Source: Candidatus Doudnabacteria bacterium
GTDB lineage: Bacteria; Patescibacteriota; Doudnabacteria; UBA920
Reading direction: 5' to 3'
Length of the DNA: 64,000 nt
Assembly: GCA_003151625.1 (NCBI GenBank)
Contig: PLYC01000007.1
Coordinates: 2,929 to 66,928, forward strand
Shown: positions 1-64,000 of the stretch, piece after piece
Layout: the number at the start of each line of letters is the position of its first letter
Numbering within the stretch: position 1 is the first letter of the stretch
Position numbers and translations under genes: made by a program
Notes under the pieces: model-generated
Told to the model about the DNA's origin: nothing
What the model saw: only the letters and a program-made list of their open reading frames with translations
Database searches by the model: none

Positions 1-1104
1 GCTCTCTCCGGCCGCGTACCGGTTAAAGTAACCAACGAAAACGGCGACATCCATGTTGGCGATTATATTACTCTGTCCAAAGAACTCTCTGGTTATGGAA
101 TGAAGGCTACGTATTCCGGTGAAGTTATCGGCCACGCCCTGGAAAATTTTGAACCCGGCGCGACCAGTACGGGCGGCAGCATTTTGGTTTTCCTGGGGAT
201 TGGTTTCCAAAATATTAACAACACTTTTGTTTTGGGAGACAACGACGGCCAATTAACGTCCGCGACTTCATCTCTGGTTACCCAGGATAACTTCCTAATT
301 AACCAACAAGGTACAGGCAGCCTGCTCCAGCTCCAGTCCGGCGGCCAGAACCGTTTGCTCATTGCCAACAACGGTTCATTTAACCTGTTCGCCAGCACGA
401 CAATTTCCACCTCCACTATATTAAGCGTCTTTAACGGAACCACCACCGAGTTCAGCATTACGGCCGCCGGGCACATTACCGTGGGTCAGGACACGGCCGG
501 GACCGCTACAATTAAAGCGGGAAACAACCAGACCACCGTAACCTTTAACGTGCCTTACGATTCTGTGCCCAAGATTGCGGTTACTGTGCAGGGTTTGCCC
601 AATTTCTTTTACGGCGTGGCCACCAAAACGCCGGACGGCTTTGTCATCCAGACGAGCCAGCCGGTTACGGCCGATACAAGCTTTGATTGGATAGCTCTTG
701 CTCAGCCTTCCACTTCAACATCCGTATCTAGTTTAAATGCGCAAATAGTAGTGGTCAGCCGGCCGGCCGGCCAGGGACAAATTAGTTCAGTTGGTTCTAT
801 TGCCTCCGGCACTTCTACCCCGACCGGTAGCGTCGGGGCCACTCCTCCCGACGCCTCTTCTACCCCTCCGGCTTCTGGTACTGTTGCCGGAACATCCACT
901 ACCGCTTCCGTCACCCCTCCACCCGCTACTACCTCAACCCCTCCGGCCGTTGTAACTCCGCCAGCAGCTCCTCCCGCTGCCGCTACTCCGCCAGCCGATA
1001 TAACTCCAGCCGCCGCCCCTGCCGTCCTAACCCCCTTGCCAGCCCAAAATCAGCCGACCGCCGACCCAGCGCCAGCTCCCGCGGTAAATACCGCAGGATC
1101 ATAG
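1..1104 (+). CDS. Secreted/surface protein with Thr/Pro/Ala-rich C-terminal low-complexity tail. It is 5'-partial: the frame is open back to window position 1.
   Basis: Open frame from nt 1. C-terminal approx 100 aa are a TPPA-rich repeat typical of cell-surface linkers. Followed by hairpin+T-run terminator at 1152-1180. Confidence 0.55.
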   Translation, partial: ALSGRVPVKVTNENGDIHVGDYITLSKELSGYGMKATYSGEVIGHALENFEPGATSTGGSILVFLGIGFQNINNTFVLGDNDGQLTSATSSLVTQDNFLINQQGTGSLLQLQSGGQNRLLIANNGSFNLFASTTISTSTILSVFNGTTTEFSITAAGHITVGQDTAGTATIKAGNNQTTVTFNVPYDSVPKIAVTVQGLPNFFYGVATKTPDGFVIQTSQPVTADTSFDWIALAQPSTSTSVSSLNAQIVVVSRPAGQGQISSVGSIASGTSTPTGSVGATPPDASSTPPASGTVAGTSTTASVTPPPATTSTPPAVVTPPAAPPAAATPPADITPAAAPAVLTPLPAQNQPTADPAPAPAVNTAGS

Positions 1105-1151
1105 ACAGTTTAAAAAGCCAAGTTTTATAAATTATCCTGTTATGTTACAAT

Positions 1152-1180
1152 ATAGTGGTACAAGTACCACTATATTTTTT
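1152..1180 (+). terminator. Rho-independent terminator
   Basis: Hairpin atagtggtac-aa-gtaccactat followed by attttttatt. Confidence 0.6.
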
Positions 1181-1182
1181 AT

Positions 1183-1328
1183 TCGCGACGTAGGCGAGAC
1201 AAAGTAATGCCTTAAGGTATTACTTTGCGAGCCGAGGAGCTAAGAAAGGTTTAATACCTCGAGGCTTGCCGCGAATTTACAGAGAGGTCTTGCAGTAATA
1301 CCCCGTTGCTTACGGCGGGGGAACCTTT
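1183..1328 (+). promoter_or_regulatory. Conserved structured leader element, copy 1
   Basis: Layout: GCGACGTAGGCGAGA, then a hairpin, then CGAGCCGAGGAGC ... AGGTTTAATACCTC ... GCAGTAATACC ... GAACCTTTATG. It ends exactly at the start codon of 1329..2351. Same architecture as 5046-5200 (minus strand) and 12992-13257. Confidence 0.55.
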
Positions 1329-2351
1329 ATGTCCACAGAAACCAAAAATAAAATTTATCCACGAATTATTACGGGAATTATATTATTGGCCGTCGGGGTT
1401 ATTATAGGCAGATATATTCCCCAACAGTCGCCATCGCCCGATGTAAACCAAAAAAATTTATCTGCCGACGTCCGGGCTGGCGGGGGTAAATATACCAACC
1501 CTCTATTGGATTGTGACCAAAGCCAGGCAGTTTTTGTGGAATTGGCGCCCTTTAAAGATAAGGTCAACAGCCAAATAAGCGATTTAGAAAAAGACCAGGA
1601 TATTTCCAATATTTCAGTTTACTTCCGCGATATGAATAACGGCCCCTGGTTTGGTATTAGCAGTTCGGCGACTTTTTCCCCGGCAAGTCTGTTAAAGGTG
1701 CCTTTGGCCATAGCTTACTATAAGTTAAACGAGCAGTCGCCCGGAGTGCTTGCTCAAACTATAACCTACACGGGACCCGACAGCAGCTGGCCGAACATTA
1801 CCCAAACCATTCCGCCCAAAGAACTGCTTACCGTCGGACAAGCTTACTCAATGGATGATTTAATTAAGCGTATGCTGTCGTACTCCGACAACACCGCCTA
1901 CTACCTTTTATTTTCCAATATTAAACAAACGGATTTACAGTCGGTCTACAACGATTTTAACCTCCAGCTTAACGGTCCGGGTTCGGCGGACGACTCAACA
2001 GTAACTGTGCGTGGTTATTCCAGTTTTTTTAGGATTTTATTCAACGCCTCTTATTTAAATCGTTCAGATTCCGAAAAAGTATTGTCATATTTGGCTGACT
2101 CCGAATTTATGGATGGCTTGGCTGCCGGTGTTCCTAGTAATGTACCAATAGCCCATAAATTCGGCGAACGGGAAACAACCGACAAAAAGCCCGTGGAATT
2201 TCATGATTGCGGCATAGTTTATTATCCGCAGCATCCTTATTTACTTTGCGTTATGACGCAGGGCAGTGACATTGTCAAACAAACGAATGCCATCAAGCAA
2301 ATTTCTTCCACGGTCTATAATCAGGTAAACAGCCAAAACCCGGGGAATTAA
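1329..2351 (+). CDS. Class A beta-lactamase-like serine hydrolase (PBP/beta-lactamase fold), N-terminal membrane anchor
   Basis: Motifs in class-A order: FSPASLLK (SxxK), YSDNTAYY (SDN), HKFGE (KTG-like). N-terminal TM helix. Confidence 0.6.
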   Translation: MSTETKNKIYPRIITGIILLAVGVIIGRYIPQQSPSPDVNQKNLSADVRAGGGKYTNPLLDCDQSQAVFVELAPFKDKVNSQISDLEKDQDISNISVYFRDMNNGPWFGISSSATFSPASLLKVPLAIAYYKLNEQSPGVLAQTITYTGPDSSWPNITQTIPPKELLTVGQAYSMDDLIKRMLSYSDNTAYYLLFSNIKQTDLQSVYNDFNLQLNGPGSADDSTVTVRGYSSFFRILFNASYLNRSDSEKVLSYLADSEFMDGLAAGVPSNVPIAHKFGERETTDKKPVEFHDCGIVYYPQHPYLLCVMTQGSDIVKQTNAIKQISSTVYNQVNSQNPGN

Positions 2352-2457
2352 AATATGACTTAAGTCTAAGAAGTTTTAATAATATAAAAGATAGTCCGAG
2401 GGAACAAGATTTAACTACTTCGGAAAATAAATCGGAGCAGTCAATAATTTGCCCATT

Positions 2458-2636
2458 TTGCTTAAAAAAAGGGAAAAGCTTTTAATTTGGGCTTTAGTGG
2501 TCTTGGGTGTAACGGCAATTATTTTGGCAGTGTGGGGGAACTTATGAGTTTCGGGCAAGCTCTAGCGCGCGTTCGGAGCTTACAAAACTTCAACAAAATA
2601 ACGCCGCTTCAAGTGGCAACAATGCCTAGCAAATAA
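2458..2636 (+). other. Two candidate micro-ORFs: a 29-aa TM peptide with TTG start, and a 30-aa peptide whose start overlaps the first stop as ATGA
   Basis: Hydrophobic 29-aa ORF LLKKREKLLIWALVVLGVTAIILAVWGNL. ATGA overlap with MSFGQALARVRSLQNFNKITPLQVATMPSK. No clear RBS. Confidence 0.15.
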
Positions 2637-2659
2637 TTAATGAGGTTGGAAATCTAATT

Positions 2660-2872
2660 GTGTTGCCGCAAGACGAACAGCCGACAATTGCCACGGTAAC
2701 CGATTTAGCCAAGCTTCAGGGTCAGCCGTTTTTTGCCAACGCCCAAGTGGGAGACAAGGTTTTAATTTACAGCCGGGCAGGCAAAGTTATTTTATACCGG
2801 CCGGGCGAAAATAAAATAATTGAATTGGCGCCAATAAATATTTCCACTACCACCCCGCAAACAAGCCCGTAA
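2660..2872 (+). CDS. Hypothetical small protein (GTG start)
   Basis: 70-aa ORF with AT-rich host-like codon usage. No recognisable domain. Confidence 0.35.
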   Translation: MLPQDEQPTIATVTDLAKLQGQPFFANAQVGDKVLIYSRAGKVILYRPGENKIIELAPINISTTTPQTSP

Positions 2873-2964
2873 GCAAGGGGGGTAAAATAAGTCTTATATT
2901 GCCAACATGTCCTAGTCTTTTATGACCAAAATGTTTTATAAGACTCATTTTGTCCTATTTTAAT

Positions 2965-3140
2965 CCTTATAGGGTCTGTTGCCGAATGTCATTTTTGCCC
3001 AAAATTTGCTTTTTGGGCAAACCGGCCAAAAAAATTTCTCCGCTTACCTTTCAGGTAAACATCAAAATTTGTTTTTACCGCTTTGCCTCAAACATCAAAT
3101 TTTGCATCAAAAAGCCCATTCGGCAACAGACCCTTATACT
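2965..3140. repeat. MITE-like palindromic element with 17-bp perfect terminal inverted repeats
   Basis: gggtctgttgccgaatg at 2972-2988 and cattcggcaacagaccc at 3117-3133. Internal hairpins tttgcccaaaatttgctttttgggcaaa and ttacctttcaggtaa. The predicted 64-aa ORF 2950..3144 spans exactly this palindrome and is judged non-coding. Confidence 0.5.
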
Positions 3141-3375
3141 CTGACTTAACCATAACAAATTTTTCAACCGCTACTTCCTTCTGGCTATGTCGGTAATTTT
3201 GCTTATGGTTGCCATAGGTGGCTACTATATATAGAGTGGCAGTACCCGCCAAACCCGCCCCGTAAACACCCCGCTCCTTAAATCTCGCGACGGCGTAAAA
3301 TTACACTAATCCCAGATGGGCACCATCAAGGGGGACTATGAATAATTTTGAAATATTTATTGAACGATTGAATGA

Positions 3376-3415
3376 ATAATCGCCATCGGGCAGTATCCGC
3401 CCGATGGCGATTATT
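3376..3415. terminator. Bidirectional hairpin terminator between convergent genes
   Basis: aataatcgccatcggg cagtatccg cccgatggcgattatt, a perfect 16-bp stem flanked by A/T runs on both sides. Confidence 0.6.
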
Positions 3416-3425
3416 AAATTTTGAA

Positions 3426-4118
3426 CTATTTAGTCACTACCAGGGCGATTTTTCTGGTAGAGTCTATGCTTTTGGTTGCGTTATTCCAATCCGACGCAGC
3501 GTTTTGCAGCACCGAGAAAGGGTATTCGTTTCCGTCTCCGCCGTCTGTACCGGGGTCGTTGACTATAAATGTATCGCCTTTAAAACCGCGCAGGACTATC
3601 ATATGGTAAAGCGGGCCGCCGTTAACGTATTGAGTGTTGCCTAAAAGCTTGGCGTTTATGGGTAAAAGAATCGGATGGTTATTAATCAGCGCGATTTTTA
3701 AATCGTTTTCCGTAAAATTTGGAATTTGGGTAATATTTAGGCCAAACGCACCTTCGGCCATTTTGGTGGTGGCATCGGCGCCGGTATTTTGGTTATAGCC
3801 TAAATTGGCCTGTTCCCATTTTTTTAAATTGTCTATGGCATTTTGCGCCGCGGTTGCCGGCAGCCGGTCTTCTGTCGTGCCGGTTAAAAACGCGTTGGCC
3901 ATGGTAATGCTGGTTTCTTCGCAGTCTTCGTTGCGGCTCCAGTTATCGGTTGGCGCCTGCGCGCTAAAAGGCACGGCCAGCACAAAATTTATAGGAATGG
4001 TTTTTGGCGCAACCATTTTAAAAATAAACAAAGCCGCCACTGCCAGTAAAACAAAAACAATTCCGGCGTAAAGCATATCCAGTTTTGGGAATTTTATTTG
4101 CATTAAATTGAATCTCAA
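3426..4118 (-). CDS. Secreted C39-like (YvpB / Peptidase_C39_2-type) papain-fold cysteine peptidase, signal-anchored
   Basis: N-terminal TM. Motif QAPTDNWSRNEDCEETSITMANAFL (N.DCE.TS..MA catalytic Cys region) and downstream YHMIVLRGF His region. Paralog of 4188..4997. Confidence 0.5.
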   Translation of the reverse strand: MRFNLMQIKFPKLDMLYAGIVFVLLAVAALFIFKMVAPKTIPINFVLAVPFSAQAPTDNWSRNEDCEETSITMANAFLTGTTEDRLPATAAQNAIDNLKKWEQANLGYNQNTGADATTKMAEGAFGLNITQIPNFTENDLKIALINNHPILLPINAKLLGNTQYVNGGPLYHMIVLRGFKGDTFIVNDPGTDGGDGNEYPFSVLQNAASDWNNATKSIDSTRKIALVVTK

Positions 4119-4187
4119 AAAATTTTGTTAATTTTACTTTCCGCCAAAGGCGGATCCGCCTCCGGCGGAAATTTTGGTCAATAACTA

Positions 4188-4997
4188 TTATTTCCAAACC
4201 ACAATCATGACTTTTTTTGTTTGGTCAATTGTATTGGTATTGTGATCCCAGTCCGCTCCCGCGTTGTGGAGAGTTTCAAAAGTGTATGGGTAATTTTGGC
4301 CGCGCCTGGTGCCGGAATCGTTTGTAACAAGGCCGTTTGCCGTGTATCCGCGAACAACCAGCATATGATAAATCGGCCCGGGTTGCGTGTAGTTGGGATT
4401 GCCTATAATTTGACCGTTAACCGGCAAAATAACCACGTGGTTCTGGTTAAGTTGGTTTTTTATATCCTGCAAAGTATAGTCTGTAAAAACTTTTGTTTGC
4501 AAACCGTAAAATCCCTGAATCATTTGGGCTGTTTCGGCAGCCGTGGTATCTAAGTGGTATCCAAGGTGGCTGTCTTCCCAGTTATTCAAATTATTCATTT
4601 CGGTTTCGACTTGCGAAGCCGCGAGTACCACATTTGTATTACCGGTTAAATACGTATTAGCCATAAGCGCAGAGGCCTCTTCGCAGTCTTCGTTGTGGGC
4701 AAGATCCCAATTGGCGGTAGGGGCTTGGGAGGTAAAGGGGATTGGTAAGTTTAAGACACTTGGCTCTGCCGGAGTCGAGGTCGCGATTAGTGCTTGATTT
4801 TGGGAAGACAGCCTGCCGTTTCCGGTTGTGGTGGCTGACATCCCCAATTGGTCGTTATAATTTAAAACGATCGGTGTTTTACTGTTAATATAATAAAAAG
4901 CAGCCGCGACGAAAATTATTGCGGCAATAAAGAAAAAAAACATAACTCTCGAAGATTTTTTGTGGGGGGTAATTTTTGATATTTTAAAATCGTCCAT
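4188..4997 (-). CDS. Secreted C39-like cysteine peptidase, paralog of 3426..4118
   Basis: QAPTANWDLAHNEDCEEASALMANTYL and YHMLVVRGY, conserved with the neighbouring gene. N-terminal TM with lysine-rich start. Confidence 0.5.
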   Translation of the reverse strand: MDDFKISKITPHKKSSRVMFFFFIAAIIFVAAAFYYINSKTPIVLNYNDQLGMSATTTGNGRLSSQNQALIATSTPAEPSVLNLPIPFTSQAPTANWDLAHNEDCEEASALMANTYLTGNTNVVLAASQVETEMNNLNNWEDSHLGYHLDTTAAETAQMIQGFYGLQTKVFTDYTLQDIKNQLNQNHVVILPVNGQIIGNPNYTQPGPIYHMLVVRGYTANGLVTNDSGTRRGQNYPYTFETLHNAGADWDHNTNTIDQTKKVMIVVWK

Positions 4998-5045
4998 AAT
5001 TATGTGTTTAAGGACTTACCTATTAACTGTCCAGACGATAAAGAA

Positions 5046-5200
5046 ATAAAGGTTCGCTCTCTACAAAACCACGAGGTATTACTGCGCGAGTTATAGACTG
5101 CTATCGCAGTCGCCCGTTGGCTGGATGAGGTATCGAACCTGTATTGGCTCCTCGGCTCGCAAAGTAATCCTTAAGCTTACTTTGTCTCGCTCTACGTCGC
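5046..5200 (-). promoter_or_regulatory. Conserved structured leader element, copy 2 (minus strand)
   Basis: Minus-strand reading: GCGACGTAGAGCGAGA, then hairpin caaagtaagcttaaggattactttg, then CGAGCCGAGGAGC ... CAGGTTCGATACCTC ... GCAGTAATACCTCG ... GAGCGAACCTTTATT. It sits approx 45 nt upstream of the peptidase start at 4997. Confidence 0.55.
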
Positions 5201-5230
5201 TAATAAAAAGCCCTTGCTCTAGCAAGGGCT
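5201..5230 (-). terminator. Rho-independent terminator for the 5237..5344 minus-strand small ORF
   Basis: Hairpin agcccttgctagagcaagggct followed by TTTTTATT on the minus strand. Confidence 0.5.
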
Positions 5231-5236
5231 AACTAT

Positions 5237-5344
5237 TTATTTAACAACCGGAGGAGTCGCTGGCTTTTGGCCTGCGGGTGTAGGTTCGGCAGAAGTAGTA
5301 GGGGCTGTTGGTGTGGTTGTCGGAGGCTTTGTATCGTCGCTCAT
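5237..5344 (-). CDS. 35-aa Pro/Thr-rich small peptide (MSDDTKPPTTTPTAPTTSAEPTPAGQKPATPPVVK)
   Basis: Strong RBS agaaaggaaaa 7 nt upstream of ATG and its own terminator at 5201-5230. Below the 60-aa ORF-track cutoff. Confidence 0.4.
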   Translation of the reverse strand: MSDDTKPPTTTPTAPTTSAEPTPAGQKPATPPVVK

Positions 5345-5744
5345 AAATTTTCCTTTCTCTGCCATACCGTTGCTCTTTGGCCAAGCAGGTTTAAATTATT
5401 GTTGAGGTCTGTAGAGTATTTTTTTACATTGTCAGTAAAAAAATTTTGGGTCTCCAGGACCTCTTAAGTCATCGTAGTCTAAGGCGCAGATTCTGTATAC
5501 AGTAAAAAGTACGTATTACAACATTTAAGCCCGAGTTAAGCCTTAAGAAATGTTTATGGGTACGCTTAAGCAGTTAAATAGTTATTTAATTATTAATTTA
5601 TGTTCTAAATCCGGTTAAACGTTCATAACAAGTGTATAACTAATTTGACAGCTATATACATTTACTAGAATGGGGAGTAGGCTTAAGGTCTAGGGTTTAA
5701 TAATTAGATTACTAACTAACCATTTAACTAATTGTTGGACTTAC

Positions 5745-5797
5745 GCATTTTTGTTTTTTTAATTTAATGTTTTTAAAATAAAAAGGCGTAAGTCCTA
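5745..5797. repeat. Mini-copy of the GGACTTACGC-TIR MITE family
   Basis: ggacttacgc...gcgtaagtcc inverted termini flanking 33 nt of A/T. Sits immediately upstream of the arsR-like gene. Confidence 0.5.
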
Positions 5798-5820
5798 TGA
5801 TTGATTAAACAAGGAATGCC

Positions 5821-6126
5821 ATGCTTACCGATAAACAAATAACAAAAATTCGCAAGGCGTTTAACGGTACCGATCAAAGAGTAATTTTTAAAATACTCGG
5901 CGATACCAACCGTTACCGCATTTTTGAAATGTTGGGAAAACATTCCCGGCTTTCCGTAGGCGATATGGCAAAAATTTTAAGAATTTCCATACCCTTAGCC
6001 TCACAACATCTTAAAATTTTAGAGCAAGGCAATATGCTGGAAAAGGAGAAGCAGGGCCAGAAAGTTTATTACAAGCTTAGAACCGATAACACGATTGCCC
6101 ACGCGATTACCAAAGGCGTCCTCTAA
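5821..6126 (+). CDS. ArsR/SmtB-family HTH transcriptional regulator
   Basis: HTH SVGDMAKILRISIPLASQHLKILEQGNML and wing GQKVYYKL. RBS aaggaa. Confidence 0.7.
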   Translation: MLTDKQITKIRKAFNGTDQRVIFKILGDTNRYRIFEMLGKHSRLSVGDMAKILRISIPLASQHLKILEQGNMLEKEKQGQKVYYKLRTDNTIAHAITKGVL

Positions 6127-6138
6127 CCACTACTAAAT

Positions 6139-6372
6139 ATGCCAAAAGAAAATGTTATTATTCTTGCCAGAGAATTATTTAAAATCAGGCTTAGTTCTTC
6201 CCGGGAAGGCGTTGCCGAAGATGACGGCGTGCATGAAATGAAAATCAAAGGCATTAGCTCTTACAACGACGTGGTAATAGAAAAGTGGTATAAGGAGGCC
6301 ATAAGAACAGCTGAAATTATAATCGCTTTGGAAGAAGAATATTTGAAAACAGATAATTTTCCACATAATTAA
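6139..6372 (+). CDS. Hypothetical protein, co-oriented 12 nt after the arsR-like gene
   Basis: 77-aa ORF, tightly spaced operon-like arrangement. Confidence 0.4.
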   Translation: MPKENVIILARELFKIRLSSSREGVAEDDGVHEMKIKGISSYNDVVIEKWYKEAIRTAEIIIALEEEYLKTDNFPHN

Positions 6373-6386
6373 TTTTTAAAAAATAT

Positions 6387-6887
6387 ATGTCGTTTTCAAA
6401 CGGAATGAACGAAAAAAAAGAAAAGTCTGAAGGTAGAAATCAGGTTTATTTGTATACCGCCGCCGGTGTGATAGTTCTGGCGCTCGCCATTTGGGGAGTC
6501 TATGCTTATAACCATTCGGGCAGTCAGACCGGCACTCAACAGGTCTCGCTCCAGGACAACTTAAATAACACTCCGGCCGCAACCACAACCCCGACCTCCA
6601 CCCCCGCAAGCATTCCCGAGAAGCTTTCTTATGGTGCCGCTATACAAGCCTACCCAGAACGTTTTCAGTTTAAGCTATGCCAGGGAACCCCAGCCACGAT
6701 TGCCGTAAAGAAAGGCACGCCAGTTATGCTGGATAATAGAGATACAACAGCACATACCTTTAAGGCCGATACCCAAACTTTTAGAATTGCTGGTTTAGAT
6801 TACGCTGTGCTTTATCCGCAAGTTCTAGGTAACCTTGTGGTCACCTGCGACAGCAAAGACCGGGTGACGTTAAATGTTGAAAAATAA
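6387..6887 (+). CDS. Hypothetical exported protein with N-terminal TM and Thr/Pro linker
   Basis: TM helix, TTPTSTPAS linker, then a beta-rich C-terminal domain. Confidence 0.45.
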   Translation: MSFSNGMNEKKEKSEGRNQVYLYTAAGVIVLALAIWGVYAYNHSGSQTGTQQVSLQDNLNNTPAATTTPTSTPASIPEKLSYGAAIQAYPERFQFKLCQGTPATIAVKKGTPVMLDNRDTTAHTFKADTQTFRIAGLDYAVLYPQVLGNLVVTCDSKDRVTLNVEK

Positions 6888-6892
6888 ATTAA

Positions 6893-7060
6893 ACAAATTC
6901 GAAATACGAATACCTGCCTCGACTTGACTGCCGAGTCAAGGCGGGTCGAAATTCGAAACAAATTCGAAATTTAAAATTTTAATATTTAAAACAGGTTTTG
7001 AATTTACTCATTTAGAATTTAAATATTGTTTCGTATTTCGGATTTAGTGCTTCGGATTTA
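6893..7060. repeat. Large imperfect palindromic AT-rich region built from 'attcgaaat / atttcgaat' units
   Basis: aaattcgaaatacgaata ... cgaaattcgaaacaaattcgaaattt mirrored by gtttcgtatttcggattt...cttcggattt. Includes hairpin gcctcgacttgactgccgagtcaaggcgg. Related regions at 48150-48290 and 62633-62775. Confidence 0.45.
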
Positions 7061-7076
7061 TTTTGAAAGGAACTTT

Positions 7077-7433
7077 ATGGATTCATATAACTCACCCAGT
7101 ACCAAACCGCTTTACCGCGGTACGCAAATTGTTTGGTATATTGTCGGCCTTTTGGAAGCGCTCTTGGCGTTTCGGTTTGTGCTTAAACTGCTCGGTGCCA
7201 ATCCCGCCGCCGGATTTACCAGCTTCATTTACGGCATTACCTATCCTTTTGCCGCTCCGTTCTTAAGTGTGTTTAAGATAAGCGATGTTAACGGCAGTAT
7301 TTTTGAATGGACTACCTTGCTGGCCATGTTGGTTTACTGGCTGATTGCCATGGCTATTGTTAAATTGTTTTTAATGGGCAAAACCGTTTCCACTCCGGAA
7401 GCCGCGGTCAAGTTAGACAACCAGGATAAATAA
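7077..7433 (+). CDS. YggT-family membrane protein
   Basis: LLAFRFVLKLLGANPAAGFTSFIYGITYPFAAPF matches the YGGT signature. RBS gaaagga. The 7026 start in the ORF track overlaps the palindrome and is judged spurious. Confidence 0.6.
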   Translation: MDSYNSPSTKPLYRGTQIVWYIVGLLEALLAFRFVLKLLGANPAAGFTSFIYGITYPFAAPFLSVFKISDVNGSIFEWTTLLAMLVYWLIAMAIVKLFLMGKTVSTPEAAVKLDNQDK

Positions 7434-7445
7434 TAGTTTAATCTT

Positions 7446-7628
7446 GTGGTTATCAAAAAAACTAGGCGGATAATTATCATACTGATAGTCACACTGTCAT
7501 TTGTAAATGTGTTTATTAGCACATCTTTGCATGATAAGTCGACAAACGTAGCCATTTCTACGGGCGTGTTAGTTGCCACTATCGTGCTTGCTGTATTACT
7601 TATTTTGACTGAAGCACGGAAAGAATAG
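7446..7628 (+). CDS. Possible 60-aa two-TM membrane peptide (GTG start)
   Basis: Two hydrophobic helices. No clear RBS. Confidence 0.25.
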   Translation: MVIKKTRRIIIILIVTLSFVNVFISTSLHDKSTNVAISTGVLVATIVLAVLLILTEARKE

Positions 7629-7667
7629 AGATAGAAAAATAATATTACAATGGAAAGGAAAAAGTTT

Positions 7668-8036
7668 ATGACAAAAACATCTAACGCCGGAAAAGTTGCC
7701 GGAGCTGTAGGACTGGCAGCCGGAATTGCGGCAGCGGCAGCGTATTATTTTTACGGAAAAGAAGGTAAAGGCCACAGAAAGGAAGCCGAGACTTGGACAA
7801 AAAAGGCCAAAGCGGAAGTTTTGGAAAAAATTAAAGAAATGAAAAATATCAGCCAAACGGCTTATGAAAAGGTCATAGCGGAGGTTTTGGCGAAATACAA
7901 ACTGGTTAAGAATATTGATCCTAAAGAATTGCAAAGTTTTGGGCAAGAGTTAAAAGCTCATTGGACAGAAATTTCCAAACAAGCGGCCAAGCTTAGCGGA
8001 AAAGGCGTCTCAAAAAAACCTGCGACGAAAATATGA
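7668..8036 (+). CDS. YtxH-like membrane-anchored protein (N-terminal GxxxG/Ala-rich helix plus coiled coil)
   Basis: KVAGAVGLAAGIAAAAAYYFYGKEGKGHRKE pattern. RBS ggaaagg. Paralog of 10221..10604 in inverted orientation. Confidence 0.5.
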   Translation: MTKTSNAGKVAGAVGLAAGIAAAAAYYFYGKEGKGHRKEAETWTKKAKAEVLEKIKEMKNISQTAYEKVIAEVLAKYKLVKNIDPKELQSFGQELKAHWTEISKQAAKLSGKGVSKKPATKI

Positions 8037-8305
8037 TTATTTTACTTGTTTTAGTTTTTGGCGCGATTGTCGGAATTATTGCCTTTGCGGTTAAGGGTTC
8101 CGGTTATGGGTTGTGGTGGGACATAATGCTGGGGATTGTCGGGTCTATTATTGCGAGTTTCGTTATGACAGCCGCTTACATTTTAAACCGTTTTGGCAGG
8201 GCAGATGTTATAGGGTTTAATTGGTACAGTATGGTTATTGGGACAATTGGCGCTCTTACGGTAATTTACGGCGCTTGGCTTTATAATAGAGCAAATTTAA
8301 TATAA
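8033..8305 (+). CDS. GlsB/YeaQ/YmgE-family transglycosylase-associated small membrane protein
   Basis: ATGA overlap with the upstream gene. GIVGSIIASFVM ... GFNWYSMVIGTIGA pattern. Confidence 0.6.
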   Translation: MIILLVLVFGAIVGIIAFAVKGSGYGLWWDIMLGIVGSIIASFVMTAAYILNRFGRADVIGFNWYSMVIGTIGALTVIYGAWLYNRANLI

Positions 8306-8306
8306 A

Positions 8307-8396
8307 TAGGACTTACGCACTTGGTCAAGCCCTTGTGGTTTGAGGCAACAATATATAGAGTTTCTATCATTTTTGCCTCAAACGCGTAAGTCCTAA
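8307..8396. repeat. Internally deleted copy of the GGACTTACGCG-TIR MITE
   Basis: taggacttacgc ... gtttgaggcaa...ttgcctcaaacgcgtaagtccta. Retains the 3' hairpin module of the full copies. Confidence 0.6.
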
Positions 8397-8450
8397 TAAA
8401 AATAATTTTTAAACGGTTTAATTATACGATTAAACCTAAAAAGGAGATAT

Positions 8451-8615
8451 ATGGCGACAGATGAAGATGTACAAAATGCCGATGACGATGCGTCAGACGC
8501 TCAAACTAGCGCTGATGTCGCTAAAGATGATGCCAAGCAGGTGCGTAGTGATGTGATAGACGAACATCATCAAATATCCGATGATGAAGAAAATAAAGCC
8601 GAGGCTTTGGAGTAG
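8451..8615 (+). CDS. 54-aa highly acidic small protein (MATDEDVQNADDDASDAQTSADVAKDDAKQV...)
   Basis: Strong SD aaaaaggagatat upstream of ATG. Below the ORF-track size cutoff. Confidence 0.5.
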   Translation: MATDEDVQNADDDASDAQTSADVAKDDAKQVRSDVIDEHHQISDDEENKAEALE

Positions 8616-8661
8616 AAAGGTCGCAATTTTTGAAATTATTAATAACTAAACAACATTTTAT

Positions 8662-8913
8662 ATGGGAATTATACTTTGGATAATATTTGGCGCTTTGGCC
8701 GGGTGGATTGCCTCGGCAATTATGGGGAGCAGGGACGGTGTGTTAATGGATATAGTAATTGGAATAGTTGGCGCGGTTTTGGGCGGCTGGATTATGAGCC
8801 TCTTTGGCCAGGGCGGCGTATCGGGCTTTAATCTTTATAGCTTCCTGGTGGCAATACTAGGAGCAGTCGTTCTAATTTGGATTGTAAGAGCTATAAGGGG
8901 TTCTAAAGTTTAA
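8662..8913 (+). CDS. GlsB/YeaQ/YmgE-family small membrane protein
   Basis: MGIILWIIFGALAGWIASAIMGSRDG...DIVIGIVGAVLGGWIM classic signature. Confidence 0.7.
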   Translation: MGIILWIIFGALAGWIASAIMGSRDGVLMDIVIGIVGAVLGGWIMSLFGQGGVSGFNLYSFLVAILGAVVLIWIVRAIRGSKV

Positions 8914-9090
8914 AACATAATAGTAAGTCCTACATAGGCTAATATACAGGCTTTTTGACAAGGCTTTTTGACGGTTTGACTTTGTGCTTAATACCTGTCA
9001 TACTTATAAAGCAAAAAATATTTATAGAAAAGTCGTCGAATTTCACAAATATATTTTAAATTTGCAACTTTATTTTTAAACTCTAAATCC

Positions 9091-9288
9091 ATGAATGGTG
9101 TAATTAAGAAAAAGATTGACAAAGGCTTTGGTTTTATTACCGTTGCCGGTCAAGACAAAGACTTATTTTTTCACAGCAAGTCTTTGGTTGGCGTCACTTT
9201 TGACGAAATCCAAGAAGGTGATAACGTCTCTTTTGATGTAGAAGATTCTCCAAAAGGACCGAACGCTGTTAACGTACAACGCGTTTAA
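9091..9288 (+). CDS. cspA: Cold-shock protein (CspA family)
   Basis: GVIKKKIDKGFGFITVAGQDKDLFFH...GDNVSFDVE: RNP1/RNP2 motifs of the cold-shock domain. Confidence 0.85.
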   Translation: MNGVIKKKIDKGFGFITVAGQDKDLFFHSKSLVGVTFDEIQEGDNVSFDVEDSPKGPNAVNVQRV

Positions 9289-9300
9289 TTTGTCTTTAAA

Positions 9301-9337
9301 AAAGCCCCTCCGATTATCGGAGGGGCTTTTTGTTTTA
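9301..9337 (+). terminator. Rho-independent terminator
   Basis: aaagcccctccgattatcggaggggcttttt gtttt. Confidence 0.7.
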
Positions 9338-9369
9338 TTGGCTGGTAGTGTCAAAGGTGACCTTTGACA

Positions 9370-10032
9370 CTATTTAAGCAAGCTTTTTAAGTTGGCAATT
9401 TTACCGTCCGTAATATCCCATTCGTAAATGTCTGCGTTGGCAATATCTTTGTCCGTGTCCAGTCCTCTATAAATTCTGGGAATGTCGGGGAAGTGGAAAA
9501 GCAATAATCGGATAACACCATTGTGGGTAATAATGCCCACATTTTGTTTGTCGTGGTTGGAAATAATATCTAAAATCGCGCTTATGGATCTTTGCCTGAC
9601 ATCCTCCACGCTTTCCCCGCCAAAAGGGCGGTAGTCATAGCTTTGCATGGCTTCGCGTTCGCGGTTATCGGGCAAGAGCCTGTCCCATTCCTCATGGTTT
9701 TTGCCGCTCAAACTCCCAAAGTCGCGCTCGCGTAATCGAAAATCGTGAAAGACCGGTATGGGTTCCTTCAAACTTTTGTTTATTAGCGCGGCTGTTTCCT
9801 CGGCCCTAAGCAGGTAAGAAGTAAACAATACATCTAAATCTAAAACTTCAACAAATTTTGCGATTTTTTGGATCTGCAAAACTCCCTGAGTGTCCAGGTA
9901 GTCGTTAATTTGTACACCTTGCCTAATTTTTTGTTTATTACTTATGGTCTCTCCATGGCGAATAAAGTAGAGAGTGGTGGAGCTTCTAATTTTCATTGAG
10001 GGTAGTTTAGAGTCTCGGAATTTAGAACTCAT
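9370..10032 (-). CDS. Histidine phosphatase family protein (phosphoglycerate-mutase-like)
   Basis: YFIRHGET catalytic RHG motif with branch-1 histidine phosphatase architecture. Hairpin tagtgtcaaaggtgacctttgacacta abuts the stop. Confidence 0.65.
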   Translation of the reverse strand: MSSKFRDSKLPSMKIRSSTTLYFIRHGETISNKQKIRQGVQINDYLDTQGVLQIQKIAKFVEVLDLDVLFTSYLLRAEETAALINKSLKEPIPVFHDFRLRERDFGSLSGKNHEEWDRLLPDNREREAMQSYDYRPFGGESVEDVRQRSISAILDIISNHDKQNVGIITHNGVIRLLLFHFPDIPRIYRGLDTDKDIANADIYEWDITDGKIANLKSLLK

Positions 10033-10049
10033 TTTAAAAATAATTTGTA

Positions 10050-10146
10050 GACGAAATTTCAGGATTTTGAGCGGATTGGCTCTTAATAAATTTTGACGTT
10101 TAGCCAGAGCTAAGCGGAAAAATTTTTAAGGCCAAGACGCCAAAAT
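10050..10146 (+). repeat. About 90-nt intergenic repeat, copy A (possible small RNA)
   Basis: ggattttgagcggattggctcttaataaattttgacgtttagccagagctaagcggaaaaatttttaaggccaagacgccaaaat is approx 90% identical to 19628-19733 in the same orientation. Contains ttagc-caga-gctaa hairpin. Confidence 0.55.
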
Positions 10147-10188
10147 GCTGGAATTGCAGCCCGAAGGATTTTTAAAATGGGTTCTTAG

Positions 10189-10209
10189 TAGGACTTATGT
10201 GTAAGTCCT
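10189..10209. repeat. Solo fused TIR pair of the MITE family (taggacttatgtgtaagtccta)
   Basis: 21-nt perfect palindrome made of the two MITE termini with no internal sequence. Confidence 0.45.
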
Positions 10210-10220
10210 ACTTGCTTTTT

Positions 10221-10604
10221 TTAGCTCTTACGGGGCTTTTTTTTGATAGCTGGTTTTTTAGCCACCAGGTTGGTAGCTTCATTGACTATTTTTTCCCAGT
10301 GGCTTTTGAGTTCAAGGCCAAAAGCCTGCAGCTCTTTGGGGTCAATATTTTTGGCTTGTTTGTACTTGGCCAAAACTTCCTCGGCCGCCTGGTTGTAAGC
10401 TTGTTTGCTAACGGACTTCATTTTTTTTACTTTTTCCAGCAAGTCGGATTTCGCTTTTTTGCTCCAGCCGGACAATTCTTTTAGATGTTTTTTACCTTTT
10501 TTACCGGAAAAATAATATCCGGCCGCGGCCGCGGCCGCTCCGGCGGCCAAAGCCGCCATACCCAAACTTCCTGCTACTTTAGCCGCAGTTGTTTTCTTTT
10601 GCAT
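10221..10604 (-). CDS. YtxH-like membrane-anchored protein, paralog of 7668..8036
   Basis: MQKKTTAAKVAGSLGMAALAAGAAAAAAGYYFSGKKGKKHLKE. RBS gaaagga. Shared C-terminal motifs EVLAKYK.KNIDPKELQ.FG.ELK.HW. Confidence 0.5.
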   Translation of the reverse strand: MQKKTTAAKVAGSLGMAALAAGAAAAAAGYYFSGKKGKKHLKELSGWSKKAKSDLLEKVKKMKSVSKQAYNQAAEEVLAKYKQAKNIDPKELQAFGLELKSHWEKIVNEATNLVAKKPAIKKKPRKS

Positions 10605-10694
10605 AAATAGTCCTTTCAATTTTCTACTAAATACTAAATTTGGTGATTGCCACGTTTAGTATTTTTAGTCACTTTAGTATTTAGTAGAGGGTTG

Positions 10695-10985
10695 TTATTT
10701 TTTTTCTTTGCCGCTCTGGGCGGATTTCCTCAAGTTATTAAAGAAACTGGCAAAATATTTTAAGTTCGTTCCTTTTTCCCTGACGTTTTCCCTAAGATCG
10801 GACAAATCTTTGGCAATAAAATCTGCCTCATTTTTTGCTTTTCCGGAAATGTACTTTATGTCACTGGAAATTTTTATAATATAAATTGCCAGCACGGCCA
10901 AAAGCGCGGTTAAAACCACAACAGCAATGCTGGTAATAAGAAAAAAAATGTCCATTTTGGCGAATTCGGTCATAGTATTGATCAA
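10695..10985 (-). CDS. DUF948-like membrane protein (N-terminal TM plus coiled coil)
   Basis: TM helix IFFLITSIAVVVLTALLAVLAIYII followed by a charged helical region. Confidence 0.4.
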   Translation of the reverse strand: MINTMTEFAKMDIFFLITSIAVVVLTALLAVLAIYIIKISSDIKYISGKAKNEADFIAKDLSDLRENVREKGTNLKYFASFFNNLRKSAQSGKEKK

Positions 10986-11078
10986 AAGATATTTGTTGAT
11001 ATTTAGGGATATTAGTAGATATTATTTTGTCACCCAATATCTATTAATATCTCAATTTCAATTAATATCTTTTTTGAA

Positions 11079-11570
11079 CTATTTATAATATTCCCTAATC
11101 TGAAACAGGAAGTACATGGAAATTACAACATTAAAAATCAAATTAATAAAACTTCCATCAATCAACTGGCCAACCGCGCTTACTAAAACCGCGTAATAAA
11201 CCAAATGCCAGCTTTTAAGGCTTCGTTTAAAAAGTCCCGGCAAAGCCACGGCTTCCATAATAAAAGCAATTAGGCCAATTAAGGCTCCAAGCAAATAAGT
11301 TATCTGGTTGCCATAACCGCCATACATTTTAGCCACCGGGCTAAAAACCGCGCTAAGTCCAATGGCCGCCAACATTGCTAGAGCGCCAAAAATCATTAAG
11401 ACTAAGGTTATCCAGGGCCCGAATTTTACAATCCATTCTTTAGCGACTGGGGGCAGATGGAAGGGGACTTTTTTGTGGAGATAGGTATCAAAAAAGTCTT
11501 CCATTTGCTTTAAAAAACCATGGGGTTGCGGGGCGACTATAGGGTTTTGATTTGGTTGTTGTGTGTCCAT
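11079..11570 (-). CDS. Hypothetical polytopic membrane protein
   Basis: 163 aa with four predicted TM segments. No recognisable motif. Confidence 0.45.
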   Translation of the reverse strand: MDTQQPNQNPIVAPQPHGFLKQMEDFFDTYLHKKVPFHLPPVAKEWIVKFGPWITLVLMIFGALAMLAAIGLSAVFSPVAKMYGGYGNQITYLLGALIGLIAFIMEAVALPGLFKRSLKSWHLVYYAVLVSAVGQLIDGSFINLIFNVVISMYFLFQIREYYK

Positions 11571-11625
11571 ATATTTGTTTGAGTATTAGCGATATTTACA
11601 AATATCAGCCAATATCTTAATTACT

Positions 11626-11799
11626 TAGGACTTACGCGCTTGGCCGAGTATGAGGCATTTTGTGAGGATTTTTGGAGGCGTAGTTTGACTACGTCGGCAA
11701 AAACCGCAGCAAAATAACGAAGTAATCGGCCAAGCCCCTGCGGTTTGAGGCAACAAGATATAATTTTTGTTCATTTTTGCCTCAAACGCGTAAGTCCTA
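11626..11799. repeat. Full-length (approx 175 nt) MITE with TIR TAGGACTTACGCG
   Basis: Termini taggacttacgcg / cgcgtaagtccta. Internal hairpins cttggccga/tcggccaag, cgtagtttgactacg, gtttgaggcaa/ttgcctcaaac. Near-identical inverted copy at 20600-20774. Confidence 0.7.
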
Positions 11800-11834
11800 T
11801 GTCTGTTAATTTAATTTCTAATATTTATATTATA

Positions 11835-12404
11835 TCACGTTTTTCCATACTTACTAAATAATTCCTCCAAAATGTTCTGGTAGCTTTGGCGGATATTTTG
11901 GTCGCGTCCGACCTCCAAAACTTCATCGTTAATGTTGGTAGCCGCCGTTGTCCAGTTGTAAGACCCGCTGGCGTAAGCTTTTTCCGTAACCAGAGCCTTC
12001 ATGTGCATAATGCCCGAGTGATCCTGCTCATAGACAGGTATGCCGTCGTCGCGCAGAGCGTCTATTATTTGTTTTTGCCCGGGAGCTTGGTTGTATTGGT
12101 CGCGATCGGTAATGCCCACTACGGTCAGGCCGCGGTACTTGGCCGCAATTAAAGCCTGTTCTATATCCTGCCTGGTAAAAGTGTAAACCGCGAAGTAAAC
12201 AAATTTATCCGCGTCCCGGATTTGATTAATAATTTCATCGTTCAACGCGTGATCCTGATTGTAGTAAACGCTGATTTCATGCGTTGGCAAGTAGCGGTAA
12301 GAATAGTAAAATTGTCCACAAAGCGCGATGAGTGAAATAATAACAATCAAATAAACTATGTCTTTTTTGTTTTTCATATTTGTGTCAGGAAATTGTGAAA
12401 TCAA
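11835..12404 (-). CDS. Phospholipase D-family (Nuc-like) protein with N-terminal TM
   Basis: HMKALVTEKAYASGSYNWTTAA = HxK(x4)D/E(x6)GS.N PLD/Nuc signature. Confidence 0.5.
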   Translation of the reverse strand: MISQFPDTNMKNKKDIVYLIVIISLIALCGQFYYSYRYLPTHEISVYYNQDHALNDEIINQIRDADKFVYFAVYTFTRQDIEQALIAAKYRGLTVVGITDRDQYNQAPGQKQIIDALRDDGIPVYEQDHSGIMHMKALVTEKAYASGSYNWTTAATNINDEVLEVGRDQNIRQSYQNILEELFSKYGKT

Positions 12405-12439
12405 GAAATTAGGAAATTGGGGAGCGTGTCCCCAATACC

Positions 12440-12874
12440 TTAATATCCCAATTTCTTAATTTCCTTTTTAATTTCTCTTTTTTGTATATACTCTCGTTTA
12501 TCTGCCTTTTTTCTCGCTTTGCCTAAGCCTATCCTCATTTTTATCAATCCGCGATTACCCAAAAAAATATCCAGGGGAATTACTACCAACCCTTTTTCTT
12601 TTCCGAGCAATTTGTTTATTTCCGATTTGTTTAAAAGAAGTTGTCGGGTTTGGGTCGGCTGGTATTTTTCATCGGGCGCGTACTTGTAAGGCCCAATATG
12701 GCAATTAATTAAACTGGCCCCCCTGGCCGACACGGTTACATAAGCCCCGGCCAAAGAAACATTGCCGCCTTTAACGGATTTTACTTCTGCCCCGCTCAAT
12801 ACCAAACCGGCAGTAAAGTTTTCTTTAATATCGTAATCAAACCTTGCTCTCTTATTGTCCGCAAAAATTTTCAT
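12440..12874 (-). CDS. smpB: SsrA-binding protein SmpB
   Basis: NKRARFDYDIKENFTAGLVLSGAEVKS...GNVSLAGAY, with a Lys/Arg-rich C-tail typical of SmpB. Confidence 0.9.
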   Translation of the reverse strand: MKIFADNKRARFDYDIKENFTAGLVLSGAEVKSVKGGNVSLAGAYVTVSARGASLINCHIGPYKYAPDEKYQPTQTRQLLLNKSEINKLLGKEKGLVVIPLDIFLGNRGLIKMRIGLGKARKKADKREYIQKREIKKEIKKLGY

Positions 12875-12950
12875 ATCCGGTGTTTAATCTAATATATATT
12901 GTACCACCATTTATACTCTTGTCTATAAGCAAATTTTGACTTAAAATATA

Positions 12951-12988
12951 AGTGGAGAAAATTCTCGGCCGAGAAAATCATCCACTTA
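12951..12988. repeat. Palindromic hairpin of the AAGTGGA..TTC.CGGCCG.GAA..TCCACTT family
   Basis: aagtggagaaaattctcggccgagaaaatcatccactt. A near-identical hairpin at 13811-13848 brackets the leader element plus paaX-like gene. Confidence 0.5.
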
Positions 12989-12991
12989 TTA

Positions 12992-13257
12992 GCGACGTAG
13001 AGCGAGAGAAATGATATGCAGCATATCATTTCCGAGCCGACCTATTCAACTCCGCTCAAGGCCCCGAGTGCAGATCGAGGGGGAGCTTCCGCCAAAGGCG
13101 GATCCTCCTCCCTTCGAGGGTCTGAGGACCCCTCAGGGTCTCGAACGACCGGCGGAAATACAGGTTCAATACTTCGTCCCGCCGACGGCGGAACTGCGAA
13201 GTGCAGGCAGTTCATTGCACTAATACCTCGCAGCTCTGCGGATAGCGAACCTTTATT
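12992..13257 (+). promoter_or_regulatory. Conserved structured leader element, copy 3, carrying a nested approx 110-nt GC-rich multi-hairpin insertion
   Basis: GCGACGTAGAGCGAGA, then hairpin gaaatgatatgcagcatatcatttc, then CGAGCCGACC ... AATACAGGTTCAATACTTCG ... GCACTAATACCTCG ... GCGAACCTTTATT. The first 86 codons of predicted ORF 13016..13795 are translation of this element. Confidence 0.5.
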
Positions 13258-13273
13258 AAATAAGCAACATTTT

Positions 13274-13795
13274 ATGCTGGAAGATTACAATCTTGCTGAC
13301 TCCATTTTGGCCTTTTTTTCCGAGACGCTGAATTTATTGCCGAGGCCTTTGGAAATGCCTTACCAATGGGTTAAACGTAACAAAGGGATGAATTATAGGA
13401 GTTACTACGATTCCGTGCAGGGCTTAAAGCGTCGCGGGGCGGTAAAATTGACAAAAAAGCGGGATAAAACATTCATCCAGTTAACGGAAAAAGGTTTATT
13501 GGATGTTTTACTGCTGAAAGCGGGCGTGAGCAGAGAAAGGGTCTGGGATGGGAAGTGGAGAGTGTGTATTTTTGACATTCCGGAAGAAGCTCACTTACAG
13601 CGGGACTATTTTCGCCGCCTGCTTAAGCAGTACGGTTTTTATAAATTGCAGGCCAGTGTTTTTGTGCACCCGTTTACATTGAACCGAGAGGCAATAGCAT
13701 ACTTAAGTAAAACAGGTCTGAATAAATATATTCGTTTTTTAAAAGTTGAAGAAATGGACAATGATGAGGATTTAAAGAAGTTTTTTAACCTATGA
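13274..13795 (+). CDS. PaaX-like (PaaX C-terminal domain) putative transcriptional regulator
   Basis: RERVWDGKWRVCIFDIPEEAHLQRDYFRRLLKQYGFYKLQASVFVHPF matches the PaaX_C consensus. Start reassigned to in-frame ATG at 13274. Confidence 0.5.
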   Translation: MLEDYNLADSILAFFSETLNLLPRPLEMPYQWVKRNKGMNYRSYYDSVQGLKRRGAVKLTKKRDKTFIQLTEKGLLDVLLLKAGVSRERVWDGKWRVCIFDIPEEAHLQRDYFRRLLKQYGFYKLQASVFVHPFTLNREAIAYLSKTGLNKYIRFLKVEEMDNDEDLKKFFNL

Positions 13796-13810
13796 ATGAA
13801 TAGATAGAAA

Positions 13811-13848
13811 AGTGGATAAATTTCACGGCCGTGAAATTTACCCACTTC
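13811..13848. terminator. Palindromic hairpin (same family as 12951 and 37763) acting as terminator
   Basis: agtggataaatttcacggccgtgaaatttacccact. Confidence 0.5.
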
Positions 13849-13936
13849 GTAATTTTTTTAAAATCCGGTATTTTGGAATTTTTAGATTTTTGATTTTGGT
13901 GAAACAAACGATTTTGTGTTATAATGCAGGTATTAT

Positions 13937-15706
13937 ATGCCAAGTGAAACATCTAAAAATTTTATAAACCACCTTTTGTCATCGGCTTTGTCCGGGCTCA
14001 AGCTGACTTCCTATTTGGACGTTTTAGATATTACGCCCCCATCCAATCCTGATTTTGGCGATTATTCCAGCAATGCGGCTTTAATTTTGTCAAAAAAACT
14101 AAAAATTAACCCTAAAGAAATCGCCGGGAAAATTGTTGACGCCATAAATAATATAGATTTAGAAGGCAAACTGGAATCGGTTACCGAACAGGGCGGGTTT
14201 ATTAACTTTAAACTTTCACAAAAATTTTTGCTTAATAATCTTGGTACTATAATTGACCAACGGGACTTGTACGGATGTTCGGTGTTGGGTGAAGGGAAAA
14301 CTGTAGTTGTCGAGTATTTCCAAAATAACGTAGCTAAGCCGCCTCACGTAGGGCACCTGCGTTCGTCCGTAATTGGCGATTGTCTTTTAAGAGTTTTTAA
14401 ATCGCAAGGCTACAAAACTATTTCCGATACTCACATTGGTGACTGGGGCGTCCAGTTCGGCATTTTGCTTTACGCGTTTAAGACAATGAAGCCGGATATG
14501 GAAGTTTTGGAAAAAGACCCGATTAACGAGTTAAATAAACTTTATGTAGCCATGTCCGCAAAAATAGAAGCCCAAGCCGAGCTTCGGGATTTAGCCAAAG
14601 CGGAATTTAAGAAGCTGGAAGACGGAGATGAGCAGAACCGCAAACTCTGGCAGTTGTTTGTGGACGAATCCTTAAAAGATTTTGAACGCTACCGGATTTT
14701 GCTTGGAGTCTTGCCATTTGATTATAATTTGGGAGAAAGTTTTTACGAAAAACATATGCCGGAAGTTTTGGCGGAATTTCAGGAAAAGAAACTTATAACA
14801 AAAGGCGAAACAGGGGAGCTTTATATTGATTTGGAAAGCTTCGGTCTTGGCCGCTGTATTTTGGTAAAAAGCGACGGAGCGACCACTTACCATTTGCGGG
14901 ATTTTGCCACTTACCTTTACCGACGCAAACAGTTTAATTTTTTAAAAAATCTGTACATTGTAGACAATCGTCAGTCGCACCATTTTAAACAGCTATTTAA
15001 GTCGCTCGAACTTGCAGGCTATCCGGCCGAAAAAGACAGTACCCATATTGATTTGGGATTTATGAGTTTGCCCGAAGGTGCTATTTCCACGCGCAAAGGC
15101 ACAACAATTAGTCTGGAGAATTTAATTACCGAGGCCAACAAGCGCGCTTTAAAAATTATTGAAGACAAGAATCCGGATTTGGAAAATAAAGAAGCGGTCT
15201 CTAAGCAAGTCGCGCTGGCGGCCATAAAATATTTTGATTTATCACATAATCGTAAAACAGAAATAATCTTTACTTGGGACAACGCTTTGTCGTTTGAGGG
15301 CAATACAGGGCCGTATTTGCAGTACACGCACGCGAGAATTCATGGAATATTGCGTAAATCGCGGAATAATACGGAACTTAACGCGGAAAATGCGGAACGT
15401 GGTTTTCCGCGCCTTTCCGCGTCAGATTCCGCGTCTTTCCGCGACACCGAACTCTCCGTTCTTCGCAAACTCATCCAATTCCCCGAAGTCGTTACCCAAG
15501 TCTCCCAGGACTATTTCCCCAACAACCTCTGTAATTATTTATTTGAACTTTCCCAAACCGTTAACTCTTTTTATCAGGAAGTTCCCGTCCTAGCCGAAAC
15601 CGACGAAACCCTAAAATCCTTCCGCCTAAATTTAATTACCGCCACCGCGCAAGTTATAAAAAATGGGCTTTATCTGTTGGGAATAGAAGCGCCGGAGGAA
15701 ATGTGA
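13937..15706 (+). CDS. argS: Arginyl-tRNA synthetase
   Basis: PHVGHLRS (HIGH-class motif), ArgRS N-terminal domain, DALR anticodon-binding C-terminal with YTHARIHGILRK. Contains the in-frame repeat insertion at 15358-15443. Confidence 0.9.
   Translation: MPSETSKNFINHLLSSALSGLKLTSYLDVLDITPPSNPDFGDYSSNAALILSKKLKINPKEIAGKIVDAINNIDLEGKLESVTEQGGFINFKLSQKFLLNNLGTIIDQRDLYGCSVLGEGKTVVVEYFQNNVAKPPHVGHLRSSVIGDCLLRVFKSQGYKTISDTHIGDWGVQFGILLYAFKTMKPDMEVLEKDPINELNKLYVAMSAKIEAQAELRDLAKAEFKKLEDGDEQNRKLWQLFVDESLKDFERYRILLGVLPFDYNLGESFYEKHMPEVLAEFQEKKLITKGETGELYIDLESFGLGRCILVKSDGATTYHLRDFATYLYRRKQFNFLKNLYIVDNRQSHHFKQLFKSLELAGYPAEKDSTHIDLGFMSLPEGAISTRKGTTISLENLITEANKRALKIIEDKNPDLENKEAVSKQVALAAIKYFDLSHNRKTEIIFTWDNALSFEGNTGPYLQYTHARIHGILRKSRNNTELNAENAERGFPRLSASDSASFRDTELSVLRKLIQFPEVVTQVSQDYFPNNLCNYLFELSQTVNSFYQEVPVLAETDETLKSFRLNLITATAQVIKNGLYLLGIEAPEEM
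15358..15443. repeat. In-frame palindromic CGCGGA-repeat insertion inside argS
   Basis: cgcggaataatacggaacttaacgcggaaaatgcggaacg followed by four TTCCGCG units (ttttccgcgcctttccgcgtcagattccgcgtctttccgcg). The first 40 nt are approx 88% identical to a segment of ileS (17486-17527). Encodes SRNNTELNAENAERGFPRLSASDSASFRD between conserved ArgRS blocks. Confidence 0.6.
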
Positions 15707-15787
15707 AGCCGCTGATTGGTCGCTGATTAGTACGCTGAAGGTCGTAGCCCATCGATTTATCGGCCTGAAGAATTAAATGTAAGAATT

Positions 15788-16489
15788 ATGACTGGAGAAA
15801 TTCAAAAAAGGCCACAGCCTGATCGCCAAGATATTGTCGAGGCGAAAGATAATGTTGAAGTATTGAAAGCGGATTTTGTTCATCTTTGCCGTTCTTTAGA
15901 AAGTTTGGTTGCTGAATTGAAGCAGCGGGGTTCGGAAGGAGAAAAATTGGCTAGGGGATTATTTTTAGAACAGACTTTAACAGACTTGCAACGTCCAGAA
16001 AACGAAAGAGGTTTTGATGCAGATTTTAGTGCCGTAGAGAGAAATACAGATATCACAGCCCCTGATTTTATCTCACGTTGGCTATTTGGGTATTCTGGTG
16101 CAATTAATAATTTAGGTAAAGCCTACCTTCGGGTAAAAACTTTTTATAAAGAAGATTCAAGTTTTTCTGATTTTATTACAAATTTTGAGAATTTTATCAC
16201 AAGCGTCAATAAAAACAATACCAAATGCAAAATTTCACCTCTGCCCGAGTTATTGGCGCCAATGGACGAAGAGAGGTTTGAGTTAAATGATAATTCTGTA
16301 GAGCAAGCGTACGCATCGGTCCCAAAAATAAGACAAGAGGTCGGAATAAAATTGACAGAACATTCTAAAATAGAATCAGAAAATGTATATCTGATTATTG
16401 ACCTAGCGGCTATGCCATTGAATGAAACTGGATTCAAATCACAGAAAGCAAAAGTTAAAATAGCATCGCCTGCTCAATGGGAAAATTAA
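15788..16489 (+). CDS. Hypothetical protein
   Basis: 233-aa ORF between argS and ileS. No recognisable domain. Confidence 0.45.
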   Translation: MTGEIQKRPQPDRQDIVEAKDNVEVLKADFVHLCRSLESLVAELKQRGSEGEKLARGLFLEQTLTDLQRPENERGFDADFSAVERNTDITAPDFISRWLFGYSGAINNLGKAYLRVKTFYKEDSSFSDFITNFENFITSVNKNNTKCKISPLPELLAPMDEERFELNDNSVEQAYASVPKIRQEVGIKLTEHSKIESENVYLIIDLAAMPLNETGFKSQKAKVKIASPAQWEN

Positions 16490-16513
16490 TAAAGTAACGC
16501 TTAAATTTATTTT

Positions 16514-19500
16514 ATGACGGAAGAAAAACCGCAAACATCATCAACCCCCAATTTTAATAACCTGGAAAAGGGAGTTTTACAGTTTTGGGATGAGAATAAA
16601 ATTTTTGAAAAGTCTTTGGAACAGACCAAGGACAATGAGCCTTACATTTTTTATGATGGGCCGCCTTTTGCCACGGGACTGCCGCATTATGGCCATATTT
16701 TGGGGTCTACGGTTAAAGATTCCTTTGGCCGCTATTATACGATGAAAGGCCGGTTCGTCCGGCGCGTTTGGGGCTGGGATTGCCACGGTTTGCCCATAGA
16801 AAATATTGTTGAACAGCAGTTAAAAATTTCCGGAAAAAAACAAATAGAGGAACTCGGCGTGGATAAGTTTAACCAGGCTTGCCGGGAAAATGTTTTAAGG
16901 TTCGTGGATGAATGGGGAAAAATGGTCAAGCGCATGGGGCGCTGGGTGAACTTTGACAATTCCTATAAAACCATGGACACCACCTATATGGAGAGCGTGT
17001 GGTGGTCTCTCCAGCAGATTTGGAACAAGGGATTAATTTACGAAGACCGCAAAGTTTTGCTTTACTGCTCGCGCTGTGAAACTCCAATTTCCAATTTTGA
17101 AGTGGCAATGGACAACAGCTACCGTGACGTGACCGAGGAATCGGTTTACGCTAAATTCAAAATGCCCAAGGGCCAGAGAATTATTAACGACCTGACCAAC
17201 GATAAGACTTTTGTCTTAGCCTGGACAACTACGCCATGGACCTTGCCCGGCAATACATCGCTGAACGTCGGAGCGGATATAGTTTATGTAATGATCGAGA
17301 TGGAAAATGGCCCTGCCCGCCAGTCGCCTGACGGCTCCAGCCGGATGGCAGGCGGGGAAAGATATATTTTGGCCAAGGAACGATTGTCTGTAATAGATGG
17401 TTCTTACGAGACTGTCGCCGAATTTCCGGGCAGGGCAATTGCCGGGCTGGAATATGAACCGTTATATCCCGGCGTTATCCCTTCATCGCGGAATAATGCG
17501 GAATTTAACGCAGAAGGACGCGGAAGTAATCATCCTGAATTTGTGGGTGATCCCGCCAAATCGCATCACATTTATATTGCCGACTTTGTTACCACCACCG
17601 ACGGAACCGGGGTTGTTCACAATGCGGCCATGTATGGAGAAGAAGACTATCAACTGGCCAAAGAAAAAGATTTGCCTCGAATGGATATGCTTGACCACAA
17701 GGGCCGCTATTTGGAATATTTGCCGGAGAGTTTGCGCGGCGTATTTTTTAAAGACGCGGAAAAAATAGTGCTTAAGGAATTGGCGGCCAAAAATTTGGTT
17801 TATAAGACCGAACATTATACTCACAGCTACCCGCACTGCTATCGATGCGCTACTCCGCTGTTTTATAACGCGCTGCCGGCCTGGTTTATTAATATACAAA
17901 AAATAAAATCCCAACTGCGCAAACTAAACTCCGAAGAAATAAATTGGCAGCCGGAACATCTAAAAATGGGGCGTTTTGATAAAAGCATAGAGTCCGCGCC
18001 GGATTGGAATATTTCCAGAAACAGGTTTTGGGCTACGCCATTGCCGTTTTGGAAATGCGGAAACGATGAATGTAAAAATGTAATTTGTGTCGGATCAGTT
18101 GATGAATTAAAGGAAAAATCAAATAACTTTGGCCAGGTTTACCCAAATTTTAATTCGGAAAATCTGCAGATGACCGATTTGCATCGCCCTTACATAGACC
18201 AAGTGGTCGTAACCTGTCCGAAGTGCGCGGATAATATGAAGCGCGTGCCTGAAGTTGTGGACTGCTGGGTGGAAAGCGGTAGTATGCCGTTTGCCGAGTT
18301 GCATTATCCGTTTGCAAACCAGGAATTATTTAAGAAACGTTTTCCGGCCGATTTTGTGGCCGAATATATTGGCCAAGTCAGGGCTTGGTATTATGTTATG
18401 CTTGTGGTCTCCACAATTGCTTTTGAACACGCCCCGTTTAAAAATATTGTTACAACAGGAAATATTTTGGCGGAAGACGGCAGTAAAATGTCCAAGAGCA
18501 AAAATAATTATCCTGACCCGTGGATTTTAATAGAAAAATATGGAATAGACGCATTGAGGTTTTATCTTTTAACCAGCCCGGTTATGAATGCCGATGATGT
18601 AAATTTTTCCGAAAAAGGCGTGCAGGAAATCGGCCGCAAGGTAAATATGCTGGTTTACAATGTCTGGAGCTTTTTGCGCCTTTATACCAAAGATAAATTC
18701 AGCGGCGAACTTCCGGTATCGGAAAATATTTTAGACAGATGGATTATTTCCCGGCTTAGCCAAGTCCACAAACAAGTCACGGGATTTTTGGATGTTTATG
18801 ACACCGTGCGCGCCGGCAAAGCCATGACTGCTTTTATAGACGAACTTTCTACCTGGTATTTGCGCCGCAGCCGCGACCGCATAAAAAATAACGACGAGGC
18901 CGCGAAAATCGCGTTGGCTACTTTGGCCTATGTTTTAATAGAACTTTCCAAAATGTTGGCGCCGTTTATGCCATTTTTGGCGGAGTTTATTTATCGCGAT
19001 CTCACTGGCCAAGAATCTGTACATTTAACATTGTGGACAGTAGAAATTGCCGGCGATAACGAAGTCGTCCGCCAAAAAATGGCTTTTGTTAAAGATTTGG
19101 TGGAAAGCGGCCTTTCTTTGCGTAAAGAAGCCGGCTTTAAAGTTCGCCAGCCCCTGGCCGAGGTTGAATATCATATTAAGAATAAAGATCTCGTGCTGGA
19201 CGCGGATTTTGAAAAACTTTTGGCCGATGAGCTCAACGTTAAATTAATAAGCAACCGTCAGGATTTTGTGGCCAAAGGCGGCTGGGCGTACAAGGACACC
19301 CCGGGTTTTAAACTTCAAATTAACCTGGAATTAAGCGAGGATCTAAGGCAGGAAGGTTTGGCTAGGGAAATCGAGCGCCAAATTCAGGACTTAAGAAAAA
19401 AGAGCGGCCTTAGAGTGGGAGAACTGGTGGATGTTTATTACAATACCCAGGACGAGAAACTAGAGGAAGCTTTGCTGAAATTGGTAGATCGCAAAAAAAC

Positions 19501-19603
19501 TTTTGTCAGCCAAATCAGCAAAAGCCTGGAAGTGGAAGTGGATTTTGAAATTCAAAGCCAGATTGAAGGCAAAACTGTTTGGTTGGGGATGATAAAAATA
19601 TAG
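16514..19603 (+). CDS. ileS: Isoleucyl-tRNA synthetase
   Basis: HYGHILG (HIGH), GSKMSKSKNN (KMSKS), CP1 editing region, 1029 aa. Confidence 0.95.
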   Translation: MTEEKPQTSSTPNFNNLEKGVLQFWDENKIFEKSLEQTKDNEPYIFYDGPPFATGLPHYGHILGSTVKDSFGRYYTMKGRFVRRVWGWDCHGLPIENIVEQQLKISGKKQIEELGVDKFNQACRENVLRFVDEWGKMVKRMGRWVNFDNSYKTMDTTYMESVWWSLQQIWNKGLIYEDRKVLLYCSRCETPISNFEVAMDNSYRDVTEESVYAKFKMPKGQRIINDLTNDKTFVLAWTTTPWTLPGNTSLNVGADIVYVMIEMENGPARQSPDGSSRMAGGERYILAKERLSVIDGSYETVAEFPGRAIAGLEYEPLYPGVIPSSRNNAEFNAEGRGSNHPEFVGDPAKSHHIYIADFVTTTDGTGVVHNAAMYGEEDYQLAKEKDLPRMDMLDHKGRYLEYLPESLRGVFFKDAEKIVLKELAAKNLVYKTEHYTHSYPHCYRCATPLFYNALPAWFINIQKIKSQLRKLNSEEINWQPEHLKMGRFDKSIESAPDWNISRNRFWATPLPFWKCGNDECKNVICVGSVDELKEKSNNFGQVYPNFNSENLQMTDLHRPYIDQVVVTCPKCADNMKRVPEVVDCWVESGSMPFAELHYPFANQELFKKRFPADFVAEYIGQVRAWYYVMLVVSTIAFEHAPFKNIVTTGNILAEDGSKMSKSKNNYPDPWILIEKYGIDALRFYLLTSPVMNADDVNFSEKGVQEIGRKVNMLVYNVWSFLRLYTKDKFSGELPVSENILDRWIISRLSQVHKQVTGFLDVYDTVRAGKAMTAFIDELSTWYLRRSRDRIKNNDEAAKIALATLAYVLIELSKMLAPFMPFLAEFIYRDLTGQESVHLTLWTVEIAGDNEVVRQKMAFVKDLVESGLSLRKEAGFKVRQPLAEVEYHIKNKDLVLDADFEKLLADELNVKLISNRQDFVAKGGWAYKDTPGFKLQINLELSEDLRQEGLAREIERQIQDLRKKSGLRVGELVDVYYNTQDEKLEEALLKLVDRKKTFVSQISKSLEVEVDFEIQSQIEGKTVWLGMIKI
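17486..17527. repeat. In-frame copy of the argS CGCGGA-repeat segment inside ileS
   Basis: tcgcggaataatgcggaatttaacgcagaaggacgcggaag versus argS tcgcggaataatacggaacttaacgcggaaaatgcggaacg. Encodes SRNNAEFNAEGRGS. Right arm is degenerate. Confidence 0.55.
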
Positions 19604-19627
19604 AAGCTACCTCAAAATTAGCTTTTG

Positions 19628-19733
19628 AGGAGAAATTGCGGAATTTTGAGCGGATTGGTTCTTAACAAATTTTGACGTTTAGCCGGAGCTAAGCGGAAAA
19701 ATTTTTAAGACCAAGGCGCCAAAATTACGCGAT
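19628..19733 (+). repeat. About 90-nt intergenic repeat, copy B (possible small RNA)
   Basis: ggaattttgagcggattggttcttaacaaattttgacgtttagccggagctaagcggaaaaatttttaagaccaaggcgccaaaatt. Approx 90% identical to 10050-10146. Confidence 0.55.
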
Positions 19734-19840
19734 TTATACCAAAATGGAATTTTGAGATAGCTTCAAATTAATTTTACCCACTATTTCGGTTTTTAGTAAA
19801 AAGTGTTAAAATGAGAATATAATAAGCTAATCATTTTACT

Positions 19841-20593
19841 ATGGATAATGAAATCGATTCGATTATTCCCGAAGACGGCCTAAAGAACCAGCCCCAGGTT
19901 AAGCCAGCCGAGCCAAAAAAAGCTGTTGCCCCAAAGACTATAAAGCCTGTTAAACCCTTGGTTGAAGGCATAAATTCGCCAAAAAATACCCAGGACGTAA
20001 TTTTGGTAAAGAATAATTTAAGCCAAAAAGAAAAAGATCTGCTCACTGAATCACCGTCCTCAAATCAAAGCGCAAACAAGCCGGAACCCAGGCTTATGCC
20101 CGAATCGGTTTCTTTTTCAATAAATAAAAAGAGCCATCATATTGGCAGATGGCTGTTAATTTTTGTGGTGTTATTAATTTTAGTGGCCAGCGGCTATGAG
20201 TTTTATGTTTGGAAGTTGCAGAACGGACAAACTCCAATTGTGGGGCATTATCATCCCGCTGTGCAGGCAACAGAACCATTTCCGTTAGCAGGTGGAACCG
20301 TGCCAACATCTACCTTAATTACGGCAATATCCAGTTCGACACCTTTGGGGATTGCATCCACAACCCCAACATCGACTCCTCCAGCCGAGCCGGTTTTACA
20401 GGTTAAAATATCATCCACGCCCACCGGATTTTTAAACGTTAGAAGCACGCCTTCGCCCTCGGGTAAAGTTGTAACCCAGGTTCACCCCGGAGAGATTTAC
20501 ACTTACACCAAAACACAAAGCGGCTGGTATGAAATAACCTATAGCGGGCTAAATCAAGGATGGGTTAGCGGGCAGTATGTGGTTAAACAATAA
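19841..20593 (+). CDS. Membrane-anchored protein with C-terminal bacterial SH3 (SH3b) domain
   Basis: Central TM (WLLIFVVLLILVASGY), STPT linker, and C-terminal GFLNVRSTPSPSGKVVTQVHPGEIYTY...GWYEITYSGLNQGWVSGQYV = SH3_3 pattern. Confidence 0.55.
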   Translation: MDNEIDSIIPEDGLKNQPQVKPAEPKKAVAPKTIKPVKPLVEGINSPKNTQDVILVKNNLSQKEKDLLTESPSSNQSANKPEPRLMPESVSFSINKKSHHIGRWLLIFVVLLILVASGYEFYVWKLQNGQTPIVGHYHPAVQATEPFPLAGGTVPTSTLITAISSSTPLGIASTTPTSTPPAEPVLQVKISSTPTGFLNVRSTPSPSGKVVTQVHPGEIYTYTKTQSGWYEITYSGLNQGWVSGQYVVKQ

Positions 20594-20599
20594 CAAGAT

Positions 20600-20774
20600 T
20601 AGGACTTACGCGTTTGAGGCAAAAATGAACAAAAATTATATCTTGTTGCCTCAAACCACAGGGGGCTTGGCCGATTACTTCGTTATTTTGCTGCGGTTTT
20701 TGTCGACGTAGTCAAACTACGTCTCCAAAAATCCTCGCAAAATGCCTCGTACTCGGCCAATCGCGTAAGTCCTA
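20600..20774. repeat. Full-length MITE copy, inverted relative to 11626-11799
   Basis: Near-exact reverse complement of the 11626 element including all three internal hairpins. Confidence 0.7.
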
Positions 20775-20786
20775 AGATTATAAATT

Positions 20787-21749
20787 CTAACTTAATTCAG
20801 GAGAGCTTTTACTAAAAGCTTTCCTGGATTTGTTTTTAATTAGAGTTGTAATGCCGCGCCAATCTGTTAATAGGCCGTAAATAGCATAAACATAAATTGA
20901 TGCTATCACGATATCAAAAAAATAATGTTCCCCCAGGTACATAACCGCTAAAAACATTGTTAGCGGATAAATAAAAAATACCAAACCCCATTTGGGGAAT
21001 TTTTTATAAAAAAATAGGGCTGTCATTAGCGGGTAGGCCGCGTGTAGGGAAGGAACTGCCGCCACTAAATTTGCTCCTACATAATTATACACAGTGGGCA
21101 AATTAATGGGGTGGGCAAAATGCGCCAGGGTTTGGTCTAAAATGTGAGCGACAGGCGGCAAAAAATTCTGCTGGGCTGCCATCCAAGGCGGCATGGCGGG
21201 GAAAAGGTAATAGGTAATAAAAGCCAAATAGGAAACTAAAATAATTCCGGTAGTGTAGAGCTTGAAGATTTTTTTATCAATAAACCAAAAAAGCAACGCT
21301 ACAAACAGCGGAATTATAAAATGCAAAAAATAAAGTACTGCGGCGACGTTGTCGTACCAGCTTATAGTCCCATTTAAAAAGAAATGCTGTTGTAGCCAGA
21401 GTGTGGGCACATTGCCAAAAAATATTGCTTTATCAAAATAAATCATGGCTCGGATATGAGCTTTCCCCCCGGCCAGGGGAACCAGCCCCCGCAGGTAGTC
21501 ATAGCCCAGAATTAGCATTATGGGAGGAAGCCAATCCCAAAAAAATGCCCAGGCTTTGCCGGCAATGAGCATGGCAACAAAGACAAAAACAAAAAAACGA
21601 TCAGGAGAAAAAAATTCCTGATGCCAAATCATAAAAGCCGTAATTATGCCCAAGTAAATAAAAGTTGCAACAAATACGAGTTTATCGTGTCCACCGGTTT
21701 GCTGCCATTTTTGTTTTGCGATTTTCGCGGTGGAATGGACTTTTCCCAT
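20787..21749 (-). CDS. PAP2-superfamily integral membrane protein (Aur1/IPC-synthase-like phosphotransferase)
   Basis: PAMPPWMA, VPSLHAAYPL and GEHYFFDIVIA correspond to the PAP2 C2/C3 motifs (PSxH ... HxxxD). Polytopic. Confidence 0.45.
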   Translation of the reverse strand: MGKVHSTAKIAKQKWQQTGGHDKLVFVATFIYLGIITAFMIWHQEFFSPDRFFVFVFVAMLIAGKAWAFFWDWLPPIMLILGYDYLRGLVPLAGGKAHIRAMIYFDKAIFFGNVPTLWLQQHFFLNGTISWYDNVAAVLYFLHFIIPLFVALLFWFIDKKIFKLYTTGIILVSYLAFITYYLFPAMPPWMAAQQNFLPPVAHILDQTLAHFAHPINLPTVYNYVGANLVAAVPSLHAAYPLMTALFFYKKFPKWGLVFFIYPLTMFLAVMYLGEHYFFDIVIASIYVYAIYGLLTDWRGITTLIKNKSRKAFSKSSPELS

Positions 21750-21932
21750 TATCGGTGAGGGTTAATTGTGTGTCTCCGGAAAAGGCCTCTGGTAAACCGA
21801 GGCCAATGCTTAAGAATACGTATTTAATATTGATTTTGGTGCGGCTTCCGTTAATAAAAAAAGGTCTAAATACGAAACCATGAATTTTTGCGTTTAGTAC
21901 TTAGCTCTCTTTCGTATTTAGTAGAAAATCCG

Positions 21933-22631
21933 TTACTGTAAATACCCTGTCGGATTTAGCCAACCGCTTAAGTCGGTTTGTTTTTGGACGTAGCCTAAAA
22001 TATTAATGGCCGAGCCTTTATGAATGCCAAAATGCAAATGCCGTCTTTCACCATCGGTTTCACTGGAATAGCCGGTTCCTAATACTGCGATTTTTTGCCC
22101 CGATGTCAGGCTATCGCCAGTGTTTGGAATAATGGAAGAAAGCCTTAAGTGTCCGTAAATTATTGTAACATCTTGCCCGTCCAAAACACAAGACTCAACA
22201 GCCACGCCGCCGTAACCCGAAGCATATTTTTTTAGCAATAATTTTCCATTGCAGGCGGCGTAAATTGGGACGTCGCTATTTTGCTCGCTCGGATTGGTTT
22301 CAAAATCTATTCCCGTATGGAAGCCGGTAAATTTTTCGGGTGATATGGGCGAATGTCCCGGGGAAACGTAAAGGCCAAAAGTTTTTTTGGTCACTCTGGC
22401 CAAGCCGCCAGTAATCGGTTCAGAGAGTTGGGGTGTTGTTGACGCAACGGGGCTGGCTGTGGAAACCCTGGGCGTTGAAGTTGTGGTTTGGTTTAAGGAG
22501 GGTGGCTTATTCACTGGCGCAGGCGCAGAAGATTTCGCGCACGAAACCGCTAACAGCGGCAAAGCTAAAATTATTACGCTGAATTTTAATTTAAAAGAAA
22601 TATTCATAATTATGATATAATAATTATCCAC
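21933..22631 (-). CDS. M23-family (LytM-type) metallopeptidase, lipoprotein
   Basis: Signal peptide with lipobox LAVSCAKS. HTGIDF (HxxxD) and HLHFGIH (HxH) motifs. Confidence 0.7.
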   Translation of the reverse strand: MDNYYIIIMNISFKLKFSVIILALPLLAVSCAKSSAPAPVNKPPSLNQTTTSTPRVSTASPVASTTPQLSEPITGGLARVTKKTFGLYVSPGHSPISPEKFTGFHTGIDFETNPSEQNSDVPIYAACNGKLLLKKYASGYGGVAVESCVLDGQDVTIIYGHLRLSSIIPNTGDSLTSGQKIAVLGTGYSSETDGERRHLHFGIHKGSAINILGYVQKQTDLSGWLNPTGYLQ

Positions 22632-22675
22632 CTGTTGAATAATTATAATGATAAATTTTAATTAAGGATACCCAT

Positions 22676-23422
22676 ATGACAAAAAATATTGCTTTAACTT
22701 CAGAGTTCGGGGATTTTAACGCTTATCTTAGCCTGCCGGAAAAAATAGAAAAACTTCCGGGAATTATTTTAATTCACGAAGTTTGGGGATTGGGCGATCA
22801 TATTAAGGAAGTATCGGATCGTTTTGCCGCCCAGGGTTACGCGGTTTTGGCCCCGGATTTGCTTTCTCACACCGGCATTACAGAAAAAATCGACCAAACT
22901 ATTTTAAAAGAAGTTCATAATCCGGCAACCAGGGACGAGGCACAGAAAAAAATGCGCGCTGCCATGGCGCCTATTATGGTGCCGGAGTTCGGGCGGCAGA
23001 CTTTAGAAAAAATCCAAAGCTGTTTTAAATATCTGCGGTCGCAGGATTTTGCCAGCGGCAAAGCGGCGGTTTTGGGTTTTTGTTTTGGGGGAACATACGC
23101 GTTTGCTTTGGCAACTGTTCAAAGCCAGCTGTCCGCCGCGGTTGTTTTTTACGGCCAAACGCCGGAGCCAGCCGATAAACTCGAAAACATCACCTGCCCG
23201 GTTTTGGCTTTTTACGGTGAAAAGGACGAACGCTTAATCGGTCAGTTGCCGCAGACCCGCAAAGCCATGACAAAATATGGCAAAGATTTTCAAAGCAAAG
23301 TTTATCCCAACACCGGCCACGCTTTTTTTAACAATACCAATCCGGCGACTTACGTAAAATCTTCCGCGCAGGATGCCTGGGAAATGACTTTAAAGTTTTT
23401 GGCTGAAAATCTTATGGTATAA
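22676..23422 (+). CDS. Dienelactone hydrolase family protein
   Basis: IILIHEVWGLGDHIKEVSDRFAAQGYAVLAPDL, nucleophile elbow GFCFGG, and C-terminal His. Confidence 0.7.
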   Translation: MTKNIALTSEFGDFNAYLSLPEKIEKLPGIILIHEVWGLGDHIKEVSDRFAAQGYAVLAPDLLSHTGITEKIDQTILKEVHNPATRDEAQKKMRAAMAPIMVPEFGRQTLEKIQSCFKYLRSQDFASGKAAVLGFCFGGTYAFALATVQSQLSAAVVFYGQTPEPADKLENITCPVLAFYGEKDERLIGQLPQTRKAMTKYGKDFQSKVYPNTGHAFFNNTNPATYVKSSAQDAWEMTLKFLAENLMV

Positions 23423-23429
23423 TTTAAAT

Positions 23430-24305
23430 ATGCTAATTAGTGAAACAAGAAAAGGCGACCTGGCAATTTTTGGCGAGGCTATAATTTGGGCGCTGTTCCC
23501 AATAATTACAATTCTTTCTTACGCGAATATTGCCCCAATAGCATCACTGGCTTGGAGCAGTGTTTTTTTAGTTGCATTTTTTAGTTTTATTGTCGCGGCC
23601 AGAGGTAAAATCGGAGAAATTTTTATTCCCGGGGTCTGGAAATACATCCCCCTAATCACCATATTTATTAGCATTTTGTATTACAGCCTGTATTACGTTG
23701 GCTTAAAATACACAACGGCAGGGGATGCCAGCATTATAGCCTTAATGGAATTATTTTTTAGTTATTTACTTTTTAATGTTTGGAAAAAAGAATTACTTTC
23801 CGCCAGGCATACCTTTGGCGCCATGCTCATGATTTTAGGGGCGGTGATAATTTTATATCCCAAACAAGGATTGGTTTTTCATGGCGGTGATTTTTTGGTG
23901 CTTTTAGCAACAGCCTGCGCGCCTATTGGGAATTTTTACCAGCAAAAACTCCGGAAGTTGGTCAGCAGTGAGACCATAGTTTTTTTACGCAGCTTGGGCG
24001 CCATTCCTGTTTTTTTTGTTTTGGCCGCGATACTTAAAGTAAACGCGCCCTTGGTTGCCATTCAAAAATCTTTTTGGTTTTTAGCCTTAAACGGAATTTT
24101 AATTTTGGGTGTTTCTAAACTGCTGTGGATGGAAGGTATCCACCGGATTTCCGTGACCAAAGCCAATGCTCTTTCCAGCATTGCCCCATTATTCACTTTG
24201 ATTTTTGCCTATTTTATTTTGCATCAAGCGCCGACTATTTGGCAGTTAACCGCGTTTATCCCCCTTGCCGGAGGCCTGATTTTGCTTACCGACAACAAAA
24301 TCTAA
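23430..24305 (+). CDS. DMT-superfamily (EamA-like) membrane transporter
   Basis: Ten predicted TM helices with two-repeat EamA-like topology. Confidence 0.4.
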   Translation: MLISETRKGDLAIFGEAIIWALFPIITILSYANIAPIASLAWSSVFLVAFFSFIVAARGKIGEIFIPGVWKYIPLITIFISILYYSLYYVGLKYTTAGDASIIALMELFFSYLLFNVWKKELLSARHTFGAMLMILGAVIILYPKQGLVFHGGDFLVLLATACAPIGNFYQQKLRKLVSSETIVFLRSLGAIPVFFVLAAILKVNAPLVAIQKSFWFLALNGILILGVSKLLWMEGIHRISVTKANALSSIAPLFTLIFAYFILHQAPTIWQLTAFIPLAGGLILLTDNKI

Positions 24306-24424
24306 GTAGGACTTACGCGTCCTAAATTCATTAAAATCCACTTTGTTGCACTTATGCCCGGCCGAGCATAAGTGCAACAAGACAAAATTTGGATAAAAAA
24401 TCAGTTTTTTGTTATAATTTACAC

Positions 24425-24829
24425 ATGTCCAATAATTACATTGAAAATCGCCCTTGGGGTAACTACGAAATTTTAAAGGAGTTTGCCGTTAATGAGCCGG
24501 GTTTTAAAGATGTATGTGTAAAGATAATGACTATTAAGCCACGCCAAAGGGTTTCTTATCAGGTTCATAAACAGCGTAATGAGCATTGGTTTTTTGTGCA
24601 GGGCGAAGGTAAGGTTATTTTAAACGATAAAGAAATTCCGGTTAGGGTCGGAAATTTTGTGGATATTAAGATTGGTGATAAACATCGCGTAATTAACACT
24701 GGCAATCAAGTAGATTTAATTTTTATTGAATCCCAAACCGGACACTACGACGAAGACGACATAGAAAGGTTCGAAGATGATTACGGAGGCAGCCGGTCTA
24801 CTCCTTACCGTGGAAAATTTAATTCTTAA
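24425..24829 (+). CDS. Cupin-domain protein (type II mannose-6-phosphate isomerase C-terminal-like)
   Basis: NRPWGNYEIL...KIMTIKPRQRVSYQVHKQRNEHWFFVQGEG cupin motifs. tgttataat -10 box ends 7 nt before ATG, suggesting a leaderless start. The ORF-track start at 24389 is judged spurious. Confidence 0.55.
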   Translation: MSNNYIENRPWGNYEILKEFAVNEPGFKDVCVKIMTIKPRQRVSYQVHKQRNEHWFFVQGEGKVILNDKEIPVRVGNFVDIKIGDKHRVINTGNQVDLIFIESQTGHYDEDDIERFEDDYGGSRSTPYRGKFNS

Positions 24830-24894
24830 AAACCCTTCAATTGAAGGGTTTTTAATATCTCGATATCTTAGTTTTTTACAATATCTTTGAGCCG

Positions 24895-26022
24895 TTATTT
24901 CACCGGTGAAGGAACGTTAAGTCTCATTTCTTTTTGAACGCTGGGCATTTTGTCTTCGGGAAATTCAAAGTTTCCCCAGCCGTATTTGTCCGGGTCAAAA
25001 CCCTGGCCGCAGGTGGTTTCAATCAAAGCAGTGCAAATTTGGTAAGGGTCTAAGTTTGCGGCCGGGCGGCGGTCTTCAAGGTAGCCGCGGCCTTTGTTGG
25101 CGGTTTCCATTGGGATACGTATGCTGGCGCCGCGGTCGGAAACGCCGTAGCGAAAATCTTTGTAACTGCAGGTTTCGTGCTTGCCGGTTAAGCGCTTATC
25201 GTTATCGGCGCCGTAAACGCGAATATGCTGTTTGGCAAAGCGTCCAAGTTTTTCACAGGCTTGCTTAATAACTTCTAATCCTCCGTGTTCGCGCATAGCC
25301 CTTGTGGAATAGTTGGTATGTCCGCCGGCGCCGTTCCAGTCACCATTCATTGGTTTGGGGTCGAGTTTGGCGTAAGCGTTATATTCTTCACCCAGGCGGT
25401 AAAGTAACCATCGTGTAAGCCAAAGTTGGTCACCGACTTCCAAGGGACCCAAAGGGCCAACCTGGAACTCCCACTGTGCCGGCATAACCTCGGCGTTAAT
25501 GCCGGAAATCATCAATCCTGCCTCTAGGCAGGCTTTCAGGTGAGCTTCGATTAATGGGCGCCCATGGACTTCGTCGTAGCCCACGCCGCAGTAATAGCGC
25601 CCCTGCGGGGAAGGATAACCGCCGGTCGGCCAGCCAAACGGCCAGTCGTTTTTTCCGTAAAGCGTATACTCCTGTTCAATGCCAAACCATGGGTCTTGGT
25701 CTTTAAATTTTTCCGCGACTTGGCTTAAAACGCGGCGGGTGTTGGTTACGTGCGGCGTGCCATCGGCGTTAAGAACTTCGCACATTACCAAAAGGTTATC
25801 GCCTTTGCTAATTGGGTCGGGGATGTAGTAAACCGGTTTTAGCTGGCAGTCGGAAAAATGGCCTTCGGCCTGTTCGGTGGAACTGCCGTCAAATCCCCAC
25901 ATAGGAACGTCTTCCAATTTTCTTACCGGCCCGTTTATTATTTTAGTTTTGCTTCTTAGTTTAGCCGTGGGCTTTCTGCCGTCCAGCCAAATGTACTCTG
26001 CCATAACTTTGCCGTTTGTCAT
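24895..26022 (-). CDS. glnII: Glutamine synthetase, type II (eukaryote-like GSII)
   Basis: 375 aa. AEYIWLDG N-terminus. Conserved GS catalytic blocks GPYYCGVG and NGAGGHTN. Confidence 0.85.
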   Translation of the reverse strand: MTNGKVMAEYIWLDGRKPTAKLRSKTKIINGPVRKLEDVPMWGFDGSSTEQAEGHFSDCQLKPVYYIPDPISKGDNLLVMCEVLNADGTPHVTNTRRVLSQVAEKFKDQDPWFGIEQEYTLYGKNDWPFGWPTGGYPSPQGRYYCGVGYDEVHGRPLIEAHLKACLEAGLMISGINAEVMPAQWEFQVGPLGPLEVGDQLWLTRWLLYRLGEEYNAYAKLDPKPMNGDWNGAGGHTNYSTRAMREHGGLEVIKQACEKLGRFAKQHIRVYGADNDKRLTGKHETCSYKDFRYGVSDRGASIRIPMETANKGRGYLEDRRPAANLDPYQICTALIETTCGQGFDPDKYGWGNFEFPEDKMPSVQKEMRLNVPSPVK

Positions 26023-26047
26023 TTTTCTTTCCTTCCCCCTCCATTAA

Positions 26048-26141
26048 TCGCTGATATTTACGCTGATATGTCGCTGATTCTGAAGTTTAGATTCAGCGTT
26101 GTATCAGCGGTGGTGTTAAAAGCAGCGTTCGTTCAGCGTTT
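26048..26141. repeat. CGCTGA-box palindromic element, copy 1 (within glnII 5' leader)
   Basis: CGCTGAtatttaCGCTGAtatgtCGCTGA ... then TCAGCG x4 at approx 10-11-nt spacing. Second copy at 58621-58722 shares an identical 18-mer cgctgatatgtcgctgat. Confidence 0.55.
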
Positions 26142-26149
26142 GCAAATAA

Positions 26150-26260
26150 ATAAAACACCTTTTTTGACGGAATTCTCCCGTAAGAAAATTGGTGTTTTTT
26201 TTAACTCTAGTATTTAGTTTTACTTAATTATATTATCAGATTAAATTATTATGTCAAGCC
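26150..26260 (-). promoter_or_regulatory. glnII promoter plus leader hairpin/U-tract (attenuator or sRNA terminator candidate)
   Basis: Minus strand: TTGACA-17nt-TGaTAATAT-like -10. Then AAAAAACACC-[31-nt loop with ACGG/CCGU stem]-GGUGUUUU AUUUAUUUG, approx 130 nt upstream of the ATG. Confidence 0.4.
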
Positions 26261-26437
26261 TTAAAATTGGGTTATTTTGTCGAATTTTATAAGTTTTCCA
26301 CAAAGTAAGGGAAAGGGGGCGGCGCAAACCTGATGCTTGTTTGCGTGCCCCCGGGTTGCTGTTTTATTGGGTGCGGTGTGCACGGGGCACCCGTAAAACG
26401 TTGCCGTTGACGGAAGCGCGAACGCTTCGCTGTATGA

Positions 26438-26635
26438 TTAACTGAGAATTCCCGAGTCTCCGCGCGCTCTTTTCGGCGGCTCGATGTGAACGAATGAGCG
26501 AATACGATACCCGCTGATGGGAGTAACCACGTCATTGTCGGGCAGACATCCGATCGTGCGCATAAACGCAGCTAGCCCGTCTTCCGAAGGCGTGCTATCG
26601 GTATATACGCCTCCAAGGACGGGGCCATCACTCAT
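26438..26635 (-). CDS. Candidate small protein B (66 aa, MSDGPVLGGVYTDSTPSEDGLAAFMRTIGCLPDNDVV...)
   Basis: AGGAAGGA RBS 5 nt upstream of ATG. Translationally coupled to ORF A. Confidence 0.3.
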   Translation of the reverse strand: MSDGPVLGGVYTDSTPSEDGLAAFMRTIGCLPDNDVVTPISGYRIRSFVHIEPPKRARGDSGILS

Positions 26636-26816
26636 GGGTTCCTTCCTCTTGCGGGCTGAGCGCGCCAAGGTCTGGCACCGGCGCTGCCTGCACGTGGGGC
26701 GGCGGCAGGTACGGACGCATTCTGGTTCCTGCTACAAATTCGCGTTCGAGCGCGTCCGACACATCGCTTCCGGGAAGAATCCCGGAGTAATTATTCGCGG
26801 TCACGTTTTCCTCCAT
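26633..26816 (-). CDS. Candidate small protein A (62 aa) in the GC-rich island. Its stop overlaps the next start as ATGA.
   Basis: MEENVTANNYSGILPGSDVSDALEREFVAG... Coding status uncertain in a GC-rich background. Confidence 0.25.
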
Positions 26817-26983
26817 ATCTGGCTTACAGCCAGATTGTTTGAATTATGCAGCCTGGCAGCTGCTTGTGCCTATTGTACGCCAAAGCCAAACTTTTGGTCA
26901 AGTTAAAAAACTGACCCAAAGTGCCTTAGATCAGCGTTTAATCCCTGCCTGCCGCAGGCAGGAGCGTAAATATCTACGTAAAA

Positions 26984-28021
26984 TCAGCGGCTATCAAAAT
27001 GCGTCAACTTTTTGAACTCCGCAAATCGTTTGTTTATATCGCGGGCGGTTATTTCCTGCAGTCGTTTTGTACCTAGCTTTTCCACGGAAAAAGAGGCCAA
27101 AACCGAACCCGCCACGCAGGCGCGTTTGAGGTTTTCCCAGGAAATATTATCTGCCTTTGCCAAATAGCCAAACATTCCGCCGGCAAAGCTGTCGCCCGCG
27201 CCGGTTGGGTCGGTTACGTCCTCCAGGGGAAATCCCGGAAGATGGAAAATTTCAACCCCCCCAAGCCCCCTCTTTTGAAAAGAGGGAGAGCTTCTGAACA
27301 TCAATAATCCGTATTCGCCTTGCTTTATAATCAGCGTCGCATTTTTACCCATCATCCCCATTATATGCTTTGCCCCCTTTACCAAATTGTGTTCGCCGCT
27401 AAGCTGGCGCGCTTCGGAATCGTTTATAATAAAAATGTTAATCTTTTTTAAAACTTCAGCCAACTGTTTTGGCGCTTTTTTTATCCACAAATTCATAGTA
27501 TCCAGCCCGACAAATTTTGGCTTTTTAATTTGAGCCAGCACTTCCAATTGTAGGGAAGGGTGGATATTGCCCAAAAAAACATACGGCGATTGTTTATGTG
27601 CCGCCGATAACTTTGGCTTGAATTGTTCAAATACACCCAGTTTTGTAAATAAAGTGGTACGGTTGTTTAAATCAAAACTGTATTTGCCGCCCCAGGCAAA
27701 AGTTTGGCCGGCAGATTGTTCCAGATCCGATAAATCTATATTTTTGCCGGATAGAATCACCCGATACTTATTAGTAAAATCTTTTCCCACAGCCCCAACC
27801 AAGCTAGGTCTCGAAAAATTACTCGCAGCCAAACAAAAATAGCTCCCGCTACCGCCCAAAGTCTTGTTTACTTTCCCAAACGGCGTTTCTATGCTGTCAA
27901 AAGCCACACTGCCGACAATTAACAAATTTGAAGTTGACCCCGTTAAAGGTCCAGTGCTTTTAGGCACTGGCAATCGCCTTTGGCGATTGACTTTTAACGG
28001 GGTTGACGATTTTTTATTCAT
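26984..28021 (-). CDS. PfkB-family carbohydrate/nucleoside kinase (ribokinase-like)
   Basis: DPTGAGDSFAGG PfkB signature 2 and N-terminal GG region. The first approx 28 codons overlap a triple-hairpin palindrome (27940-28018), so an alternative TTG start at LLIVGS is possible. An internal palindrome cccctcttttgaaaagaggg lies at 27250-27292. Confidence 0.7.
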   Translation of the reverse strand: MNKKSSTPLKVNRQRRLPVPKSTGPLTGSTSNLLIVGSVAFDSIETPFGKVNKTLGGSGSYFCLAASNFSRPSLVGAVGKDFTNKYRVILSGKNIDLSDLEQSAGQTFAWGGKYSFDLNNRTTLFTKLGVFEQFKPKLSAAHKQSPYVFLGNIHPSLQLEVLAQIKKPKFVGLDTMNLWIKKAPKQLAEVLKKINIFIINDSEARQLSGEHNLVKGAKHIMGMMGKNATLIIKQGEYGLLMFRSSPSFQKRGLGGVEIFHLPGFPLEDVTDPTGAGDSFAGGMFGYLAKADNISWENLKRACVAGSVLASFSVEKLGTKRLQEITARDINKRFAEFKKLTHFDSR

Positions 28022-28192
28022 GGTCTAATATTAACATATAATATGAATTTACAAAATTTCCAATCAGCAAACATGTTAATGCCTCTTCCTTTGTGGAAGC
28101 GGCCTGATTGGAATTAATCAATTTTAAGTCTAATTGATTTCATCCACGCCCCTTTCACAGGGGGTGTTTTTGTTTTATCTAGAGGAGGAGAC

Positions 28193-28501
28193 ATGCAATC
28201 GAATGGAATTAAATTGCAAGCAGGTTTGGCCTGTTTGTATTGCAACTATGCCCTCCAGAAAAGGAGGGGATGGGAGCACGTCGATATTTGCCAAAAGGAA
28301 GAGTGTGATCCTCACGGCAGCGGGGATCCCAGGCGGTGCCCAAATTGCGGAAGCGGCCATTTTGTGTTTATGGCCGAGGCAAAAGGCAGCGTACAGTTGC
28401 AGTGTTCGGTTTGCGATTCGTTCTTTGAGTCGCGGCACCTTACTCGGCGGTTGGCCGTTATGATTCCGGACGCTCTTAGTTTATCCGGGGAGCCGCGCTA
28501 A
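28193..28501 (+). CDS. High-GC zinc-ribbon protein with four CxxC pairs
   Basis: CLYC, CQKEEC, CPNC, CSVC. RBS ggaggagac. Strong terminator immediately downstream. Confidence 0.45.
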   Translation: MQSNGIKLQAGLACLYCNYALQKRRGWEHVDICQKEECDPHGSGDPRRCPNCGSGHFVFMAEAKGSVQLQCSVCDSFFESRHLTRRLAVMIPDALSLSGEPR

Positions 28502-28536
28502 CATTAGCGCTCGTCTCCCCGGGCAACATTTTTTAT
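28485..28536 (+). terminator. Rho-independent terminator
   Basis: ccggggagccgcgctaacattagcgctcgtctccccgg followed by gcaacattttttat. Confidence 0.65.
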
Positions 28537-28551
28537 GATAAAATATAATCT

Positions 28552-29103
28552 ATGAACAGTTCGTCAGAAATAAATCCCCATATTAGTGAAGCAAGATTAA
28601 GGATCCCCGAAGCCTGGCCTCCAATCGAAACGGATATTGGCAAAGTGGCTGAATACGAAGCCAAATTAGAAGAAACGCTCAAACTTTTAGGCTGGCCGGA
28701 ATCGGATGTTTTGGACGCGTCCATGGTTTTCCGTGAGTGGCTGCTTAATGCGATGATCCATGGTAATATGGGATTATTCCAAAATAAGGGAGAGGATACT
28801 AAGGAGTGGGAAGAGAGAATTAAGACAGCTCAAAATTTACCAGAAGTCAAAGCCAAACGATTATACGTAAATATTAATGCAACTGGCAACCGTTTAACGG
28901 TGGAAATTCAGGATGAAGGCAAGGACAGCAGGGAATTTTGGCTGGAAAACAAGCAGCCCGACGCTCTCCAGGAACCCACAAAGTGGCATTCCGGGAGGGG
29001 AGGGATTTTGGCACAAGCTTTCACTAATGAAATGAGTTTTGAAAAAAATAATAAAGGCATTAAGGTGATTTTTGTCAGAGATTTAACAAAGCGCTTGAGA
29101 TAG
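28552..29103 (+). CDS. HATPase_c-type anti-sigma-factor-like serine kinase (RsbW/SpoIIAB-like)
   Basis: N-box EWLLNAMIHGN and G-box GRGGIL in a 183-aa protein. No STAS partner seen nearby. Confidence 0.5.
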   Translation: MNSSSEINPHISEARLRIPEAWPPIETDIGKVAEYEAKLEETLKLLGWPESDVLDASMVFREWLLNAMIHGNMGLFQNKGEDTKEWEERIKTAQNLPEVKAKRLYVNINATGNRLTVEIQDEGKDSREFWLENKQPDALQEPTKWHSGRGGILAQAFTNEMSFEKNNKGIKVIFVRDLTKRLR

Positions 29104-29391
29104 ACGAGGCTGTTGACATCGAATTATGACAAACGATTTTTCCCAAATAAAAAAATCCGCTTTTAGGCGGATTTTAGAGACTAGTAAAACATCAATTAGT
29201 ATTGGAATTTTCTTTTTTCAAATTAACCTTCTTTTTTCTGCTGACTAACGCATCCTCCGGCTTGCCCCGGCAAGGTGATCATAACTGACGGGGTCTTCCA
29301 TGACCCAGCCATACGGATGGATTAAAGGATCTTCCTCGTGCATTCTGTCCATATGCCCAGGCTGGGATTTGTGTTCGGTATTCCTCATAAT

Positions 29392-30909
29392 TTACCCCAT
29401 GCTATGCCTTAGTATTGCGGCTTGCTCAATTAGTTTGCCGGCGTTTTTGCCGTTGCGGAATTGTTTGTGCAGGCGAGCCGAGACGAGCTGGTGTTCCTGT
29501 TCGTTTAAATATTTTGGCGTAAACGGTTTGCCTAAATATTTTTCTATTTCTTCAACGTCTTTAATAATGTCTTTCCATGCCGGATATTTTTTGGCCAAGT
29601 TCACCAAACCTTGCCGGTAAAAAAATTTGCCGGCAAAATATAAATCATGCTTTAAATTTTTATAATGTTTTTCCAGCAATTCCAAATTGCCGGCTTTGCG
29701 CGCCGCGGCCAAACCCCGGCCGGTGCCAATTAGTTCTGGTGGGATGCCTAAGGAATAAAGCACGGCAGTAAAACTAATGGCCCTGGGCAGGCTGACTTTG
29801 CCCATGCCGCGACTGTATCCAAACAGGCCAATGTGCTGGACGCGTTCGCGCCTTTTAGGTATGTGTTTGGCCAGGTCGTTTACCAAAGGCGCTATACCTT
29901 CCACGGTTTGTTTGTAGGCGGCCTCAAATGGCTTAATGGCTTCAATTAGCTGTTTTTCTTCTTCAGCAGTCATAATTACAGCTTTACTTTTTGGCAGGCC
30001 TGTTTCTAAAGCTTTAATTGCTTTTATTACTGTGGCTTTGGGGTAATCATATCTAAACGCGCTTTGGATTGTCACCGTTCTAATTCCTTGGTATTCTTTT
30101 ATAAATCTTTCCGGCCGCAAAGGATATAAACCGCCGCGGAACGGCAAAGCCCCGCAACCAATAACCGGAAATAAATCTATTTTATGTTTTTTGGCGAATT
30201 TGGTGTAACGCGACAGTGCGATTTTTATGGCAATTACGGTTGGTACAATTCCGGAATTTAATGCCGGATCTGAGCGTGCGACATATGGCCTTAAATACGG
30301 CGGGTTAAAACCAAAAATCTTTTTGTGCTCATGCAAATATTTTTCCAGAATTTTATCCGAATTTATTATGGTGCTTACTTGTTCGAACAAAGGAACCATT
30401 AAAACGTGGTTTAGCAAACCTTTCTCAAAACGGTTAAGCGGATGTTTTAAATTGGCAATCTCCCTGAAAGCTTCCTGAATAGCGAGCATTTCCTCCGCGC
30501 TTTCCGTCATTGGTAAAATAACTTCAAACAGCGGGGGGGTGTGCATGCCCACTTGTTTTGCCAGGCCGGCGGAACTTGCTATCCCCATTAAGGCTCGGCT
30601 CATTCTAAATTCCGTCTCAACTTTAGGGTTTGGCAAACGGAAAGTCAAAAATTTTTCTTTGCCCAGGGGGTGCTTTTTAAAGTATTCATAGTATTGAGCC
30701 ATCAGGCGTTCTAAAATAGCTTCGTCTACCAGTTTGCCTTCCCAGTCCCATTTGTATTCGCTTATGCCCAAATCTGAAAAAGACAAAAATAATTCCTTGG
30801 CTTCTTCTATGGTTGGAATAAAATTTTCAGTATGCCAAAAAGGCCTGGCGGCGTGGTCTGGATGCTGGGTGGCCATGGTGGCCGGTATTTTTCTTGCGAC
30901 TTTCTTCAT
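29392..30909 (-). CDS. ppcA: Archaeal-type phosphoenolpyruvate carboxylase (PepcA)
   Basis: MATQHPD near the N-terminus (archaeal-type PEPC hallmark). Approx 500 aa. GRGG and C-terminal NGK motifs. Confidence 0.75.
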   Translation of the reverse strand: MKKVARKIPATMATQHPDHAARPFWHTENFIPTIEEAKELFLSFSDLGISEYKWDWEGKLVDEAILERLMAQYYEYFKKHPLGKEKFLTFRLPNPKVETEFRMSRALMGIASSAGLAKQVGMHTPPLFEVILPMTESAEEMLAIQEAFREIANLKHPLNRFEKGLLNHVLMVPLFEQVSTIINSDKILEKYLHEHKKIFGFNPPYLRPYVARSDPALNSGIVPTVIAIKIALSRYTKFAKKHKIDLFPVIGCGALPFRGGLYPLRPERFIKEYQGIRTVTIQSAFRYDYPKATVIKAIKALETGLPKSKAVIMTAEEEKQLIEAIKPFEAAYKQTVEGIAPLVNDLAKHIPKRRERVQHIGLFGYSRGMGKVSLPRAISFTAVLYSLGIPPELIGTGRGLAAARKAGNLELLEKHYKNLKHDLYFAGKFFYRQGLVNLAKKYPAWKDIIKDVEEIEKYLGKPFTPKYLNEQEHQLVSARLHKQFRNGKNAGKLIEQAAILRHSMG

Positions 30910-30939
30910 TAAGAGTATTATGATATATGAAAGGGGTGT

Positions 30940-31566
30940 TTGTCAAAAATGGGCAGCCAAACCGAACTTATCGCGCTATTAAAGGCAGAGGGCGTGCTAA
31001 ACAACCCGGCCGTGATTAAAGCCATGAAGGCGGTCGATCGTGCCGATTTTGTTTTGCCCCGATACCGAAGTTTGGCGTACGAAAACTATCCTTTGTCCAT
31101 AGGCTTTGGCCAGACCATTTTCCAGCCGTACACCGTGGCGTTTATGCTCGAGCTTTTGAAGGTTAAAAAGGGTGAGAAAATTTTGGAAATCGGCGCGGGC
31201 AGCGGCTGGCAAACGGCCATGCTGTGCCAACTGGTGGGCAAGGCAGGGCGGGTGGTGGCCGTAGAAAGGCTGTCGAAGTTAAAACGGTTGGAACATATTA
31301 ATCTCGCCAAATGCCATTTATATCAAAATACAATCACGTTAATACAAGGCGATGGTAAGTTGGGCTATTTGGCGGCAGCCCCTTATGACAAAATTATTGC
31401 CGCTGCAGCCGGATCAGGGATTCCCGAAGCCTGGAAACAGCAGCTGAAAATTGGCGGTAAAATTGTAGCGCCGGTAAAACACAGTATTTGGGAAATTAGC
31501 AAACTTTCGGCAAAATCCTTTAAAATAATCAGGCATTGGGGTTTTTCTTTTGTTCCTCTGGTATAA
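30940..31566 (+). CDS. pcm: Protein-L-isoaspartate O-methyltransferase
   Basis: LEIGAGSGWQTA SAM-binding motif. PIMT-family blocks. Confidence 0.8.
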   Translation: MSKMGSQTELIALLKAEGVLNNPAVIKAMKAVDRADFVLPRYRSLAYENYPLSIGFGQTIFQPYTVAFMLELLKVKKGEKILEIGAGSGWQTAMLCQLVGKAGRVVAVERLSKLKRLEHINLAKCHLYQNTITLIQGDGKLGYLAAAPYDKIIAAAAGSGIPEAWKQQLKIGGKIVAPVKHSIWEISKLSAKSFKIIRHWGFSFVPLV

Positions 31567-31615
31567 AGTTTAAATTTGTTATAATTACAGCAGAGAAATT
31601 TCTAACCTCTAACCT

Positions 31616-32161
31616 ATGAACCTCCATCCAGTGTTTGTCCATTTCCCCGTAGCCTTACTTACAGTTTACGCGTTAATGGAATTGGTTCGTTTTAAAAAAG
31701 TAATGTCCCAACCGTACTGGTTTTACCTCAAGGCGGTATTTTTAACGATAGGCGGCCTGGGGGCTTTACTGGCTTTGTATACCGGTGATATGGCTCGTTC
31801 CGCGGTTCGTCAGGGGGACTTTGTTGTAGCCATAAATAATTTTAAACAGGTTTTAAATGTCCATGAAAACTTTGCTCACTTGTCCGTGGCAATTTTTGGG
31901 CTCTTGGCGGCGAGCTATTTATTTTTGTGGCTCCAGCGGGAAAATTTTTCGGCTTTTGCGGAGAAGATAAATCTCGGCGCCCTGTGGAAATTGTTACTTA
32001 AATTTGCTCGTTTTTTTGTGGAAACCCGGTTTGTAATTTTTATGGCCTTAGCCGGCTTAATTTGTATAACCATAACCGGCGGTCTCGGCGGCGTTATGGT
32101 CTACGGCACCTCGGCCGATCCATTTTTTGGCATAATATATCATTTGTTGTTTCCATCCTAA
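31616..32161 (+). CDS. DUF2231-like membrane protein
   Basis: MNLHPVFVHFPVALL N-terminus and four TM helices. Confidence 0.4.
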   Translation: MNLHPVFVHFPVALLTVYALMELVRFKKVMSQPYWFYLKAVFLTIGGLGALLALYTGDMARSAVRQGDFVVAINNFKQVLNVHENFAHLSVAIFGLLAASYLFLWLQRENFSAFAEKINLGALWKLLLKFARFFVETRFVIFMALAGLICITITGGLGGVMVYGTSADPFFGIIYHLLFPS

Positions 32162-32191
32162 TTCATAATTTAAACTTCATTATTTATATCT

Positions 32192-32265
32192 GCGGGATTA
32201 GTACAATGGCAGTATGAGACCTTCCCAAGGTTTAGACACGGGTCCGATTCCCGTATCCCGCTCCA
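32192..32265 (+). tRNA. tRNA-Gly (anticodon CCC)
   Basis: Acceptor GCGGGAT/ATCCCGC. D-arm GTAC-AATGGCA-GTAT. Anticodon arm AGACC-TTCCCAA-GGTTT. T-arm ACGGG-TCCGATT-CCCGT. Discriminator T plus encoded CCA. Resembles E. coli tRNA-Gly acceptor and T regions. Confidence 0.85.
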
Positions 32266-32307
32266 GCCCTTTTTTAAAAGTATTTTAAAATTAACTAAAA
32301 AAATTAA

Positions 32308-32598
32308 ATGGCCATGAAAATAACAGATAGACAATATCTAACGCTAAGTGTTATTGGTTTGGTTTTTGTGCTGATGGGAACAGGGTGGTTATTTTTTTAT
32401 ACTAAATGGCTACTCTATTCACCTTTAATCGGGGGAATTATTTCAGTAATTGTACTTTTGAAAGCCAGTAAATCTGTTCATAAAAAAATTGCTTGGGTTA
32501 CTTTGGTCATTTTATTCTTAGAAATTGCTTTTGTTGGTTATCTTTATTATTCTTTGTTCCATGGCGGTTTTGATATGAATTGGCAACAGCCGGCGTAG
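32308..32598 (+). CDS. Cassette gene: 96-aa three-TM membrane protein
   Basis: First gene after tRNA-Gly. Hydrophobic. Confidence 0.45.
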   Translation: MAMKITDRQYLTLSVIGLVFVLMGTGWLFFYTKWLLYSPLIGGIISVIVLLKASKSVHKKIAWVTLVILFLEIAFVGYLYYSLFHGGFDMNWQQPA

Positions 32599-32625
32599 AA
32601 CTTAAGCAATACTTTTAACTATTTC

Positions 32626-32656
32626 CGTCCGAACATCATTCCATAGCCCGCTCCAG
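32626..32656 (+). repeat. R1: pseudo-tRNA-Gly 3'-end direct repeat
   Basis: atttccgtccgaacatcattccatagcccgctccag. The last 11 nt equal the tRNA-Gly acceptor 3' strand plus CCAG. Repeated at 33053 and 34199. Confidence 0.65.
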
Positions 32657-32701
32657 CATTATAAACAAAATAAATAAAATTTAATCTTAAAAAATAAAAT
32701 T

Positions 32702-33022
32702 ATGAAATATTTGGTTAGCAAGCGCTGGGTTGTATGGTTAATCGGAATTATTTTCACATTTTGGCTATTTATTGGAACTAGCTTAAACGGCATAAGCTTG
32801 ATAGGTATTTTTGTTGGCGCTATCTATCTAATACCGCCATTGTTTTTTGCTTTCATAAATAAGATTTTTGACAAGCGGCGTAAAGCTCAAAACCCCAATC
32901 AAAATATAAAAGATTATAATATAATTGATTTTTGTTTATTAGTCTTAATTATAATTTTTGAGGCTTTAACTGTTGGTGGAATAATCTATTTTTTGTATCA
33001 ATACTTTACACAAGTTAAATAA
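32702..33022 (+). CDS. Cassette gene: 106-aa membrane protein
   Basis: Three TM segments. Starts approx 45 nt after R1. Confidence 0.45.
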   Translation: MKYLVSKRWVVWLIGIIFTFWLFIGTSLNGISLIGIFVGAIYLIPPLFFAFINKIFDKRRKAQNPNQNIKDYNIIDFCLLVLIIIFEALTVGGIIYFLYQYFTQVK

Positions 33023-33052
33023 TTGTTACCGCCAGGTATTAGTAGCCATTTT

Positions 33053-33091
33053 AACTATTTCTGTCCGAACATCATTCCATAGCCCGCTCCA
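33053..33091 (+). repeat. R2: pseudo-tRNA-Gly 3'-end direct repeat
   Basis: atttctgtccgaacatcattccatagcccgctccaa. Confidence 0.65.
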
Positions 33092-33130
33092 ATTAAATTT
33101 TATATGTAAAAATGATTGAAACTTAAATAT

Positions 33131-33907
33131 ATGCCTGACAGTTTTGAACTATCACGCAACGCCGAACAATATTTAAATAAATCTGATTATAGGGATTCCG
33201 CCCAACAATTCCAATTAATAAAATTGCTTTTTGAATATGCAGAACAACAAGGACTTATGGCAAGTAAATACAGTGATTATCATGTTGACCTTTCTAATCC
33301 CGCGGCGGATACTTCTACTGATAATCCCAAAGCAATTTCATTGCCACCAAATTTTGCTCTCCTGGTAACAGATCAGCCGGGAGAATACTTTATTGTTGAT
33401 TATAAAAATGCCCCAAAAAAAATTACCCATCCCAAGTTTGCGTTTTTAAATGAAGAGGCGCGGGGAAGGGAAATATTATTATCAACAGCAAGAAAACAGG
33501 GACAGACAGACCAAAAAATTGGTGAAATTAAATTTGCGGAAACCAATAGCCCCGACAGTGGCAAAAAAATCGAAGTTTCAATTACCCAATCTGTAAATAA
33601 TAAAAGTTATAAAAGTATTAACGATGCCGAAGTCGTAAAGCCTCATGGTCAACTTTTGCGAACTTACGAACTTGATCCCAAAGGGATAAAAATACCCAAA
33701 CGTTTACACATAAGTAGGATTGATGAATCCTATTTTGAGAAAGATGGTCGACGCGTTCAAGTAAGATTGGGGAGGGAATTTGAAGTATCCAATAAAATCG
33801 TATCAGATAATGTGCTAAGCACCTACGAAGAGTTCTATTTGGTGGGCAGGCCGATTCAAAGGATAGTGGCTTCTATATCCATTGAGGGTCCTGTAAATGA
33901 GCCTTAA
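33131..33907 (+). CDS. Cassette gene: hypothetical soluble protein (258 aa from ATG 33131)
   Basis: Long ORF. No recognisable domain. Confidence 0.5.
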   Translation: MPDSFELSRNAEQYLNKSDYRDSAQQFQLIKLLFEYAEQQGLMASKYSDYHVDLSNPAADTSTDNPKAISLPPNFALLVTDQPGEYFIVDYKNAPKKITHPKFAFLNEEARGREILLSTARKQGQTDQKIGEIKFAETNSPDSGKKIEVSITQSVNNKSYKSINDAEVVKPHGQLLRTYELDPKGIKIPKRLHISRIDESYFEKDGRRVQVRLGREFEVSNKIVSDNVLSTYEEFYLVGRPIQRIVASISIEGPVNEP

Positions 33908-33970
33908 TCCGTTACTATTAGTATTGGAGATGCTTCAAAAGTTATATTTGAGGATAAAAATAAAGGGGTA

Positions 33971-34183
33971 ATGGTTAAAATTGACGGAGATGAAAAACAA
34001 TTGGAATTATTTAAACAGGATCCGGCTTATGCAGCTATTTTTAAAGACCCGCCGGATGTAAGCGAATTTATAAAAAATATAAAAGATAAAATACAGGTTT
34101 TGCGGGAAGATTGGGATAAGCCTGAAACGGTTTTTGGTCAAAATTTGGCCATAGAGAAACCCGGCAAAGAACTAGAAGCATAA
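33971..34183 (+). CDS. Cassette gene: hypothetical 70-aa protein
   Basis: RBS aaagggg upstream of ATG. Confidence 0.4.
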   Translation: MVKIDGDEKQLELFKQDPAYAAIFKDPPDVSEFIKNIKDKIQVLREDWDKPETVFGQNLAIEKPGKELEA

Positions 34184-34198
34184 AACAGCTAGTTGTTT

Positions 34199-34237
34199 AT
34201 AATTTCCGTCCGAACATCATTCCATAGCCCGCTCCAG
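34199..34237 (+). repeat. R3: pseudo-tRNA-Gly 3'-end direct repeat
   Basis: aatttccgtccgaacatcattccatagcccgctccag. Confidence 0.65.
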
Positions 34238-34294
34238 CCTCCGCCAAGGCTACGGCCGGCTTACGCCAACAGAAGATTTATCGAAACTTAGATT

Positions 34295-34486
34295 ATGGAA
34301 CACAAAGAAGCATCAATCATCTTAATAAGTTTGTTGAACAAAAATCTGTTTGACATCGAAGAGAAAGAGGCGGTTTTAACCGCCATCGGCGTTCTCGCTT
34401 GGACTTCGTTGTCTAAAAGCAAAATAAAAGCCATAAGAGATAAGCGCGAGAAATTAAAGAATGGCGACTTGAAACTTCAATTATAG
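34295..34486 (+). CDS. Cassette gene: hypothetical 63-aa protein
   Basis: Starts approx 57 nt after R3. Confidence 0.35.
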   Translation: MEHKEASIILISLLNKNLFDIEEKEAVLTAIGVLAWTSLSKSKIKAIRDKREKLKNGDLKLQL

Positions 34487-34595
34487 AATTTACCCGTCAA
34501 AATTTTGCGATGGAAATTTATAAAACTCCTTATTTTATTAAGCTACAAAAAAATTAAATTTGCCAAATAAATTTGGGCAAAATTTAGGCGGGTAA

Positions 34596-35039
34596 ATGAA
34601 AATCACCCTTTGCGGAAGTGCGGGGTTTGTGGTGGAGATGAATGCACTGGCCGGGCAGTTAAAAAAATTAGGACACGATGTTAAATCCATGCCGTTGAAA
34701 TTTACGGATGGAAATGGAAAAGTTTGGCAAACTTTGGATTATCATAAATTTAAAAAATCCAAACCATTTAACAATCCTGAATTTTTGAATAACCACCACG
34801 ACCGTATCCGCGAACATTTTAGTAAAGTCGCTTGGTCAGACGCGATTTTGGTTGCCAATTACGACAAAAACGGAATTACCAATTACGTTGGCCCGAACAC
34901 GTTAATGGAAATGGGGCTTGCTTTTTATCTAAGAAAAAAAATTTATTTACTTAACCCGGTTCCGGATACTCCTTGGGAAGAGGAAATGTTGGGAATGAAA
35001 CCGGTTGTTGTAAGCGGAGTCTTAGAAGTAATAAAATAA
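34596..35039 (+). CDS. Nucleoside 2-deoxyribosyltransferase-like (NDT-fold) protein
   Basis: MKITLCGSAGF N-terminus and SDAILVANYDKNGITNYVGPNTLMEMGLAFYLRKKIYLLNP match the NDT-family pattern. Confidence 0.45.
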   Translation: MKITLCGSAGFVVEMNALAGQLKKLGHDVKSMPLKFTDGNGKVWQTLDYHKFKKSKPFNNPEFLNNHHDRIREHFSKVAWSDAILVANYDKNGITNYVGPNTLMEMGLAFYLRKKIYLLNPVPDTPWEEEMLGMKPVVVSGVLEVIK

Positions 35040-35155
35040 AAGTCATCAAATCATTTATTACACCATAAAAGTAAACTGGAAGAAGGGAACCTTCTTCCAG
35101 TTTGTAAAAAAGTCAACTTTTAGATATAATTAAGGCATTAAAAGCCTTATTTTTT

Positions 35156-36445
35156 ATGGAAACAAAATCAAAGAAGCTTTCTTTAGAACCTTATAAAGGT
35201 ACGCGGGATTTTTATCCCGAGAATCAGTTCGTGCAAAATTATATTTTTGGCGTTTGGCGGAAAGTGGCTGAAAGTTACGGCTATTTGGAGTATGGGGCTT
35301 CCATTTTGGAAGAGACCGAACTTTATCGCGCTAAAAGCGGCGAAGAAATTGTTAACGAACAAACTTATTCTTTTACCGACCGCGGCGGGCGCGACGTAAC
35401 CATCCGTCCGGAAATGACTCCCACGGTGGCGCGAATGGTCGCGCAAAAACGCCGGGAGCTAAGTTTTCCCTTACGTTGGTATTCCATTCCCAACCTATTC
35501 CGTTACGAGCGACCCCAGCGCGGCCGCCTGCGCGAACACTGGCAGCTTAACTGCGATATTTTTGGAGTGGACAGCATTGAGGCGGATGTTGAGGTTATAT
35601 CTTTGGCGTACGATATGATGAAGGCCTTTGGCGCAAAAGACGAAAATTTTCAAATTAAGATTAATAGCCGTAAGTTTTTGAATTATCTTGCGGATGATTA
35701 TCTACAAATTTCCGAAGAACAAAAACACAAAACATTTAAGCTTATAGACCGGATGAATAAAATAAGCGTCGAGGAATTTGAGATACAGGGAATTGAAATC
35801 CTAAACGAGAAATTTGATAAATTAAAGAAAGTTATTTCCAGCAAGGATCCATCTGACATAGCGGGAGACAATAATACTACAACAGGAGTTTCAGATATTT
35901 TAAATTTAATAACTTCTTTAAAAAGAAAAGGTATTGTAAATGTAGTTTTTGATCCAACCATAATGCGCGGGTTTGACTATTACACCGGCACGGTTTTTGA
36001 AATGTATGATACCAACCCAAAAAATCCCCGTGCACTTTTTGGCGGTGGCCGGTACGACGACCTCGTGGGCATTTTTGGAGTGGAAAAAGTTTCTGGTATT
36101 GGTTTTGGCTGGGGGGATGTAACTACACGTGATTTTTTGGAGACTTATAATCTTTTGCCTCAATATCACCCTCCGGTACAGTTATACATCGCGCATCTTG
36201 AAGGGTTTATGGAAGAGGCAAATAAATTGGCAGATTACCTTCGTAAGCAGGGCGCCAATGTGGAAGTGGATTTAACCGACCGCCAAGTTTCCAAACAAAT
36301 AAAAACTTCAGACAAAGAAAAAATTCCATTTGCCTTGGTAGTGGGCGAAGATGAAGTAAAAACCGGAAAGTTTAAGGTCAAAAATTTGGCGCAATCAACT
36401 GAAACAGAAACCACTCGTGATGGTATTGCCGCTATACTTAAATAA
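35156..36445 (+). CDS. hisS: Histidyl-tRNA synthetase
   Basis: Class II motifs: RDVTIRPEMTPTVAR (motif 2 region), GGGRYDDL (motif 3 region), C-terminal anticodon-binding domain. Confidence 0.9.
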   Translation: METKSKKLSLEPYKGTRDFYPENQFVQNYIFGVWRKVAESYGYLEYGASILEETELYRAKSGEEIVNEQTYSFTDRGGRDVTIRPEMTPTVARMVAQKRRELSFPLRWYSIPNLFRYERPQRGRLREHWQLNCDIFGVDSIEADVEVISLAYDMMKAFGAKDENFQIKINSRKFLNYLADDYLQISEEQKHKTFKLIDRMNKISVEEFEIQGIEILNEKFDKLKKVISSKDPSDIAGDNNTTTGVSDILNLITSLKRKGIVNVVFDPTIMRGFDYYTGTVFEMYDTNPKNPRALFGGGRYDDLVGIFGVEKVSGIGFGWGDVTTRDFLETYNLLPQYHPPVQLYIAHLEGFMEEANKLADYLRKQGANVEVDLTDRQVSKQIKTSDKEKIPFALVVGEDEVKTGKFKVKNLAQSTETETTRDGIAAILK

Positions 36446-36466
36446 AGCGGCAAGAAAATATTCTTT

Positions 36467-37093
36467 ATGTTGTCATCAGAAGAACAAATAACTCTGGATA
36501 CATATAATAATATCGCCCCGCAATGGGTAAGCAAAAATTATGTTTTGGATTTTTGGCTTGAGGAATATCAAATATTCCATAGTTATTTATCGGCTGGTAA
36601 AATTATTGATCTTGGCTGTGGTGGGGGGAGGGACAGTGTTTGGTTTAAAAAAAATGGTTACGATTATGTTGGTGTGGATATATCAGAGGGTATGCTGGCT
36701 GAAGCCCATAAGCGTCATCCCGACACTCGCTTTATGCAACAGAGCTTGTATGACCTAGATTTTCCTAAGAACAGTTTCGATGGTTTTTGGTCAGCGTGCT
36801 CGTTTTTGCATATCCCAAAAGAACGGATAAATGTGGTTTTGGGTAATATCAAAAATATTTTGAAGCCCGGGGCTGTTGGTTTTATTTCTATTAAGCAAGG
36901 GACAAAGTTTGTAAAAAAAGCATGGCACGAAAGCGGAAGAGAAAGATTCTTTGCCTATTATGAACAGGATGAGTTTGCAAAAATATTAAAAGACCAGGGT
37001 TTTGATATTTTGCAAACAGCTATAAGGTCACCGGAAAATTCTGATCAAGACGAAACGTTTTTAATTTTTTACGTAAAGTTAGTCACAAAATAA
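36467..37093 (+). CDS. Class I SAM-dependent methyltransferase
   Basis: IIDLGCGGGRDSVWF (motif I) and VGVDISEGM. Confidence 0.65.
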   Translation: MLSSEEQITLDTYNNIAPQWVSKNYVLDFWLEEYQIFHSYLSAGKIIDLGCGGGRDSVWFKKNGYDYVGVDISEGMLAEAHKRHPDTRFMQQSLYDLDFPKNSFDGFWSACSFLHIPKERINVVLGNIKNILKPGAVGFISIKQGTKFVKKAWHESGRERFFAYYEQDEFAKILKDQGFDILQTAIRSPENSDQDETFLIFYVKLVTK

Positions 37094-37506
37094 TGGAACT
37101 CCAGGTCGGCGTTAAGGCGCTGTTAAAAAATAAAGAAGGGAAGTATTTACTGCTTAGGCGGAACCCAAAAAAGTATCCGGAAGTCGGGCCGAACTGGGAT
37201 ATTATAGGCGGCAGGATAAATCCGGGTTTGCCGCTTTTAGACAATCTGAAAAGGGAAATAATGGAAGAAGCGAGATTGGATTATCATGGAACGCCAAAAT
37301 TAGTGGCCGCGCAGGATATTTTAAAAATTCCCGACCGCCACGTGGTTCGTTTAACTTTTACTGGAGATATGGAAGGGGAACCAAAAGTTGACGAAGAACA
37401 TTTGGAAGCCAAATGGTTTACGGCCGCCGAAATAAAAGCAATGAGTGTAACCGAACTTGATAGTTTTTTTAAGGAACTAATTGATAAAGAAAATATTAAT
37501 TTATAA
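37093..37506 (+). CDS. NUDIX hydrolase
   Basis: Nudix box GGRINPGLPLLDNLKREIMEEARL. ATGA-type overlap with the upstream stop. Confidence 0.7.
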   Translation: MELQVGVKALLKNKEGKYLLLRRNPKKYPEVGPNWDIIGGRINPGLPLLDNLKREIMEEARLDYHGTPKLVAAQDILKIPDRHVVRLTFTGDMEGEPKVDEEHLEAKWFTAAEIKAMSVTELDSFFKELIDKENINL

Positions 37507-37511
37507 AATTT

Positions 37512-37730
37512 ATGGAAATGCGGGGCGATGTCAGGGTTTATTCCGGAATTTTTCTTATTATTTTGGCCGCTTTGGCCGTGATTATTTTTTTAAAGCCAAA
37601 GGCAAAAACTACCAAACCAATAACGACTTTTGAGGAATGCCAGGCCGCAGGCTATCCGGTAATGCAAAGCTATCCGCCGCAGTGTACATTGCCCAACGGA
37701 AGATTTTTTGTTCAGCAGGTTGTTGAATAA
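37512..37730 (+). CDS. Small exported hypothetical protein
   Basis: TM/signal followed by Cys-containing short domain. Confidence 0.3.
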   Translation: MEMRGDVRVYSGIFLIILAALAVIIFLKPKAKTTKPITTFEECQAAGYPVMQSYPPQCTLPNGRFFVQQVVE

Positions 37731-37762
37731 AAGTAAGTTTAGAATTAAGTTGATATAATCAT

Positions 37763-37800
37763 CGACCTGTAAAATTCACGGCCGTGAATTTTACAGGTCG
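37763..37800. terminator. Palindromic hairpin of the TTCACGGCCGTGAA family
   Basis: cgacctgtaaaattcacggccgtgaattttacaggtcg. Centre identical to 13811 hairpin, outer stem different (covariation). Confidence 0.5.
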
Positions 37801-37914
37801 TGTAATATTTATAAACCCTGTTAGAAACTATTTGGCTAAAGGACAGGCCAGAAATTTTTAAGAAATAAGCGCGTAAATCCTAAGAAGAATAAAAAAATAG
37901 TCATTCCTAACTGG

Positions 37915-38772
37915 ATGAAGAAAATTCTCGGGGTAATTATTATATTAATTTTGGCTGTAGCCACCTGGCACTACCGTTTTTTCGAGCAGAAATTTATCCA
38001 AAAACTACCGGAGCTAGCCAAGGCGCCTTCTGTGGCTAATATTGTCCAGGATATTTCCACGCCGCCGCCTTTGGTTGGACAAAGGAATAATCCAAACTCC
38101 AGCTTAACTAGAGCCGGCGTAATTACATGGACGAATACTAACCGTGAACAAAACGGCGACCTTTTGCCGCTCACGGAAAATTCACAACTGGACAAGGCGG
38201 CGCAATTAAAGCTGGCTGATATGTTTAAACAACAGTATTTTGAACATATAAATCCGCAGGGAGTTGGGCCGGCCGATTTGGCCAAACAGGCCGGATATAA
38301 TTTTATTTCTGAAGGAGAAAATTTAGCGTTGGGAAATTTTACCGACGACCAAGATCTTCTCACAGCCTGGATGAACAGCCCCGGCCACAGAGCCAACATT
38401 TTAAACGTTAAATACCAGGAAATTGGCGTGGCCGTTGGTCAGGGTCTGTATGAAGGGCATAAAACTTGGCTGGCGGTTCAGGAATTCGGCAAACCGGCCA
38501 GCAGTTGCCCAACCATAGATTTAAATTTAAAAGCGCAGGTCAATAGCTTGCAGGCGGATGTGAATAAATTAAGCCCCCAACTGGCTTCGTTAAAAAGTCA
38601 GATAGATTCCGCTTCCCCCAGAACCCAAAGCGATTATAACTCTTATAACCAAATTGTCGCTCAGTACAACAGTATGGTGGGAATTTACAACAATAAAGTG
38701 GATATTCTAAAATTAGTCACCGGCCAATATAACAGCGAGGTTAAGGCGTACAATGCGTGCCTGGGTAGTTAG
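37915..38772 (+). CDS. CAP/SCP/PR-1 domain secreted protein with C-terminal coiled coil
   Basis: Signal/TM. CAP motifs GHYTQ-like GHRANILN and HFEHINPQG region. C-terminal Q/N-rich heptad repeats. Confidence 0.6.
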   Translation: MKKILGVIIILILAVATWHYRFFEQKFIQKLPELAKAPSVANIVQDISTPPPLVGQRNNPNSSLTRAGVITWTNTNREQNGDLLPLTENSQLDKAAQLKLADMFKQQYFEHINPQGVGPADLAKQAGYNFISEGENLALGNFTDDQDLLTAWMNSPGHRANILNVKYQEIGVAVGQGLYEGHKTWLAVQEFGKPASSCPTIDLNLKAQVNSLQADVNKLSPQLASLKSQIDSASPRTQSDYNSYNQIVAQYNSMVGIYNNKVDILKLVTGQYNSEVKAYNACLGS

Positions 38773-38918
38773 CTTCGCGTGTAACCATTCCAAAATTTAG
38801 TCTGAAATAAATAATCAGCGTAAAAATTTACTCCATACTTAATACGAGATTCTGGGATGGTATTTGTCTTTGGAATAGGTTATAATTAATTAGCTTGAAT
38901 TACAATTAAATTAAATTT

Positions 38919-39200
38919 ATGGGATTAATGGATAAGTTAAAAGACATAAACGAAATGCGCAAGCAGGCCAAACATATGGAAAGCCTGCTGGCCACAGAAA
39001 TAGTAAGCGGAAAATCTTCCGGTGGGAAAATTATTTTAACTATGGACGGCAACCAAAACATAAAGAGCGTGGAAGTTTCCCCGGATATTGTGGGTGATAA
39101 AAGTGAAATAGGCAGACACATTCGTTCGGCCATGGAAGATTTATTTAAACATCATAAAAAGATGCTGCAGGGAAAATTTGGGAACATGCTTCAGGGATAG
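38919..39200 (+). CDS. ybaB: YbaB/EbfC nucleoid-associated protein
   Basis: MGLMDKLKDINEMRKQAKHMESLL...SGGKIILTMDGNQNIKSVEVSPD typical YbaB. Confidence 0.75.
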   Translation: MGLMDKLKDINEMRKQAKHMESLLATEIVSGKSSGGKIILTMDGNQNIKSVEVSPDIVGDKSEIGRHIRSAMEDLFKHHKKMLQGKFGNMLQG

Positions 39201-39267
39201 GAATTAGGAAGTATGAATTAGGAAGTAAGACTAAAATCATAATTCTTGATTCATAATTTAAACACAA

Positions 39268-40194
39268 ATGTTAAATAAATACGTAGCTACAATTATTATC
39301 AGCGGCTTGCTAATAGCGCCTAGTTTCGCTATGGCTCTTAACATGCCCACCAGCGGCAACGATTTGGCCAATATGCAAGGTGTAAGCGCGCAGGCATATA
39401 TAGTGCAGGACGCGACTACCGGGCAGGTGCTCATAGATAAAAATGCCGATATGCCCTGGACGCCAGCATCGCTAACTAAATTAGTTACGGCTTTGGTGGT
39501 GCTAGACACCAAACCCAAACTCACTAAAACGGTTGCCATAACAAACCAGGATCAAACGCTTGGCGCCTGCACTTCCGGCGGCGCCTGCATAAAGGCCAAG
39601 GTCGGCGTAAAATTTACTGTAGACGGGCTGTTCCATGCCGCCCTGCTACCTTCGGCCAATAACGCAGCCAGCGCACTGGCCAGAAGCACCGGACTTTCTA
39701 TGGATCAATTCGTCGCCAAAATGAATCAAAAAGCCGCCTCATTAGGTGCTGTCGGGACTCATTTTAACGAACCCACTGGCATGGATCCGGACAATAAAAT
39801 CACCGCGGCCGATTACGCTAAAATTGTTACTGCGGCCTTTTCTAACGCTTATTTAAGGGCAATTGCAGGACTAAACAATTACTCGTTGCGTTCCACTAAT
39901 AATTCAAGGTATAATCAAACTATTAAAAATACAGACAAACTGTTAACCGATGCCGATGTGGAAATTTTAGGAGCCAAAACCGGCTATTTAACGGAATCCA
40001 AATATAATTTTGCCTCGCTTATAAAATACAACGGCCAGGAATTAGCGGTGGTGGTTTTGGGGGAAGACCATTTATACACAGCCTTCGGTGAAACCAAACT
40101 GTTAACAGATTTGGCCGGACAAGCACAATTGCTGGCTTTGGTTAATTGGGGACCAATGGTTTTGGGAACGAGTACGGTGGCGAGCGCAAATTAA
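39268..40194 (+). CDS. D-alanyl-D-alanine carboxypeptidase (PBP5-like, S11)
   Basis: ASLTK (SxxK), LPSANN (SxN), KTGY (KTG), plus signal peptide. Confidence 0.75.
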   Translation: MLNKYVATIIISGLLIAPSFAMALNMPTSGNDLANMQGVSAQAYIVQDATTGQVLIDKNADMPWTPASLTKLVTALVVLDTKPKLTKTVAITNQDQTLGACTSGGACIKAKVGVKFTVDGLFHAALLPSANNAASALARSTGLSMDQFVAKMNQKAASLGAVGTHFNEPTGMDPDNKITAADYAKIVTAAFSNAYLRAIAGLNNYSLRSTNNSRYNQTIKNTDKLLTDADVEILGAKTGYLTESKYNFASLIKYNGQELAVVVLGEDHLYTAFGETKLLTDLAGQAQLLALVNWGPMVLGTSTVASAN

Positions 40195-40253
40195 ATTAGG
40201 TTAATAAGAATAATTAGATTTTTTTCGCCAAAATAATTAATAATAATTTCAAA

Positions 40254-40937
40254 ATGAAGAAAATTATCACCATCATAATAGTTGTACTAGTAGTCTTGGG
40301 CTTGGGTTATTATTTGTTTAAAATCTCCCCGGATCAGACCCAGCAATCCACATCCACAGCGTACAACGCCGCAATTAACACCTCATCTATTAAAGCAATC
40401 TCTTCCCCCCCGGATTTTGACCCAAGTATAGATAACTACCAAGGCGACGCCAAAGCCAAGAATGTATTTATTGAATACGCCGACTACGAATGTCCAGCCT
40501 GCGCTTCTTACAGCGATATGCTTAAACAAGTACCCACCACGTTTAAAAATACGGTTTTTGTGTTTCGCTATTTTCCTTTAACCCAAATTCACCCAAACTC
40601 CGTGGAATCCGCGCTGGCCGCCGAGGCCGCCGGAGCGCAGGGCAAGTATTGGGAAATGCACGACCTGTTGTTTAAAAATCAGGTTGATTGGCAAAGCTTG
40701 GGCGACCCAATCGATGTTTTTGTGCAGTATGCACAAACAGTCGGCGTCTCCAACATAAACCAATTTAAAAGCGACATAACTAGCAAAAAATATCTATCGA
40801 AAATTCAAACCGACAGCGATCAGGCTCTGGGTCTCAATTTGTCCGGCACACCAAGTTTTCTTTTTAACGGACACACTTTACAAAATGCCGACATAGCCGG
40901 AATGGAAAAGCAGTCACAGGCGTTTTATATAAAATAA
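40254..40937 (+). CDS. DsbA-family thiol:disulfide oxidoreductase
   Basis: CPAC active site within thioredoxin fold and GTPSFLFNG. Confidence 0.7.
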   Translation: MKKIITIIIVVLVVLGLGYYLFKISPDQTQQSTSTAYNAAINTSSIKAISSPPDFDPSIDNYQGDAKAKNVFIEYADYECPACASYSDMLKQVPTTFKNTVFVFRYFPLTQIHPNSVESALAAEAAGAQGKYWEMHDLLFKNQVDWQSLGDPIDVFVQYAQTVGVSNINQFKSDITSKKYLSKIQTDSDQALGLNLSGTPSFLFNGHTLQNADIAGMEKQSQAFYIK

Positions 40938-40954
40938 ATCTCTATGTGTCATCC

Positions 40955-41075
40955 CGGAATTTTTTACAGTTTAGTATATCATTAGTCATAAAAAATATCC
41001 GGGATCCAGGAATGAGCTTGTCACTGAACCCCGGATATTTTTCAGCCGATAATAATCTAGTAACTGAAAAATTCC
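40955..41075. repeat. Intergenic palindromic cluster of CCGGAAT/ATTCCGG and ATCCGGG/CCCGGAT units
   Basis: tcatcccggaatttttt ... aaaaatatccgggatcc ... gaaccccggatattttt ... gaaaaattccggggtgg in mirrored order. Confidence 0.4.
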
Positions 41076-41078
41076 GGG

Positions 41079-41894
41079 GTGGCAAGAAATCAATTAATTT
41101 TAATGACTTATAAAAAATTCGCGACAGATTTAGCCAAGCAAGCCGGAGCAATAATCCGCAAAAACTTTAAGCACGGGATGCAGAAAGACTGGAAAAGCAA
41201 CGATACGCCGGTTACCGTTACCGACACCAAAATTAACAGCCTGGTAATTGCCGCGGTAAAAAAGAGGTTCCCGACCCACGATGTTTTGGGCGAGGAAGAA
41301 AGCAGCCGTACTAACAACAGCAAATATTTATGGGTTTGCGATCCGGTGGACGGTACTATCCCATTTTCGCACGGCATCCCGACTTGCGTGTTTTCCTTGG
41401 CTTTGGTTATTGACGGCCTGCCGATGCTTGGCGTAATTTTTGATCCGTTTATGAATCGTTTGATTTTTGCGGAAAAAGGCAAAGGCGCGTTTTTAAACGG
41501 CAAAAAAATCCATGTCAGCAACCATGGGATTAAAAATTCGGTGCTGGATTGGGAATCGCCGAGCCTAATGACGAAGCTTGTCGAAACATACAAAAATTGC
41601 CTGCCTGTGAAATTAAATAGTTATATTTACGGCGGCATGCTGGTGGCCATGGGAGAGCTGGTTGCTTCAATGTACAGTTGGCATTTTGCCCACGACTGCG
41701 CTTCCCTGAAAATTATTATAGAAGAGGCCGGCGGCAAGGCAACAGACCTGCAAGGCAATGACCAAAGGTACGACGGTAAAGTCAAAGGCATGCTGATAAG
41801 TAACGGCGTTGTCCATAATCAGCTAATTAAAATTGCAAAGACGCATAGGAGTCTTTTTTTCGGCAAAACGGGAAACGGCGAGTTTCAATTTTAA
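41079..41894 (+). CDS. Inositol monophosphatase family protein
   Basis: HDVLGEEES and WVCDPVDGT metal-binding motifs. Confidence 0.7.
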   Translation: MARNQLILMTYKKFATDLAKQAGAIIRKNFKHGMQKDWKSNDTPVTVTDTKINSLVIAAVKKRFPTHDVLGEEESSRTNNSKYLWVCDPVDGTIPFSHGIPTCVFSLALVIDGLPMLGVIFDPFMNRLIFAEKGKGAFLNGKKIHVSNHGIKNSVLDWESPSLMTKLVETYKNCLPVKLNSYIYGGMLVAMGELVASMYSWHFAHDCASLKIIIEEAGGKATDLQGNDQRYDGKVKGMLISNGVVHNQLIKIAKTHRSLFFGKTGNGEFQF

Positions 41895-41945
41895 ATTAAA
41901 AATAATTTTAAAGGGATTTACCGCAGTTTGTAAATAAAAAAATGC

Positions 41946-41993
41946 ACCCCACGCCTCAACTCTCTCCTATAGAGCGATGGCGTGGGGTTTTTG
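41946..41993 (+). terminator. Rho-independent terminator
   Basis: ccccacgcc...ggcgtgggg ttttt. Confidence 0.65.
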
Positions 41994-42020
41994 GTTGGAC
42001 GGGGAGGGTCGGGAAGCGTC

Positions 42021-42515
42021 CTACTTCTTGATAGAGTAAGCGGGCGGAGAGGTGTAAGCAACCCCTTTTTTTCGCAGCAGCTTTTTGTATTCTTCAAAGA
42101 GCTGCTTTCCGTTCTTGTCTTCGATTGAGAGAAATTTCGTTTTGGAGAACTCCCTCCGAAGAGCCGCCGCCTGTTCCTTGTTTTCGGTCCAGCCGAAGGT
42201 TTCGACGCTGCCGTCGTCCTTCAAGCCGAACCGTGAAATGGCGGACAGATGCTCGCCGCCATCACGAGAGTAATACTCGTTTCGAGGCAAGCCGGTAGAT
42301 GTTAGAACGACCAGGAATTCCTGGGCGGCATAATCCGCCGGATTTTTCGTGATAGGAACGCCAGTATCAAGCCCGTCCCCACCTTTAGGGAGAGGGATGT
42401 CCTTGGTTACTCCAATAGGAACCTTGTCTCCGGGTACCGGCTGGACTTCCCCTTGGGCGAAGCCTGTTCCGATGAACGACAACGCGCCCACCGCGATGAG
42501 TACCGTCAATTTCAT
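42021..42515 (-). CDS. High-GC secreted hypothetical protein
   Basis: Signal peptide MKLTVLIAVGALSFIGTGFAQGE. AGGAGG RBS. GC content clearly above neighbours. Confidence 0.5.
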   Translation of the reverse strand: MKLTVLIAVGALSFIGTGFAQGEVQPVPGDKVPIGVTKDIPLPKGGDGLDTGVPITKNPADYAAQEFLVVLTSTGLPRNEYYSRDGGEHLSAISRFGLKDDGSVETFGWTENKEQAAALRREFSKTKFLSIEDKNGKQLFEEYKKLLRKKGVAYTSPPAYSIKK

Positions 42516-42565
42516 AGTGACCTCCTGCGTTACATACTTTACATCTATAACGTTTTTATGTCAAA

Positions 42566-43849
42566 ATGTGTGGTATGGCAATAAAAGGAAAAAAAGTTTT
42601 AATAGCGCAAAACCCTCTCTCCCGCTCGGCAACCTCGCGGCACTCTCCCCCAACCGCCTTCGCCAAGGCTCCGGCGGTCAAGAAGGGGGAGAGGGAAAAG
42701 GTTCTAATCGCTCTATCCGGCGGAATAGATTCCGCGGTTTCGGCTTATCTGCTGGTAAAAAAAGGCTACCAAGTAGAAGCGGCTTTTATGAAGAATTGGT
42801 CTTCAACCGAAGGCCTTTTGAAAAACGAATGCCCGTGGCTGGTGGACAGGCAGGACGCTTTGCGTGTGGCCCCGTTTTTGCGCATTCCGCTGCACACTTT
42901 GGATTTTGAAAAGCAATACCAAAAAAACGTAATGGAATATTTTTTTAACGAATACAAAAAAGGCCGTACGCCCAACCCGGACGTAATGTGCAACAAGGAA
43001 ATTAAATTTAAACTATTGTATAACTGGGCAATGAAAAACGGGTTTGATTATTTAGCGACCGGACACTACGCACGAATAAAGTTTCAGACTAGCCAAAATC
43101 ACGGCCGTGATTTAAGCAAGTATACACTTTCGCGAAGTGCGGATGAATTTAAGGATCAGACTTACTTTATCTACAATATACAAACCGAGCAGCTCCCGCA
43201 TATTTTGTTTCCTATTGGCGGAATGAAAAAGACCGCGGTAAGAACGCTTGCCAGAGAGCTAAAACTGCCCAACGCGGAAAAAAAGGAAAGTATGGGCTTG
43301 TGCTTTGTAGGGAAGATAAGATTGAAGGATTTTTTGGAGCAGAGGTTAAAGCCAAAAGCGGGGCCGATTGTGTTTATGCAATCATCGATACCCTCATCTG
43401 TCGTTCAGATGCATTCACGACATCTTCCCCCAAAGGGGGAAGGGGGAGACACTGTCCTCGGTCAACATCAAGGCCTCTATAACTATACCATTGGCCAGCG
43501 ACAGGGGATAAAAGTCGGCGGGGGCGGCCCTTATTACGTGGTGAAAAAAGATTTAAAGACCAACACGTTGTATGTGACCAATAATCCCGATGATGAAAAT
43601 TTGCTGACCAGGGAAATCCAAATCCACAGCATAAATTGGATTAGCCCGGGCTACCAACTAAAAACCATAAACTATAAACTAACGGGCCGTTACCGCCACC
43701 AGGGCGAACTTGTACCGCTGACCATAAAGCAAATAAAAAAAGATCTCTACAGTGTTACGTTTGTCAAACCCCAAAAAGCTGTTGCCTCGGGACAAAGTTT
43801 GGTATTATATAAAGGTAAGGAATGCTTAGGCGGCGGAGTAATAGTATAA
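42566..43849 (+). CDS. mnmA: tRNA-specific 2-thiouridylase MnmA
   Basis: PP-loop SGGIDS. MnmA C-terminal blocks YTIGQRQG. Carries two GC-rich palindromic in-frame insertions (approx 42609-42700 and 43380-43455). Alternative start at 42575. Confidence 0.8.
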   Translation: MCGMAIKGKKVLIAQNPLSRSATSRHSPPTAFAKAPAVKKGEREKVLIALSGGIDSAVSAYLLVKKGYQVEAAFMKNWSSTEGLLKNECPWLVDRQDALRVAPFLRIPLHTLDFEKQYQKNVMEYFFNEYKKGRTPNPDVMCNKEIKFKLLYNWAMKNGFDYLATGHYARIKFQTSQNHGRDLSKYTLSRSADEFKDQTYFIYNIQTEQLPHILFPIGGMKKTAVRTLARELKLPNAEKKESMGLCFVGKIRLKDFLEQRLKPKAGPIVFMQSSIPSSVVQMHSRHLPPKGEGGDTVLGQHQGLYNYTIGQRQGIKVGGGGPYYVVKKDLKTNTLYVTNNPDDENLLTREIQIHSINWISPGYQLKTINYKLTGRYRHQGELVPLTIKQIKKDLYSVTFVKPQKAVASGQSLVLYKGKECLGGGVIV

Positions 43850-44313
43850 TGACAAAAATGAGCAAAATTAATAAAATTGACAAAATTAACTTGGATAAAA
43901 TTCCATTCGGAAGTTTGGAAGCTTTTAATGTGCTTGTGGAAATTCCGGAGGGGAGCAATTTAAAGTATGAATTCGATGAAGCCTCGGGTGAAATGAAAGT
44001 GGATTTTGTATTTGAAAATTTCTCCTTCCCCTTTAGCTACGGTTTTATACCCGGAACTTTGGGAGGGGATGGTGACCATTTGGATGCGATTGTTTTATCT
44101 TCCGAGCCAATATCATCGGGGAGCGTAATTAAGTGCCGCGCGGTTGGCGTAATGGAAACAATAGATACCGGCGAGGTGGACAATAAACTTATTGTGGTTC
44201 CGGTGGCCGATGATCTGGCCAAGAAATATCAGGACATTTCTGATCTACCCGAAGACAGCTTAAAAAAATGGACAGATTTATATATATATGGAAATTGCCA
44301 GGCAGAAAAATAA
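43848..44313 (+). CDS. ppa: Inorganic pyrophosphatase (family I)
   Basis: EIPEGSNLKYEFD and DGDHLDAIVLS family-I PPase motifs. ATG overlaps the mnmA stop (TAATG). Confidence 0.8.
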
Positions 44314-44525
44314 AGTAAAGAAAAAATTTATCGAAGTCAAAGGCCTGAAAAACAAACAAGCAGCGTTGGAAGAAATAAAAAAATCTTTAATTACACCATA
44401 AATTTAATCTGGAAGAAGGGAACCTTCTCCCATCTTCGATAACGCAAAACGCTTATAGAGCGCATAGATTGACAAGGAAAACAGTTAGGATTATATTTAA
44501 GGGAGAAAATTAATTTTTATTTTTT

Positions 44526-44786
44526 ATGCCAACACCAATAGAGTTTAGTAAAGGCAGGGGAGATATGAAAGTGACCAAAGATATTTGGTTAAAAAAAATC
44601 GCTGATGGAAAAGACTTTGTTAGGACTGCAAATACCGCCGCCCAATTAAAATCTGAGAAAGATGCGTTGCTTGAGATTTATAGACAATATTACGATTTTT
44701 TGATGGAAACTAGTCAAAAACAAATTGCGGATGAATTGCTGCAGGAACATCCTGAAATAGAACAACACGAAACAGCTAATGCATAA
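44526..44786 (+). CDS. Hypothetical 86-aa protein
   Basis: Followed by terminator 44797-44828. Confidence 0.4.
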   Translation: MPTPIEFSKGRGDMKVTKDIWLKKIADGKDFVRTANTAAQLKSEKDALLEIYRQYYDFLMETSQKQIADELLQEHPEIEQHETANA

Positions 44787-44796
44787 CGATTTTATA

Positions 44797-44828
44797 AAAA
44801 AGACCCTTGACAAAAGGGTCTTTTTTAT
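44797..44828 (+). terminator. Rho-independent terminator
   Basis: aaaaaagacccttgacaaaagggtctttttt. Confidence 0.7.
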
Positions 44829-44935
44829 GTTAATTTTTAGAGTCATCCTTACGCCAGTGAGGTGACTTTTGCCCAATGCATCGGACAAATGAAATAGACG
44901 ACTGGCAAACAAACCCACTTATAAGGAGGGGGTTT

Positions 44936-45736
44936 ATGCAACAACATAAGTTTTCTACGCTCACCATCGGTGCGATGGTGATTTTGGCCATGCTCTTGAC
45001 CGGTTGCGGTAAGGGCACGGATGTTGTCACCGGTCATCTGCCGGTGTCAGCTGCGCTTGCTCAAGTTCGGGAGGCAATCGTACCCCTACCGCCGGCCAAA
45101 CGGGCGGCGTACATGCAGCAGCATTTCCCTGATTTGGGTCAGCAGCTAGTCTGGTTCCTGCGGGAACACAACACGCTGCCGAACGGCGCCACCGTGCAGA
45201 ACGTTGAGTTCTTTGCCGGTTCCTTGGAGAAGGTGAAAGCCGAGGACGGCAACGGCGTGACCAACGAGGGGTTCTTCGAGAACCAACTCGTGGCGCGCGT
45301 CCACATCGTGGGGCAGCAAAAGCCGGTGGATGTCATCGTTTCTTGTCTTAATGGCGCGTTTAATCTGCCGGGTAATCTCGTACAGGCTGGCATGACACCG
45401 CTCGGAACCCAGACCCCGGTCGAAAGGTTCACCATTGCCAACGGCGAGGGAATTGTTCCCCATGTGGGGTACATCACCGCAGTAGAGCTTGCCCGAAAGC
45501 ACCACATTATGCTGTATCGTGGCAAGAAGCAGGATCCCGTCCATATCATCTCCTACGACGAGGCGCTGAAGGCGGACACCGACCAGACGCAGATTACTGC
45601 CGGGGTGAAGCCGGGCGACAAGTTTGACCTCATCGCTGGCGCGTATACTCCGGCGCCTAAGGCGGCGCCTCGCAAGCACCTGCGCGCTCCTGTTGGGAAG
45701 CGGGCGAAGGTGAAGCGGATCTCGTTTCGCCGCTAG
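44936..45736 (+). CDS. High-GC lipoprotein, hypothetical
   Basis: Lipobox LLTGC. Strong RBS aaggagggg. Approx 60% GC versus AT-rich flanks. Terminator follows. Confidence 0.55.
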   Translation: MQQHKFSTLTIGAMVILAMLLTGCGKGTDVVTGHLPVSAALAQVREAIVPLPPAKRAAYMQQHFPDLGQQLVWFLREHNTLPNGATVQNVEFFAGSLEKVKAEDGNGVTNEGFFENQLVARVHIVGQQKPVDVIVSCLNGAFNLPGNLVQAGMTPLGTQTPVERFTIANGEGIVPHVGYITAVELARKHHIMLYRGKKQDPVHIISYDEALKADTDQTQITAGVKPGDKFDLIAGAYTPAPKAAPRKHLRAPVGKRAKVKRISFRR

Positions 45737-45767
45737 TAGTGACCGAATACTATTGGGAGGCCACCCC

Positions 45768-45809
45768 CGGGCGATCACACAACACGTTGTGATCGCCTGA
45801 TTTTTTTTG
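45768..45809 (+). terminator. Rho-independent terminator
   Basis: gggcgatcacacaacacgttgtgatcgcc plus T8. Confidence 0.7.
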
Positions 45810-45916
45810 CCAAAGAAAAATTTCGAGATGGTACAAAATAGAACCAGCCGATAAACCCGTCTCGACCGGCTCATCGAGCCGAGGTGGATCGGCGCGCTAC
45901 ATTTAATTAAATTAAA

Positions 45917-45957
45917 ACAATGGGCACCATTGCGCAGCGCAATGGTGCCCATTGTTG
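45917..45957. repeat. CAATGGGCACCATTG hairpin repeat, copy 1 (terminator of hppA on the minus strand)
   Basis: aacaatgggcaccattgcgcagcgcaatggtgcccattgtt. Second copy at 56635-56675 differs only in loop. Confidence 0.55.
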
Positions 45958-45970
45958 GGTTTGCAGACCG

Positions 45971-48040
45971 TTACGGTTTCAGGAATTTTACTAGCAACAG
46001 CGCCACAATATTTATTATTTTTATCATCGGATTTATTGCCGGGCCCGCGGTGTCTTTGTACGGGTCGCCGACGGTGTCGCCGGTAACAGCGGCTTTGTGG
46101 GCATCGCTGCCTTTGCCCCCGTAGTTGCCTTCCTCAATATATTTTTTGGCATTGTCCCAGGCCGCGCCGCCCGTGGTCATGGAAATTCCCACAAATAATC
46201 CGGTCACTATACAACCAACTAAAAGTCCGGCTAAAGCCGCGGCTCCCAAAAACAATCCAACTAAAATCGGCACCACAACCGGAATTAAAGCCGGAATAAT
46301 CATTTCCTTAATGGCGGCTTTGGTGACAATATCTACAGCGCGCGAATAATCCGGTTTGGCCGTACCTTCCATAATCCCTTTAATTTCCCGGAACTGGCGG
46401 CGCACTTCTTCCACAACGGCTTTAGCCGCATTGCCGACTGCGGACATCGCGATTGATGCGAACAGGTAAGGCAAAAGTCCGCCAATAAGCAAGCCCACTA
46501 AAACTCTGCTGTTGGAAAGATCAAACACAGTGGAAATTCCGTTCTTAGCAAGTTCCTGGGTGTAAGCGGCAAACAAAACCATAGCGGCTAAACCGGCCGA
46601 GGCAATGGCGTATCCTTTGGTAACGGCCTTAGTGGTGTTTCCAACCGCGTCCAGCGGGTCGGTAACGTCGCGCACGCTCTGGTCGAGTCCGGCCATTTCG
46701 GCAATGCCGCCGGCGTTATCGGTAATCGGGCCAAAAGCGTCTATGGCCACCACAATTCCGGTTAACGACAACATGCTCATTACGGTCAGCGCGATTCCAT
46801 ACAAACCGGCCAAATGGAACGACAGCAAGATTGCGCAAACAATTACCAAAACCGGAGCGGCCGTGGACTGCATGCCAACCGCAATGCCCTTAATAATGTT
46901 GGTGCCGTGTCCGGTGGTTGAAGCCGCGGCAATATCCTTAACCGGGGAAAAAGATTTGGAAGTATAGTATTCGGTAATTATGGTTATAAGTCCGGTGACT
47001 GCCAATCCAATTAGCGCGCAGTAAAAAAGATTACTAACCGTATATGTGCCGTTGTCCGCCATAACTTTTTGCGTTATCGGCCAAAAAGCTATGGCGCTTA
47101 AAATTCCGGTAACCGCGAAACCTTTATACATCGCGCCTATAATATTTTTGGACTTGCCAAGCTTAACAAACCAGGTTCCGACAATAGTGGTAACAATGGA
47201 AACGGCGCCAATCATTAACGGATAAATTATGGCGTTTGTGTAGCCCGGAAAAAGCGCTGACCCCAGTAGAATTACCGCCACGGCGGAAACCACGTAAGTT
47301 TCAAATAAATCCGCGGCCATACCGGCGCAGTCTCCAACATTGTCGCCCACGTTGTCGGCAATAACGCCGGGGTTGCGCGGATCATCTTCCGGAATACCGG
47401 CCTCAACTTTGCCAACCATATCGGTTCCAACGTCTGCCCCTTTGGTAAATATCCCTCCGCCCAAACGGGCAAATACGGAAATTAAGGAAGCGCCAAAAGC
47501 CAGACCCGCCAAAGCGGAAAGATCAAAGTCTCCGCCGGCCGTGCATTGGTTGACGTCGCCAAGATTAATGCAGGGACCGCCGGCAGTTTTGGTAGCCATT
47601 AAAAACCCGGTCACAGCCAACAGACCGAGCCCGACTACAAATAAACCGGTTACTGAACCGCCTTCAAAAGCTAAAGACAATGCCGAACCCAGCCCTTTTT
47701 TAGCGGCTTCGGCTGTGCGCACGTTTGCCCTAACCGAAACATTCATCCCGACAAATCCGGCCACCGCGGAAAGTACCGCGCCTAAAACAAAACTTTCCAT
47801 AGTGTGCGCAGAAAAATGCGCCAACCACATTAAAATTAAAATTATCACGGCCACCAGCCCTACGGTTTTATATTGTCTGGACAAGTACGCTTTGGCGCCG
47901 TCCTGTATGGCGGCGGCAATTTCCAGCATTTTTCCGTGGCCGGCGGGCTGTTTGAGTATCTTAAAAATTAAAAACACGCCGTAAAGGAGGGCTAAAACCG
48001 CGGCTCCCAAGGCGTAAAACAAATACGTGGTCTCATTCAT
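45971..48040 (-). CDS. hppA: Membrane-bound H+/Na+-translocating pyrophosphatase
   Basis: [40 protein letters not shown], 689 aa, about 15 TM helices. Confidence 0.9.
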
Positions 48041-48149
48041 ATGGGGTGGTAAAAGTTAATAATATCTTGTATAATTATAGGGCAATTTTTTAAAAAGTCA
48101 AAGGGTGTAAAAAATCGAATTCGCCAATTAGACGGTATAGTCATCCGAC

Positions 48150-48290
48150 GTGCCGTCCCGTCGAATGACAGGGGAGAATCAACGCGGGATAACGAATGTC
48201 GATATCCGGAGATTCGTAGTCATTCGCAGATTCGCCCGCCTCGCGTCGACGCGAGTCGAGGCGGGTTTCATTCGTAAATTCGATATATTT
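48150..48290. repeat. GC-clamped palindromic region related to the 'cgaaat' family
   Basis: gcccgcctcgcgtcgacgcgagtcgaggcggg hairpin flanked by attcgcagattcg / ttcattcgtaaattcgat. Confidence 0.35.
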
Positions 48291-48292
48291 TT

Positions 48293-48466
48293 ATGTTCAA
48301 ATTCAACAACCCCAGAACTTACAGCCTGCTAACCGGAATTATTTTGTTCCTGGTCGGTTTTTGCGGTTTTGCGTTTCCAAATATTTTCAACCTTCCCGGC
48401 GGTTATTTATTTGCCAATCTTGTTTTGGGCTTTTGGGGGATTGTAGTGGGTATAAATAAAAAGTAA
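48293..48466 (+). CDS. 57-aa two-TM small membrane protein
   Basis: MFKFNNPRTYSLLTGIILFLVGFCGFAF...LVLGFWGIVVGINKK. Below the ORF-track cutoff. Confidence 0.35.
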   Translation: MFKFNNPRTYSLLTGIILFLVGFCGFAFPNIFNLPGGYLFANLVLGFWGIVVGINKK

Positions 48467-48538
48467 TAAATAATAGATAAAAAATAAGACACCATTTGCA
48501 TGATGGTATCTTATTTTAAATTAGAACTAATATTAACT

Positions 48539-49090
48539 CTAAAACTTTACCGTGTGAACCAAAGCGCTAAAATCCGGAACCAGACTCATGGACATACCAA
48601 CATCAAAAGTATAGTAATTGTTGTTTGCTTCAATGCCGTAAAGAGCATCGTTTACATTTAAGGCTGTTTGTCCGTTTATAGTTTCGGTTTTGGTGGGTAG
48701 GCCATCCATTACATAAAATTCTTTGGGGTTTATGTAAATTTTAATATTATAATATTTTGACCCCGGGTCAATTTGTAAAACAATATAGCCGTTTTTGTTT
48801 ACAGCCGGTAAAACTTTCCAACCGGGCTTATATAAAAAACTCAAACCGTCTTTAGAATCGTTATAGGTTTTCCAACCCGAGGTGTCTACTGCCGGCGTAG
48901 TTGGGACAGGAGTTGGCGTCGGCGCGGTGTCGACATTTGTGATTTTTGTCTGGGTGTGTGTAACGCTGTTTGGTTTGACGGAAATATTTCCTGCTGAATT
49001 TGCCCAAAGTAACAAACACAGGTAAGTGCCCACAACTGCAAAGCAAAAAAGGGCAATAAAAGTTTTTGATTGTGCGGAAATTTTTGGCAT
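48539..49090 (-). CDS. Hypothetical exported protein (signal anchor, TPTPVPTTP linker)
   Basis: N-terminal TM, Thr/Pro linker, and beta-rich domain. Confidence 0.5.
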   Translation of the reverse strand: MPKISAQSKTFIALFCFAVVGTYLCLLLWANSAGNISVKPNSVTHTQTKITNVDTAPTPTPVPTTPAVDTSGWKTYNDSKDGLSFLYKPGWKVLPAVNKNGYIVLQIDPGSKYYNIKIYINPKEFYVMDGLPTKTETINGQTALNVNDALYGIEANNNYYTFDVGMSMSLVPDFSALVHTVKF

Positions 49091-49160
49091 TTTAGCTTTT
49101 GTTTCGCGGTTGATTGTTAACTGATTTTATTATAAATCTTTGTTAAACTGCAGTCAAATG

Positions 49161-49367
49161 TTATTTTGACGTACCAAAAAGCTTGTCCAACCCGGCGTTA
49201 TTTCCACAGTAATAAATATGTGAAGTTAAATTTACGCAGTATCCTGGATTTTTACTGACATAAGAATACTTGGGCAAAAACCAATAAAGAAAAAGAATAA
49301 CTATCGCAATAGCTATATAAATAACAATTTTCAGGACTTTGAGCATTTTTGGTGTCTTAGCATTCAA
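49161..49367 (-). CDS. Small membrane protein
   Basis: 68 aa with one TM (VLKIVIYIAIAIVILFLYWFL). Confidence 0.3.
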   Translation of the reverse strand: MNAKTPKMLKVLKIVIYIAIAIVILFLYWFLPKYSYVSKNPGYCVNLTSHIYYCGNNAGLDKLFGTSK

Positions 49368-49479
49368 TTCTACGTCTAAAGTCTACCATAGCTTGAAAAA
49401 AGCCTCAAGAATTGCTAAACTACTCCAAGTACTGTCTGGGTTGTCCTATTTTGATCCGGATAAGACCTAAGTAAGTTAT

Positions 49480-49553
49480 TGCCCGGTAGCCAAGCGGTAA
49501 GGCAGAGGACTCTGAATCCTCCATCGTAGGTTCGAATCCTACCCGGGCAGCCA
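49480..49553 (+). tRNA. tRNA-Gln (anticodon CTG)
   Basis: TGCCCGG...CCGGGCA acceptor. AGCCAAGCGGTAAGGCA D-arm, identical to the E. coli tRNA-Gln pattern. Anticodon loop CTCTGAA. T-arm GTAGG-TTCGAAT-CCTAC. Discriminator G plus CCA. Confidence 0.9.
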
Positions 49554-49559
49554 ACGTTT

Positions 49560-49597
49560 TTCACCAATGTTTATTGGTGATTTTTTGTTTAAGATAA
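49560..49597 (+). terminator. Rho-independent terminator after tRNA-Gln
   Basis: caccaatgtttattggtg attttttg. The same hairpin is duplicated inside repeats Q1 and Q2. Confidence 0.7.
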
Positions 49598-49684
49598 TAT
49601 TATTTTTGTCTTGACTTTGTCAGATTGTTATCGTACTATGGCGGTACAGCGTAAGCTGTAATTCTCAAATATGCAAGAGGAAAT

Positions 49685-49873
49685 ATGAACGGATACGTTG
49701 CGTTTTTGATTTCGTGTTTGATTTGCGGGGTTGTGGCAGCCTGGATTGCCAAGCTCAAAGGCAGGGACCCGCTGACATGGTTTTTGATCGGTGTGGTCAT
49801 TAACATCGTGGCCGTCGGAATAATCCTCGGCTGCAAGAAGGCCATGCAAAAAACAGGTGCATACCATGGCTGA
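49685..49873 (+). CDS. Cassette gene: 62-aa small membrane protein (weak GlsB-like pattern)
   Basis: GVVAAWIAKLKGRDPLTWFLIGVVINIVAVGII. Confidence 0.4.
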   Translation: MNGYVAFLISCLICGVVAAWIAKLKGRDPLTWFLIGVVINIVAVGIILGCKKAMQKTGAYHG

Positions 49874-50876
49874 CACAATCGACAAGCTGGAAGGGCTATT
49901 TGGCCCTATCGCAGACAGCATACGCCGGCTGCCGGCAGGGCTGAAATTCCTGGTTTACGGGGTTATCGTCCTGTACGTATTCATGCTCCTCTCAGAGATT
50001 CTGGGTGCGCATTGGATATACGGCGGCATCCTCACAGCGGTGCAGAATACCGCCGGCGTCACAAACACCTATTTGGCCAAAGCCTTAAGCTTTGCGCTAA
50101 CCATGATAACCTACTGGGTCGGACCGAAGGTTCTGAAGTACTGGCTTTTGTTCGACCGCAAGGGAGCGGCGATTTTTACCACCATGCTGTACTGCGGCTG
50201 GCTGGTGATTCTCTACTTCCTTTCTACCTCTGGGTCTAACTTCGTTCCCGCTACGGGGGAAGCTCGCAAGAACTACTACCGCGATGCCAATGGCAGAATT
50301 GAGTTGTTCCCTCGCGACTTCAAGTTTCACCCGACTCTGGGGGTTGAACTGCAGACGGTGACGCCTGAAGTAATGGCGGAATACGCGAAGGCTAACGGCC
50401 AGCTTCCGAACCAAAGTCCTGAAAAATTAGAGGTCTCCAGCCCACGGGAACGACAATACCAGTTCACGCCTTCTGTCCAATTTGTGAAGAGCAAATCTGG
50501 CTACTCAGATCACCTCTCTTTTTGGGTTGAAAGCATACGGGACAATGGCGAAGAATTTTTGGTCGGATTGGCTGTCAAATGTCCCGAAGGTGACAGTAGC
50601 TCTTCATGTTTGCTTTTCGATGGAACAGGATTCTCTTCCAATATAAAAAGCTACCTCACCACTCAAGATGGACGGGCTCTAGAAATTGAAAAGAATGCTG
50701 CCCACTTTAATCACTACAACCCACAAATGTCTAACAGCCTTTTTCGAACCATCTTGCCTGGTGAAACTTTCAGGTTTGATGCGATGTTCAAACCGTACCA
50801 GGACAACACCCAAACGCTTACCCTGCACTACCCAAGCTATGAGCCCATAACTCTGCAGTTAACCGGAGTGATGTAA
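49866..50876 (+). CDS. Cassette gene: membrane-anchored hypothetical protein (approx 336 aa)
   Basis: Overlaps the previous stop by 8 nt. Four TM segments then soluble Cys-containing domain. Elevated GC. Confidence 0.5.
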   Translation: MADTIDKLEGLFGPIADSIRRLPAGLKFLVYGVIVLYVFMLLSEILGAHWIYGGILTAVQNTAGVTNTYLAKALSFALTMITYWVGPKVLKYWLLFDRKGAAIFTTMLYCGWLVILYFLSTSGSNFVPATGEARKNYYRDANGRIELFPRDFKFHPTLGVELQTVTPEVMAEYAKANGQLPNQSPEKLEVSSPRERQYQFTPSVQFVKSKSGYSDHLSFWVESIRDNGEEFLVGLAVKCPEGDSSSSCLLFDGTGFSSNIKSYLTTQDGRALEIEKNAAHFNHYNPQMSNSLFRTILPGETFRFDAMFKPYQDNTQTLTLHYPSYEPITLQLTGVM

Positions 50877-50933
50877 GGTGTGACGGCTCAACATCTTTGG
50901 TTTAATCGTCTGGCTGTTAATCCGCTGATACGC

Positions 50934-51003
50934 CTAAAGGTTCCGCACGTGGCCGATACCAAACGTGCACCGCCCCCGATACGGTATATTGTCGGGATTT
51001 TCT
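50934..51003 (+). repeat. 65-nt double-hairpin repeat, copy 1
   Basis: aaggttccgcacgtggccgataccaaacgtgcaccgcccccgatacggtatattgtcgggatttt has gcacgt/acgtgc and cccga/tcggg hairpins plus a U-tract. Second copy at 52608-52680. Confidence 0.55.
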
Positions 51004-51029
51004 ATTTTAAAATAAATTCAGGGTGCTTT

Positions 51030-51100
51030 ATTATTTCCGTTCGAACATCGTCCCACAAGGCCAGCCAACGATTTTCACCAATGTCTATTGGTGTTTTTTG
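51030..51100 (+). repeat. Q1: pseudo-tRNA-Gln 3'-end repeat plus duplicated terminator
   Basis: tatttccgttcgaacatcgtcccacaaggccagccaacg plus caccaatgtctattggtgtttttt. Compare tRNA-Gln 3' ggttcgaatcctacccgggcagccaacg plus the same terminator. Confidence 0.65.
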
Positions 51101-51233
51101 TTAGCCAAAAATTACTTTTGAACAAATTTATCATTGTTTTTTTATTAAGCCTGAACTATGGACAAGCGTTGACTTTTTTGATACAATATTTGGTCTCTTA
51201 GTTTCAAGCTAAGAGCAAGGAGGAAGTGCAGAA

Positions 51234-51665
51234 ATGCGCCTAACAGCACAAATCACAACGGAAAGCCTGGCTCGCTTCGTCGGTGGCGAAGCTGAAATTC
51301 AGAATCAGTTTGAGGATTATCTATTTCGCGCCGAAATCGCCGACATCAAGGTCGATCACGGCAGCTTGGTTATCAAGTTTGCCTGGTGCGCCAAGAATCG
51401 GGGCGGTCCATTCGGAGGAGAGAAAGGCCCGAGCCCCGACTGGGACAACGAGACCAACACGGATTACTCGGCCAGCCTGGAAATCTACAACCCTTCCGAC
51501 CTCGGGGATGGACGGATGACGTTCCAATCGCCCATCACGCACGAAACGGTCGTTCTGTTCCCGGCGGATGACAGCAAGATGAACCCGGAACGGATTCACG
51601 ATTTCCCCGAACACCTCAAGGATAAGCAGACGCAGAAGTGGCGCGAATGGGAAGCCAGCCGTTAG
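51234..51665 (+). CDS. Cassette gene: hypothetical 143-aa protein, high GC
   Basis: Strong SD gcaaggagga. No recognisable domain. Confidence 0.5.
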   Translation: MRLTAQITTESLARFVGGEAEIQNQFEDYLFRAEIADIKVDHGSLVIKFAWCAKNRGGPFGGEKGPSPDWDNETNTDYSASLEIYNPSDLGDGRMTFQSPITHETVVLFPADDSKMNPERIHDFPEHLKDKQTQKWREWEASR

Positions 51666-51744
51666 CCCGCGTTCATTTCGGCAGCATCACTTGGAGCGTT
51701 TGCCTCACCGGAGTATCGGTGGGGCAAACGCTTCTTCATTTTGT

Positions 51745-51818
51745 TTCATTATTGTTCGAACATCGTCCCACAAGGCCAGCCAACGTTTTTCACCAATGTT
51801 TATTGGTGTTTTTTTGTA
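51745..51818 (+). repeat. Q2: pseudo-tRNA-Gln 3'-end repeat plus duplicated terminator
   Basis: attattgttcgaacatcgtcccacaaggccagccaacg plus caccaatgtttattggtgttttttt. Confidence 0.65.
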
Positions 51819-51952
51819 AGGCCATAAGTTATTTTTGAACAAATTTTTATTAAAAGTACCATGGACATAAGACAATATTTTTATTATACTAAAGGGTCTT
51901 TTAGGCAGGAATGGTTTGAAGCCTAGCCGAAGAGGACAGAGGAGAAACGACC

Positions 51953-52321
51953 ATGAAGAGGGTTGTTATCGTAAATGCCGGCGGCCGGATGAGCTCGTCT
52001 GCTGAAAAGAGTGATTACCAGCCTATGGTAGATTACCTGGTGCGGCACATCAGCGGGCTTACAAGTCCGAGCTGTGCAGGTGAGAAGGCCGCCACCGTCC
52101 AGGTTGTTACCTCCGTGGCGGAAGCCCGGGAGCTCATTTATCGGGCGGACGTGATGTTCTTCATGACTTTGGGATTGGTACAGGACGCCCGCAGGATGAA
52201 GGCGGCCAACCCAAACGTTAAGGTGATAGTCTTAACCGGACTGTTGCCGGAAAAAGAGGTTGTACTCGTCGACAAGGGCTGGCTATGCCCCGAGGTGGTG
52301 GAAAACTTGGTAACCGATTAG
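51953..52321 (+). CDS. Cassette gene: hypothetical 122-aa protein, high GC
   Basis: SD gaggagaaacgacc upstream of ATG. Confidence 0.5.
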   Translation: MKRVVIVNAGGRMSSSAEKSDYQPMVDYLVRHISGLTSPSCAGEKAATVQVVTSVAEARELIYRADVMFFMTLGLVQDARRMKAANPNVKVIVLTGLLPEKEVVLVDKGWLCPEVVENLVTD

Positions 52322-52372
52322 GCCGAAGGAGGAAAAAGAAAAGCGCCAATCAAGCAAGTGAGGAGGTGAGCT

Positions 52373-52606
52373 ATGGTGTATTGCGACAGAAATTTCGAAG
52401 AACTGATTACGGAGATGGTAACGCACCCGGGTCGTTGTATGCGTATTACTGAGAACGAGATGAAAACGCTTTTGGGACACGGCGGACAGATTTTGTCAGT
52501 ACAAGAATCCAGAAACTCCTGCCCGGAGTCTTTCTGGGTGGAAGTCTGGATTCAGGACGGTTATTTTTTCGCGGATTGCAAAACCGATCCTCGCCCCAAG
52601 CCCTAA
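52373..52606 (+). CDS. Cassette gene: hypothetical 77-aa protein
   Basis: SD gaggaggtgagct upstream of ATG. Confidence 0.45.
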   Translation: MVYCDRNFEELITEMVTHPGRCMRITENEMKTLLGHGGQILSVQESRNSCPESFWVEVWIQDGYFFADCKTDPRPKP

Positions 52607-52607
52607 C

Positions 52608-52680
52608 GCTCAAGGTTCCGCACGTGGCCGATACCCGAACGTGCACCGCCCCCGATACGGTATATTGTCGGGATTTTGTT
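52608..52680 (+). repeat. 65-nt double-hairpin repeat, copy 2
   Basis: Near-identical to 50934-51003 (one indel). Confidence 0.55.
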
Positions 52681-52714
52681 TTGTTTCAATTTCAAATATA
52701 AACCCTATTTTTGC

Positions 52715-52752
52715 CAATTCCGTTCCCACTTGGTAAAATAAGGCCAGCCAAG
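52715..52752 (+). repeat. Q3: pseudo-tRNA-Gln 3'-end repeat (ttggtaaaat subfamily)
   Basis: caattccgttcccacttggtaaaataaggccagccaag. Confidence 0.55.
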
Positions 52753-52784
52753 TATTTAAACCACCACAATCAAAAAACACAAAA

Positions 52785-54209
52785 ATGCCAGAAAAATTCC
52801 TGAACTCAAAATTTATATTTTCAAGTTTAGCTATATTACTAATTGCGGGCTACGGATTTTTATTATTTTACAAACTTGGCAGTCATCCCATTGTTGATTG
52901 GGACGAGGGAATATATGCCCAAGTAGCCAGACAGTCGTTTGAAAATCACACCATAGCAGATTTGTATTACTATGGCGCCATTAGTCCACAAAATCCAACC
53001 GGATTATGGTTTGAAAAGCCGCCTTTGATGATTTGGCTAATTGAGTTTTCCTACTTGATATTCGGGGTTACGGAATTCGCGGCTCGATTCTGGAGCGCAT
53101 TTTTTGCCCTGGGGATTGTGATATTAAGCTACTATTTTGCCGTTCGTCTGTTTAAATCGCGGGTAGTAGGGCTAATGACTTTGGCAACTTTTTATTTAGC
53201 CCACTTTTTTATTACGCAATCATGGTATTTAAAATTTGATATCCCTGTAACCTTTTTTATTTTATTGTCTTTTTTCGGCTTTGAGCGGGCTCGAAATAAT
53301 AAAAAGTTTTTTTTGCTGTTTTGGACAGCCGTTGGCTTGGGCGTTCTAACCAAAAGTGTTATTGGCCTGTTACCTTTGCCGATTATTGCTATATACGCCC
53401 TTATTCGCAAGGATAGCGGTTTTTTAAAGGAGCACTATTTTTATTACGGGGCTTTGCTTTGTTTAGCGATTATTTTGCCTTGGCACTTAATAGAAACTTT
53501 CCGTTACGGAACAAATTTTTGGAAAACATACTTTGGTTATCATATTTTGGAAAGATACGCAAAACCCTTAGAAGCACATAGCGGGTCTTTTTGGTATTAT
53601 GCTTTGCAAATGAAAGATAATTTGATTTTAGCCGGTTTGTCAGTAGTTGGTCTGGCTAATTTTTTATGGAGGGCAGTTTCAGATAAAAATAACGAAAGAG
53701 GTCATTTGCTTATTGCAATACAGGTAATTTTTATATTCTTATTTTTTAGCGTCGCGGGCACCAAGTTGGCGGGTTATATGTCGGTAATTTATCCATTTTT
53801 AATAATTATGGTTGCCAAGACAATTTATGATATTTTTTTCTTGAGCAAAAATAATTTATTTAGGGTAATAGGGCTATCTACCATTTCCTTATTATTCATC
53901 GTTTCCGCTTTTATATTTAACGCCAGCAAAATAAACGATAACGGCTATTTCAGTCATTATTACTATGAGAACAAAGCATTTATGCAGTTTGCTTTACAAA
54001 ATTACCCTAACTTAAATATTTTAGTTTATCATCGGGATTTGCCGGCTCTAATATTTTACGCTGACAAACGGGTCTATATTTGGTCGCCCGCGACAAAAAT
54101 ATCTCCCGGGGCGCTAATTTTTATTTCTCCGGAACAACCTCCATACTCAGACGCTAAACTAATAGCAAAAGGCCAGACCGCAAGTTTATATTTGGTTACA
54201 GTTCAATAA
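52785..54209 (+). CDS. GT-C fold glycosyltransferase, family 39/83 (ArnT/PMT-like)
   Basis: IVDWDEGIYAQVAR...WFEKPPLMIWLIEFSYLIFGVTEFAARFWSAFFAL matches the ArnT/PMT N-terminal loop signature. Approx 12 TM helices. Confidence 0.7.
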   Translation: MPEKFLNSKFIFSSLAILLIAGYGFLLFYKLGSHPIVDWDEGIYAQVARQSFENHTIADLYYYGAISPQNPTGLWFEKPPLMIWLIEFSYLIFGVTEFAARFWSAFFALGIVILSYYFAVRLFKSRVVGLMTLATFYLAHFFITQSWYLKFDIPVTFFILLSFFGFERARNNKKFFLLFWTAVGLGVLTKSVIGLLPLPIIAIYALIRKDSGFLKEHYFYYGALLCLAIILPWHLIETFRYGTNFWKTYFGYHILERYAKPLEAHSGSFWYYALQMKDNLILAGLSVVGLANFLWRAVSDKNNERGHLLIAIQVIFIFLFFSVAGTKLAGYMSVIYPFLIIMVAKTIYDIFFLSKNNLFRVIGLSTISLLFIVSAFIFNASKINDNGYFSHYYYENKAFMQFALQNYPNLNILVYHRDLPALIFYADKRVYIWSPATKISPGALIFISPEQPPYSDAKLIAKGQTASLYLVTVQ

Positions 54210-54242
54210 CGACTAAACAATAAATTGTTAGTATTCTTGGTT

Positions 54243-54281
54243 AATTTCTGTTCCAACTTGGTCAAACAAGGCCAGCCAACT
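54243..54281 (+). repeat. Q4: pseudo-tRNA-Gln 3'-end repeat
   Basis: aatttctgttccaacttggtcaaacaaggccagccaac. Confidence 0.55.
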
Positions 54282-54506
54282 CAAATTTCGCTTTTAATTG
54301 AGCGATTTTTTGTATATCCACTTTCTCCCTTTTTGTTTGGTGCTTTTTGTTTGATAGCTAAATCTCAATTGACAATACCACGAAAAGCCGGTATTCTGTA
54401 TTGTTAATGTCAGCAACAAATTGAGCAGAAAAATTCCGTTCAACTTGCTGCCGAGATGGCACGCCACTTGAGTCTAGGCTCAGTGAACCCGAGATGGGAG
54501 GAATGT

Positions 54507-54986
54507 ATGTTTAGAAAAAGGAACAAAGGCATGGAGCATGAAAGCTCCCAAATGCTGGCGATAGATTTAACGAGAGAGGCGCTAAGGAACTACCTCGGAC
54601 TGTCATTGGATTGGTTACCTCATTGGCTCAGTTTCAACCTCAAGCTTGAACCCATTACCGAGGTAAGTTTGAGCGATGAAGAACAAAGGCATTTAGGCGT
54701 ACACACGTACCCAGAGTGCAAATACGTCTATGATGCGGAACGCACGATTCGCATTAAAGGCTGGATACTTGAGCCTCATATCGGCATAGGGGAGAATGAG
54801 GTCGCCTGCACCTGGGTCTTCCGCAGATACCCCCGGCTCATGCGCACTTGGTTGCCCTACAGCGCCGAATTGCGTATTGAGGGGAACTCATCCACGCCGG
54901 TAATTTGCAGCTTTACACTTAGGACTAAGACAGACAGAGGGATTAATTTCACGATCCCGGTCATGGGCCCGTTCACCCGAGTGTAA
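54507..54986 (+). CDS. Cassette gene: hypothetical 159-aa protein, high GC
   Basis: RBS gggagg 7 nt upstream of in-frame ATG 54507. Confidence 0.45.
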   Translation: MFRKRNKGMEHESSQMLAIDLTREALRNYLGLSLDWLPHWLSFNLKLEPITEVSLSDEEQRHLGVHTYPECKYVYDAERTIRIKGWILEPHIGIGENEVACTWVFRRYPRLMRTWLPYSAELRIEGNSSTPVICSFTLRTKTDRGINFTIPVMGPFTRV

Positions 54987-55080
54987 GGCAAACCAAAAAA
55001 GTCCTTAGGTAACAAAAGTCCCCCGTCTAGCCGAAGCTGTGACGGGGGCACTTTTATTTTAATTTAAACGGCTATTTTTG

Positions 55081-55119
55081 CTATTTCAGTTCCAACTTGG
55101 TAAAATAAGGCCAGCCAAT
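55081..55119 (+). repeat. Q5: pseudo-tRNA-Gln 3'-end repeat
   Basis: ctatttcagttccaacttggtaaaataaggccagccaatc. Confidence 0.55.
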
Positions 55120-55264
55120 CACTTAAAACAAAATTTTTCGGGCTTTGATCCATTAAAGAATATTGCGAATTGAATTGATAGCATTGAACATTTTGATTTT
55201 CCCCGAGGCCAATGTTTCAACGAGTTAATAAATGGATGTATTAGTTAACAAAGTGAATCAAAAC

Positions 55265-55295
55265 AAAAACCACCGTAAAGGTGGTTTTTTTTATT
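55265..55295. terminator. Hairpin terminator (serves minus-strand gene 55306..55713)
   Basis: aaaaaccaccgtaaaggtggttttttttattt. Confidence 0.6.
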
Positions 55296-55305
55296 TATGT
55301 AAATA

Positions 55306-55713
55306 TTATGAACTAGCAACTTCTTCTCTCGCTGATTTGAGGTCTCTAAGTGCTTCTAGTTGCCTTATTTTTTCTCTAGACACCCCTATTTTAGTTTGCC
55401 AAAATTCAGAGTTCATGGTTTTAACTTGTACTTCCCACATTGTTGTAGCAGGCTCGCTTAACATTTTTTGATAACCCGCTTCCGCCTCTTGTAATTCCTG
55501 TTGTGCTTGTGTTAGTTCTTCGGGAGTATACTCTTTTACTTTTACAGCTTTAACTGCATTTTCCATACGTCTTTCCCTTATCCCGTCCGGGCTGTTTTTC
55601 CACTCCTGATGACTTCTTTCTTTGTCTCGAGTTTCTTTTGCCGTTGCTTTATCATCAAGTTTTTTTATCTCGCCTCCGATTGAGGGCATTTCTTCACGTT
55701 TAAATAAGCCCAT
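55306..55713 (-). CDS. Cassette gene: coiled-coil hypothetical protein
   Basis: 135 aa, charged and helical. Confidence 0.45.
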   Translation of the reverse strand: MGLFKREEMPSIGGEIKKLDDKATAKETRDKERSHQEWKNSPDGIRERRMENAVKAVKVKEYTPEELTQAQQELQEAEAGYQKMLSEPATTMWEVQVKTMNSEFWQTKIGVSREKIRQLEALRDLKSAREEVASS

Positions 55714-55800
55714 ATATTTATGTTATTTTCTAATTAATTTTTCTATGCTAATATATTATAGCATAACTATGGGTAATAATCAAATTTGAGTAATTTTTTC

Positions 55801-55870
55801 AATTATTTCCGTTCCAACTTGGTAAAATAAGGCTAGCTAAAGAAAAATCGCCAGAAGGGCGGTTTTTTTA
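55801..55870 (+). repeat. Q6: last pseudo-tRNA-Gln 3'-end repeat, degenerate, with small terminator
   Basis: aattatttccgttccaacttggtaaaataaggctagctaaag ... cgccagaagggcggttttttt. Lies 50 nt upstream of recO. Confidence 0.5.
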
Positions 55871-55915
55871 TATAATGAATAAGTTGAGGTAATTTAACGG
55901 AAGTAATAACAGTTT

Positions 55916-56632
55916 ATGCCCAGAGAAACTAAATGCCAGGCTATCGTTTTAAAAAAGCAGCCTTTTAACGAGGGTGATGAAATTATTACTTTTTATTCCA
56001 GGGAGCTGGGGAAAATTCGCTGTTTGGCAAAATCCGTTAAATCGTCCAAATCCAAGCTTCAGCAAAAATTGCAGGGATTATTTTTGGTGAATTTAAGTTT
56101 TACCCAGGGGCGTTTGCCAAAAATTATTTCCGTTGAGCCGGTGAAGGTTTTTTCCGGAATGCGGGAAAATTTGGAAAATTTAAAGCGGGCTTTTTACGCG
56201 CAGGAGCTGGTGCTAAAATTTACCCCCGATGAGCAAAAAAACGAACCGCTGTTTGTTTTGCTGGAAAATTTTTTGGAATTTTTAAACGCGCAAACCACGG
56301 AAGAAATTTTAAATTTTGCCTTGGCAAAATTTAAGCTGGAGATTTTACAAACTTTGGGTTTGGGCGTGCATAATAACGCCAAAGCAGGGGACGGCAAAGA
56401 AATATTTTTTAGCCCAACGTTGGGTGGGTTTGGGAATGCGGTATCGTTCGATGGATTAAAAGTCAGCCCGGCGGTTTATGGGCTGTTTTTGGAATTGCCG
56501 CTGATTGAATTCGGAGAACTAAAAGAAGTTAAAAATATTGGTGGGGAAAAAGATTTGCAAAACCTTTTGTCCCAGTTTATTGAATATCAACTGGAAAGAA
56601 AGGTTAGGTCGGAAAAGTTTTTAAGACAATGA
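55916..56632 (+). CDS. recO: DNA repair protein RecO
   Basis: N-terminal OB-fold pattern KCQAIVLKKQPFNEGDEIITFYSRELGKIRCLAKSVKSSKSKL. Overall RecO length and helical C-terminus. Confidence 0.65.
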   Translation: MPRETKCQAIVLKKQPFNEGDEIITFYSRELGKIRCLAKSVKSSKSKLQQKLQGLFLVNLSFTQGRLPKIISVEPVKVFSGMRENLENLKRAFYAQELVLKFTPDEQKNEPLFVLLENFLEFLNAQTTEEILNFALAKFKLEILQTLGLGVHNNAKAGDGKEIFFSPTLGGFGNAVSFDGLKVSPAVYGLFLELPLIEFGELKEVKNIGGEKDLQNLLSQFIEYQLERKVRSEKFLRQ

Positions 56633-56634
56633 GC

Positions 56635-56675
56635 AAACAATGGGCACCATTGTGCCGCACAATGGTGCCCATTGT
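56635..56675. repeat. CAATGGGCACCATTG hairpin repeat, copy 2
   Basis: aacaatgggcaccattgtgccgcacaatggtgcccattgtt. Confidence 0.55.
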
Positions 56676-56722
56676 TGAACCTCGGTTTGTGGTATAATTA
56701 TAGATAACTAACTAACATCAAT

Positions 56723-58567
56723 ATGGACGAGACAAAACCAGTTGTTCCCGAGCAACCAAGCCCGCAGTTTATAAAAAAAACCGTGGAAACGCCAATTTTG
56801 GATTCCGATGTGCGCCGGCAAATTACCGTTTCCGACGGCCAAAGCAGTGAAAGCGGCGGCTTTGGAGCCTTTTATCGCGACAACAAGTATTATTTTTTGG
56901 CCATTTTGGTGGGTGTAATTGTTATTTTCCTTTTGGCTTATTTTGCTTTTAAAAAATCTCCTGTAACGGCGCCCAAAGATGCCAATGTAAGTATTTCAGT
57001 GGATGTGCCAGGTTCGGTGCCCAGCGGGGGCGAAGCGGTTTACAAAATTACGGCGCAAAATAACGATACCCAAAAATTGGTCAGCATACAGTTGGAATTA
57101 ACCTATCCCGACGGCGAAACTTATGAAAACAGCAGCCCGTCCGCGCAAAATATTTCGGGTACTTTATATACTGTGCCCGACTTAATCCCAGGTCAAAACG
57201 CCACGGTAATGGTTAAAGCCAAAGTCACCGGAAACGTTAATGACCAAAAAAGTTTGGGCATAAAATTGCATTATCAATATTCAAATTTTAGTTCCCAATT
57301 TGAAAAAGACCAGACTTCCACAATTACCCTCTTGGCTTCCAACGTTTCGGTGGAGTTGGACGGTCCGTCTTCAACCAACAATGCCCAGCTGGTGCTTTAT
57401 ACCGTAAAATACCAAAATAATTCCGGAGCCGACATTGCAAATACTCAAATAAAAATGATTTATCCCGACGGGTTTTCTTTTGCCCAGGCAACCCCGCCGC
57501 CGGATTTAGGTTCCGACACCTGGAATATTGGTACGCTGGCAAACAGCGGGCAGGGGACAATTCAAATTCAGGGAACTTTTAATTCCGCCAATCCCGGGGA
57601 AAGCAAAACCGCCCAGGCTGAATTTTTAATTCTTGGGCAGGACGGCCAGTATTCAATTCAAAATTCTTCCTCGTTCGTTACCGCGATTTCCAGTTTGCCG
57701 CTTTTGGTTACCCAAAGTTTGGAACAAGCTAACTCTAACGGAGTTATTAAGCCCGGCGATACTTTAAATTTTACCGTTCATTATCAAAATAATGCCAGCA
57801 CCGTAGCCACTGGCGTAAATATTCAGGTCACTTTAAATTCCAAGGCCGTGGACTTAAGTTCCATAAAAACCCAGGGCGGCCAGGTTAACAATAATACAAT
57901 TTTATGGAATGCTTCGGGAGTGCCCCAGCTCCAGAGCCTGACGCCTAGCCAGTCCGGAGATGTCTCGTTCAGCGTAAAAATAAACAACCCGGCGGTAAAA
58001 GATTCTTCTAAGAATTTATCCTTGGTCTCCAGTATTCAAATTCAGTCGAGCGAGTATACTTCCGCTTTTCCCGGAGCGCAGTTGACTTTAAAAATTTCCA
58101 GCCCATCGGCCATTAGCACCGTTTTAAGTTCCGTTTCCGGGCCATTGCCGCCGCAGGTTGGCAGTCCCAGTGTTTACAAAGTTCATATTGCGCTGTCAAA
58201 TTCCAGTAATGATTTTTCCAATGGCCAGCTTTTCGCTTTTGTTCCCACCGGCTTTATTGCCGGCAGTGTAACGGCAGCGGAATCGGGCAATGTTCAGTTT
58301 GATCCCACTACAAATAAACTAACGTGGAACGTCGGGAGTTTTCCGGCCAACACCGGCCGGTTTAGCCAGCCCCGAGTACTGGAATTTCAAGTCAGTCTAA
58401 GCCCATCGTCTTCGCAGGTTAACCAATCGCCGACTTTGGTTAAAACCATAAATTTCACGGCTAACGATTTATACACTAGCCAGGCTATAAATATTTCTGC
58501 GGACGACATAACAACTTCCGACATCTCCGGCACTAACGGCTTCGGTAACGGGCAGGTAATACCGTAG
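56723..58567 (+). CDS. Large (614 aa) exported repeat-domain protein, N-terminal TM
   Basis: TM then multiple beta-rich approx 100-aa segments with recurring GT..I.G.F, N..G and LTYPDG motifs. Confidence 0.55.
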   Translation: MDETKPVVPEQPSPQFIKKTVETPILDSDVRRQITVSDGQSSESGGFGAFYRDNKYYFLAILVGVIVIFLLAYFAFKKSPVTAPKDANVSISVDVPGSVPSGGEAVYKITAQNNDTQKLVSIQLELTYPDGETYENSSPSAQNISGTLYTVPDLIPGQNATVMVKAKVTGNVNDQKSLGIKLHYQYSNFSSQFEKDQTSTITLLASNVSVELDGPSSTNNAQLVLYTVKYQNNSGADIANTQIKMIYPDGFSFAQATPPPDLGSDTWNIGTLANSGQGTIQIQGTFNSANPGESKTAQAEFLILGQDGQYSIQNSSSFVTAISSLPLLVTQSLEQANSNGVIKPGDTLNFTVHYQNNASTVATGVNIQVTLNSKAVDLSSIKTQGGQVNNNTILWNASGVPQLQSLTPSQSGDVSFSVKINNPAVKDSSKNLSLVSSIQIQSSEYTSAFPGAQLTLKISSPSAISTVLSSVSGPLPPQVGSPSVYKVHIALSNSSNDFSNGQLFAFVPTGFIAGSVTAAESGNVQFDPTTNKLTWNVGSFPANTGRFSQPRVLEFQVSLSPSSSQVNQSPTLVKTINFTANDLYTSQAINISADDITTSDISGTNGFGNGQVIP

Positions 58568-58620
58568 AAAGTTGAAAGTTGAAAAACCCCGGTCGATTCC
58601 GGGGTTTTGCTTATAAAACC

Positions 58621-58722
58621 GCTGATATGTCGCTGATGGGCACGCTAATAAAACGCTGAGCGGTTAATGACAGCTTCAGCGTTTATTCAGCGGTTGCAGT
58701 TATTCAGCGTTATTTCAGCGGT
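58621..58722. repeat. CGCTGA-box palindromic element, copy 2
   Basis: CGCTGAtatgtCGCTGAtgggcaCGCTaataaaaCGCTGA ... TTCAGCG x4. Lies between convergent genes. Confidence 0.55.
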
Positions 58723-58723
58723 C

Positions 58724-59884
58724 TTACGGATAAATATATCCGCGGATGCTGGAGTCGTTAGCAGAGATGGTTCGGGTGTCAATACGGTTAAAGTGATCGT
58801 AGTTCATTTCGGAAATGGTTATTGTACCGTCGTCGTTGATCGAGTTTACGTAAGCGACGTGTCCATAACGCCTCATAGCGCCCGTGGGGCCGGTCATGAC
58901 CACAGCCGAACGTACAGCCGGTTCTTTGCCTGTTACATAGCCGGAAGCTTTGGCGTTAGCCAGCCAGCTTTTGGCATTGCCGCCAAAAGTGATTTTCATT
59001 TGTGAGGCCACATAATAAGTGCAGTAACCCCTTGGGAAAATATGGTTAACGCCGTCGTAGCCGTCACCCAGGCTGGTAACATCGTCTATGCTGGTGTCGG
59101 GTGTATTTGTTTTGGGTTTAGCTTTTGGCTTGGGCGTAACTTTGGGCGCGGGCGGTAAAACCACCTGGCCGCCGGGTATTATAATTAAATCGCCGGGGTT
59201 TATGTCTTCGGCTCCATCAAGCGCGTTATAAGAAATAATACTTTGTAACAGGGCATCGGCGGAATTTTCACGTACGGTGGCGTTGGTATTGTATTTTTCC
59301 GGGTTGTAAGCGTGCGCAATGTCCGGCAGGGTGTCATTTTCCGTTGCCTTGACCAACACGCCGTCAGTGGGCAAAATAATAAGCTCCCAGCCCGGCTTAA
59401 CACTCGGGGTGGTGAGCTTATTGGCCCACATAATAGTTTGTTCTGTTATGCCAAATTGCTGGCTAATAGACGCCAGTGTGTCGCCGCTTTGGGTTTGGTA
59501 AATTTTAATTTGCTTTTGAATCAGGCTTTGTACGCTGTCAGGATTGGGAGCCAAAATTGTATCTTCGTTGCCGATAACTATATCGCTGTTGTCATTAATA
59601 GCGTCTCCGGAGGCAGCGGTTTGACTGTCTAAGCCGGTAAAATCGTCGGCTTGTGCCTGGGGGATAATGCCACTCTGGGCGGAGACCACTGTTACTATAC
59701 TGTTATTTTTTGCGTACAAAAGAGGGTTAATGCCTTGGTGATGGCTAATAAAATTTCCGGCCAGACTTTGATCCTGAAAACTGCCCGCGTAAAAATAAAA
59801 TAAATTTAACCCGCCAACCATCAAACTTAAAATTACCACGAAAAGTTCGCTGGAAAACTTAAGCAAAAAATCCATCCAATCCAT
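58724..59884 (-). CDS. LysM- and CHAP-domain peptidoglycan hydrolase
   Basis: LysM (YQTQSGDTLASISQQFGITEQTIMWANKL). C-terminal CHAP (GYCTYYVA Cys, GHVAYV His). N-terminal TM. Confidence 0.7.
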   Translation of the reverse strand: MDWMDFLLKFSSELFVVILSLMVGGLNLFYFYAGSFQDQSLAGNFISHHQGINPLLYAKNNSIVTVVSAQSGIIPQAQADDFTGLDSQTAASGDAINDNSDIVIGNEDTILAPNPDSVQSLIQKQIKIYQTQSGDTLASISQQFGITEQTIMWANKLTTPSVKPGWELIILPTDGVLVKATENDTLPDIAHAYNPEKYNTNATVRENSADALLQSIISYNALDGAEDINPGDLIIIPGGQVVLPPAPKVTPKPKAKPKTNTPDTSIDDVTSLGDGYDGVNHIFPRGYCTYYVASQMKITFGGNAKSWLANAKASGYVTGKEPAVRSAVVMTGPTGAMRRYGHVAYVNSINDDGTITISEMNYDHFNRIDTRTISANDSSIRGYIYP

Positions 59885-60466
59885 TCGCTTTATGTGGACA
59901 GCAGGAAAACTCTCAAGGTGAAGTTTTTTGAGAGAGGGAGCCCTTTTCTTTATTTGGTAAAAGAGCCTTTTGCTATAATATTGTAAGAAAAAAGCTGTCC
60001 TTGTAAGCGTTCGTTTTACTTTAGACAGCCAAGATTTTAACTCTGGAATATTTTTCCCTTTCCCGCACTTTTTAATCTTTTTCAGATAGCCAGTAAATAA
60101 CCGCGTGTATCTGGAAAGTTCGGTACAAAACAGAATCTAAAAAAGTGGGGGATAAATATTTAAGCGATTTGTCTTTCAAAGAAGATCGATAGGATGATTT
60201 TGGCCGGATTTTTTAGTGGCCAATATTACTACAAATAGCGCTTAAATATTTTTAATGTTTTTAATATTAAATATTCAAAATTAAGTCTAGCAGTACCTAA
60301 GGCTTACGGCAAGGTTTTAATCCACAAGTTATCCTTTTTTGTTTTATTTAAGATAAAAATTAGGTTTTTAGGCTTAGCAAAAGTTAATTTTAACATCTTA
60401 TCATCTTAACATCAGGAAAGCTTTCGGGGCTAATATGTTTAATTGAATATATGTTAAAATGATGAA

Positions 60467-62626
60467 ATGGATCTCTCCTCACTTAACGACAAACAAAAAC
60501 AGGCTGTAACCGCGCCGTTCGGGCCGGTGTTGGTTTTGGCCGGGCCCGGCAGCGGCAAGACCAAGACTTTGACCCACCGCATTGCCTATATTATAGAGAA
60601 GCGGCTGGTCAAACCCGAGAACATTTTGGCCTTGACCTTTACCAACAAGGCGGCCAAGGAAATGAGGAGCCGGGTTGCAAACCTTTTGGCCAGGCATGTA
60701 GGCGCGTCGGAAAGCCTGACTATGGGCACCTTCCATTCGGTTTGCGCCAAAATTTTGCGCCATGAAATTACCGCTTTGGGCTATGCTTCGGATTTTGTGA
60801 TTTTTGATAAAGACGACCAGCAAAAAGTCTTGCGGGAAATTTTGGAAGATTTAAGGATAGACAGTAAAAAAATGCCGCCGGCTTTGTTTGGCGCTTTAAT
60901 TTCGCGCGGCAAAAATTTGTTACAGTTGCCGGCTGATTTAAATTTGGGACTGGAGTCGCCCATGCGCGAAAAATTGGCCGAGGTCTACACCCGTTATCAG
61001 GATGCGCTGTATAGGCAAAACGCCCTGGATTTTGACGACCTGCTTTTGCTGACCGTTAAAATTTTTGAGAATTTCTCCAAAGTTTTGGCAAAGTATCAAA
61101 AAAAATTTAGTTACGTGCTGGTGGATGAATACCAGGATACAAACCAGGTGCAATACCGATTGCTATCTTTACTGGCCACGCATCATAATATTTTTGTCGT
61201 GGGCGACGACGCCCAGAGCATTTATAAGTTCCGCGGCAGTGACATTACCAACATTTTGAATTTTGAAAAAGATTACCCGGAAGGCCTGGCGATTAAGCTG
61301 GAACAAAATTATCGGAGTACCAAAAATATTTTGGAAGCCGCCCAGAAAGTTATTGAAATGAATCCCGAGCAAAAGCCAAAAGTCCTGTGGACGGAAAATG
61401 TCCAGGGAGAGAAAATTATTTTAACCTGCGAGGAGGACGAGCGAGCCGAGGCCGAGTTTGTGGCGCGAAATATTGTGAAATTGGCCGTTGTAGGGGCGGG
61501 TTTGAAACCCGCCCGTACCGAGGACTTGGAATATGCCGATGACGATTCTCAAGCCGAACCCAAACCGTTTTCTATACTTGATAGGTTTATTAAGGCAAAA
61601 ATGATGCAGGCCCAATATTCCCAATCTTTTGGCCGGACTTTGGTGCCACAGCTTCCCAAGAAGCACGAAAGCCTCAAGGAGTTCTGCATTTTGTACCGCA
61701 CCCACGCGCAGTCCCGCGCGCTTGAAGAAGTTATGATAGAAGCGTCCATACCGTATCAGATTGTCGGCGGATTAAAATTTTACGAACGCAAAGAAATCAA
61801 GGACATTTTGGCTTACTTGAGATTAACTTTAAATTATCGCGATTTAGTATCGCTTCGGAGGGTCATCAATGAACCGCCGCGCGGTATTGGCGACAAGTCG
61901 TATGCCGAAATCCGTGACTTTATTTTAAATTTGGGTGGCAGGGACAAGGAATTGCTTTTTAAAGATTTCCGGATTGCCTTTGCCGAAATTAAAATCCAGC
62001 CAAAAGCCTGGGCATCTTCCCAGGAGTTTTTTAGGATGATCGAGGAGTTTTCCGATTTTAACGAAAAATTTTCCTTGCCGGAGCTGGTCAAGTTAATTCT
62101 GCGAAAGACCGGTTACGAAAAGTATTTGCGCGACGGCTCGGAGGCGGGGGAATCCCGTTGGGAAAATGCCGAGGAGCTTATTAACGTGGCTCATAAGTTT
62201 GGAAATTTGGGATGGCGCGAGGCTTTGCAGGAGTTTTTGGAAGAAGTCGCGCTGATTTCGGAAATAGACCAAAAAGACGAAAGCAAAGACGCGGTAACTT
62301 TAATGACTCTGCATTCGGCTAAAGGTTTGGAGTTTGATAACGTATTCTTTGTCGGTTTGGAAGAAGGAATTTTGCCTCACTCCAGAAGCTTAATAGACCC
62401 GGCGGAGCTTAGCGAGGAAGTCCGCCTGGCTTATGTCGGGCTGACCCGCGCGCGCAAACGGCTGTTTTTAGTATATACCCACAACCGCCGCGGGTTCGGC
62501 AATGTGCAAATTAACCAACCCTCGCGAATTTTAAAAGTTTTGCCCAAAGGAGTGGTGGAATACCGCGGCATGGCTAAGGAACATTTTAAAAACGTTGACG
62601 AAGAAGTGACTTATGAATTAACTTAA
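60467..62626 (+). CDS. uvrD: ATP-dependent DNA helicase UvrD/PcrA
   Basis: Walker A AGPGSGKT. TFTNKAAKEM. DEYQDTN. All SF1 motifs through VGLTRAR. An extra approx 60-aa insertion with hairpin sits at 61486-61690. Confidence 0.9.
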   Translation: MDLSSLNDKQKQAVTAPFGPVLVLAGPGSGKTKTLTHRIAYIIEKRLVKPENILALTFTNKAAKEMRSRVANLLARHVGASESLTMGTFHSVCAKILRHEITALGYASDFVIFDKDDQQKVLREILEDLRIDSKKMPPALFGALISRGKNLLQLPADLNLGLESPMREKLAEVYTRYQDALYRQNALDFDDLLLLTVKIFENFSKVLAKYQKKFSYVLVDEYQDTNQVQYRLLSLLATHHNIFVVGDDAQSIYKFRGSDITNILNFEKDYPEGLAIKLEQNYRSTKNILEAAQKVIEMNPEQKPKVLWTENVQGEKIILTCEEDERAEAEFVARNIVKLAVVGAGLKPARTEDLEYADDDSQAEPKPFSILDRFIKAKMMQAQYSQSFGRTLVPQLPKKHESLKEFCILYRTHAQSRALEEVMIEASIPYQIVGGLKFYERKEIKDILAYLRLTLNYRDLVSLRRVINEPPRGIGDKSYAEIRDFILNLGGRDKELLFKDFRIAFAEIKIQPKAWASSQEFFRMIEEFSDFNEKFSLPELVKLILRKTGYEKYLRDGSEAGESRWENAEELINVAHKFGNLGWREALQEFLEEVALISEIDQKDESKDAVTLMTLHSAKGLEFDNVFFVGLEEGILPHSRSLIDPAELSEEVRLAYVGLTRARKRLFLVYTHNRRGFGNVQINQPSRILKVLPKGVVEYRGMAKEHFKNVDEEVTYELT

Positions 62627-62632
62627 TAAAAA

Positions 62633-62775
62633 ATTCGAAATCCGAATATCGAAACCCGAAACAATATCTAAATTCTAATACTTAATATTTAAACGGGGAC
62701 ATTTAGGGTTTTGGATTTACAATTTAGATATTTGAATTTGTTTCGAATTTCGATATTTGGATTTCGGATTTAACA
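62633..62775. repeat. Large imperfect palindromic 'cgaaat/atttcg' intergenic region
   Basis: aaattcgaaatccgaatatcgaaacccgaaac ... gtttcgaatttcgatatttggatttcggattt. Confidence 0.45.
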
Positions 62776-62778
62776 CAT

Positions 62779-63684
62779 ATGGACATTGACCAGCTAAAAA
62801 AACTTTTAAGAAGCTTCAACCTAAAACCCAACTTCACTTATGGGCAGAATTTTTTGATTGATGATTTTGTTTTGCAGGACATTGTGGACGCGGCGGAAGT
62901 CAGTAAAGATGATGCTGTTTTGGAAATCGGGCCGGGGATTGGTAGTTTAACCAGATTACTTTGCGAGCAAGCCGGTTTTGTGCTAAGTGTTGAAAAAGAT
63001 CCTAAATTTTTCCCTATTTTAAAAAGCGTTAAAAAAGACTTTCCGGAAAATTTTCGGTTTGAAATCGCCGATGCCTTAGAGTATGACTTCCAAAAAACGC
63101 TGATCTCACGCGGATCTAAAACTGCAACCGCGGATATAAACGCGGATCCGCGTTCCGATCTGCGTAGCGGATCCGCGACCAAATCCGCGGGATACAAGGT
63201 TGTTGCCAACATCCCGTACTTTATTACCGGCAAGATTCTTAAAATGCTGATGACGGCAAAAAACAAACCGACGTCCATAACAATCTTAACGCAAAAAGAA
63301 GTAGCAAGGAATATTTCCGCCAAAGCGGGGGACTTAAGCATTTTGGCAATTTCCGTTCAGCTGTTTGGGAAACCGAAAATTATTCAAACGGTTTTAGCCA
63401 AAAATTTTTACCCGGCGCCAAAAGTTGACAGCGCGATTGTAAAGATTGATTTGTTTAAGAAACCAAAATATATTTTGGCTGATGAAAAAATTTTTTTTAA
63501 AATTGTTAAAGCATGCTTTTCGGGCAAGCGGAAACAAATTCATAATACCCTGGTAAATAATTTGGGATTGGAAAAAAATTCGGTTTTGGAAATTTTATCC
63601 TCGCTAAAAATAAAACCCGAGGCACGACCCCAGGAGTTATCGATTCAGGAATGGATTGAGCTAACAGATAAAATTTTCAATTAA
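62779..63684 (+). CDS. rsmA: 16S rRNA (adenine1518/1519-N6)-dimethyltransferase
   Basis: GQNFLID, LEIGPGIGSLT, VVANIPYFIT. Has an in-frame repeat insertion at 63108-63192. Confidence 0.85.
   Translation: MDIDQLKKLLRSFNLKPNFTYGQNFLIDDFVLQDIVDAAEVSKDDAVLEIGPGIGSLTRLLCEQAGFVLSVEKDPKFFPILKSVKKDFPENFRFEIADALEYDFQKTLISRGSKTATADINADPRSDLRSGSATKSAGYKVVANIPYFITGKILKMLMTAKNKPTSITILTQKEVARNISAKAGDLSILAISVQLFGKPKIIQTVLAKNFYPAPKVDSAIVKIDLFKKPKYILADEKIFFKIVKACFSGKRKQIHNTLVNNLGLEKNSVLEILSSLKIKPEARPQELSIQEWIELTDKIFN
63108..63192. repeat. In-frame CGCGGAT-repeat palindromic insertion inside rsmA/ksgA
   Basis: cgcggatctaaaactgcaaccgcggatataaacgcggatccgcgttccgatctgcgtagcggatccgcgaccaaatccgcggg. Encodes SKTATADINADPRSDLRSGSATKSAG ahead of the conserved NIPY motif. 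Confidence 0.5.
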
Positions 63685-63749
63685 CAATTTTCAATTTCCA
63701 ATGAACAGCAGTCGTACGTGTTTGAAAATTGATAAATGAAAATTGAAAA

Positions 63750-64000
63750 TTATTTTAACCGGACTTCATCTCCGGTTTTTATTTTGTTTCTGTCCGCCCA
63801 CCCAGCGCTAACTTCCAGGACCTGATTTACGGGTGCCGGCGGCCTGTATGTCGGCAGGGGATCGTTCGGGGTGTTTGGGTGGCTTACGTTGGGAGTAATA
63901 CCAATAATTTCTCCGCCGGCTATCCAAATAAAATCCAAATCAAATTTCATGTCTTTCATCCAAAAGTTCGGTATTGCGGCATTGCCTCCGCCGGAGGCGG
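63750..64000 (-). CDS. DUF192 (COG1430) family protein, 5'-truncated by window end
   Basis: FWMKDMKFDLDFIWIAGGEIIGI ... YRPPAPVNQVLEVSAGWADRNKIKTGDEV matches DUF192. Frame stays open to nt 64000. Confidence 0.5.
   Translation of the reverse strand, partial: ASGGGNAAIPNFWMKDMKFDLDFIWIAGGEIIGITPNVSHPNTPNDPLPTYRPPAPVNQVLEVSAGWADRNKIKTGDEVRLK

Follow-up and report, generated by a model that had tools for sequence, protein, structure and literature searches.

Hairpin-forming palindromic inserts within mnmA and pfkB of an uncultured Doudnabacteria-like bacterium

The mobile GC clusters of yeast mitochondria and the double-hairpin elements of Allomyces mitochondria are GC-rich palindromic units in an AT-rich genome, which are polymorphic, sometimes stand in frame within genes and spread by gene conversion. 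The Rickettsia palindromic elements (RPEs) also form hairpins and are inserted in frame in unrelated housekeeping genes of a small host genome, where the translated segments are compatible with the protein fold (PMC10969869). Intragenic REPs are palindromic units of 20-40 bp inside known genes, often arranged as dimers or groups with a coding length of 20-30 aa; they are located at N-termini or linkers and are thought to be neutral and transposon-like (Di Nocera et al. 2013, PMC3733652). Finally, inverted repeats embedded in the coding sequence are described for mitochondrial genes of Nematomorpha (PMC6649704).

Here, we describe four hairpin inserts in two housekeeping genes on a 64-kb stretch of DNA, hereafter called the window, which originates from an uncultured, Doudnabacteria-like member of the Candidate Phyla Radiation. 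With a probability of roughly 0.6, we regard the four sites as DNA-level palindromic insertions of 33-105 nt made of GC-rich hairpin modules, i.e., as REP/RPE/MITE-like non-autonomous mobile palindromes that would have spread by insertion or recombination.

Four in-frame inserts in mnmA and pfkB

Sites 1 and 2 are situated in mnmA encoding the tRNA 2-thiouridylase (42566..43849, + strand, 427 aa; Pfam PF03054, PF20259, PF20258), whose orthologues are 359-492 aa long, while sites 3 and 4 belong to the gene for a PfkB-family sugar kinase (26984..28021, - strand, 345 aa; PF00294). They were compared with related loci of ~0.5 Mb overall (designated by L-numbers), among them the closest relative L001 with 90-95% identity over ~15 kb of synteny; the occupancy of site 2 was counted over 27 mnmA orthologues and that of site 3 over seven close pfkB orthologues. 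All hairpin palindromes are present where a preliminary description had placed them in mnmA (twice) and pfkB. The same description regarded boundaries that do not coincide with orthologue indels as an argument against insertion; in the alignments all four inserts fall at indel boundaries, hence this objection drops out. The reading frame is preserved throughout, as had been noticed, with a net extra length relative to the orthologues of 105, 66, 33 and 75 nt at sites 1, 2, 3 and 4, respectively. The encoded peptides comprise only 11-35 aa, which does not fit an intein or self-splicing intron.

At the mnmA N-terminus, the left direct repeat of site 1, AAAAAGTTTTAATAGC (42591..42606, + strand), is identical to the sole copy at the empty site of L001. 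It is followed by an element body of 89 nt (42607..42695, + strand), which is missing in L001, and by the right direct repeat AAAAGGTTCTAATCGC (42696..42711, + strand), which is 13/16 identical to the left copy and shares 15/16 nt with its counterpart in L025. The peptides KKVLIA and EKVLIA on both sides, previously likened to a target-site duplication, are thus encoded by a 16-nt imperfect direct repeat, whose three differences are all synonymous. The repeat spacing is 105 nt, and L001 is devoid of precisely this 105-nt block, both copies aligning to its single one. Within the body (all + strand), the pyrimidine arm CCCTCTCTCCC (42613-42623) pairs with the purine arm GGGGGAGAGGG (42685-42695); hairpin A (42624-42641), a second pyrimidine run (42641-42651) and the M3 unit CCGCCTTCGCCAAGGCTCCGGCGGTCAAG (42654..42682), which is nested within the hairpin loop, are found in between. 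Five of the six reading frames of the body are open. L003, L005 and L025 hold homologous modular elements at the same mnmA codon, and L009 does so in part; in the first three the repeat spacings amount to 75, 132 and 135 nt, each in frame, and the 16-nt repeat of L005 is perfect (16/16). The distribution of this family on the mnmA tree is patchy.

Sites 2 and 3 occupy tight turns and coincide with gaps against the solved structures 2DER and 3KD6. The double hairpin of site 2 (43379..43447, + strand, residues 272-294) remains unaligned against E. coli MnmA, where it replaces a two-residue turn between the 2DER chain residues 236 and 239; it is formed by CATCTGtcgttCAGATG (43395-43411, + strand) and by CTTCCCCCaaaGGGGGAAG (43424-43442, + strand; 19 nt, 8-bp stem). 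The position is empty in 15 of the 27 mnmA orthologues, while 39-147 extra nt, among them several unrelated structured sequences, are present in the remaining 12. L001 holds a different hairpin here, though its flanks are 93-95% identical to the window. The insert region of site 3 (27254..27295, - strand, residues 243-256, net +11 aa) corresponds to an 11-residue gap in the alignment with PDB 3KD6, which covers residues 32-342 of the pfkB product, and includes the 19-nt hairpin CCCTCTTTtgaAAAGAGGG with an 8-bp stem (27268-27286, - strand). It is missing in five of the seven close pfkB orthologues, and the short versions read F-GKN-QIFHLPG.

At the 5' end of pfkB, the insert of site 4 (27932..28006, - strand) is located slightly differently from the first 28 codons proposed before, because it comprises codons 6-30 after a conserved ATG. 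The triple hairpin was described correctly: an outer stem of 11 bp, ACCCCGTTAAA / TTTAACGGGGT (27937-27947 / 27993-28003, - strand), encloses two inner hairpins (27951-27970 and 27971-27989, - strand). The insert is missing in L108, L113 and L028, and L112, which likewise has 25 codons less, probably represents an empty site as well; homologous elements are found in L110, L111 and L109. Upstream of pfkB, the promoter-like sequence TATATGTTAATATTA (28022..28045, - strand) is followed by the ATG. This motif plus ATG is conserved in L110, L109, L111 and the uninserted L028, which fixes the start codon, so that site 4 lies within the reading frame. A check for flanking duplications gave a clear result at site 1 and short repeats at site 4 (GTCAAC, + strand GTTGAC, 27933-27938 and 28002-28007), while none were seen at sites 2 and 3. 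The direct repeats at the site 4 position comprise ~5-6 nt in the window, 8 nt in L111, 18 nt in L110 and 6 nt in L112. The adjoining CGTC represents native target sequence, since the uninserted site of L112 has it too.

Folding, composition and strand preference

The window contains 53 perfect hairpins with stems of at least 8 bp compared with ~15 in shuffled sequences, and hairpins of the CGCGGA family are likewise found inside genes. Since 8-bp hairpins are common in the window, those of sites 2 and 3 are unremarkable as hairpins; these sites are non-random because each of them coincides exactly with an indel in the orthologue comparison. Chance or an assembly artefact, for example adapter-like hairpins from sequencing, is very hard to believe as the source of the inserts. 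It is true that chance yields ~15 8-bp hairpins per 64 kb and that sharp-edged cosmopolitan units occur in very different assemblies; however, homologous inserts appear at the same codons in numerous assemblies that different projects produced independently, they are contig-internal, in frame and diverged between lineages, and four copies of the M1 unit (see below) occur in one IMG/VR contig, which comes from an isolate genome judging by its identifier.

The stems within sites 1-3 have lengths of 8-11 bp. The GC content is 0.63 at site 1, 0.52 at site 2, 0.55 at site 3 and 0.49 at site 4 compared with 0.43 in the remainder of both genes; hence, the term GC-rich island, formerly applied to all sites, is strongly borne out for site 1 only. 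Over the 27 mnmA orthologues, the lineage-specific inserts show a GC content of 0.51 versus 0.43 in the core and a folding energy of -0.32 versus -0.18 kcal/mol/nt in matched core segments (Wilcoxon p = 1.8e-5). The folding z-scores for the sense and antisense strand are -1.6 and -3.2 at site 1, -2.4 and -0.9 at site 2, and -0.3 and -1.0 at site 3, while site 4 reaches -8.5 on both strands. Coding DNA also shows an excess of pyrimidine/purine hairpins (p = 0.002), but the way in which the loci were chosen confounds this comparison.

These values bear on the possibility that the hairpins are functional mRNA structures, which might cause ribosome pausing at domain boundaries, lend stability to the 5' end of a pfkB mRNA that is nearly leaderless, or mask Shine-Dalgarno-like internal sequences. 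The extreme z-score of site 4, ~15 nt from a start codon closely following a promoter-like box, would fit such a role, as would the position of site 2 between two domains and the Shine-Dalgarno-like purine arms, of which GGGGAGAG precedes an in-frame GTG by 7 nt in L003, L005 and L025 and GGGGAGGG precedes an ATG by 8 nt in L108. However, the window has GTT, which is no start codon, behind its Shine-Dalgarno-like arm, and the hairpins are missing in the closest relatives and many orthologues. The more stable strand is the sense strand in 8 of 23 cases and the antisense strand in 15 of 23 (p = 0.16), the latter including sites 1 and 4. Hence, there is no sense-strand bias, and the inserts behave as DNA palindromes rather than as mRNA structures. 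No Rfam family matched the window at the gathering threshold, nor did any match the pfkB sites under relaxed settings, and the same searches gave no match to a group I/II intron RNA fold. Taken together, we consider a function at the mRNA level improbable.

Alternatively, the loops could have been selected for a role of the protein, such as binding of a partner or a host cell, and the hairpins would then be a by-product of Pro/Ser...Lys/Gly-rich coding. The location of the inserts on loops or at N-termini, the wide length variation among proteins of this group and the reading frame that is preserved every time are in line with this idea. On the other hand, the frame in which one and the same DNA unit is read changes from gene to gene, the unit also exists in non-coding DNA, the insert peptides are unconserved between close relatives, and the predicted structure shows no order at the inserts, although this is a poor model with a mean pLDDT of 55. 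An adaptive role of the protein segments is therefore just as improbable as one of the mRNA.

Recurrence of modules and possible routes of spread

Judging from sequence matches, two of the four insertions contain small palindromic units that are also found in other genes and unrelated genomes. The M3 unit of ~30 nt is present in four Doudnabacteria loci in differing contexts and orientations, with matches of 22-23/24 nt in a 5' UTR (L108), inverted at site 3 of pfkB (L113) and between genes (L018), and it was found in 37 IMG/VR stretches of uncultured viral contigs with unrelated flanks and a GC content of 0.38-0.70, where conservation extends to positions beyond the search pattern. The leader and second hairpin of site 2 match a double-hairpin unit of IMG/VR contigs. 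The core of site 3 is 19/19 identical to L006 positions 10032-10050, where it lies in the N-terminal insert of mnmA in a shifted frame. In L018 a 41-nt unit occurs twice, intergenic and within mnmA (39/41 identity). The M1 unit, which stems from orthologue inserts at the same hot spots, was detected in 119 IMG/VR stretches versus one for a permuted control, while the site 3 core and one site 4 hairpin gave no match in IMG/VR. None of the four inserts is a copy of another, no second copy of any of them occurs in the 64-kb window, and whole-element copies outside orthologous positions were not found in the ~0.5 Mb of related loci. Hence, the earlier suggestion that palindromic elements colonise coding sequence is supported at the level of modules, which recur in other genes, intergenic DNA and other genomes.

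The uniqueness of the whole inserts in the window would also agree with a local origin by template-switching or hairpin-primed slippage at fragile spots, followed by outward growth and arm-to-arm correction, with nothing mobile involved. Different hairpins occupy the same hot spots in different lineages, newer hairpins lie within the loops of older ones, the direct repeats differ in length, site 4 hairpin A differs from that of L110 by paired changes preserving the stem, and L110 has a forward-inverted-forward arrangement of GTCAACCCCGTTAAAT typical of template switching. We nevertheless regard a purely local origin as unlikely, because near-identical modules such as M3, the L018 unit and the site 3 core are spread across unrelated genes, orientations, frames and genomes, including contigs within the wide GC range given above. 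Moreover, the GC content of the inserts exceeds that of their surroundings, and, read directly, the inserts are no inverted copies of neighbouring sequence.

If mobile palindromes are the correct explanation, the inserts would have landed in, or been imported to, permissive spots such as N-termini and tight surface turns. The modules recur in other genes and intergenic DNA in either orientation and different frames, nest in each other's loops and are gained, lost or replaced between close relatives. Given lengths that are multiples of three and the absence of stop codons, the inserts are probably translated as extra, presumably disordered, loops; the homopyrimidine/homopurine arms permit no stop codon in any frame. 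They may well be neutral. Two routes of spread can be envisaged, insertion with target duplication (site 1, perhaps site 4) and homologous recombination moving element-bearing alleles between lineages. The direct-repeat lengths of 5-6, 8, 16, 18 and ~24 nt across sites and relatives vary in a manner unlike that of one transposase with a fixed stagger. Neither a transposase among the ten window ORFs scanned against Pfam nor a candidate in the window for an autonomous insertion sequence sharing the terminal repeats was found. A wider and distinctly more tentative idea is that hairpin micro-elements of 30-45 nt, such as M3 (YCCNCCTTCGCCAAGGCTNCGGCGGRCARG), M1 (CCCNCCCCTAACCCCTCC..GGAGGGG) and the double hairpin (CCCTCATCC..CTTCCCCCAAAGGGGGAAG), circulate across distant bacterial lineages (contig GC 0.34-0.73) and insert preferentially into single-stranded hairpin loops. 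In the compact Doudnabacteria genomes, they might accumulate one within another at a small number of permissive codons in essential genes and be translated there; the enzyme or repair pathway moving them would generate target duplications that are long and variable.

Comparison with described palindromic elements

Among the described systems, the mitochondrial elements of yeast and Allomyces are organellar, and there is no evidence of a sequence relationship to the inserts found here. The repeats of Nematomorpha are long, perfect, up to 284 bp and mitochondrial, and differ from short modules shared between genomes (PMC6649704). The MITEs share with our inserts the terminal inverted repeats as the outer stem at site 1 (42613-23 / 42685-95) and site 4 (27937-47 / 27993-28003), flanking direct repeats at the same two sites, lack of coding capacity, and presence or absence between relatives. 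However, the repeats on either side vary in length and are unusually long (5-18 nt or more), two sites are without duplication, and no parent insertion sequence is known for these inserts.

The inserts share with RPEs the potential to form stable hairpins and the in-frame insertion in conserved genes without stop codons. RPEs, to which our inserts were compared by description only, measure ~100-150 bp and form defined families, of which a genome holds tens to hundreds of copies, whereas the inserts in the 64 kb analysed here belong to no multi-copy consensus family and are composites of 20-45-nt modules, some of which are common to phylogenetically distant genomes. The 20-40-bp palindromic unit of REPs has its counterpart in the 19-nt hairpins of sites 2 and 3 and in M3 of ~30 nt. 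Our inserts differ in that the GTAG/CGTC tag is missing at sites 1-3 and in M3, GTAG being confined to L005 within the site 1 family, and in that the copy number appears low; a RAYT (IS200/IS605-type tyrosine transposase) was likewise not seen among the ten scanned ORFs. Collectively, these comparisons favour the interpretation that the four inserts are small palindromic elements resembling REP/RPE repeats, which are probably tolerated in surface loops of the encoded proteins.

In-frame hairpin inserts in mnmA and pfkB

The comparison with orthologous genes revealed that the boundaries of all four hairpin inserts, two in mnmA (42566-43849, plus strand, 427 aa) and two in the gene for a PfkB-family sugar kinase (pfkB; 26984-28021, minus strand, 345 aa), coincide with insertions or deletions relative to the orthologues. 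The hairpin sequences reported in the preliminary description were all found at their positions, i.e. 42609-42700 (site 1) and 43380-43455 (site 2) in mnmA as well as 27250-27292 (site 3) and 27940-28018 (site 4) in pfkB. Their designation as GC-rich islands is most appropriate for site 1, the only one with a marked elevation (GC 0.63); the other sites have 0.49-0.55, compared with 0.43 in the rest of both genes. Judged by the names given to its nearest protein relatives, the window belongs to a Candidatus Doudnabacteria-like bacterium of the Candidate Phyla Radiation. It is AT-rich with a GC content of about 0.39-0.50, and no second copy of any of the four inserts was found within its 64 kb.

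The mnmA inserts were delimited using L001, a JGI contig that is syntenic with 34.1-49.5 kb of the window at a nucleotide identity of 90-95%. At site 1, the L001 positions 10026-10041 are claimed by two alignment blocks; therefore, the surplus of the window is exactly 105 bases. This insert is flanked by the repeats AAAAAGTTTTAATAGC (42591-42606) and AAAAGGTTCTAATCGC (42696-42711), which are identical at 13 of 16 positions, all three mismatches being synonymous. At site 2 the window contains CTTCCCCCaaaGGGGGAAG compared with CCCTCTCCCagaGGGAGAGGG in L001, and the flanks are 93-95% identical. On the protein level, the MnmA residues 272-294 of site 2 fall between the chain residues 236 and 239 of E. 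coli MnmA (PDB 2DER), and the first 43 residues are opposite only 17 of 2DER. Length variation in the mnmA family is restricted to a few hot spots; the short form of site 2 (G-x-I-V-D-Q-D-G...) is present in 15 of the 27 orthologous loci with DNA, and the remaining 12 have 39-147 extra bases there.

In pfkB, site 3 corresponds to an 11-residue gap relative to PDB 3KD6 and is absent in five of the seven close orthologues, which read F-GKN-QIFHLPG. The site 4 insert is bordered by short GTCAAC repeats and is absent in the related loci L108, L113 and L028. At the same position L112 carries a different 42-nt hairpin with a 6-nt flanking repeat, which defines the empty site as the junction between MMKKSSN and LLIVG. 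From the empty site and the conserved start it follows that the window insert comprises 75 nt, corresponding to codons 6-30, within the reading frame. The assumption that site 4 belongs to a 5' UTR followed by a downstream TTG start was rejected, because the ATG and a promoter-like box are conserved, an uninserted orthologue included. This box, TATATGTTAATATTA (28022-28045), is located 5-6 nt upstream of the pfkB ATG, and the TATATGTTAATATTA...ATG context is kept in L110, L109 and L111 as well as in the uninserted L028. The distance between box and ATG together with its conservation suggests that the pfkB mRNA is leaderless or has a very short leader. A metagenome scan with PfkB detected only distant relatives (41-57% identity), which are of little use for insert boundaries. 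Local template switching is a real alternative for the origin of sites 3 and 4. In the pfkB N-terminus of L110 (2326-2394), GTCAACCCCGTTAAAT occurs in forward, inverted and again forward orientation around two small hairpins, an order that is expected from template switching during replication.

Folding of the inserts and their tolerance in coding sequences

The strength of single-strand folding is unequal among the sites. Site 4 is by far the strongest (z -8.5 sense, -8.6 antisense; 11-bp outer stem around two hairpins), followed on the antisense strand by site 1 (z -1.6 sense, -3.2 antisense; 11-bp outer stem around inner hairpins), while sites 2 (z -2.4 sense, -0.9 antisense) and 3 (z -0.3 sense, -1.0 antisense) each consist of an 8-bp hairpin. 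The window is hairpin-rich, with 53 perfect hairpins of at least 8-bp stem length versus about 15 in shuffled sequence, and a lone 8-bp hairpin is without significance. Across the family, 25 internal lineage-specific mnmA segments of at least 10 aa were compared with matched segments from the core of these genes. The lineage-specific segments fold more stably (-0.32 versus -0.18 kcal/mol/nt; Wilcoxon p = 1.8e-5), 13 of the 25 surpass the best of 20 controls, and their GC content is 0.51 compared with 0.43 in the core.

The sense strand was better folded in only 8 of 23 cases (p = 0.16), so that the two strands are equivalent, and at sites 1 and 4 the antisense strand folds better. Because the strands fold equally, the data point to palindromy at the DNA level and speak against selected mRNA structures, which were rejected as the main account. 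Searches of Rfam returned two tRNAs and no match at the sites when the whole window was scanned at the gathering threshold, and only a chance-level sRNA match in a relaxed scan of 27150-28150.

The inserts are positioned at N-termini or in tight turns. In an AlphaFold model of MnmA they appear unstructured; this model, built from a 20-sequence alignment, is poor (mean pLDDT 55), and the inserts may be disordered. Stop codons are impossible, whatever the frame, in arms that consist entirely of pyrimidines or entirely of purines. All six frames are open at site 2 and in the M3 consensus (M3 being a short hairpin module within site 1), five of six at sites 1 and 3, and only two of six at site 4. 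Stop-free arms would serve as a survivorship filter; we only infer this, because the apparent enrichment of pyrimidine/purine hairpins in coding sequence is confounded by the selection of loci around two focal genes and was rejected as independent evidence. Searches with the site 1 insert peptide gave zero HMMER matches and none in a word-indexed search, which is uninformative since the query is short and of low complexity.

Insert families and modules shared between loci

Homologues of the site 1 insert exist at the same codon in the loci L003, L005 and L025 and in the proteins P0002, P0014, P0025 and P0035, and the target KKVLIA is duplicated in all family members. The flanking repeat is a perfect 16-mer in L005, and the repeat spacings of 75, 105, 132 and 135 nt are all multiples of three. 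The members have common ends (CAAAACCCTCTCTCCC... and ...GGGGAGAG) and differ by whole modules within the loop of the terminal hairpin, which consists of just AAAAA in L005, a 29-nt unit in the window and a 60-nt double hairpin in L003 and L025. In another insert family (KKVLIALSA-[SP]RQARGA-...-KKVLIALSGG), which is unrelated to that of site 1, a longer part of this target is duplicated. On the mnmA tree the site 1 family has a patchy distribution, and it is absent in L001 and L026, the nearest relatives of the window with DNA; for proteins known from gene calls alone such absence is unreliable, because starts may be called too far downstream. The right repeat of the window matches that of L025 at 15 of 16 positions, compared with 13 of 16 for its own left repeat, and five mismatches to L001 are clustered immediately upstream of the left repeat. 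Judged from this repeat similarity and the mismatch cluster, the element-bearing patch was probably imported through recombination.

At the mnmA 5' ends of L003, L005 and L025, the purine arm GGGGAGAG resembles a Shine-Dalgarno sequence 7 nt upstream of an in-frame GTG, and in L108 (696-740) the arm GGGGAGGG is found 8 nt upstream of an ATG. Given these start-codon distances, the elements could create or mask translation starts, and the arms could have a regulatory role. However, the codon after the arm is GTT in the window, which gives no support for such a role there.

The 29-nt unit of site 1, M3 (42654-42682), was found at three other locations, with 22-23 of 24 positions matching. One is in the 5' UTR of a PEP carboxylase gene (L108) and one lies between genes in L018; the third is in L113, within the insert at pfkB site 3, where M3 is inverted and occupies a pyrimidine/purine hairpin loop. 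A pattern scan detected M3 in 37 IMG/VR stretches, with an estimated expectation of well under one, on contigs with a GC content from 0.38 to 0.70 and unrelated flanks. Conservation extends to three positions that the search pattern did not include (29-34 of 36 copies); hence, M3 represents a sharply delimited unit about 30 nt long. Collections of cultured phages and plasmids contained essentially none and no convincing copies. In IMG/VR, M3 is often situated directly 3' of a TGA stop codon and, in reverse orientation, just upstream of a ribosome-binding site.

The second module, M1 (CCCNCCCCTAACCCCTCC..GGAGGGG), is not present in the window and occurs in orthologues at the same hot spots, i.e. 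mnmA site 2 of L002, L023 and L009 and the pfkB N-terminus of L112. It was found in 119 IMG/VR stretches versus one when TAA was permuted to AAT as a control. Among the IMG/VR loci L114-L150 and L166-L245, both M1 (about 35-45 nt) and M3 (about 30 nt) show sharp boundaries at contig GC contents of 0.34-0.73, and one contig with a GC content of 0.69 harbors four intergenic M1 copies. A double-hairpin unit on several IMG/VR contigs (GC 0.53-0.66) corresponds to site 2 in the second hairpin (19/19) and the leader CCCTCATC; the first hairpin is substituted by a different, AT-richer one. The 19-nt core of site 3 is identical to part of the N-terminal mnmA insert of L006, there in a shifted frame, and L018 contains a 41-nt unit twice, intergenic and inside mnmA (39/41). 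IMG/VR pattern scans with the site 3 core, hairpin A of site 4 and the L018 unit gave zero matches each.

Other palindromes of the window and relation to known repeats

CGCGGA-type hairpins are located inside the reading frames of ArgRS (15359-15444 within 13937-15706) and RsmA/KsgA (63128-63190 within 62779-63684); thus, internal hairpins exist in at least four of the about 63 window genes. The perfect 41-nt palindrome AACAATGGGCACCATTG[CT]G..C[AG]CAATGGTGCCCATTGTT is a truly repeated family inside the window, with two intergenic copies (45916-45956 and 56636-56676). Three further intergenic palindromes have the common centre TTCACGGCCGTGAA (12948-12989, 13810-13847 and 37763-37800), the last being 100% conserved in L001 (4723-4760). 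Long imperfect, mostly intergenic hairpins (62631-62771, 6947-7040, 12387-12465 and 63672-63751) have arms made of short motifs (e.g. CGAAAT-like and GGAAATT-like) that recur about every 7-8 nt; hairpin units in L018 and in the IMG/VR contig L133 are flanked by comparable periodic arrays. The 13-nt palindrome CCGCCTCCGGCGG at the start of a DsbA-like gene in L001 (7192-7204), absent in the window (around 40256), is a further case in which close relatives differ by the indel of a small GC-rich hairpin. Directly after the tRNA gene at 49480-49550 the synteny with L001 is lost, and the adjacent stretches of 6.3 kb in the window and 4.2 kb in L001 are unrelated in content. The window region 49554-55916 is a variable island adjoining the tRNA; Pfam searches with its ORFs identified only a PMT-family glycosyltransferase and, below the threshold, DUF4398.

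In the Candidate Phyla Radiation, unexplained length variation is common in conserved proteins and hampers annotation, alignment and phylogeny. Here, identifiable DNA units account for such variation in two enzymes, and some of these units are near base-for-base common to very different genomes. If mobile, these units would be a source of new protein loops in minimal genomes and of changes in gene starts and ribosome-binding sites, and they would provide a tractable marker of DNA exchange between uncultured bacteria; if not, their recurrence needs another explanation. Translated intragenic palindromic repeats are known in Rickettsia and a few other bacteria. Our literature search yielded no publication that describes such inserts in this bacterial group, and a text search for the unit sequences found none either; as far as this literature shows, they are apparently unreported for the Candidate Phyla Radiation.

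Given flanking repeats of great and variable length, the placement of modules within hairpin loops and the missing GTAG/CGTC tags, transposition is no more than a putative step; the missing tags also distinguish the inserts from repetitive extragenic palindromes (REPs). The spread of the palindromic units might have been augmented by homologous recombination. Collectively, the best-supported explanation for the four sites is colonization by small palindromic units that are non-autonomous and resemble intragenic REPs and Rickettsia palindromic elements, both of which have been documented within genes (PMC3733652; PMC10969869).

Follow-up and report, generated by a model that had tools for sequence, protein, structure and literature searches.

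Classical tRNA-integrated islands are typically bounded by direct repeats of 15-60 nt that are identical to the 3' part of the tRNA gene. Integrative elements and integrase-less CIMEs can also accrete in tandem at tRNA 3' ends, as exemplified by ICESt1 and ICESt3 of Streptococcus thermophilus. Xer-dependent elements (IMEX and pdif modules) are small modules with a short site, on which a host-encoded recombinase that is conserved across species acts in trans. In Prochlorococcus, tRNA-flanked hypervariable islands with repeated tRNA 3' ends were reportedly described by Coleman and colleagues in 2006. Finally, T4 SegB is described as a free-standing GIY-YIG homing endonuclease in a tRNA cluster (PMC2330249).

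The genomes of bacteria of the candidate phyla radiation are very small, few mobile elements have been recognised in them, and the question is how these bacteria acquire strain-specific genes. Here, we present an analysis of the locus downstream of tRNA-Gly(CCC) in a 64,000-nt stretch of DNA from Candidatus Doudnabacteria (the window), in which small genes alternate with a repeat that ends like the tRNA gene. Our searches of the literature on integrons, tRNA-linked cassettes or GIY-YIG in Patescibacteria returned no description of such arrays; a paper on group I introns in Patescibacteria tRNA genes concerns the anticodon loop and is unrelated.

Results

The tRNA-Gly(CCC) gene is the anchor of the array, and three repeats of ~45 nt (R1, R2, and R3) lie downstream of it, each ending in the tail of this tRNA, i.e., its last 9 nt (CCCGCTCCA), which form the core common to R1-R3. 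The initial annotation had described three near-identical pseudo-3'-end repeats at this position. A scan with a 36-mer (ATTTCCGTCCGAACATCATTCCATAGCCCGCTCCAG) confirmed them, with + strand matches at 32621-32656 (0 mismatches), 33057-33092 (2 mismatches), and 34202-34237 (0 mismatches); 100 shuffles gave 0 matches, and no copy is expected by chance. On the 5' side, R extends beyond the 36-mer by ~10 nt (tTTTAaCTAT), which brings its total length to ~45 nt. R1 and R3 have the 3' end CCCGCTCCAG, the same as tRNA-Gly plus its next base, while R2 ends in CCCGCTCCAA, in which the base after the tail is A and not G. R is composed of two parts, i.e., a conserved 38-nt module that does not derive from a tRNA and a tail of 9-10 nt that exactly reproduces the 3' acceptor strand and the CCA of the tRNA it targets. 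The exact identity between tRNA-Gly and R is confined to these 9-10 nt, and the Gly cassettes have no sequence conserved on the right side of the tail.

R is C-rich and folds no better than shuffled sequence (z -0.4 to +0.8, both strands). We detected no dyad symmetry in R, and the single-strand folds computed for R alone, for R plus flanks, and for the reverse complement were all at the level of the shuffled controls. Because no structure exceeds these controls, a tRNA-like minihelix, an attC-like hairpin, and an intrinsic terminator are ruled out for R; because it has neither a dyad nor a fold, R resembles neither attC nor a classical core-type site, and a convincing dyad of the Xer/dif type was likewise not seen. 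R is also not the 3' exon of an intron-containing or split tRNA, as there is no T-stem pairing, the tRNA is complete, and an upstream partner is absent. Searches against Rfam at the gathering threshold and at E<10 gave nothing at R, and only the two tRNAs of the window scored; an odd intergenic stretch at 26000-27000 was also checked and gave nothing.

The Gly array proper spans 32192-34237 and comprises three cassettes with four ORFs (Table 1). It had previously been drawn as reaching 35050; because the 63-aa and 147-aa ORFs are flank genes past the last repeat, it ends at 34237. These two ORFs have homologues at the same locus in relatives (the 63-aa ORF in L004 and the 147-aa ORF in L012, L013, and L017; L numbers denote related loci), and two of the five cassette genes claimed are thus conserved flank genes outside of the array. 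The proposal of one small gene per repeat does not extend to the third cassette with its two ORFs. The next ATG follows the repeat end by 45 nt (R1), 38 nt (R2), and 57 nt (R3), and the first ATG follows the end of tRNA-Gly by 42 nt. The 96-aa and 106-aa products contain 3-4 hydrophobic segments, and the 258-, 70-, and 63-aa products contain none. The idea that each cassette gives rise to its own transcript is unsupported, as a consensus scan of the spacers for promoters and terminators finds nothing above background. The GC content of the cassettes is 0.29-0.36 in the Gly array and 0.34-0.50 in the Gln array versus 0.43 in the window.

Table 1. Features of the Gly array, its right flank, and the sister Gln array (positions in the window)
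Feature	Position	Strand	Description
tRNA-Gly(CCC)	32192-32265	+	ARAGORN; Rfam RF00005, 59 bits; CCA encoded
Cassette 1	32266-32612	+	ORF 32308-32598, 96 aa, small membrane protein, GC 0.33; no Pfam match; no homologue in related loci
R1	32613-32656	+	5' box, conserved 21-mer, and tRNA-Gly tail; nhmmer E=7e-15
Cassette 2	32657-33047	+	ORF 32702-33022, 106 aa, small membrane protein, GC 0.29; no homologue in related loci
R2	33048-33092	+	2 mismatches; 36-mer match and nhmmer
Cassette 3	33093-34193	+	ORFs 33131-33907 (258 aa, ORFan) and 33971-34183 (70 aa), GC 0.36
R3, final repeat of the Gly array	34194-34237	+	36-mer match and nhmmer
Hairpin "leader" relic	34234-34267	+	CCAGCC-TCCG-CCAAGG-CTAC-GGCCGG-CTTACGCC; motif scan; stem begins at the CCA of R3
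Conserved right flank	34295-35039	+	63-aa ORF 34295-34486; 147-aa ORF 34596-35039; then HisRS at 35156
tRNA-Gln(CTG), anchor of sister array	49480-49553	+	ARAGORN; Rfam
Two Gln-type R repeats	51027-51068, 51744-51783	+	same 38-nt module as Gly repeats; tail GGCCAGCCA
Second repeat type R', four copies	52707-52750, 54235-54278, 55074-55117, 55796-55839	+	TTCCGTTCCMACTTGGTMAAATAAGGCCAGCCA

Both tRNA genes of the window (2/2; tRNA-Gly and tRNA-Gln) carry an array. The core idea holds that variable cassettes, bounded by pseudo-3'-end repeats, are arrayed behind a tRNA at the Gly locus and that the Gln array is built alike. The two arrays had been regarded as independent of each other; rather, because the 38-nt non-tRNA module (TTCCGTYCGAACATCRTYCCA) is common to the Gly and Gln repeats, while their tails match their own tRNA, they are one system. 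In the Gln array, the tRNA-Gln terminator hairpin follows each of the two Gln-type R repeats, the identity between repeat and tRNA-Gln comprises CAGCCA plus ~35 nt of the downstream terminator, and sequence is conserved on both sides of the core; the R' copies prolong this array up to just before recO. As the unit at 55118-55795 holds only a minus-strand gene, the repeat that closes it is not the 3' UTR of this gene. Based on this unit and on the units of L012, which hold genes on both strands, R acts at the DNA level.

R is also present downstream of tRNA-Gly or tRNA-Gln in ~20 other loci, mostly from Candidatus Doudnabacteria. Copies at non-tRNA loci had been named as evidence against a tRNA-linked array, and all R copies found lie either downstream of a tRNA gene or within an array. 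It is downstream and on the same strand as the tRNA in all 13 arrays in which the tRNA lies inside the fetched stretch (the two of the window and those of L001, L004, L006, L009, L010, L013, L015, L017, L018, L021, and L026); in L008 and L011, the fetched stretch contains R but no tRNA on the same strand, and R tails that mismatch the local tRNA occur in L009, L010, and L017. Matches in Planctomycetaceae, Flammeovirgaceae, and three metagenome contigs (L005, L007, L014, L016, and L024) lie inside unrelated genes and are due to chance. Between genomes, R is 93-100% identical, as compared with 67-77% for the flanking HisRS, PEP-carboxylase, and PCMT genes, and it is conserved at 90-100% over 21 nt.

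The content of the arrays turns over between relatives. None of the cassette genes of the Gly array aligns to the syntenic loci of relatives, and the 258-aa protein gives only a self-match among 5.8 billion proteins; the cassettes are therefore not core genes, the alternative that the initial annotation had set against its reading. Cassettes hold small membrane proteins, lipoproteins, toxin-antitoxin pairs, and orphans, a content similar to that of chromosomal integrons, and a co-oriented ORF ends <90 nt upstream of R in ~30/35 copies. One cassette is common to L008 and L018, and its left boundary is not at an R. All three contigs that contain the sequence of the DUF2231 protein of the window have the same gene arrangement, exact protein look-up for strain variants of the Gly locus returned only this arrangement on a 78.9-kb scaffold, and we saw neither a circular intermediate nor an empty site or a strain variant. 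In IMG/VR, scans with exact patterns of R and R' gave 0, 0, and 2 matches, of which the two are chance matches to a shorter pattern without the R flanks, and blastn of R against phage and plasmid collections gave no match.

Left and right modules are found in every combination across the tail. Among Gln-tail junctions, R+term1, R+term2, R'+term1, and R'+term2 are all present; among Gly-tail junctions, tRNA+leader, tRNA+termA, R+leader, and R+termA are all present. Because all left/right combinations across the 9-10-nt tail exist, the sequences point to the tail as the place at which the recombination exchange would occur. The homology between L015 and L012 begins within the common tail. A terminator or leader hairpin lies directly after the last R of the array in the window (R3) and in L004, L008, L012, L015, L022, and L026, i.e., array ends carry the native tRNA flank. 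Covariation in the leader hairpin is present in 3/9 pairs across 14 copies.

No integrase, transposase, or HUH match was found among the window ORFs of at least 70 aa scanned with Pfam; the scan covered nearly all of these ORFs, and the few others, among them the 689-aa ORF at 45971-48040, were assessed only by visual inspection. Precomputed annotations of related contigs list no recombinase, none was recognized by eye among ~70 ORFs of the loci, and Pfam on recurrent ORFs of the loci gave none. We found no integrase remnant in the >35 R-bounded units examined, and no autonomous related element in IMG/VR, in phage or plasmid collections, or in the loci. An enzyme for the exchange is not encoded in or beside the arrays and would have to act in trans; a chromosomal tyrosine recombinase would be the most likely candidate.

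Discussion

We consider it somewhat more likely than not that the locus is an integron-like or tandem-att cassette array, formed by site-specific recombination at the tRNA 3' end by a trans-acting enzyme. According to this model, unrelated DNA segments would enter successively at the tRNA-Gly 3' end, each closed by the portable repeat R. Recombination would occur inside the 9-10-nt tail, the incoming segment would be linked through its 5' end either to the tRNA or to an R already present, and the R brought along by the segment would recreate the target for the next event. The predicted product is tRNA-cassette-R-cassette-R-...-R-original tRNA flank, and the 38-nt module with a tRNA-Gln tail would build the second array of the window in the same way. 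R would then correspond in function to the attC of an integron or to the attP junction of tandem elements, and the tRNA end to attI or attB. The anatomy, distribution, and conservation of R, the turnover of the cassettes, and the shuffling of junctions at the tail are observed; we infer that a dedicated site-specific recombinase carries out the exchange and that cassettes move as units.

More tentatively, we speculate that Patescibacteria have a gene-capture system that has not been described before and that recognizes R, in which a portable 38-nt module is combined with a short, exchangeable tail that matches any tRNA 3' end (Gly, Gln, and possibly Ala). Several tRNA genes of a tiny genome might thereby serve as integron-like platforms for a single enzyme, other than an integron integrase, that acts in trans; a housekeeping recombinase could fill this role, as could nuclease cleavage plus repair in connection with the hairpin/GIY-YIG module. 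A repeat that is near-unchanged across genera and marks hypervariable orphan-gene cassettes would represent a compact, sequence-defined platform for gene capture. The R module with a tRNA tail also provides a simple search key for accessory genes in these organisms, the responsible enzyme becomes findable through its phyletic correlation with R arrays, and targeted insertion could profit from the principle of joining a fixed module to an exchangeable tail that matches the target.

An alternative that we regard as unlikely is accretion by a homing nuclease. In this scenario, a mobile module composed of the hairpin, which begins at the CCA of the tRNA, and an 80-aa GIY-YIG nuclease gene would target the 3' end of tRNA-Gly genes; repair of the double-strand break would copy the nuclease gene, its cargo, and R, a cleavage-resistant pseudo-3' end that serves as the right homology arm, into new sites; and the nuclease gene would subsequently decay, leaving cargo and R. 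T4 SegB is a precedent for a GIY-YIG homing endonuclease in a tRNA cluster, as described in PMC2330249. GIY-YIG (PF01541) and the leader follow directly after the CCA of tRNA-Gly in L001, L013, L018, L021, L032, L035, L043, and L048, and they follow R in L026; L012 has decayed GIY-YIG copies, and leader-only relics lie after R3 of the window and after repeats in L008 and L015. In every case in Doudnabacteria, an intact GIY-YIG gene directly after the tRNA is followed by one or two genes and then R, in other lineages a displaced pseudo T-arm and acceptor follow the GIY-YIG gene, and in L018 the leader and 70 nt downstream of it are repeated after both the tRNA and R2. However, a GIY-YIG gene is absent from the window based on tblastn, with the leader hairpin relic at 34234-34267 alone remaining, and none of the Gln arrays has one, although they use the same R module. 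Moreover, L032 and L043 carry tRNA, leader, and GIY-YIG without R, which argues that this module may be native tRNA-Gly flank. The 80-aa protein is a catalytic domain only, without a DNA-binding domain, and homing needs homology to the right of the cut, while the exact match between R and tRNA is limited to 9-10 nt.

We find it rather improbable that the repeats are scars of integrase-carrying islands or prophages, i.e., that larger elements integrated at the tRNA, each duplicating the tRNA 3' end, and that only short remnants between att scars are left after deletions took out the integrases along with most genes. Consistent with this possibility, tRNA 3' ends are the classical integration site, the conservation of the Gln repeats on both sides of the core resembles an attP junction between tandem elements, decayed tRNA 3' fragments lie beside R-like repeats in L006 and L035, and the cassettes have a foreign GC content. 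Scars should decay, however, and R is not a decayed tRNA copy but a distinct module that is common to the Gly and Gln arrays and almost invariant between genomes. Neither the lack of integrase remnants in the >35 R-bounded units examined nor the absence of R with its flanks from IMG/VR and the phage and plasmid collections fits this explanation, and the gene adjoining R differs in every case.

Equally doubtful is the explanation that R is an RNA or host-function element, namely, an mRNA 3'-end, stability, or processing signal that mimics a tRNA 3' end and is kept by selection, and that ordinary homologous recombination and DNA uptake between R copies built the arrays without a dedicated recombinase: the frequent co-oriented ORF just upstream, the C-rich and unstructured nature of R, its cross-lineage conservation, which resembles that of a functional motif, and its length of 45 nt, which suffices for occasional RecA exchange, are in line with it, but units with their sole gene on the opposite strand exist, no Rfam family matches R, R cannot form a tRNA-like substrate because it pairs with no upstream sequence, and right-hand modules have been swapped between tRNA and R junctions even though the tRNA-R identity of 9-10 nt is too short for RecA.

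How, then, does the cassette array that we favor compare with described systems? As with T4 SegB (PMC2330249), the GIY-YIG gene of the relatives lies immediately beside tRNA genes; by way of difference, the protein of the relatives has 80 aa and only a catalytic domain, and it is absent from the window and the Gln arrays. The intact, decayed, and lost copies in relatives fit the cycle of GIY-YIG homing elements.

The arrays resemble Xer-dependent elements in that small gene modules are bounded by a short site and arranged in tandem at that site; they differ in that R has no dif-like dyad, the modules are direct and not inverted, the anchor is a tRNA end, and no Xer gene was seen. With the Prochlorococcus islands they share a streamlined genome, strain-variable orphan genes behind tRNA genes, partial tRNA 3' ends repeated inside the island, and an integrase that is usually absent. 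However, the Prochlorococcus repeats copy the tRNA itself, whereas here 9-10 nt match and the rest is a separate conserved module.

Similar to CIMEs of the ICESt1/ICESt3 type, successive integrase-less units are bounded by direct att repeats with a tRNA 3' end, and the Gln repeats, in which left arm, core, and right arm are conserved, are comparable to attP-type junctions. In contrast to CIMEs, the units are 0.4-1.5 kb long and unrelated in content, the searches found no related autonomous element, and the left arm is the same at two tRNAs, with the tail alone changing. The integrase beside an att site that characterizes classical islands and prophages was found in 0 of >35 units.

Integrons are anchored by an attI beside intI, while the anchor here is a tRNA 3' end, and no IntI was found, with no adjacent intI among the Pfam-scanned window ORFs and the annotated related contigs. 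Folding attC sites are absent, i.e., R conserves sequence and not structure and has neither the R''/L''-L'/R' inverted repeats nor their fold; attC sites vary, whereas R is near-identical across genera; and some units here are multi-gene and use both strands. In other respects, the arrays resemble integrons and CALINs: they consist of short, compact, mostly co-oriented, and mostly orphan cassettes, in which the recombination site is 3'-terminal and no sequence is conserved at the 5' end; they include toxin-antitoxin cassettes; their content is hypervariable between relatives; and, as in CALINs, which are attC clusters without an integrase, no integrase adjoins the array.

One repeat module behind two tRNA genes

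The window contains two tRNA genes, tRNA-Gly(CCC) and tRNA-Gln(CTG), each followed by a cassette array (the Gly and Gln arrays). The initial annotation described three repeats behind tRNA-Gly ending in its acceptor 3' strand, and this is confirmed: the 36-mer lies at three sites (R1 to R3) and at none in 100 shuffles of the window. These three copies of the repeat, R, end in CCCGCTCCA, the final nine bases of tRNA-Gly; based on an alignment of all copies found later, R extends ~10 nt further on its 5' side (ATTTTAGCTAT) to a full length of ~45 nt. Three segments lie between tRNA-Gly and R3. None of their products matches Pfam, and their GC content is 0.29 to 0.36 compared with 0.43 for the whole window. 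The 63- and 147-aa ORFs 3' of R3 have homologues at the identical chromosomal position in relatives and represent the conserved flank toward hisS; the array ends at 34237 and not, as proposed, at 35050.

The Gly repeat (ATTTCCGTCCGAACATCATTCCATAGCCCGCTCCA) and the Gln repeat (ATTTCCGTTCGAACATCGTCCCACAAGGCCAGCCA) have TTCCGTYCGAACATCRTYCCA in common, a pattern that matches the window five times, always within the two arrays. They differ exclusively in the last 9 to 10 nt (the tail), which match the acceptor 3' strand and CCA of the local tRNA. Because they share one repeat module, the arrays are one system and not independent, contrary to the initial annotation.

Searching with a profile and with a further pattern, we detected a sister repeat, R' (TTCCGTTCCMACTTGGTMAAATAAGGCCAGCCA), which shares the 5' box and the tRNA-Gln tail of R and differs in a 15-nt middle. 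From its four copies (52707-55839), the Gln array reaches ~55840, with six units and recO just downstream, and is ~2-fold longer than its obvious part. R' also closes a 176-aa cassette and a cassette with a minus-strand gene alone. The first three Gln cassettes (49554-52751) have a GC content of 0.48 to 0.50 versus 0.43 for the window. GC content is 0.51 to 0.59 over 3 kb at 44876-48040, which encode a 286-aa orphan resembling a lipoprotein, together with a 689-aa protein. The GC-rich Gln cassettes and this stretch may be recently acquired DNA.

Features of the arrays and of related loci (L numbers, fetched loci on other contigs)
Feature	Position	Description
tRNA-Gly(CCC)	32192-32265	ARAGORN and Rfam
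tRNA-Gln(CTG)	49480-49553	ARAGORN and Rfam
R1 (36-mer)	32621-32656	plus strand; 0 mismatches
R2 (36-mer)	33057-33092	plus strand; 2 mismatches
R3 (36-mer)	34202-34237	plus strand; 0 mismatches
Gly cassette 1		391 bp; one ORF (96-aa membrane protein); GC 0.33
Gly cassette 2		436 bp; one ORF (106-aa membrane protein); GC 0.29
Gly cassette 3		1145 bp; two ORFs (258 aa and 70 aa); GC 0.36
R' copies	~52718, ~54246, ~55085, ~55807	Gln array
PMT-type glycosyltransferase cassette	52785-54209	closed by R'
Leader hairpin	window 34234-34267; L001, L013, L018, L021, L026, L032, L035, L043, L048	examples
Displaced tRNA-Gly pseudo-3' ends	L035 4306-4340, 5580-5605; L048 ~3400-3440; L026 ~3540-3600; L006 2824-2860	3' of GIY-YIG gene or R
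Hairpin within R	L002 ~976-1005; L017 ~957-928	L017 copy on minus strand

Distribution of R and turnover of cassettes

An exact 21-mer was found in 12 stretches of one-genome-per-species contigs and in 13 of metagenome contigs, and had no match in IMG/VR. Five matches inside unrelated genes were rejected as chance; the remaining stretches come from Candidatus Doudnabacteria MAGs, one Saccharibacteria-labelled contig, and one 'Legionella' contig, which is syntenic with the window (143-aa gene, then hisS) and probably misbinned. In all fetched stretches with a same-strand tRNA, R is downstream of it, and this tRNA is tRNA-Gly(CCC), tRNA-Gly(TCC) or tRNA-Gln; L008 and L011 contain R and no same-strand tRNA within the stretch. 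One R copy (L023) has a tRNA-Ala-like tail (GTCCACCA). In a different lineage, a homologue (43% identity) of the 143-aa cassette protein of the Gln array lies directly 3' of a tRNA-Ala gene without an R repeat (L053 6740-7387). No published description of R was found in the literature searched.

Using window positions 28000-38000 as blastn query against the loci, PEP carboxylase, PCMT, hisS and the following genes aligned with 67-77% identity and R with 93-100%; none of the Gly cassette genes aligned. In all-against-all blastp, none of the four Gly cassette ORFs had a homologue in any locus, and the 258-aa protein matched only itself among 5.8 billion proteins. Among the cassette products of other arrays are small membrane proteins and lipoproteins, a PIN toxin and antitoxin, and a DUF2283 pair, along with a MazG-like protein and kinases. 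The cassette common to L008 and L018 is 88% identical, compared with 71-76% for the housekeeping flanks there. Relative to the conserved flanks (PCMT/PEP carboxylase on one side and the 63-aa gene/hisS on the other), L004 (6449-6966) and the window (32192-34237) carry the entire tRNA-to-last-R block in opposite orientations.

Proposed exchange within the tail

Tabulating all copies of both tails with their flanking modules, we found that left and right modules pair freely. The Gln tail connects R to terminator 1 (window) or terminator 2 (L019), R' to terminator 2 (window) or terminator 1 (L019), and tRNA-Gln to terminator 1 (window); the Gly tail connects the tRNA to a leader hairpin or terminator A (L015), and R to the leader or terminator A (twice in L012). 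This is as expected if the crossover falls inside the 9-10-nt core. Homology between L015 and L012 starts inside the common tail. After the final R of an array, there is typically a terminator or leader, which looks like the native tRNA flank. We suggest that a cassette with R at its 3' end would join the tRNA 3' end through exchange inside the tail, regenerating the target with every insertion.

An enzyme for this exchange was searched for. With Pfam, run on almost every window ORF of ≥70 aa, no recombinase and only housekeeping functions were identified, including SmpB, ArgRS, IleRS, GlnA, PEP carboxylase, HisRS, MnmA, RecO, UvrD, and KsgA; a few ORFs were judged by eye, among them the 689-aa ORF (45971-48040), read as an H+-pyrophosphatase. 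Neither the precomputed annotations of related contigs nor ~70 locus ORFs inspected by eye included an integrase. The ~960 bp separating glnA from a PfkB kinase gene (26023-26983) have GC up to 0.54, implausible ORFs only, and no Rfam match.

Alternative explanations

Accretion could alternatively be driven by GIY-YIG. In many Patescibacteria lineages, a gene for an 80-aa GIY-YIG nuclease (PF01541) with an upstream leader hairpin (CCAGNN...NNCTGG-CTTACGCC), whose stem begins at and takes in the CCA of tRNA-Gly, lies directly 3' of tRNA-Gly (anticodon CCC, TCC or GCC) and, in some arrays, also 3' of R. Three of nine leader pairs are supported by covariation, with compensatory stem changes, and the leader matches no Rfam family. 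The window keeps a hairpin relic alone after R3 and has no GIY-YIG gene; L012 has two decayed ones. In lineages outside Doudnabacteria, a displaced pseudo T-arm and acceptor lie 3' of the GIY-YIG gene; two displaced pseudo-3' ends terminate in CGCTAAT rather than CGCTCCA, in L035, an R-like repeat also follows after 1.6 kb, and L026 repeats ~60 nt of the tRNA downstream flank. The module may be the native tRNA-Gly flank or a homing element through which the junction becomes a hotspot of recombination; however, it is absent from Gln arrays and, therefore, cannot explain them.

Other hairpins were observed in the fetched loci. In L002 and L017, a leader-type hairpin (TCCGAC-TTCG-..-CTAC-GTCGGA) is inserted within R straight after TTCCA, with compensatory differences between the two stems, which suggests a small mobile palindrome targeting TCCA. 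On the minus strand of L017 (1363-1572), a tRNA-Gly gene with an anticodon loop interrupted by a 20-nt GC hairpin encloses a complete second tRNA-Gly gene within 17-nt inverted repeats; a tRNA-like sequence in L046 is interrupted by a similar GC hairpin.

R could also be an RNA or host-function motif combined with homologous recombination. Shuffled sequences have the same folding free energy as R, whichever strand is folded. However, no Rfam family matches R even at E<10, no upstream partner can pair with its acceptor-like tail, and the 9-10-nt core that tRNA and R have in common is shorter than ordinary RecA recombination requires. A mere 3'-UTR element was rejected based on the unit with a minus-strand gene alone between R' at 55074-55117 and 55796-55839 and on L012 units with genes on both strands. 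Consensus promoters or terminators in the spacers do not exceed background, lending no support to the proposed transcript per cassette. Finally, scars left by larger integrated elements are argued against because R is not a decayed host tRNA copy, its Gly and Gln versions being closer to each other than to their own tRNAs.

Comparison with known systems

Altogether, an integron-like or tandem-att cassette array is the best-supported reading, and we infer a recombining enzyme and cassette mobility. The earlier cassette-array interpretation was largely right, with corrections to the extent of the array and to the independence of the two arrays. Of interest are the design of a fixed module with a tRNA tail, its being conserved across Patescibacteria, and the lack of an enzyme in view. 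The array differs from a true integron, having no intI and no attC structure in R, and from a classical island, having no integrase in the ORFs examined and a repeat that is probably not a tRNA copy. Closest in working would be arrays of the CALIN or CIME type, with the enzyme supplied in trans.

Follow-up and report, generated by a model that had tools for sequence, protein, structure and literature searches.

An in-frame palindrome of repeated seven-nucleotide units in ksgA of a Candidatus Doudnabacteria genome, with features of a dispersed coding palindrome

Results

A palindrome of repeated units lies in frame within ksgA

The stretch of DNA analysed here, referred to throughout as the window, is 64 kb long and contains a ksgA (rsmA) gene that is interrupted, in frame, by an array of short units followed by an array of their complements. 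The features of the gene and of the array are as follows.

62779 to 63684, forward strand: ksgA/rsmA coding sequence, 301 aa
63097 to 63192, forward strand: in-frame imperfect palindrome, 96 nt, 32 codons, TLISRGSKTATADINADPRSDLRSGSATKSAG
63098 to 63104, forward strand: degenerate forward unit CGCTGAT, one mismatch, kept in 5 orthologs
63109 to 63115, forward strand: forward unit 1, CGCGGAT, exact match
63129 to 63135, forward strand: forward unit 2, CGCGGAT, 5' strand of the outer stem
63141 to 63147, forward strand: forward unit 3, CGCGGAT, where the inner stem starts
63146 to 63152, forward strand: reverse unit 1, ATCCGCG, sharing bases with forward unit 3, the two together forming the palindrome CGCGGATCCGCG
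63158 to 63164, forward strand: degenerate reverse unit ATCTGCG, one mismatch, able to form a G-U or G-T pair with a forward unit
63171 to 63177, forward strand: reverse unit 2, ATCCGCG, 3' strand of the inner stem
63183 to 63189, forward strand: reverse unit 3, ATCCGCG, 3' strand of the outer stem

KsgA/RsmA is a 16S rRNA dimethyltransferase and an essential enzyme. The gene was assigned from its open reading frame, from the domain PF00398 (RrnaAD) present in its homologs and from matches to KsgA chains in the PDB (E 3e-39). Homologs of the genes neighbouring ksgA carry the name Candidatus Doudnabacteria, and the exact KsgA protein of the window is recorded from two to three contigs, including scaffold_2030 of the metagenome assembly WOOD18-1.

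The 96-nt palindrome sits in frame and without stop codons within the 301-aa KsgA reading frame, and one peptide that would span the insert is SKTATADINADPR. It is open in frames +1 and -2 only. GC content is about 0.56 across the insert loop versus 0.42 in the surrounding 2 kb. The units CGCGGAT and ATCCGCG occur 18 times in the 64-kb window, where 7.4 occurrences (sd 2.8) are expected and none of 100 shuffles reaches 18, and 6 of these 18 exact occurrences are packed into 81 nt of ksgA; the others, for example those at 47309 and 47376, were considered as further elements and proved to be ordinary coding sequence. The segment folds at -45 kcal/mol as against -30.9 +/- 3.1 kcal/mol for its shuffles (z -4.5; 0 of 200), and in the predicted fold an outer stem of 8 bp (63128-63135 paired to 63183-63190) is separated by a 5x5 internal loop from an inner stem of 11 bp (63141-63151 paired to 63167-63177). 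The stems are made of the units, and the spacers are not complementary (ATAAA lies opposite ACCAA). Tandem Repeats Finder detects repeats in both arms, with periods of 11 and 12 nt, 1.9 and 2.6 copies and 76-90% matches, and the dominant symmetry of the element is inverted. Rfam gave no match inside ksgA, and only sub-threshold microRNA-precursor look-alikes in the flanking intergenic hairpins. The original prediction of a CGCGGAT-repeat palindrome in frame in ksgA is therefore upheld by the stop-free frame from 63097 to 63192, by the folding and by a clustering of units beyond that of shuffles. The five CGCGGAT units that it described are in fact three forward and three reverse exact units, or four and four when the degenerate units are counted.

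The insert occupies a loop predicted to be disordered

The 3' end of the palindrome lies six codons (GYKVVA) upstream of the NIPY motif. KsgA has gained a net 23 aa relative to insert-less Doudnabacteria orthologs (33 versus 10 residues from DFQ to YKVV) and a net 21 aa relative to KsgA of B. subtilis (34 versus 13 residues). An insertion just before NIPY that adds about 26 residues had been proposed; the position stands, and the size is 21-23 aa. The PDB alignment to B. subtilis KsgA is broken at residues 106-139, with residues 17-105 and 140-299 of the query aligning on either side. An AlphaFold2 model built with 60 orthologs (overall pLDDT 88.7, with the rest of the fold above 85) renders residues 113-139 as coil with a pLDDT of about 48-62, flanked by a helix (104-112) and by a strand (140-144) that ends in NIPY. 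The insert is thus predicted to occupy a structurally permissive, disordered surface loop that connects helix C to strand 4 in the methyltransferase fold. From the general topology of class I methyltransferases, we take the loop that enters strand 140-144 to lie at the edge distant from the cofactor site.

The site is hypervariable among orthologs

We compared the 120 best KsgA homologs, which are 61-100% identical to the window protein and Doudnabacteria-like. The loop has no insert, being 10-12 aa long and typically of the form xFFKEQGYKS, in 47 of the 120 (39%), measures 13-19 aa in 11 and reaches 20-51 aa in 62. At least eight unrelated classes of insert peptide, 13-51 aa long, are found at this one site, and only two other internal positions of KsgA carry an insert of at least 5 aa, in five sequences and in one sequence, respectively. 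The total loop length is 33 aa in 14 of the 120 orthologs, which cover at least five unit types. Insert classes are scattered over a neighbour-joining tree of KsgA that is too weak for counting gains and losses. The homologs of the phylum do not all have one peptide in common at this site, and their comparison shows the segment in ksgA to be an insertion rather than a conserved feature of the phylum.

The DNA of 16 insert-bearing Doudnabacteria ksgA loci was examined together with that of one insert-less locus (L010). Fifteen of the 16 are more stably folded than their dinucleotide shuffles (z -1.7 to -9.2), and for 13 of them at most 2 of 200 shuffles match the folding; the exception, L108, nonetheless has three forward and three reverse CGAA/TTCG units. 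The insert-less L010 gene folds no better than its shuffles. In ksgA genes of other lineages, about 40% identical, the loop is usually short, and the exceptions with the longest loops (L015, L016, L051 and L058) form strong hairpins (z -4.1 to -5.3). A search of genome contigs with the KsgA protein returned distant homologs only (27-39% identity), and a search of metagenome contigs with the KsgA alignment gave 5 Doudnabacteria among the 80 loci listed.

The units are conserved and the peptide drifts

Four orthologs (L089, L091, L092 and L093) carry a CGCGGAT-type insert that aligns with that of the window without gaps, and this small sample of five sequences, whose proteins are 67-79% identical in the flanks, allowed conservation to be read position by position. 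In the rest of the gene, identity at codon positions 1, 2 and 3 is 0.76, 0.87 and 0.49; in the insert it is 0.78, 0.70 and 0.76, and a third-position identity as high as that of the insert was not reached in any of 2000 random draws of codons from the flanks. Unit columns are 91% identical versus 51% for spacer columns. When the window sequence is left out, which avoids circularity, the figures are 90% and 49%, a difference that the mask does not match in any of its 92 circular shifts. Codon positions 1 and 2 of the spacers show divergence equal to that of synonymous sites (identity 0.52-0.54). Because the spacers drift at the synonymous rate in all codon positions while the units stay constant whatever their position, the constraint acts on the nucleic acid and not on the peptide, and these alignments indicate no detectable protein-level constraint on the insert peptide. 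Moreover, since the units remain about 90% identical although the synonymous sites of these lineages are saturated, either selection or repeated conversion from other copies is needed to account for them. A purely selfish insert would be expected to decay after insertion, and the conservation of the units counts against one.

What is preserved is the mutual complementarity of the units, and with it the capacity of the DNA or its transcript to fold into a beaded hairpin. In each of three related types of insert, the consensus of the forward units is the exact complement of that of the reverse units: CGCGGAT/ATCCGCG, CGCGGAA/TTCCGCG (L009) and CGCTGAA/TTCAGCG (L094). When eight sequences were mapped onto one fixed structure, 74% of cells pair as against 31-49% with slid partners, a count that is no different from that of column shuffles, the variation being too small for a claim of covariation. 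Sense and antisense folding energies did not differ among 17 genic palindromes (p 0.80), and this lack of asymmetry fits a property of the DNA and lends no support to an mRNA-specific structure.

The insert and the gene differ in their relationships

The closest relative of the window, L094, is 94% identical in amino acids and 91% in nucleotides over the ksgA flanks, and mostly 97-100% identical over 3.7 kb. Its ksgA insert, with the unit CGCTGAA/TTCAGCG, is merely 56% identical to that of the window, whereas ksgA orthologs whose proteins are 79% identical have the CGCGGAT type in common. The change from CGCGGAT to CGCTGAA is concerted in both arms, and spacers such as ACTGCA are partly kept. 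Divergence between the two sequences reaches about 40 nt into each flank of the insert; two comparable patches, 61470-61650 and 62900-62970, coincide with insert polymorphisms, and a third is found at 61100-61190. In the intergenic hairpin upstream of ksgA, a 15-nt part of one arm differs between the window and L094 by eight substitutions, and the two variants complement different units of the opposite arm. As far as these alignments tell, the history of the insert is decoupled from that of the gene. The pattern of patches is consistent with the import of short patches by homologous recombination, and the mosaic could in part reflect a strain-chimeric assembly.

Related elements lie in other housekeeping genes

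Two further loci of the window carry elements of a sister type, whose unit is CGCGGAA.

15355 to 15446, forward strand: sister element in argS (13937-15706), in-frame palindrome of four CGCGGAA and four TTCCGCG units
17485 to 17547, forward strand: CGCGGAA copy with the 5' arm only, in frame within ileS, encoding NAEFNAEGRGS..., and missing from ileS of L090

That argS and ileS hold a related element with the same repeat logic was part of the original prediction, and both points are confirmed, the second by the fourfold arms of the argS palindrome and by a CGCGGAA copy that occupies the ksgA site itself in L009. BLAST comparison of the inserts with 162 kb of Doudnabacteria DNA shows that this L009 insert matches the 3' arm of the window argS element at 39 of 43 nt (about 90%), spacers included, and that it also matches an insert in uvrD of L009. 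Two copies that consist of the 5' arm only, one in the window's ileS and the other in the uvrD gene of L096, match it as well and have GCGGAATTTAACGCRGA in common, and the ksgA element of the window resembles the CGCGGAA family in its 5' arm. In all, the CGCGGAA type is represented by five copies in four genes of three genomes (argS and ileS of the window, ksgA and uvrD of L009, and uvrD of L096). Multi-copy dispersal is therefore seen for the CGCGGAA type; the CGCGGAT type was found in ksgA only, with no copy elsewhere in the 162 kb of Doudnabacteria DNA or among 1.84 billion protein representatives. A profile of six insert peptides retrieved four unrelated repeat proteins only from the same 1.84 billion representatives, and a concatenated 91-aa query of insert peptides gave no candidate. 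Carriage by phages is not supported: 11 viral-contig matches to two element patterns lack a unit-repeat hairpin and are attributable to chance.

Inserts that are in frame and free of stops are thus found in the unrelated housekeeping genes ksgA, argS, ileS and uvrD. The ArgS site, between HGILRK and SVLRKL, is 31-83 aa long in 120 orthologs, with a mode of 36 aa and many different sequences, and in an ArgS ortholog that is 62% identical overall the insert peptide is identical to that of the window at 25 of 29 positions. Four in-frame insertions distinguish the IleS of the window from that of L090, each of the two genomes carrying two of them. Related genomes differ in whether a site is filled or empty, as seen for ileS (window and L090) and for uvrD (window and L094). 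Together with the sites in argS, ileS and uvrD, the ksgA loop belongs to a set of fixed hotspots in housekeeping genes of Doudnabacteria, and these sites hold different palindromes in different lineages. No target-site duplication was recognisable in ileS (window and L090) or in ksgA and uvrD (window and L094), where the flanks are too diverged or replaced; no terminal signature was identified in the same window/L094 and window/L090 comparisons, and no transposase is encoded among the 10 window ORFs screened.

A layout of at least three forward units followed by at least three reverse units occurs at six loci of the window versus none in 30 Markov controls. A like architecture with other, mostly AT-rich, units fills the intergenic DNA of the window, and such arrays lie 5' of genes, between convergent genes beside ordinary terminators, and inside four genes. 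The intergenic unit palindromes are closed in most reading frames, whereas in the genic ones the frame in use is open.

Discussion

We have found that a 96-nt segment of an essential gene is built of repeated units and their complements, that these units are conserved while the peptide they encode is not, and that related elements lie in frame in other housekeeping genes. The explanation towards which we lean, and which we consider somewhat probable, is that this stretch of ksgA represents a dispersed, non-autonomous coding palindrome that resembles the RPEs of Rickettsia, is maintained at the level of the nucleic acid and is tolerated because it lies in a permissive loop. Such an element would consist of two arms, one an array of a 7-nt unit with a period of about 11-12 nt and the other an array of its complement, and in ksgA it would be read through as about 22 extra residues. 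Copies would arise by copy-and-paste or by gene conversion from other copies in the genome, the survivors being those that keep the frame, contain no stops and fall in a tolerant loop, and the resulting alleles would then pass between lineages through homologous recombination of short patches. The comparison was one of behaviour, and the likeness may be taken to mean that the element works like an RPE rather than that it is a member of that class. Against this explanation count the lack of any CGCGGAT copy outside ksgA in the 162 kb of DNA and the protein representatives searched, the lack of a recognisable target-site duplication, terminal signature or candidate transposase in the comparisons described above, and the persistence of units where a purely selfish insert should decay; part of the mosaic with L094 could be chimeric, and the samples are small (16 DNA loci, and five sequences for the conservation test).

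It is also conceivable, if rather unlikely, that the palindrome is generated and renewed in place, with replication slippage multiplying a short unit in one arm and hairpin-templated strand switching copying it into the other, so that the site remains palindromic as its sequence turns over and no transposition is involved. Several of our observations would suit such renewal: unrelated unit types whose loops are equally long (the 33-aa loops of KsgA and the 36-aa mode in ArgS), the concerted change from CGCGGAT to CGCTGAA in both arms with spacers such as ACTGCA partly kept, the cluster of eight substitutions by which the window and L094 differ in one arm of the hairpin upstream of ksgA, and folding without strand asymmetry. 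Nevertheless, renewal in place does not account for near-identical copies, spacers included, in argS, ksgA and uvrD (39 of 43 nt), and the unit positions differ between the inserts of L009 and the window; template switching moreover predicts complementary spacers, and what we observe is ATAAA facing ACCAA. That the hairpin is instead kept as a signal of the host, whether as an RNA element for pausing, stability or processing or as an array of DNA binding sites one helical turn apart, strikes us as unlikely. Units that are 90% conserved between neutral spacers, a unit period of 11-12 nt and the recurrence of hairpin inserts in the KsgA loop of unrelated lineages (L015, L016, L051 and L058) would all be in keeping with a signal, but 39% of orthologs are insert-free and close relatives carry unrelated sequences or other units. 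The sense RNA is no more stable than the antisense RNA and matches no Rfam family, and one architecture appears in many contexts with so many units that no single DNA-binding protein could read them.

A role for the protein segment itself, for example in contacting the unusual ribosome of CPR bacteria, would make the extra loop an adaptive feature of CPR KsgA and its palindromy incidental. Although the insert is always in frame, stop-free and on the protein surface, as such a role would have it, we regard this as very improbable: codon positions 1 and 2 of the spacers have diverged like synonymous sites (0.52-0.54), at least eight unrelated peptide classes of 13-51 aa share the site, the segment is modelled as disordered, and conservation tracks nucleotide units rather than codons. 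A chance patch of low complexity, or an artefact of assembly, can for practical purposes be set aside. The source is a metagenome-assembled genome, which might invite such a suspicion, yet the exact protein occurs on two to three contigs and five further assemblies from other samples have the same insert type at this site with the frame kept; unit clustering and hairpin energy are, for their part, far outside those of shuffles.

Beyond the dispersed coding palindrome that we favour for ksgA, we put forward, tentatively and as a possibility only, that unit-repeat palindromes form a class of their own in Doudnabacteria and perhaps in CPR bacteria at large. These would be arrays of 6-8-nt units spaced at about one helical turn and followed by the complementary array; both intergenic DNA and fixed, permissive loops of essential genes would be colonised by them, selection or an undescribed hairpin-dependent machinery of conversion or transposition would actively maintain their units, and their continuous turnover would rewrite disordered loops of core proteins. 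If this were so, the ksgA site would be a cassette-like hotspot rather than the scar of a single insertion.

The ksgA system bears on how selfish or self-renewing DNA hairpins persist in essential genes and create disordered segments of proteins. Variation in the length of core proteins of CPR bacteria, and the odd low-complexity peptides found in them, can stem from DNA repeats and not from adaptation of the protein, and such an origin matters for annotation, for phylogenomic alignments and for structure prediction.

Several known systems share features with the element in ksgA. The attC sites of integrons are hairpins recognised by their structure, with two paired boxes, an unpaired spacer and core sites of the form RYYYAAC/GTTRRRY, and the predicted fold in ksgA, with its 8-bp stem, 5x5 internal loop and 11-bp stem, recalls them. 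We nevertheless discount an attC site: neither RYYYAAC nor GTTRRRY is found at the ends of 63097-63192, there is no cassette array and no integrase nearby, and the element lies inside an essential gene. The REP, BIME and REPIN sequences mobilised by RAYT transposases are extragenic, 20-40 nt long and marked by a conserved GTAG or CGTC tag (PMC3733652). They too are GC-rich imperfect palindromes that may form inverted pairs and thereby longer hairpins, but the ksgA element is intragenic and 96 nt long, and its sole GTAG (63164) is GTAA or GTAC in L089, L091, L092 and L093, so that we do not assign it to this group. The tandem repeats of Borgs resemble our case in that a repeat process at the nucleotide level adds disordered segments to proteins, rapidly and independently at many sites (PMC9879509). 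Borg repeats are perfect head-to-tail direct repeats (PMC9879509), and coding repeats of this type usually have a period divisible by three, whereas in ksgA the period of 11-12 nt is not tied to codons and each short direct array gives way to its complement in inverted order; a coding repeat of the Borg type was rejected on these grounds.

Bacterial MITEs such as ERIC, BOX, RUP, Correia and Nezha (PMC3184786) are small, non-autonomous, hairpin-forming and intergenic, with occasional in-frame fusion to genes, and to that extent they resemble the ksgA element. The sequence of the unit varies from element to element here, unlike in MITEs. The ksgA element may differ from them further in that no target-site duplication was recognisable where the flanks are diverged or replaced, and in that no distinct terminal inverted repeat and, among the 10 window ORFs screened, no partner insertion sequence was detected.

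The closest behavioural parallel is that with RPEs, which are in-frame coding palindromes in Rickettsia (Ogata et al. 2000) with similar elements in Wolbachia and Methanocaldococcus jannaschii (PMC10969869, PMC2996958). That housekeeping genes contain in-frame palindromic repeats is an established phenomenon (PMC10969869, PMC3184786, PMC2996958). Like RPEs, the ksgA element and its relatives are short palindromic repeats (RPEs measure about 100-150 bp) that lie in frame and without stops in unrelated housekeeping genes, where they are placed in unstructured surface segments; in both cases there are several families per genome, genic as well as intergenic, and no known transposase. Unlike RPEs, the ksgA element is hosted by a CPR bacterium and is shorter (96 nt), and in place of one continuous palindrome it has arms of arrayed 7-nt units, between which the spacers are not complementary. 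One loop of KsgA is targeted by many families across the phylum, and it is the units that are conserved here and not the peptide, whereas RPE families are described by a conserved peptide. Until now, coding palindromes have passed for a peculiarity of Rickettsia and a handful of other genomes, and here they appear in a reduced CPR genome. What is new relative to descriptions of RPEs is therefore the beaded architecture of repeated units, the phylum-wide reuse of one loop, the conservation of units in place of peptide, and the CPR host.

Elements within genes

Insertions in the window's uvrD/pcrA (60467-62626) and ileS (16514-19603) can be set against orthologous loci from other metagenome assemblies, among them L094, the closest relative of the window at ksgA, as well as L090 and L096.

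uvrD/pcrA, 61492-61516: in-frame hairpin GGGGCGGGTTTGAAACCCGCCC, peptide VVGAGLKPART
ileS, 17306-17360 and 17485-17547: GCCCTGCCCGCC...GGCAGGCGGGG hairpin and a half-element of CGCGGAA, the sister family of the ksgA CGCGGAT element
ileS of L090, L090 116-300: insertions of 44 aa and 13 aa

The uvrD of L094 lacks the hairpin and its flanks are about 97% identical to those of the window, and at the same site L096 carries four direct CGCGGA units; the site has the look of another hotspot. Four in-frame insertions, two in each genome, separate the IleS of the window from that of L090. Among the ArgS orthologs found in searches (P0125-P0244), the segment between HGILRK and SVLRKL ranges from 31 to 83 aa and differs in sequence in nearly all; its modal length, 36 aa, is common to unrelated sequences. 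Many of these segments resemble translated repeat hairpins (FQISNSKSQI..., SRLEVQGSSLEPSTLQLEP, GRHPERSEGS...QNDA and SPPFQGGVP...GGGG).

KsgA of L094 has an additional in-frame insert of about 39-42 nt past residue 64 (ALHQSPHGGSGTGQ; L094 2797-2838), which is common to L094 and the KsgA orthologs P0055, P0063, P0071 and P0080 and is absent from the window (site at about 62966), and the flanks of this site form a divergent patch between the window and L094. We also note a patch in uvrD (61100-61190, against L094 930-1020) where identity is 72-82%, the surrounding gene being 95-100% identical. The differences are scattered, mostly synonymous and free of indels, a pattern that points to either a recombination tract or a mosaic in the assembly.

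A PaaX_M (Cas2-like) ORF (13016-13795) encodes 259 aa in the window, but its L090 and L096 counterparts have 174-177 aa. The additional ~80 N-terminal residues overlap very GC-rich hairpins (13031-13240), and this extension could be a mis-called start or a further in-frame palindrome block.

Hairpins between genes

Spacers carry hairpins of unit-repeat architecture, in which an array of a short unit is followed by an array of its complement.

uvrD-ksgA spacer, 62631-62771 (L094 2457-2608): long AT-rich hairpin, -51 kcal/mol
Other intergenic hairpins: 10988-11069, 12389-12475, 26049-26138, 58620-58720, 63685-63750, 10625-10686, 6949-7020

The uvrD-ksgA hairpins of the window and L094 differ solely by eight substitutions within 15 nt of the 3' arm, and the two 3'-arm variants complement different 5'-arm units. 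The difference looks like a templated, register-shifted change and not like point mutations.

Each of the other seven has its own unit (GATATT, GAAATT, CGCTGA twice, ATTTTC, ACTAAA and AAATTC); that at 58620 lies between convergent genes and adjoins an ordinary terminator. Different hairpins occupy the orthologous spacers of L090, L096, L095, L009 and L011. A CAATGGGCACCATTG-based palindrome is present twice, at ends of genes (45918-45954 and 56626-56675), and makes up a further small dispersed hairpin family.

The KsgA loop in other lineages

Long inserts also occur, rarely, in the same KsgA loop, just upstream of the NIPY motif, in four loci from other, unrelated metagenomic lineages (L015, L016, L051 and L058) whose KsgA is about 40% identical. 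These inserts are strong hairpins (folding z against shuffles, -4.1 to -5.3) and are made of their own genomes' repeat types, for example the EIAS...LAMT type.
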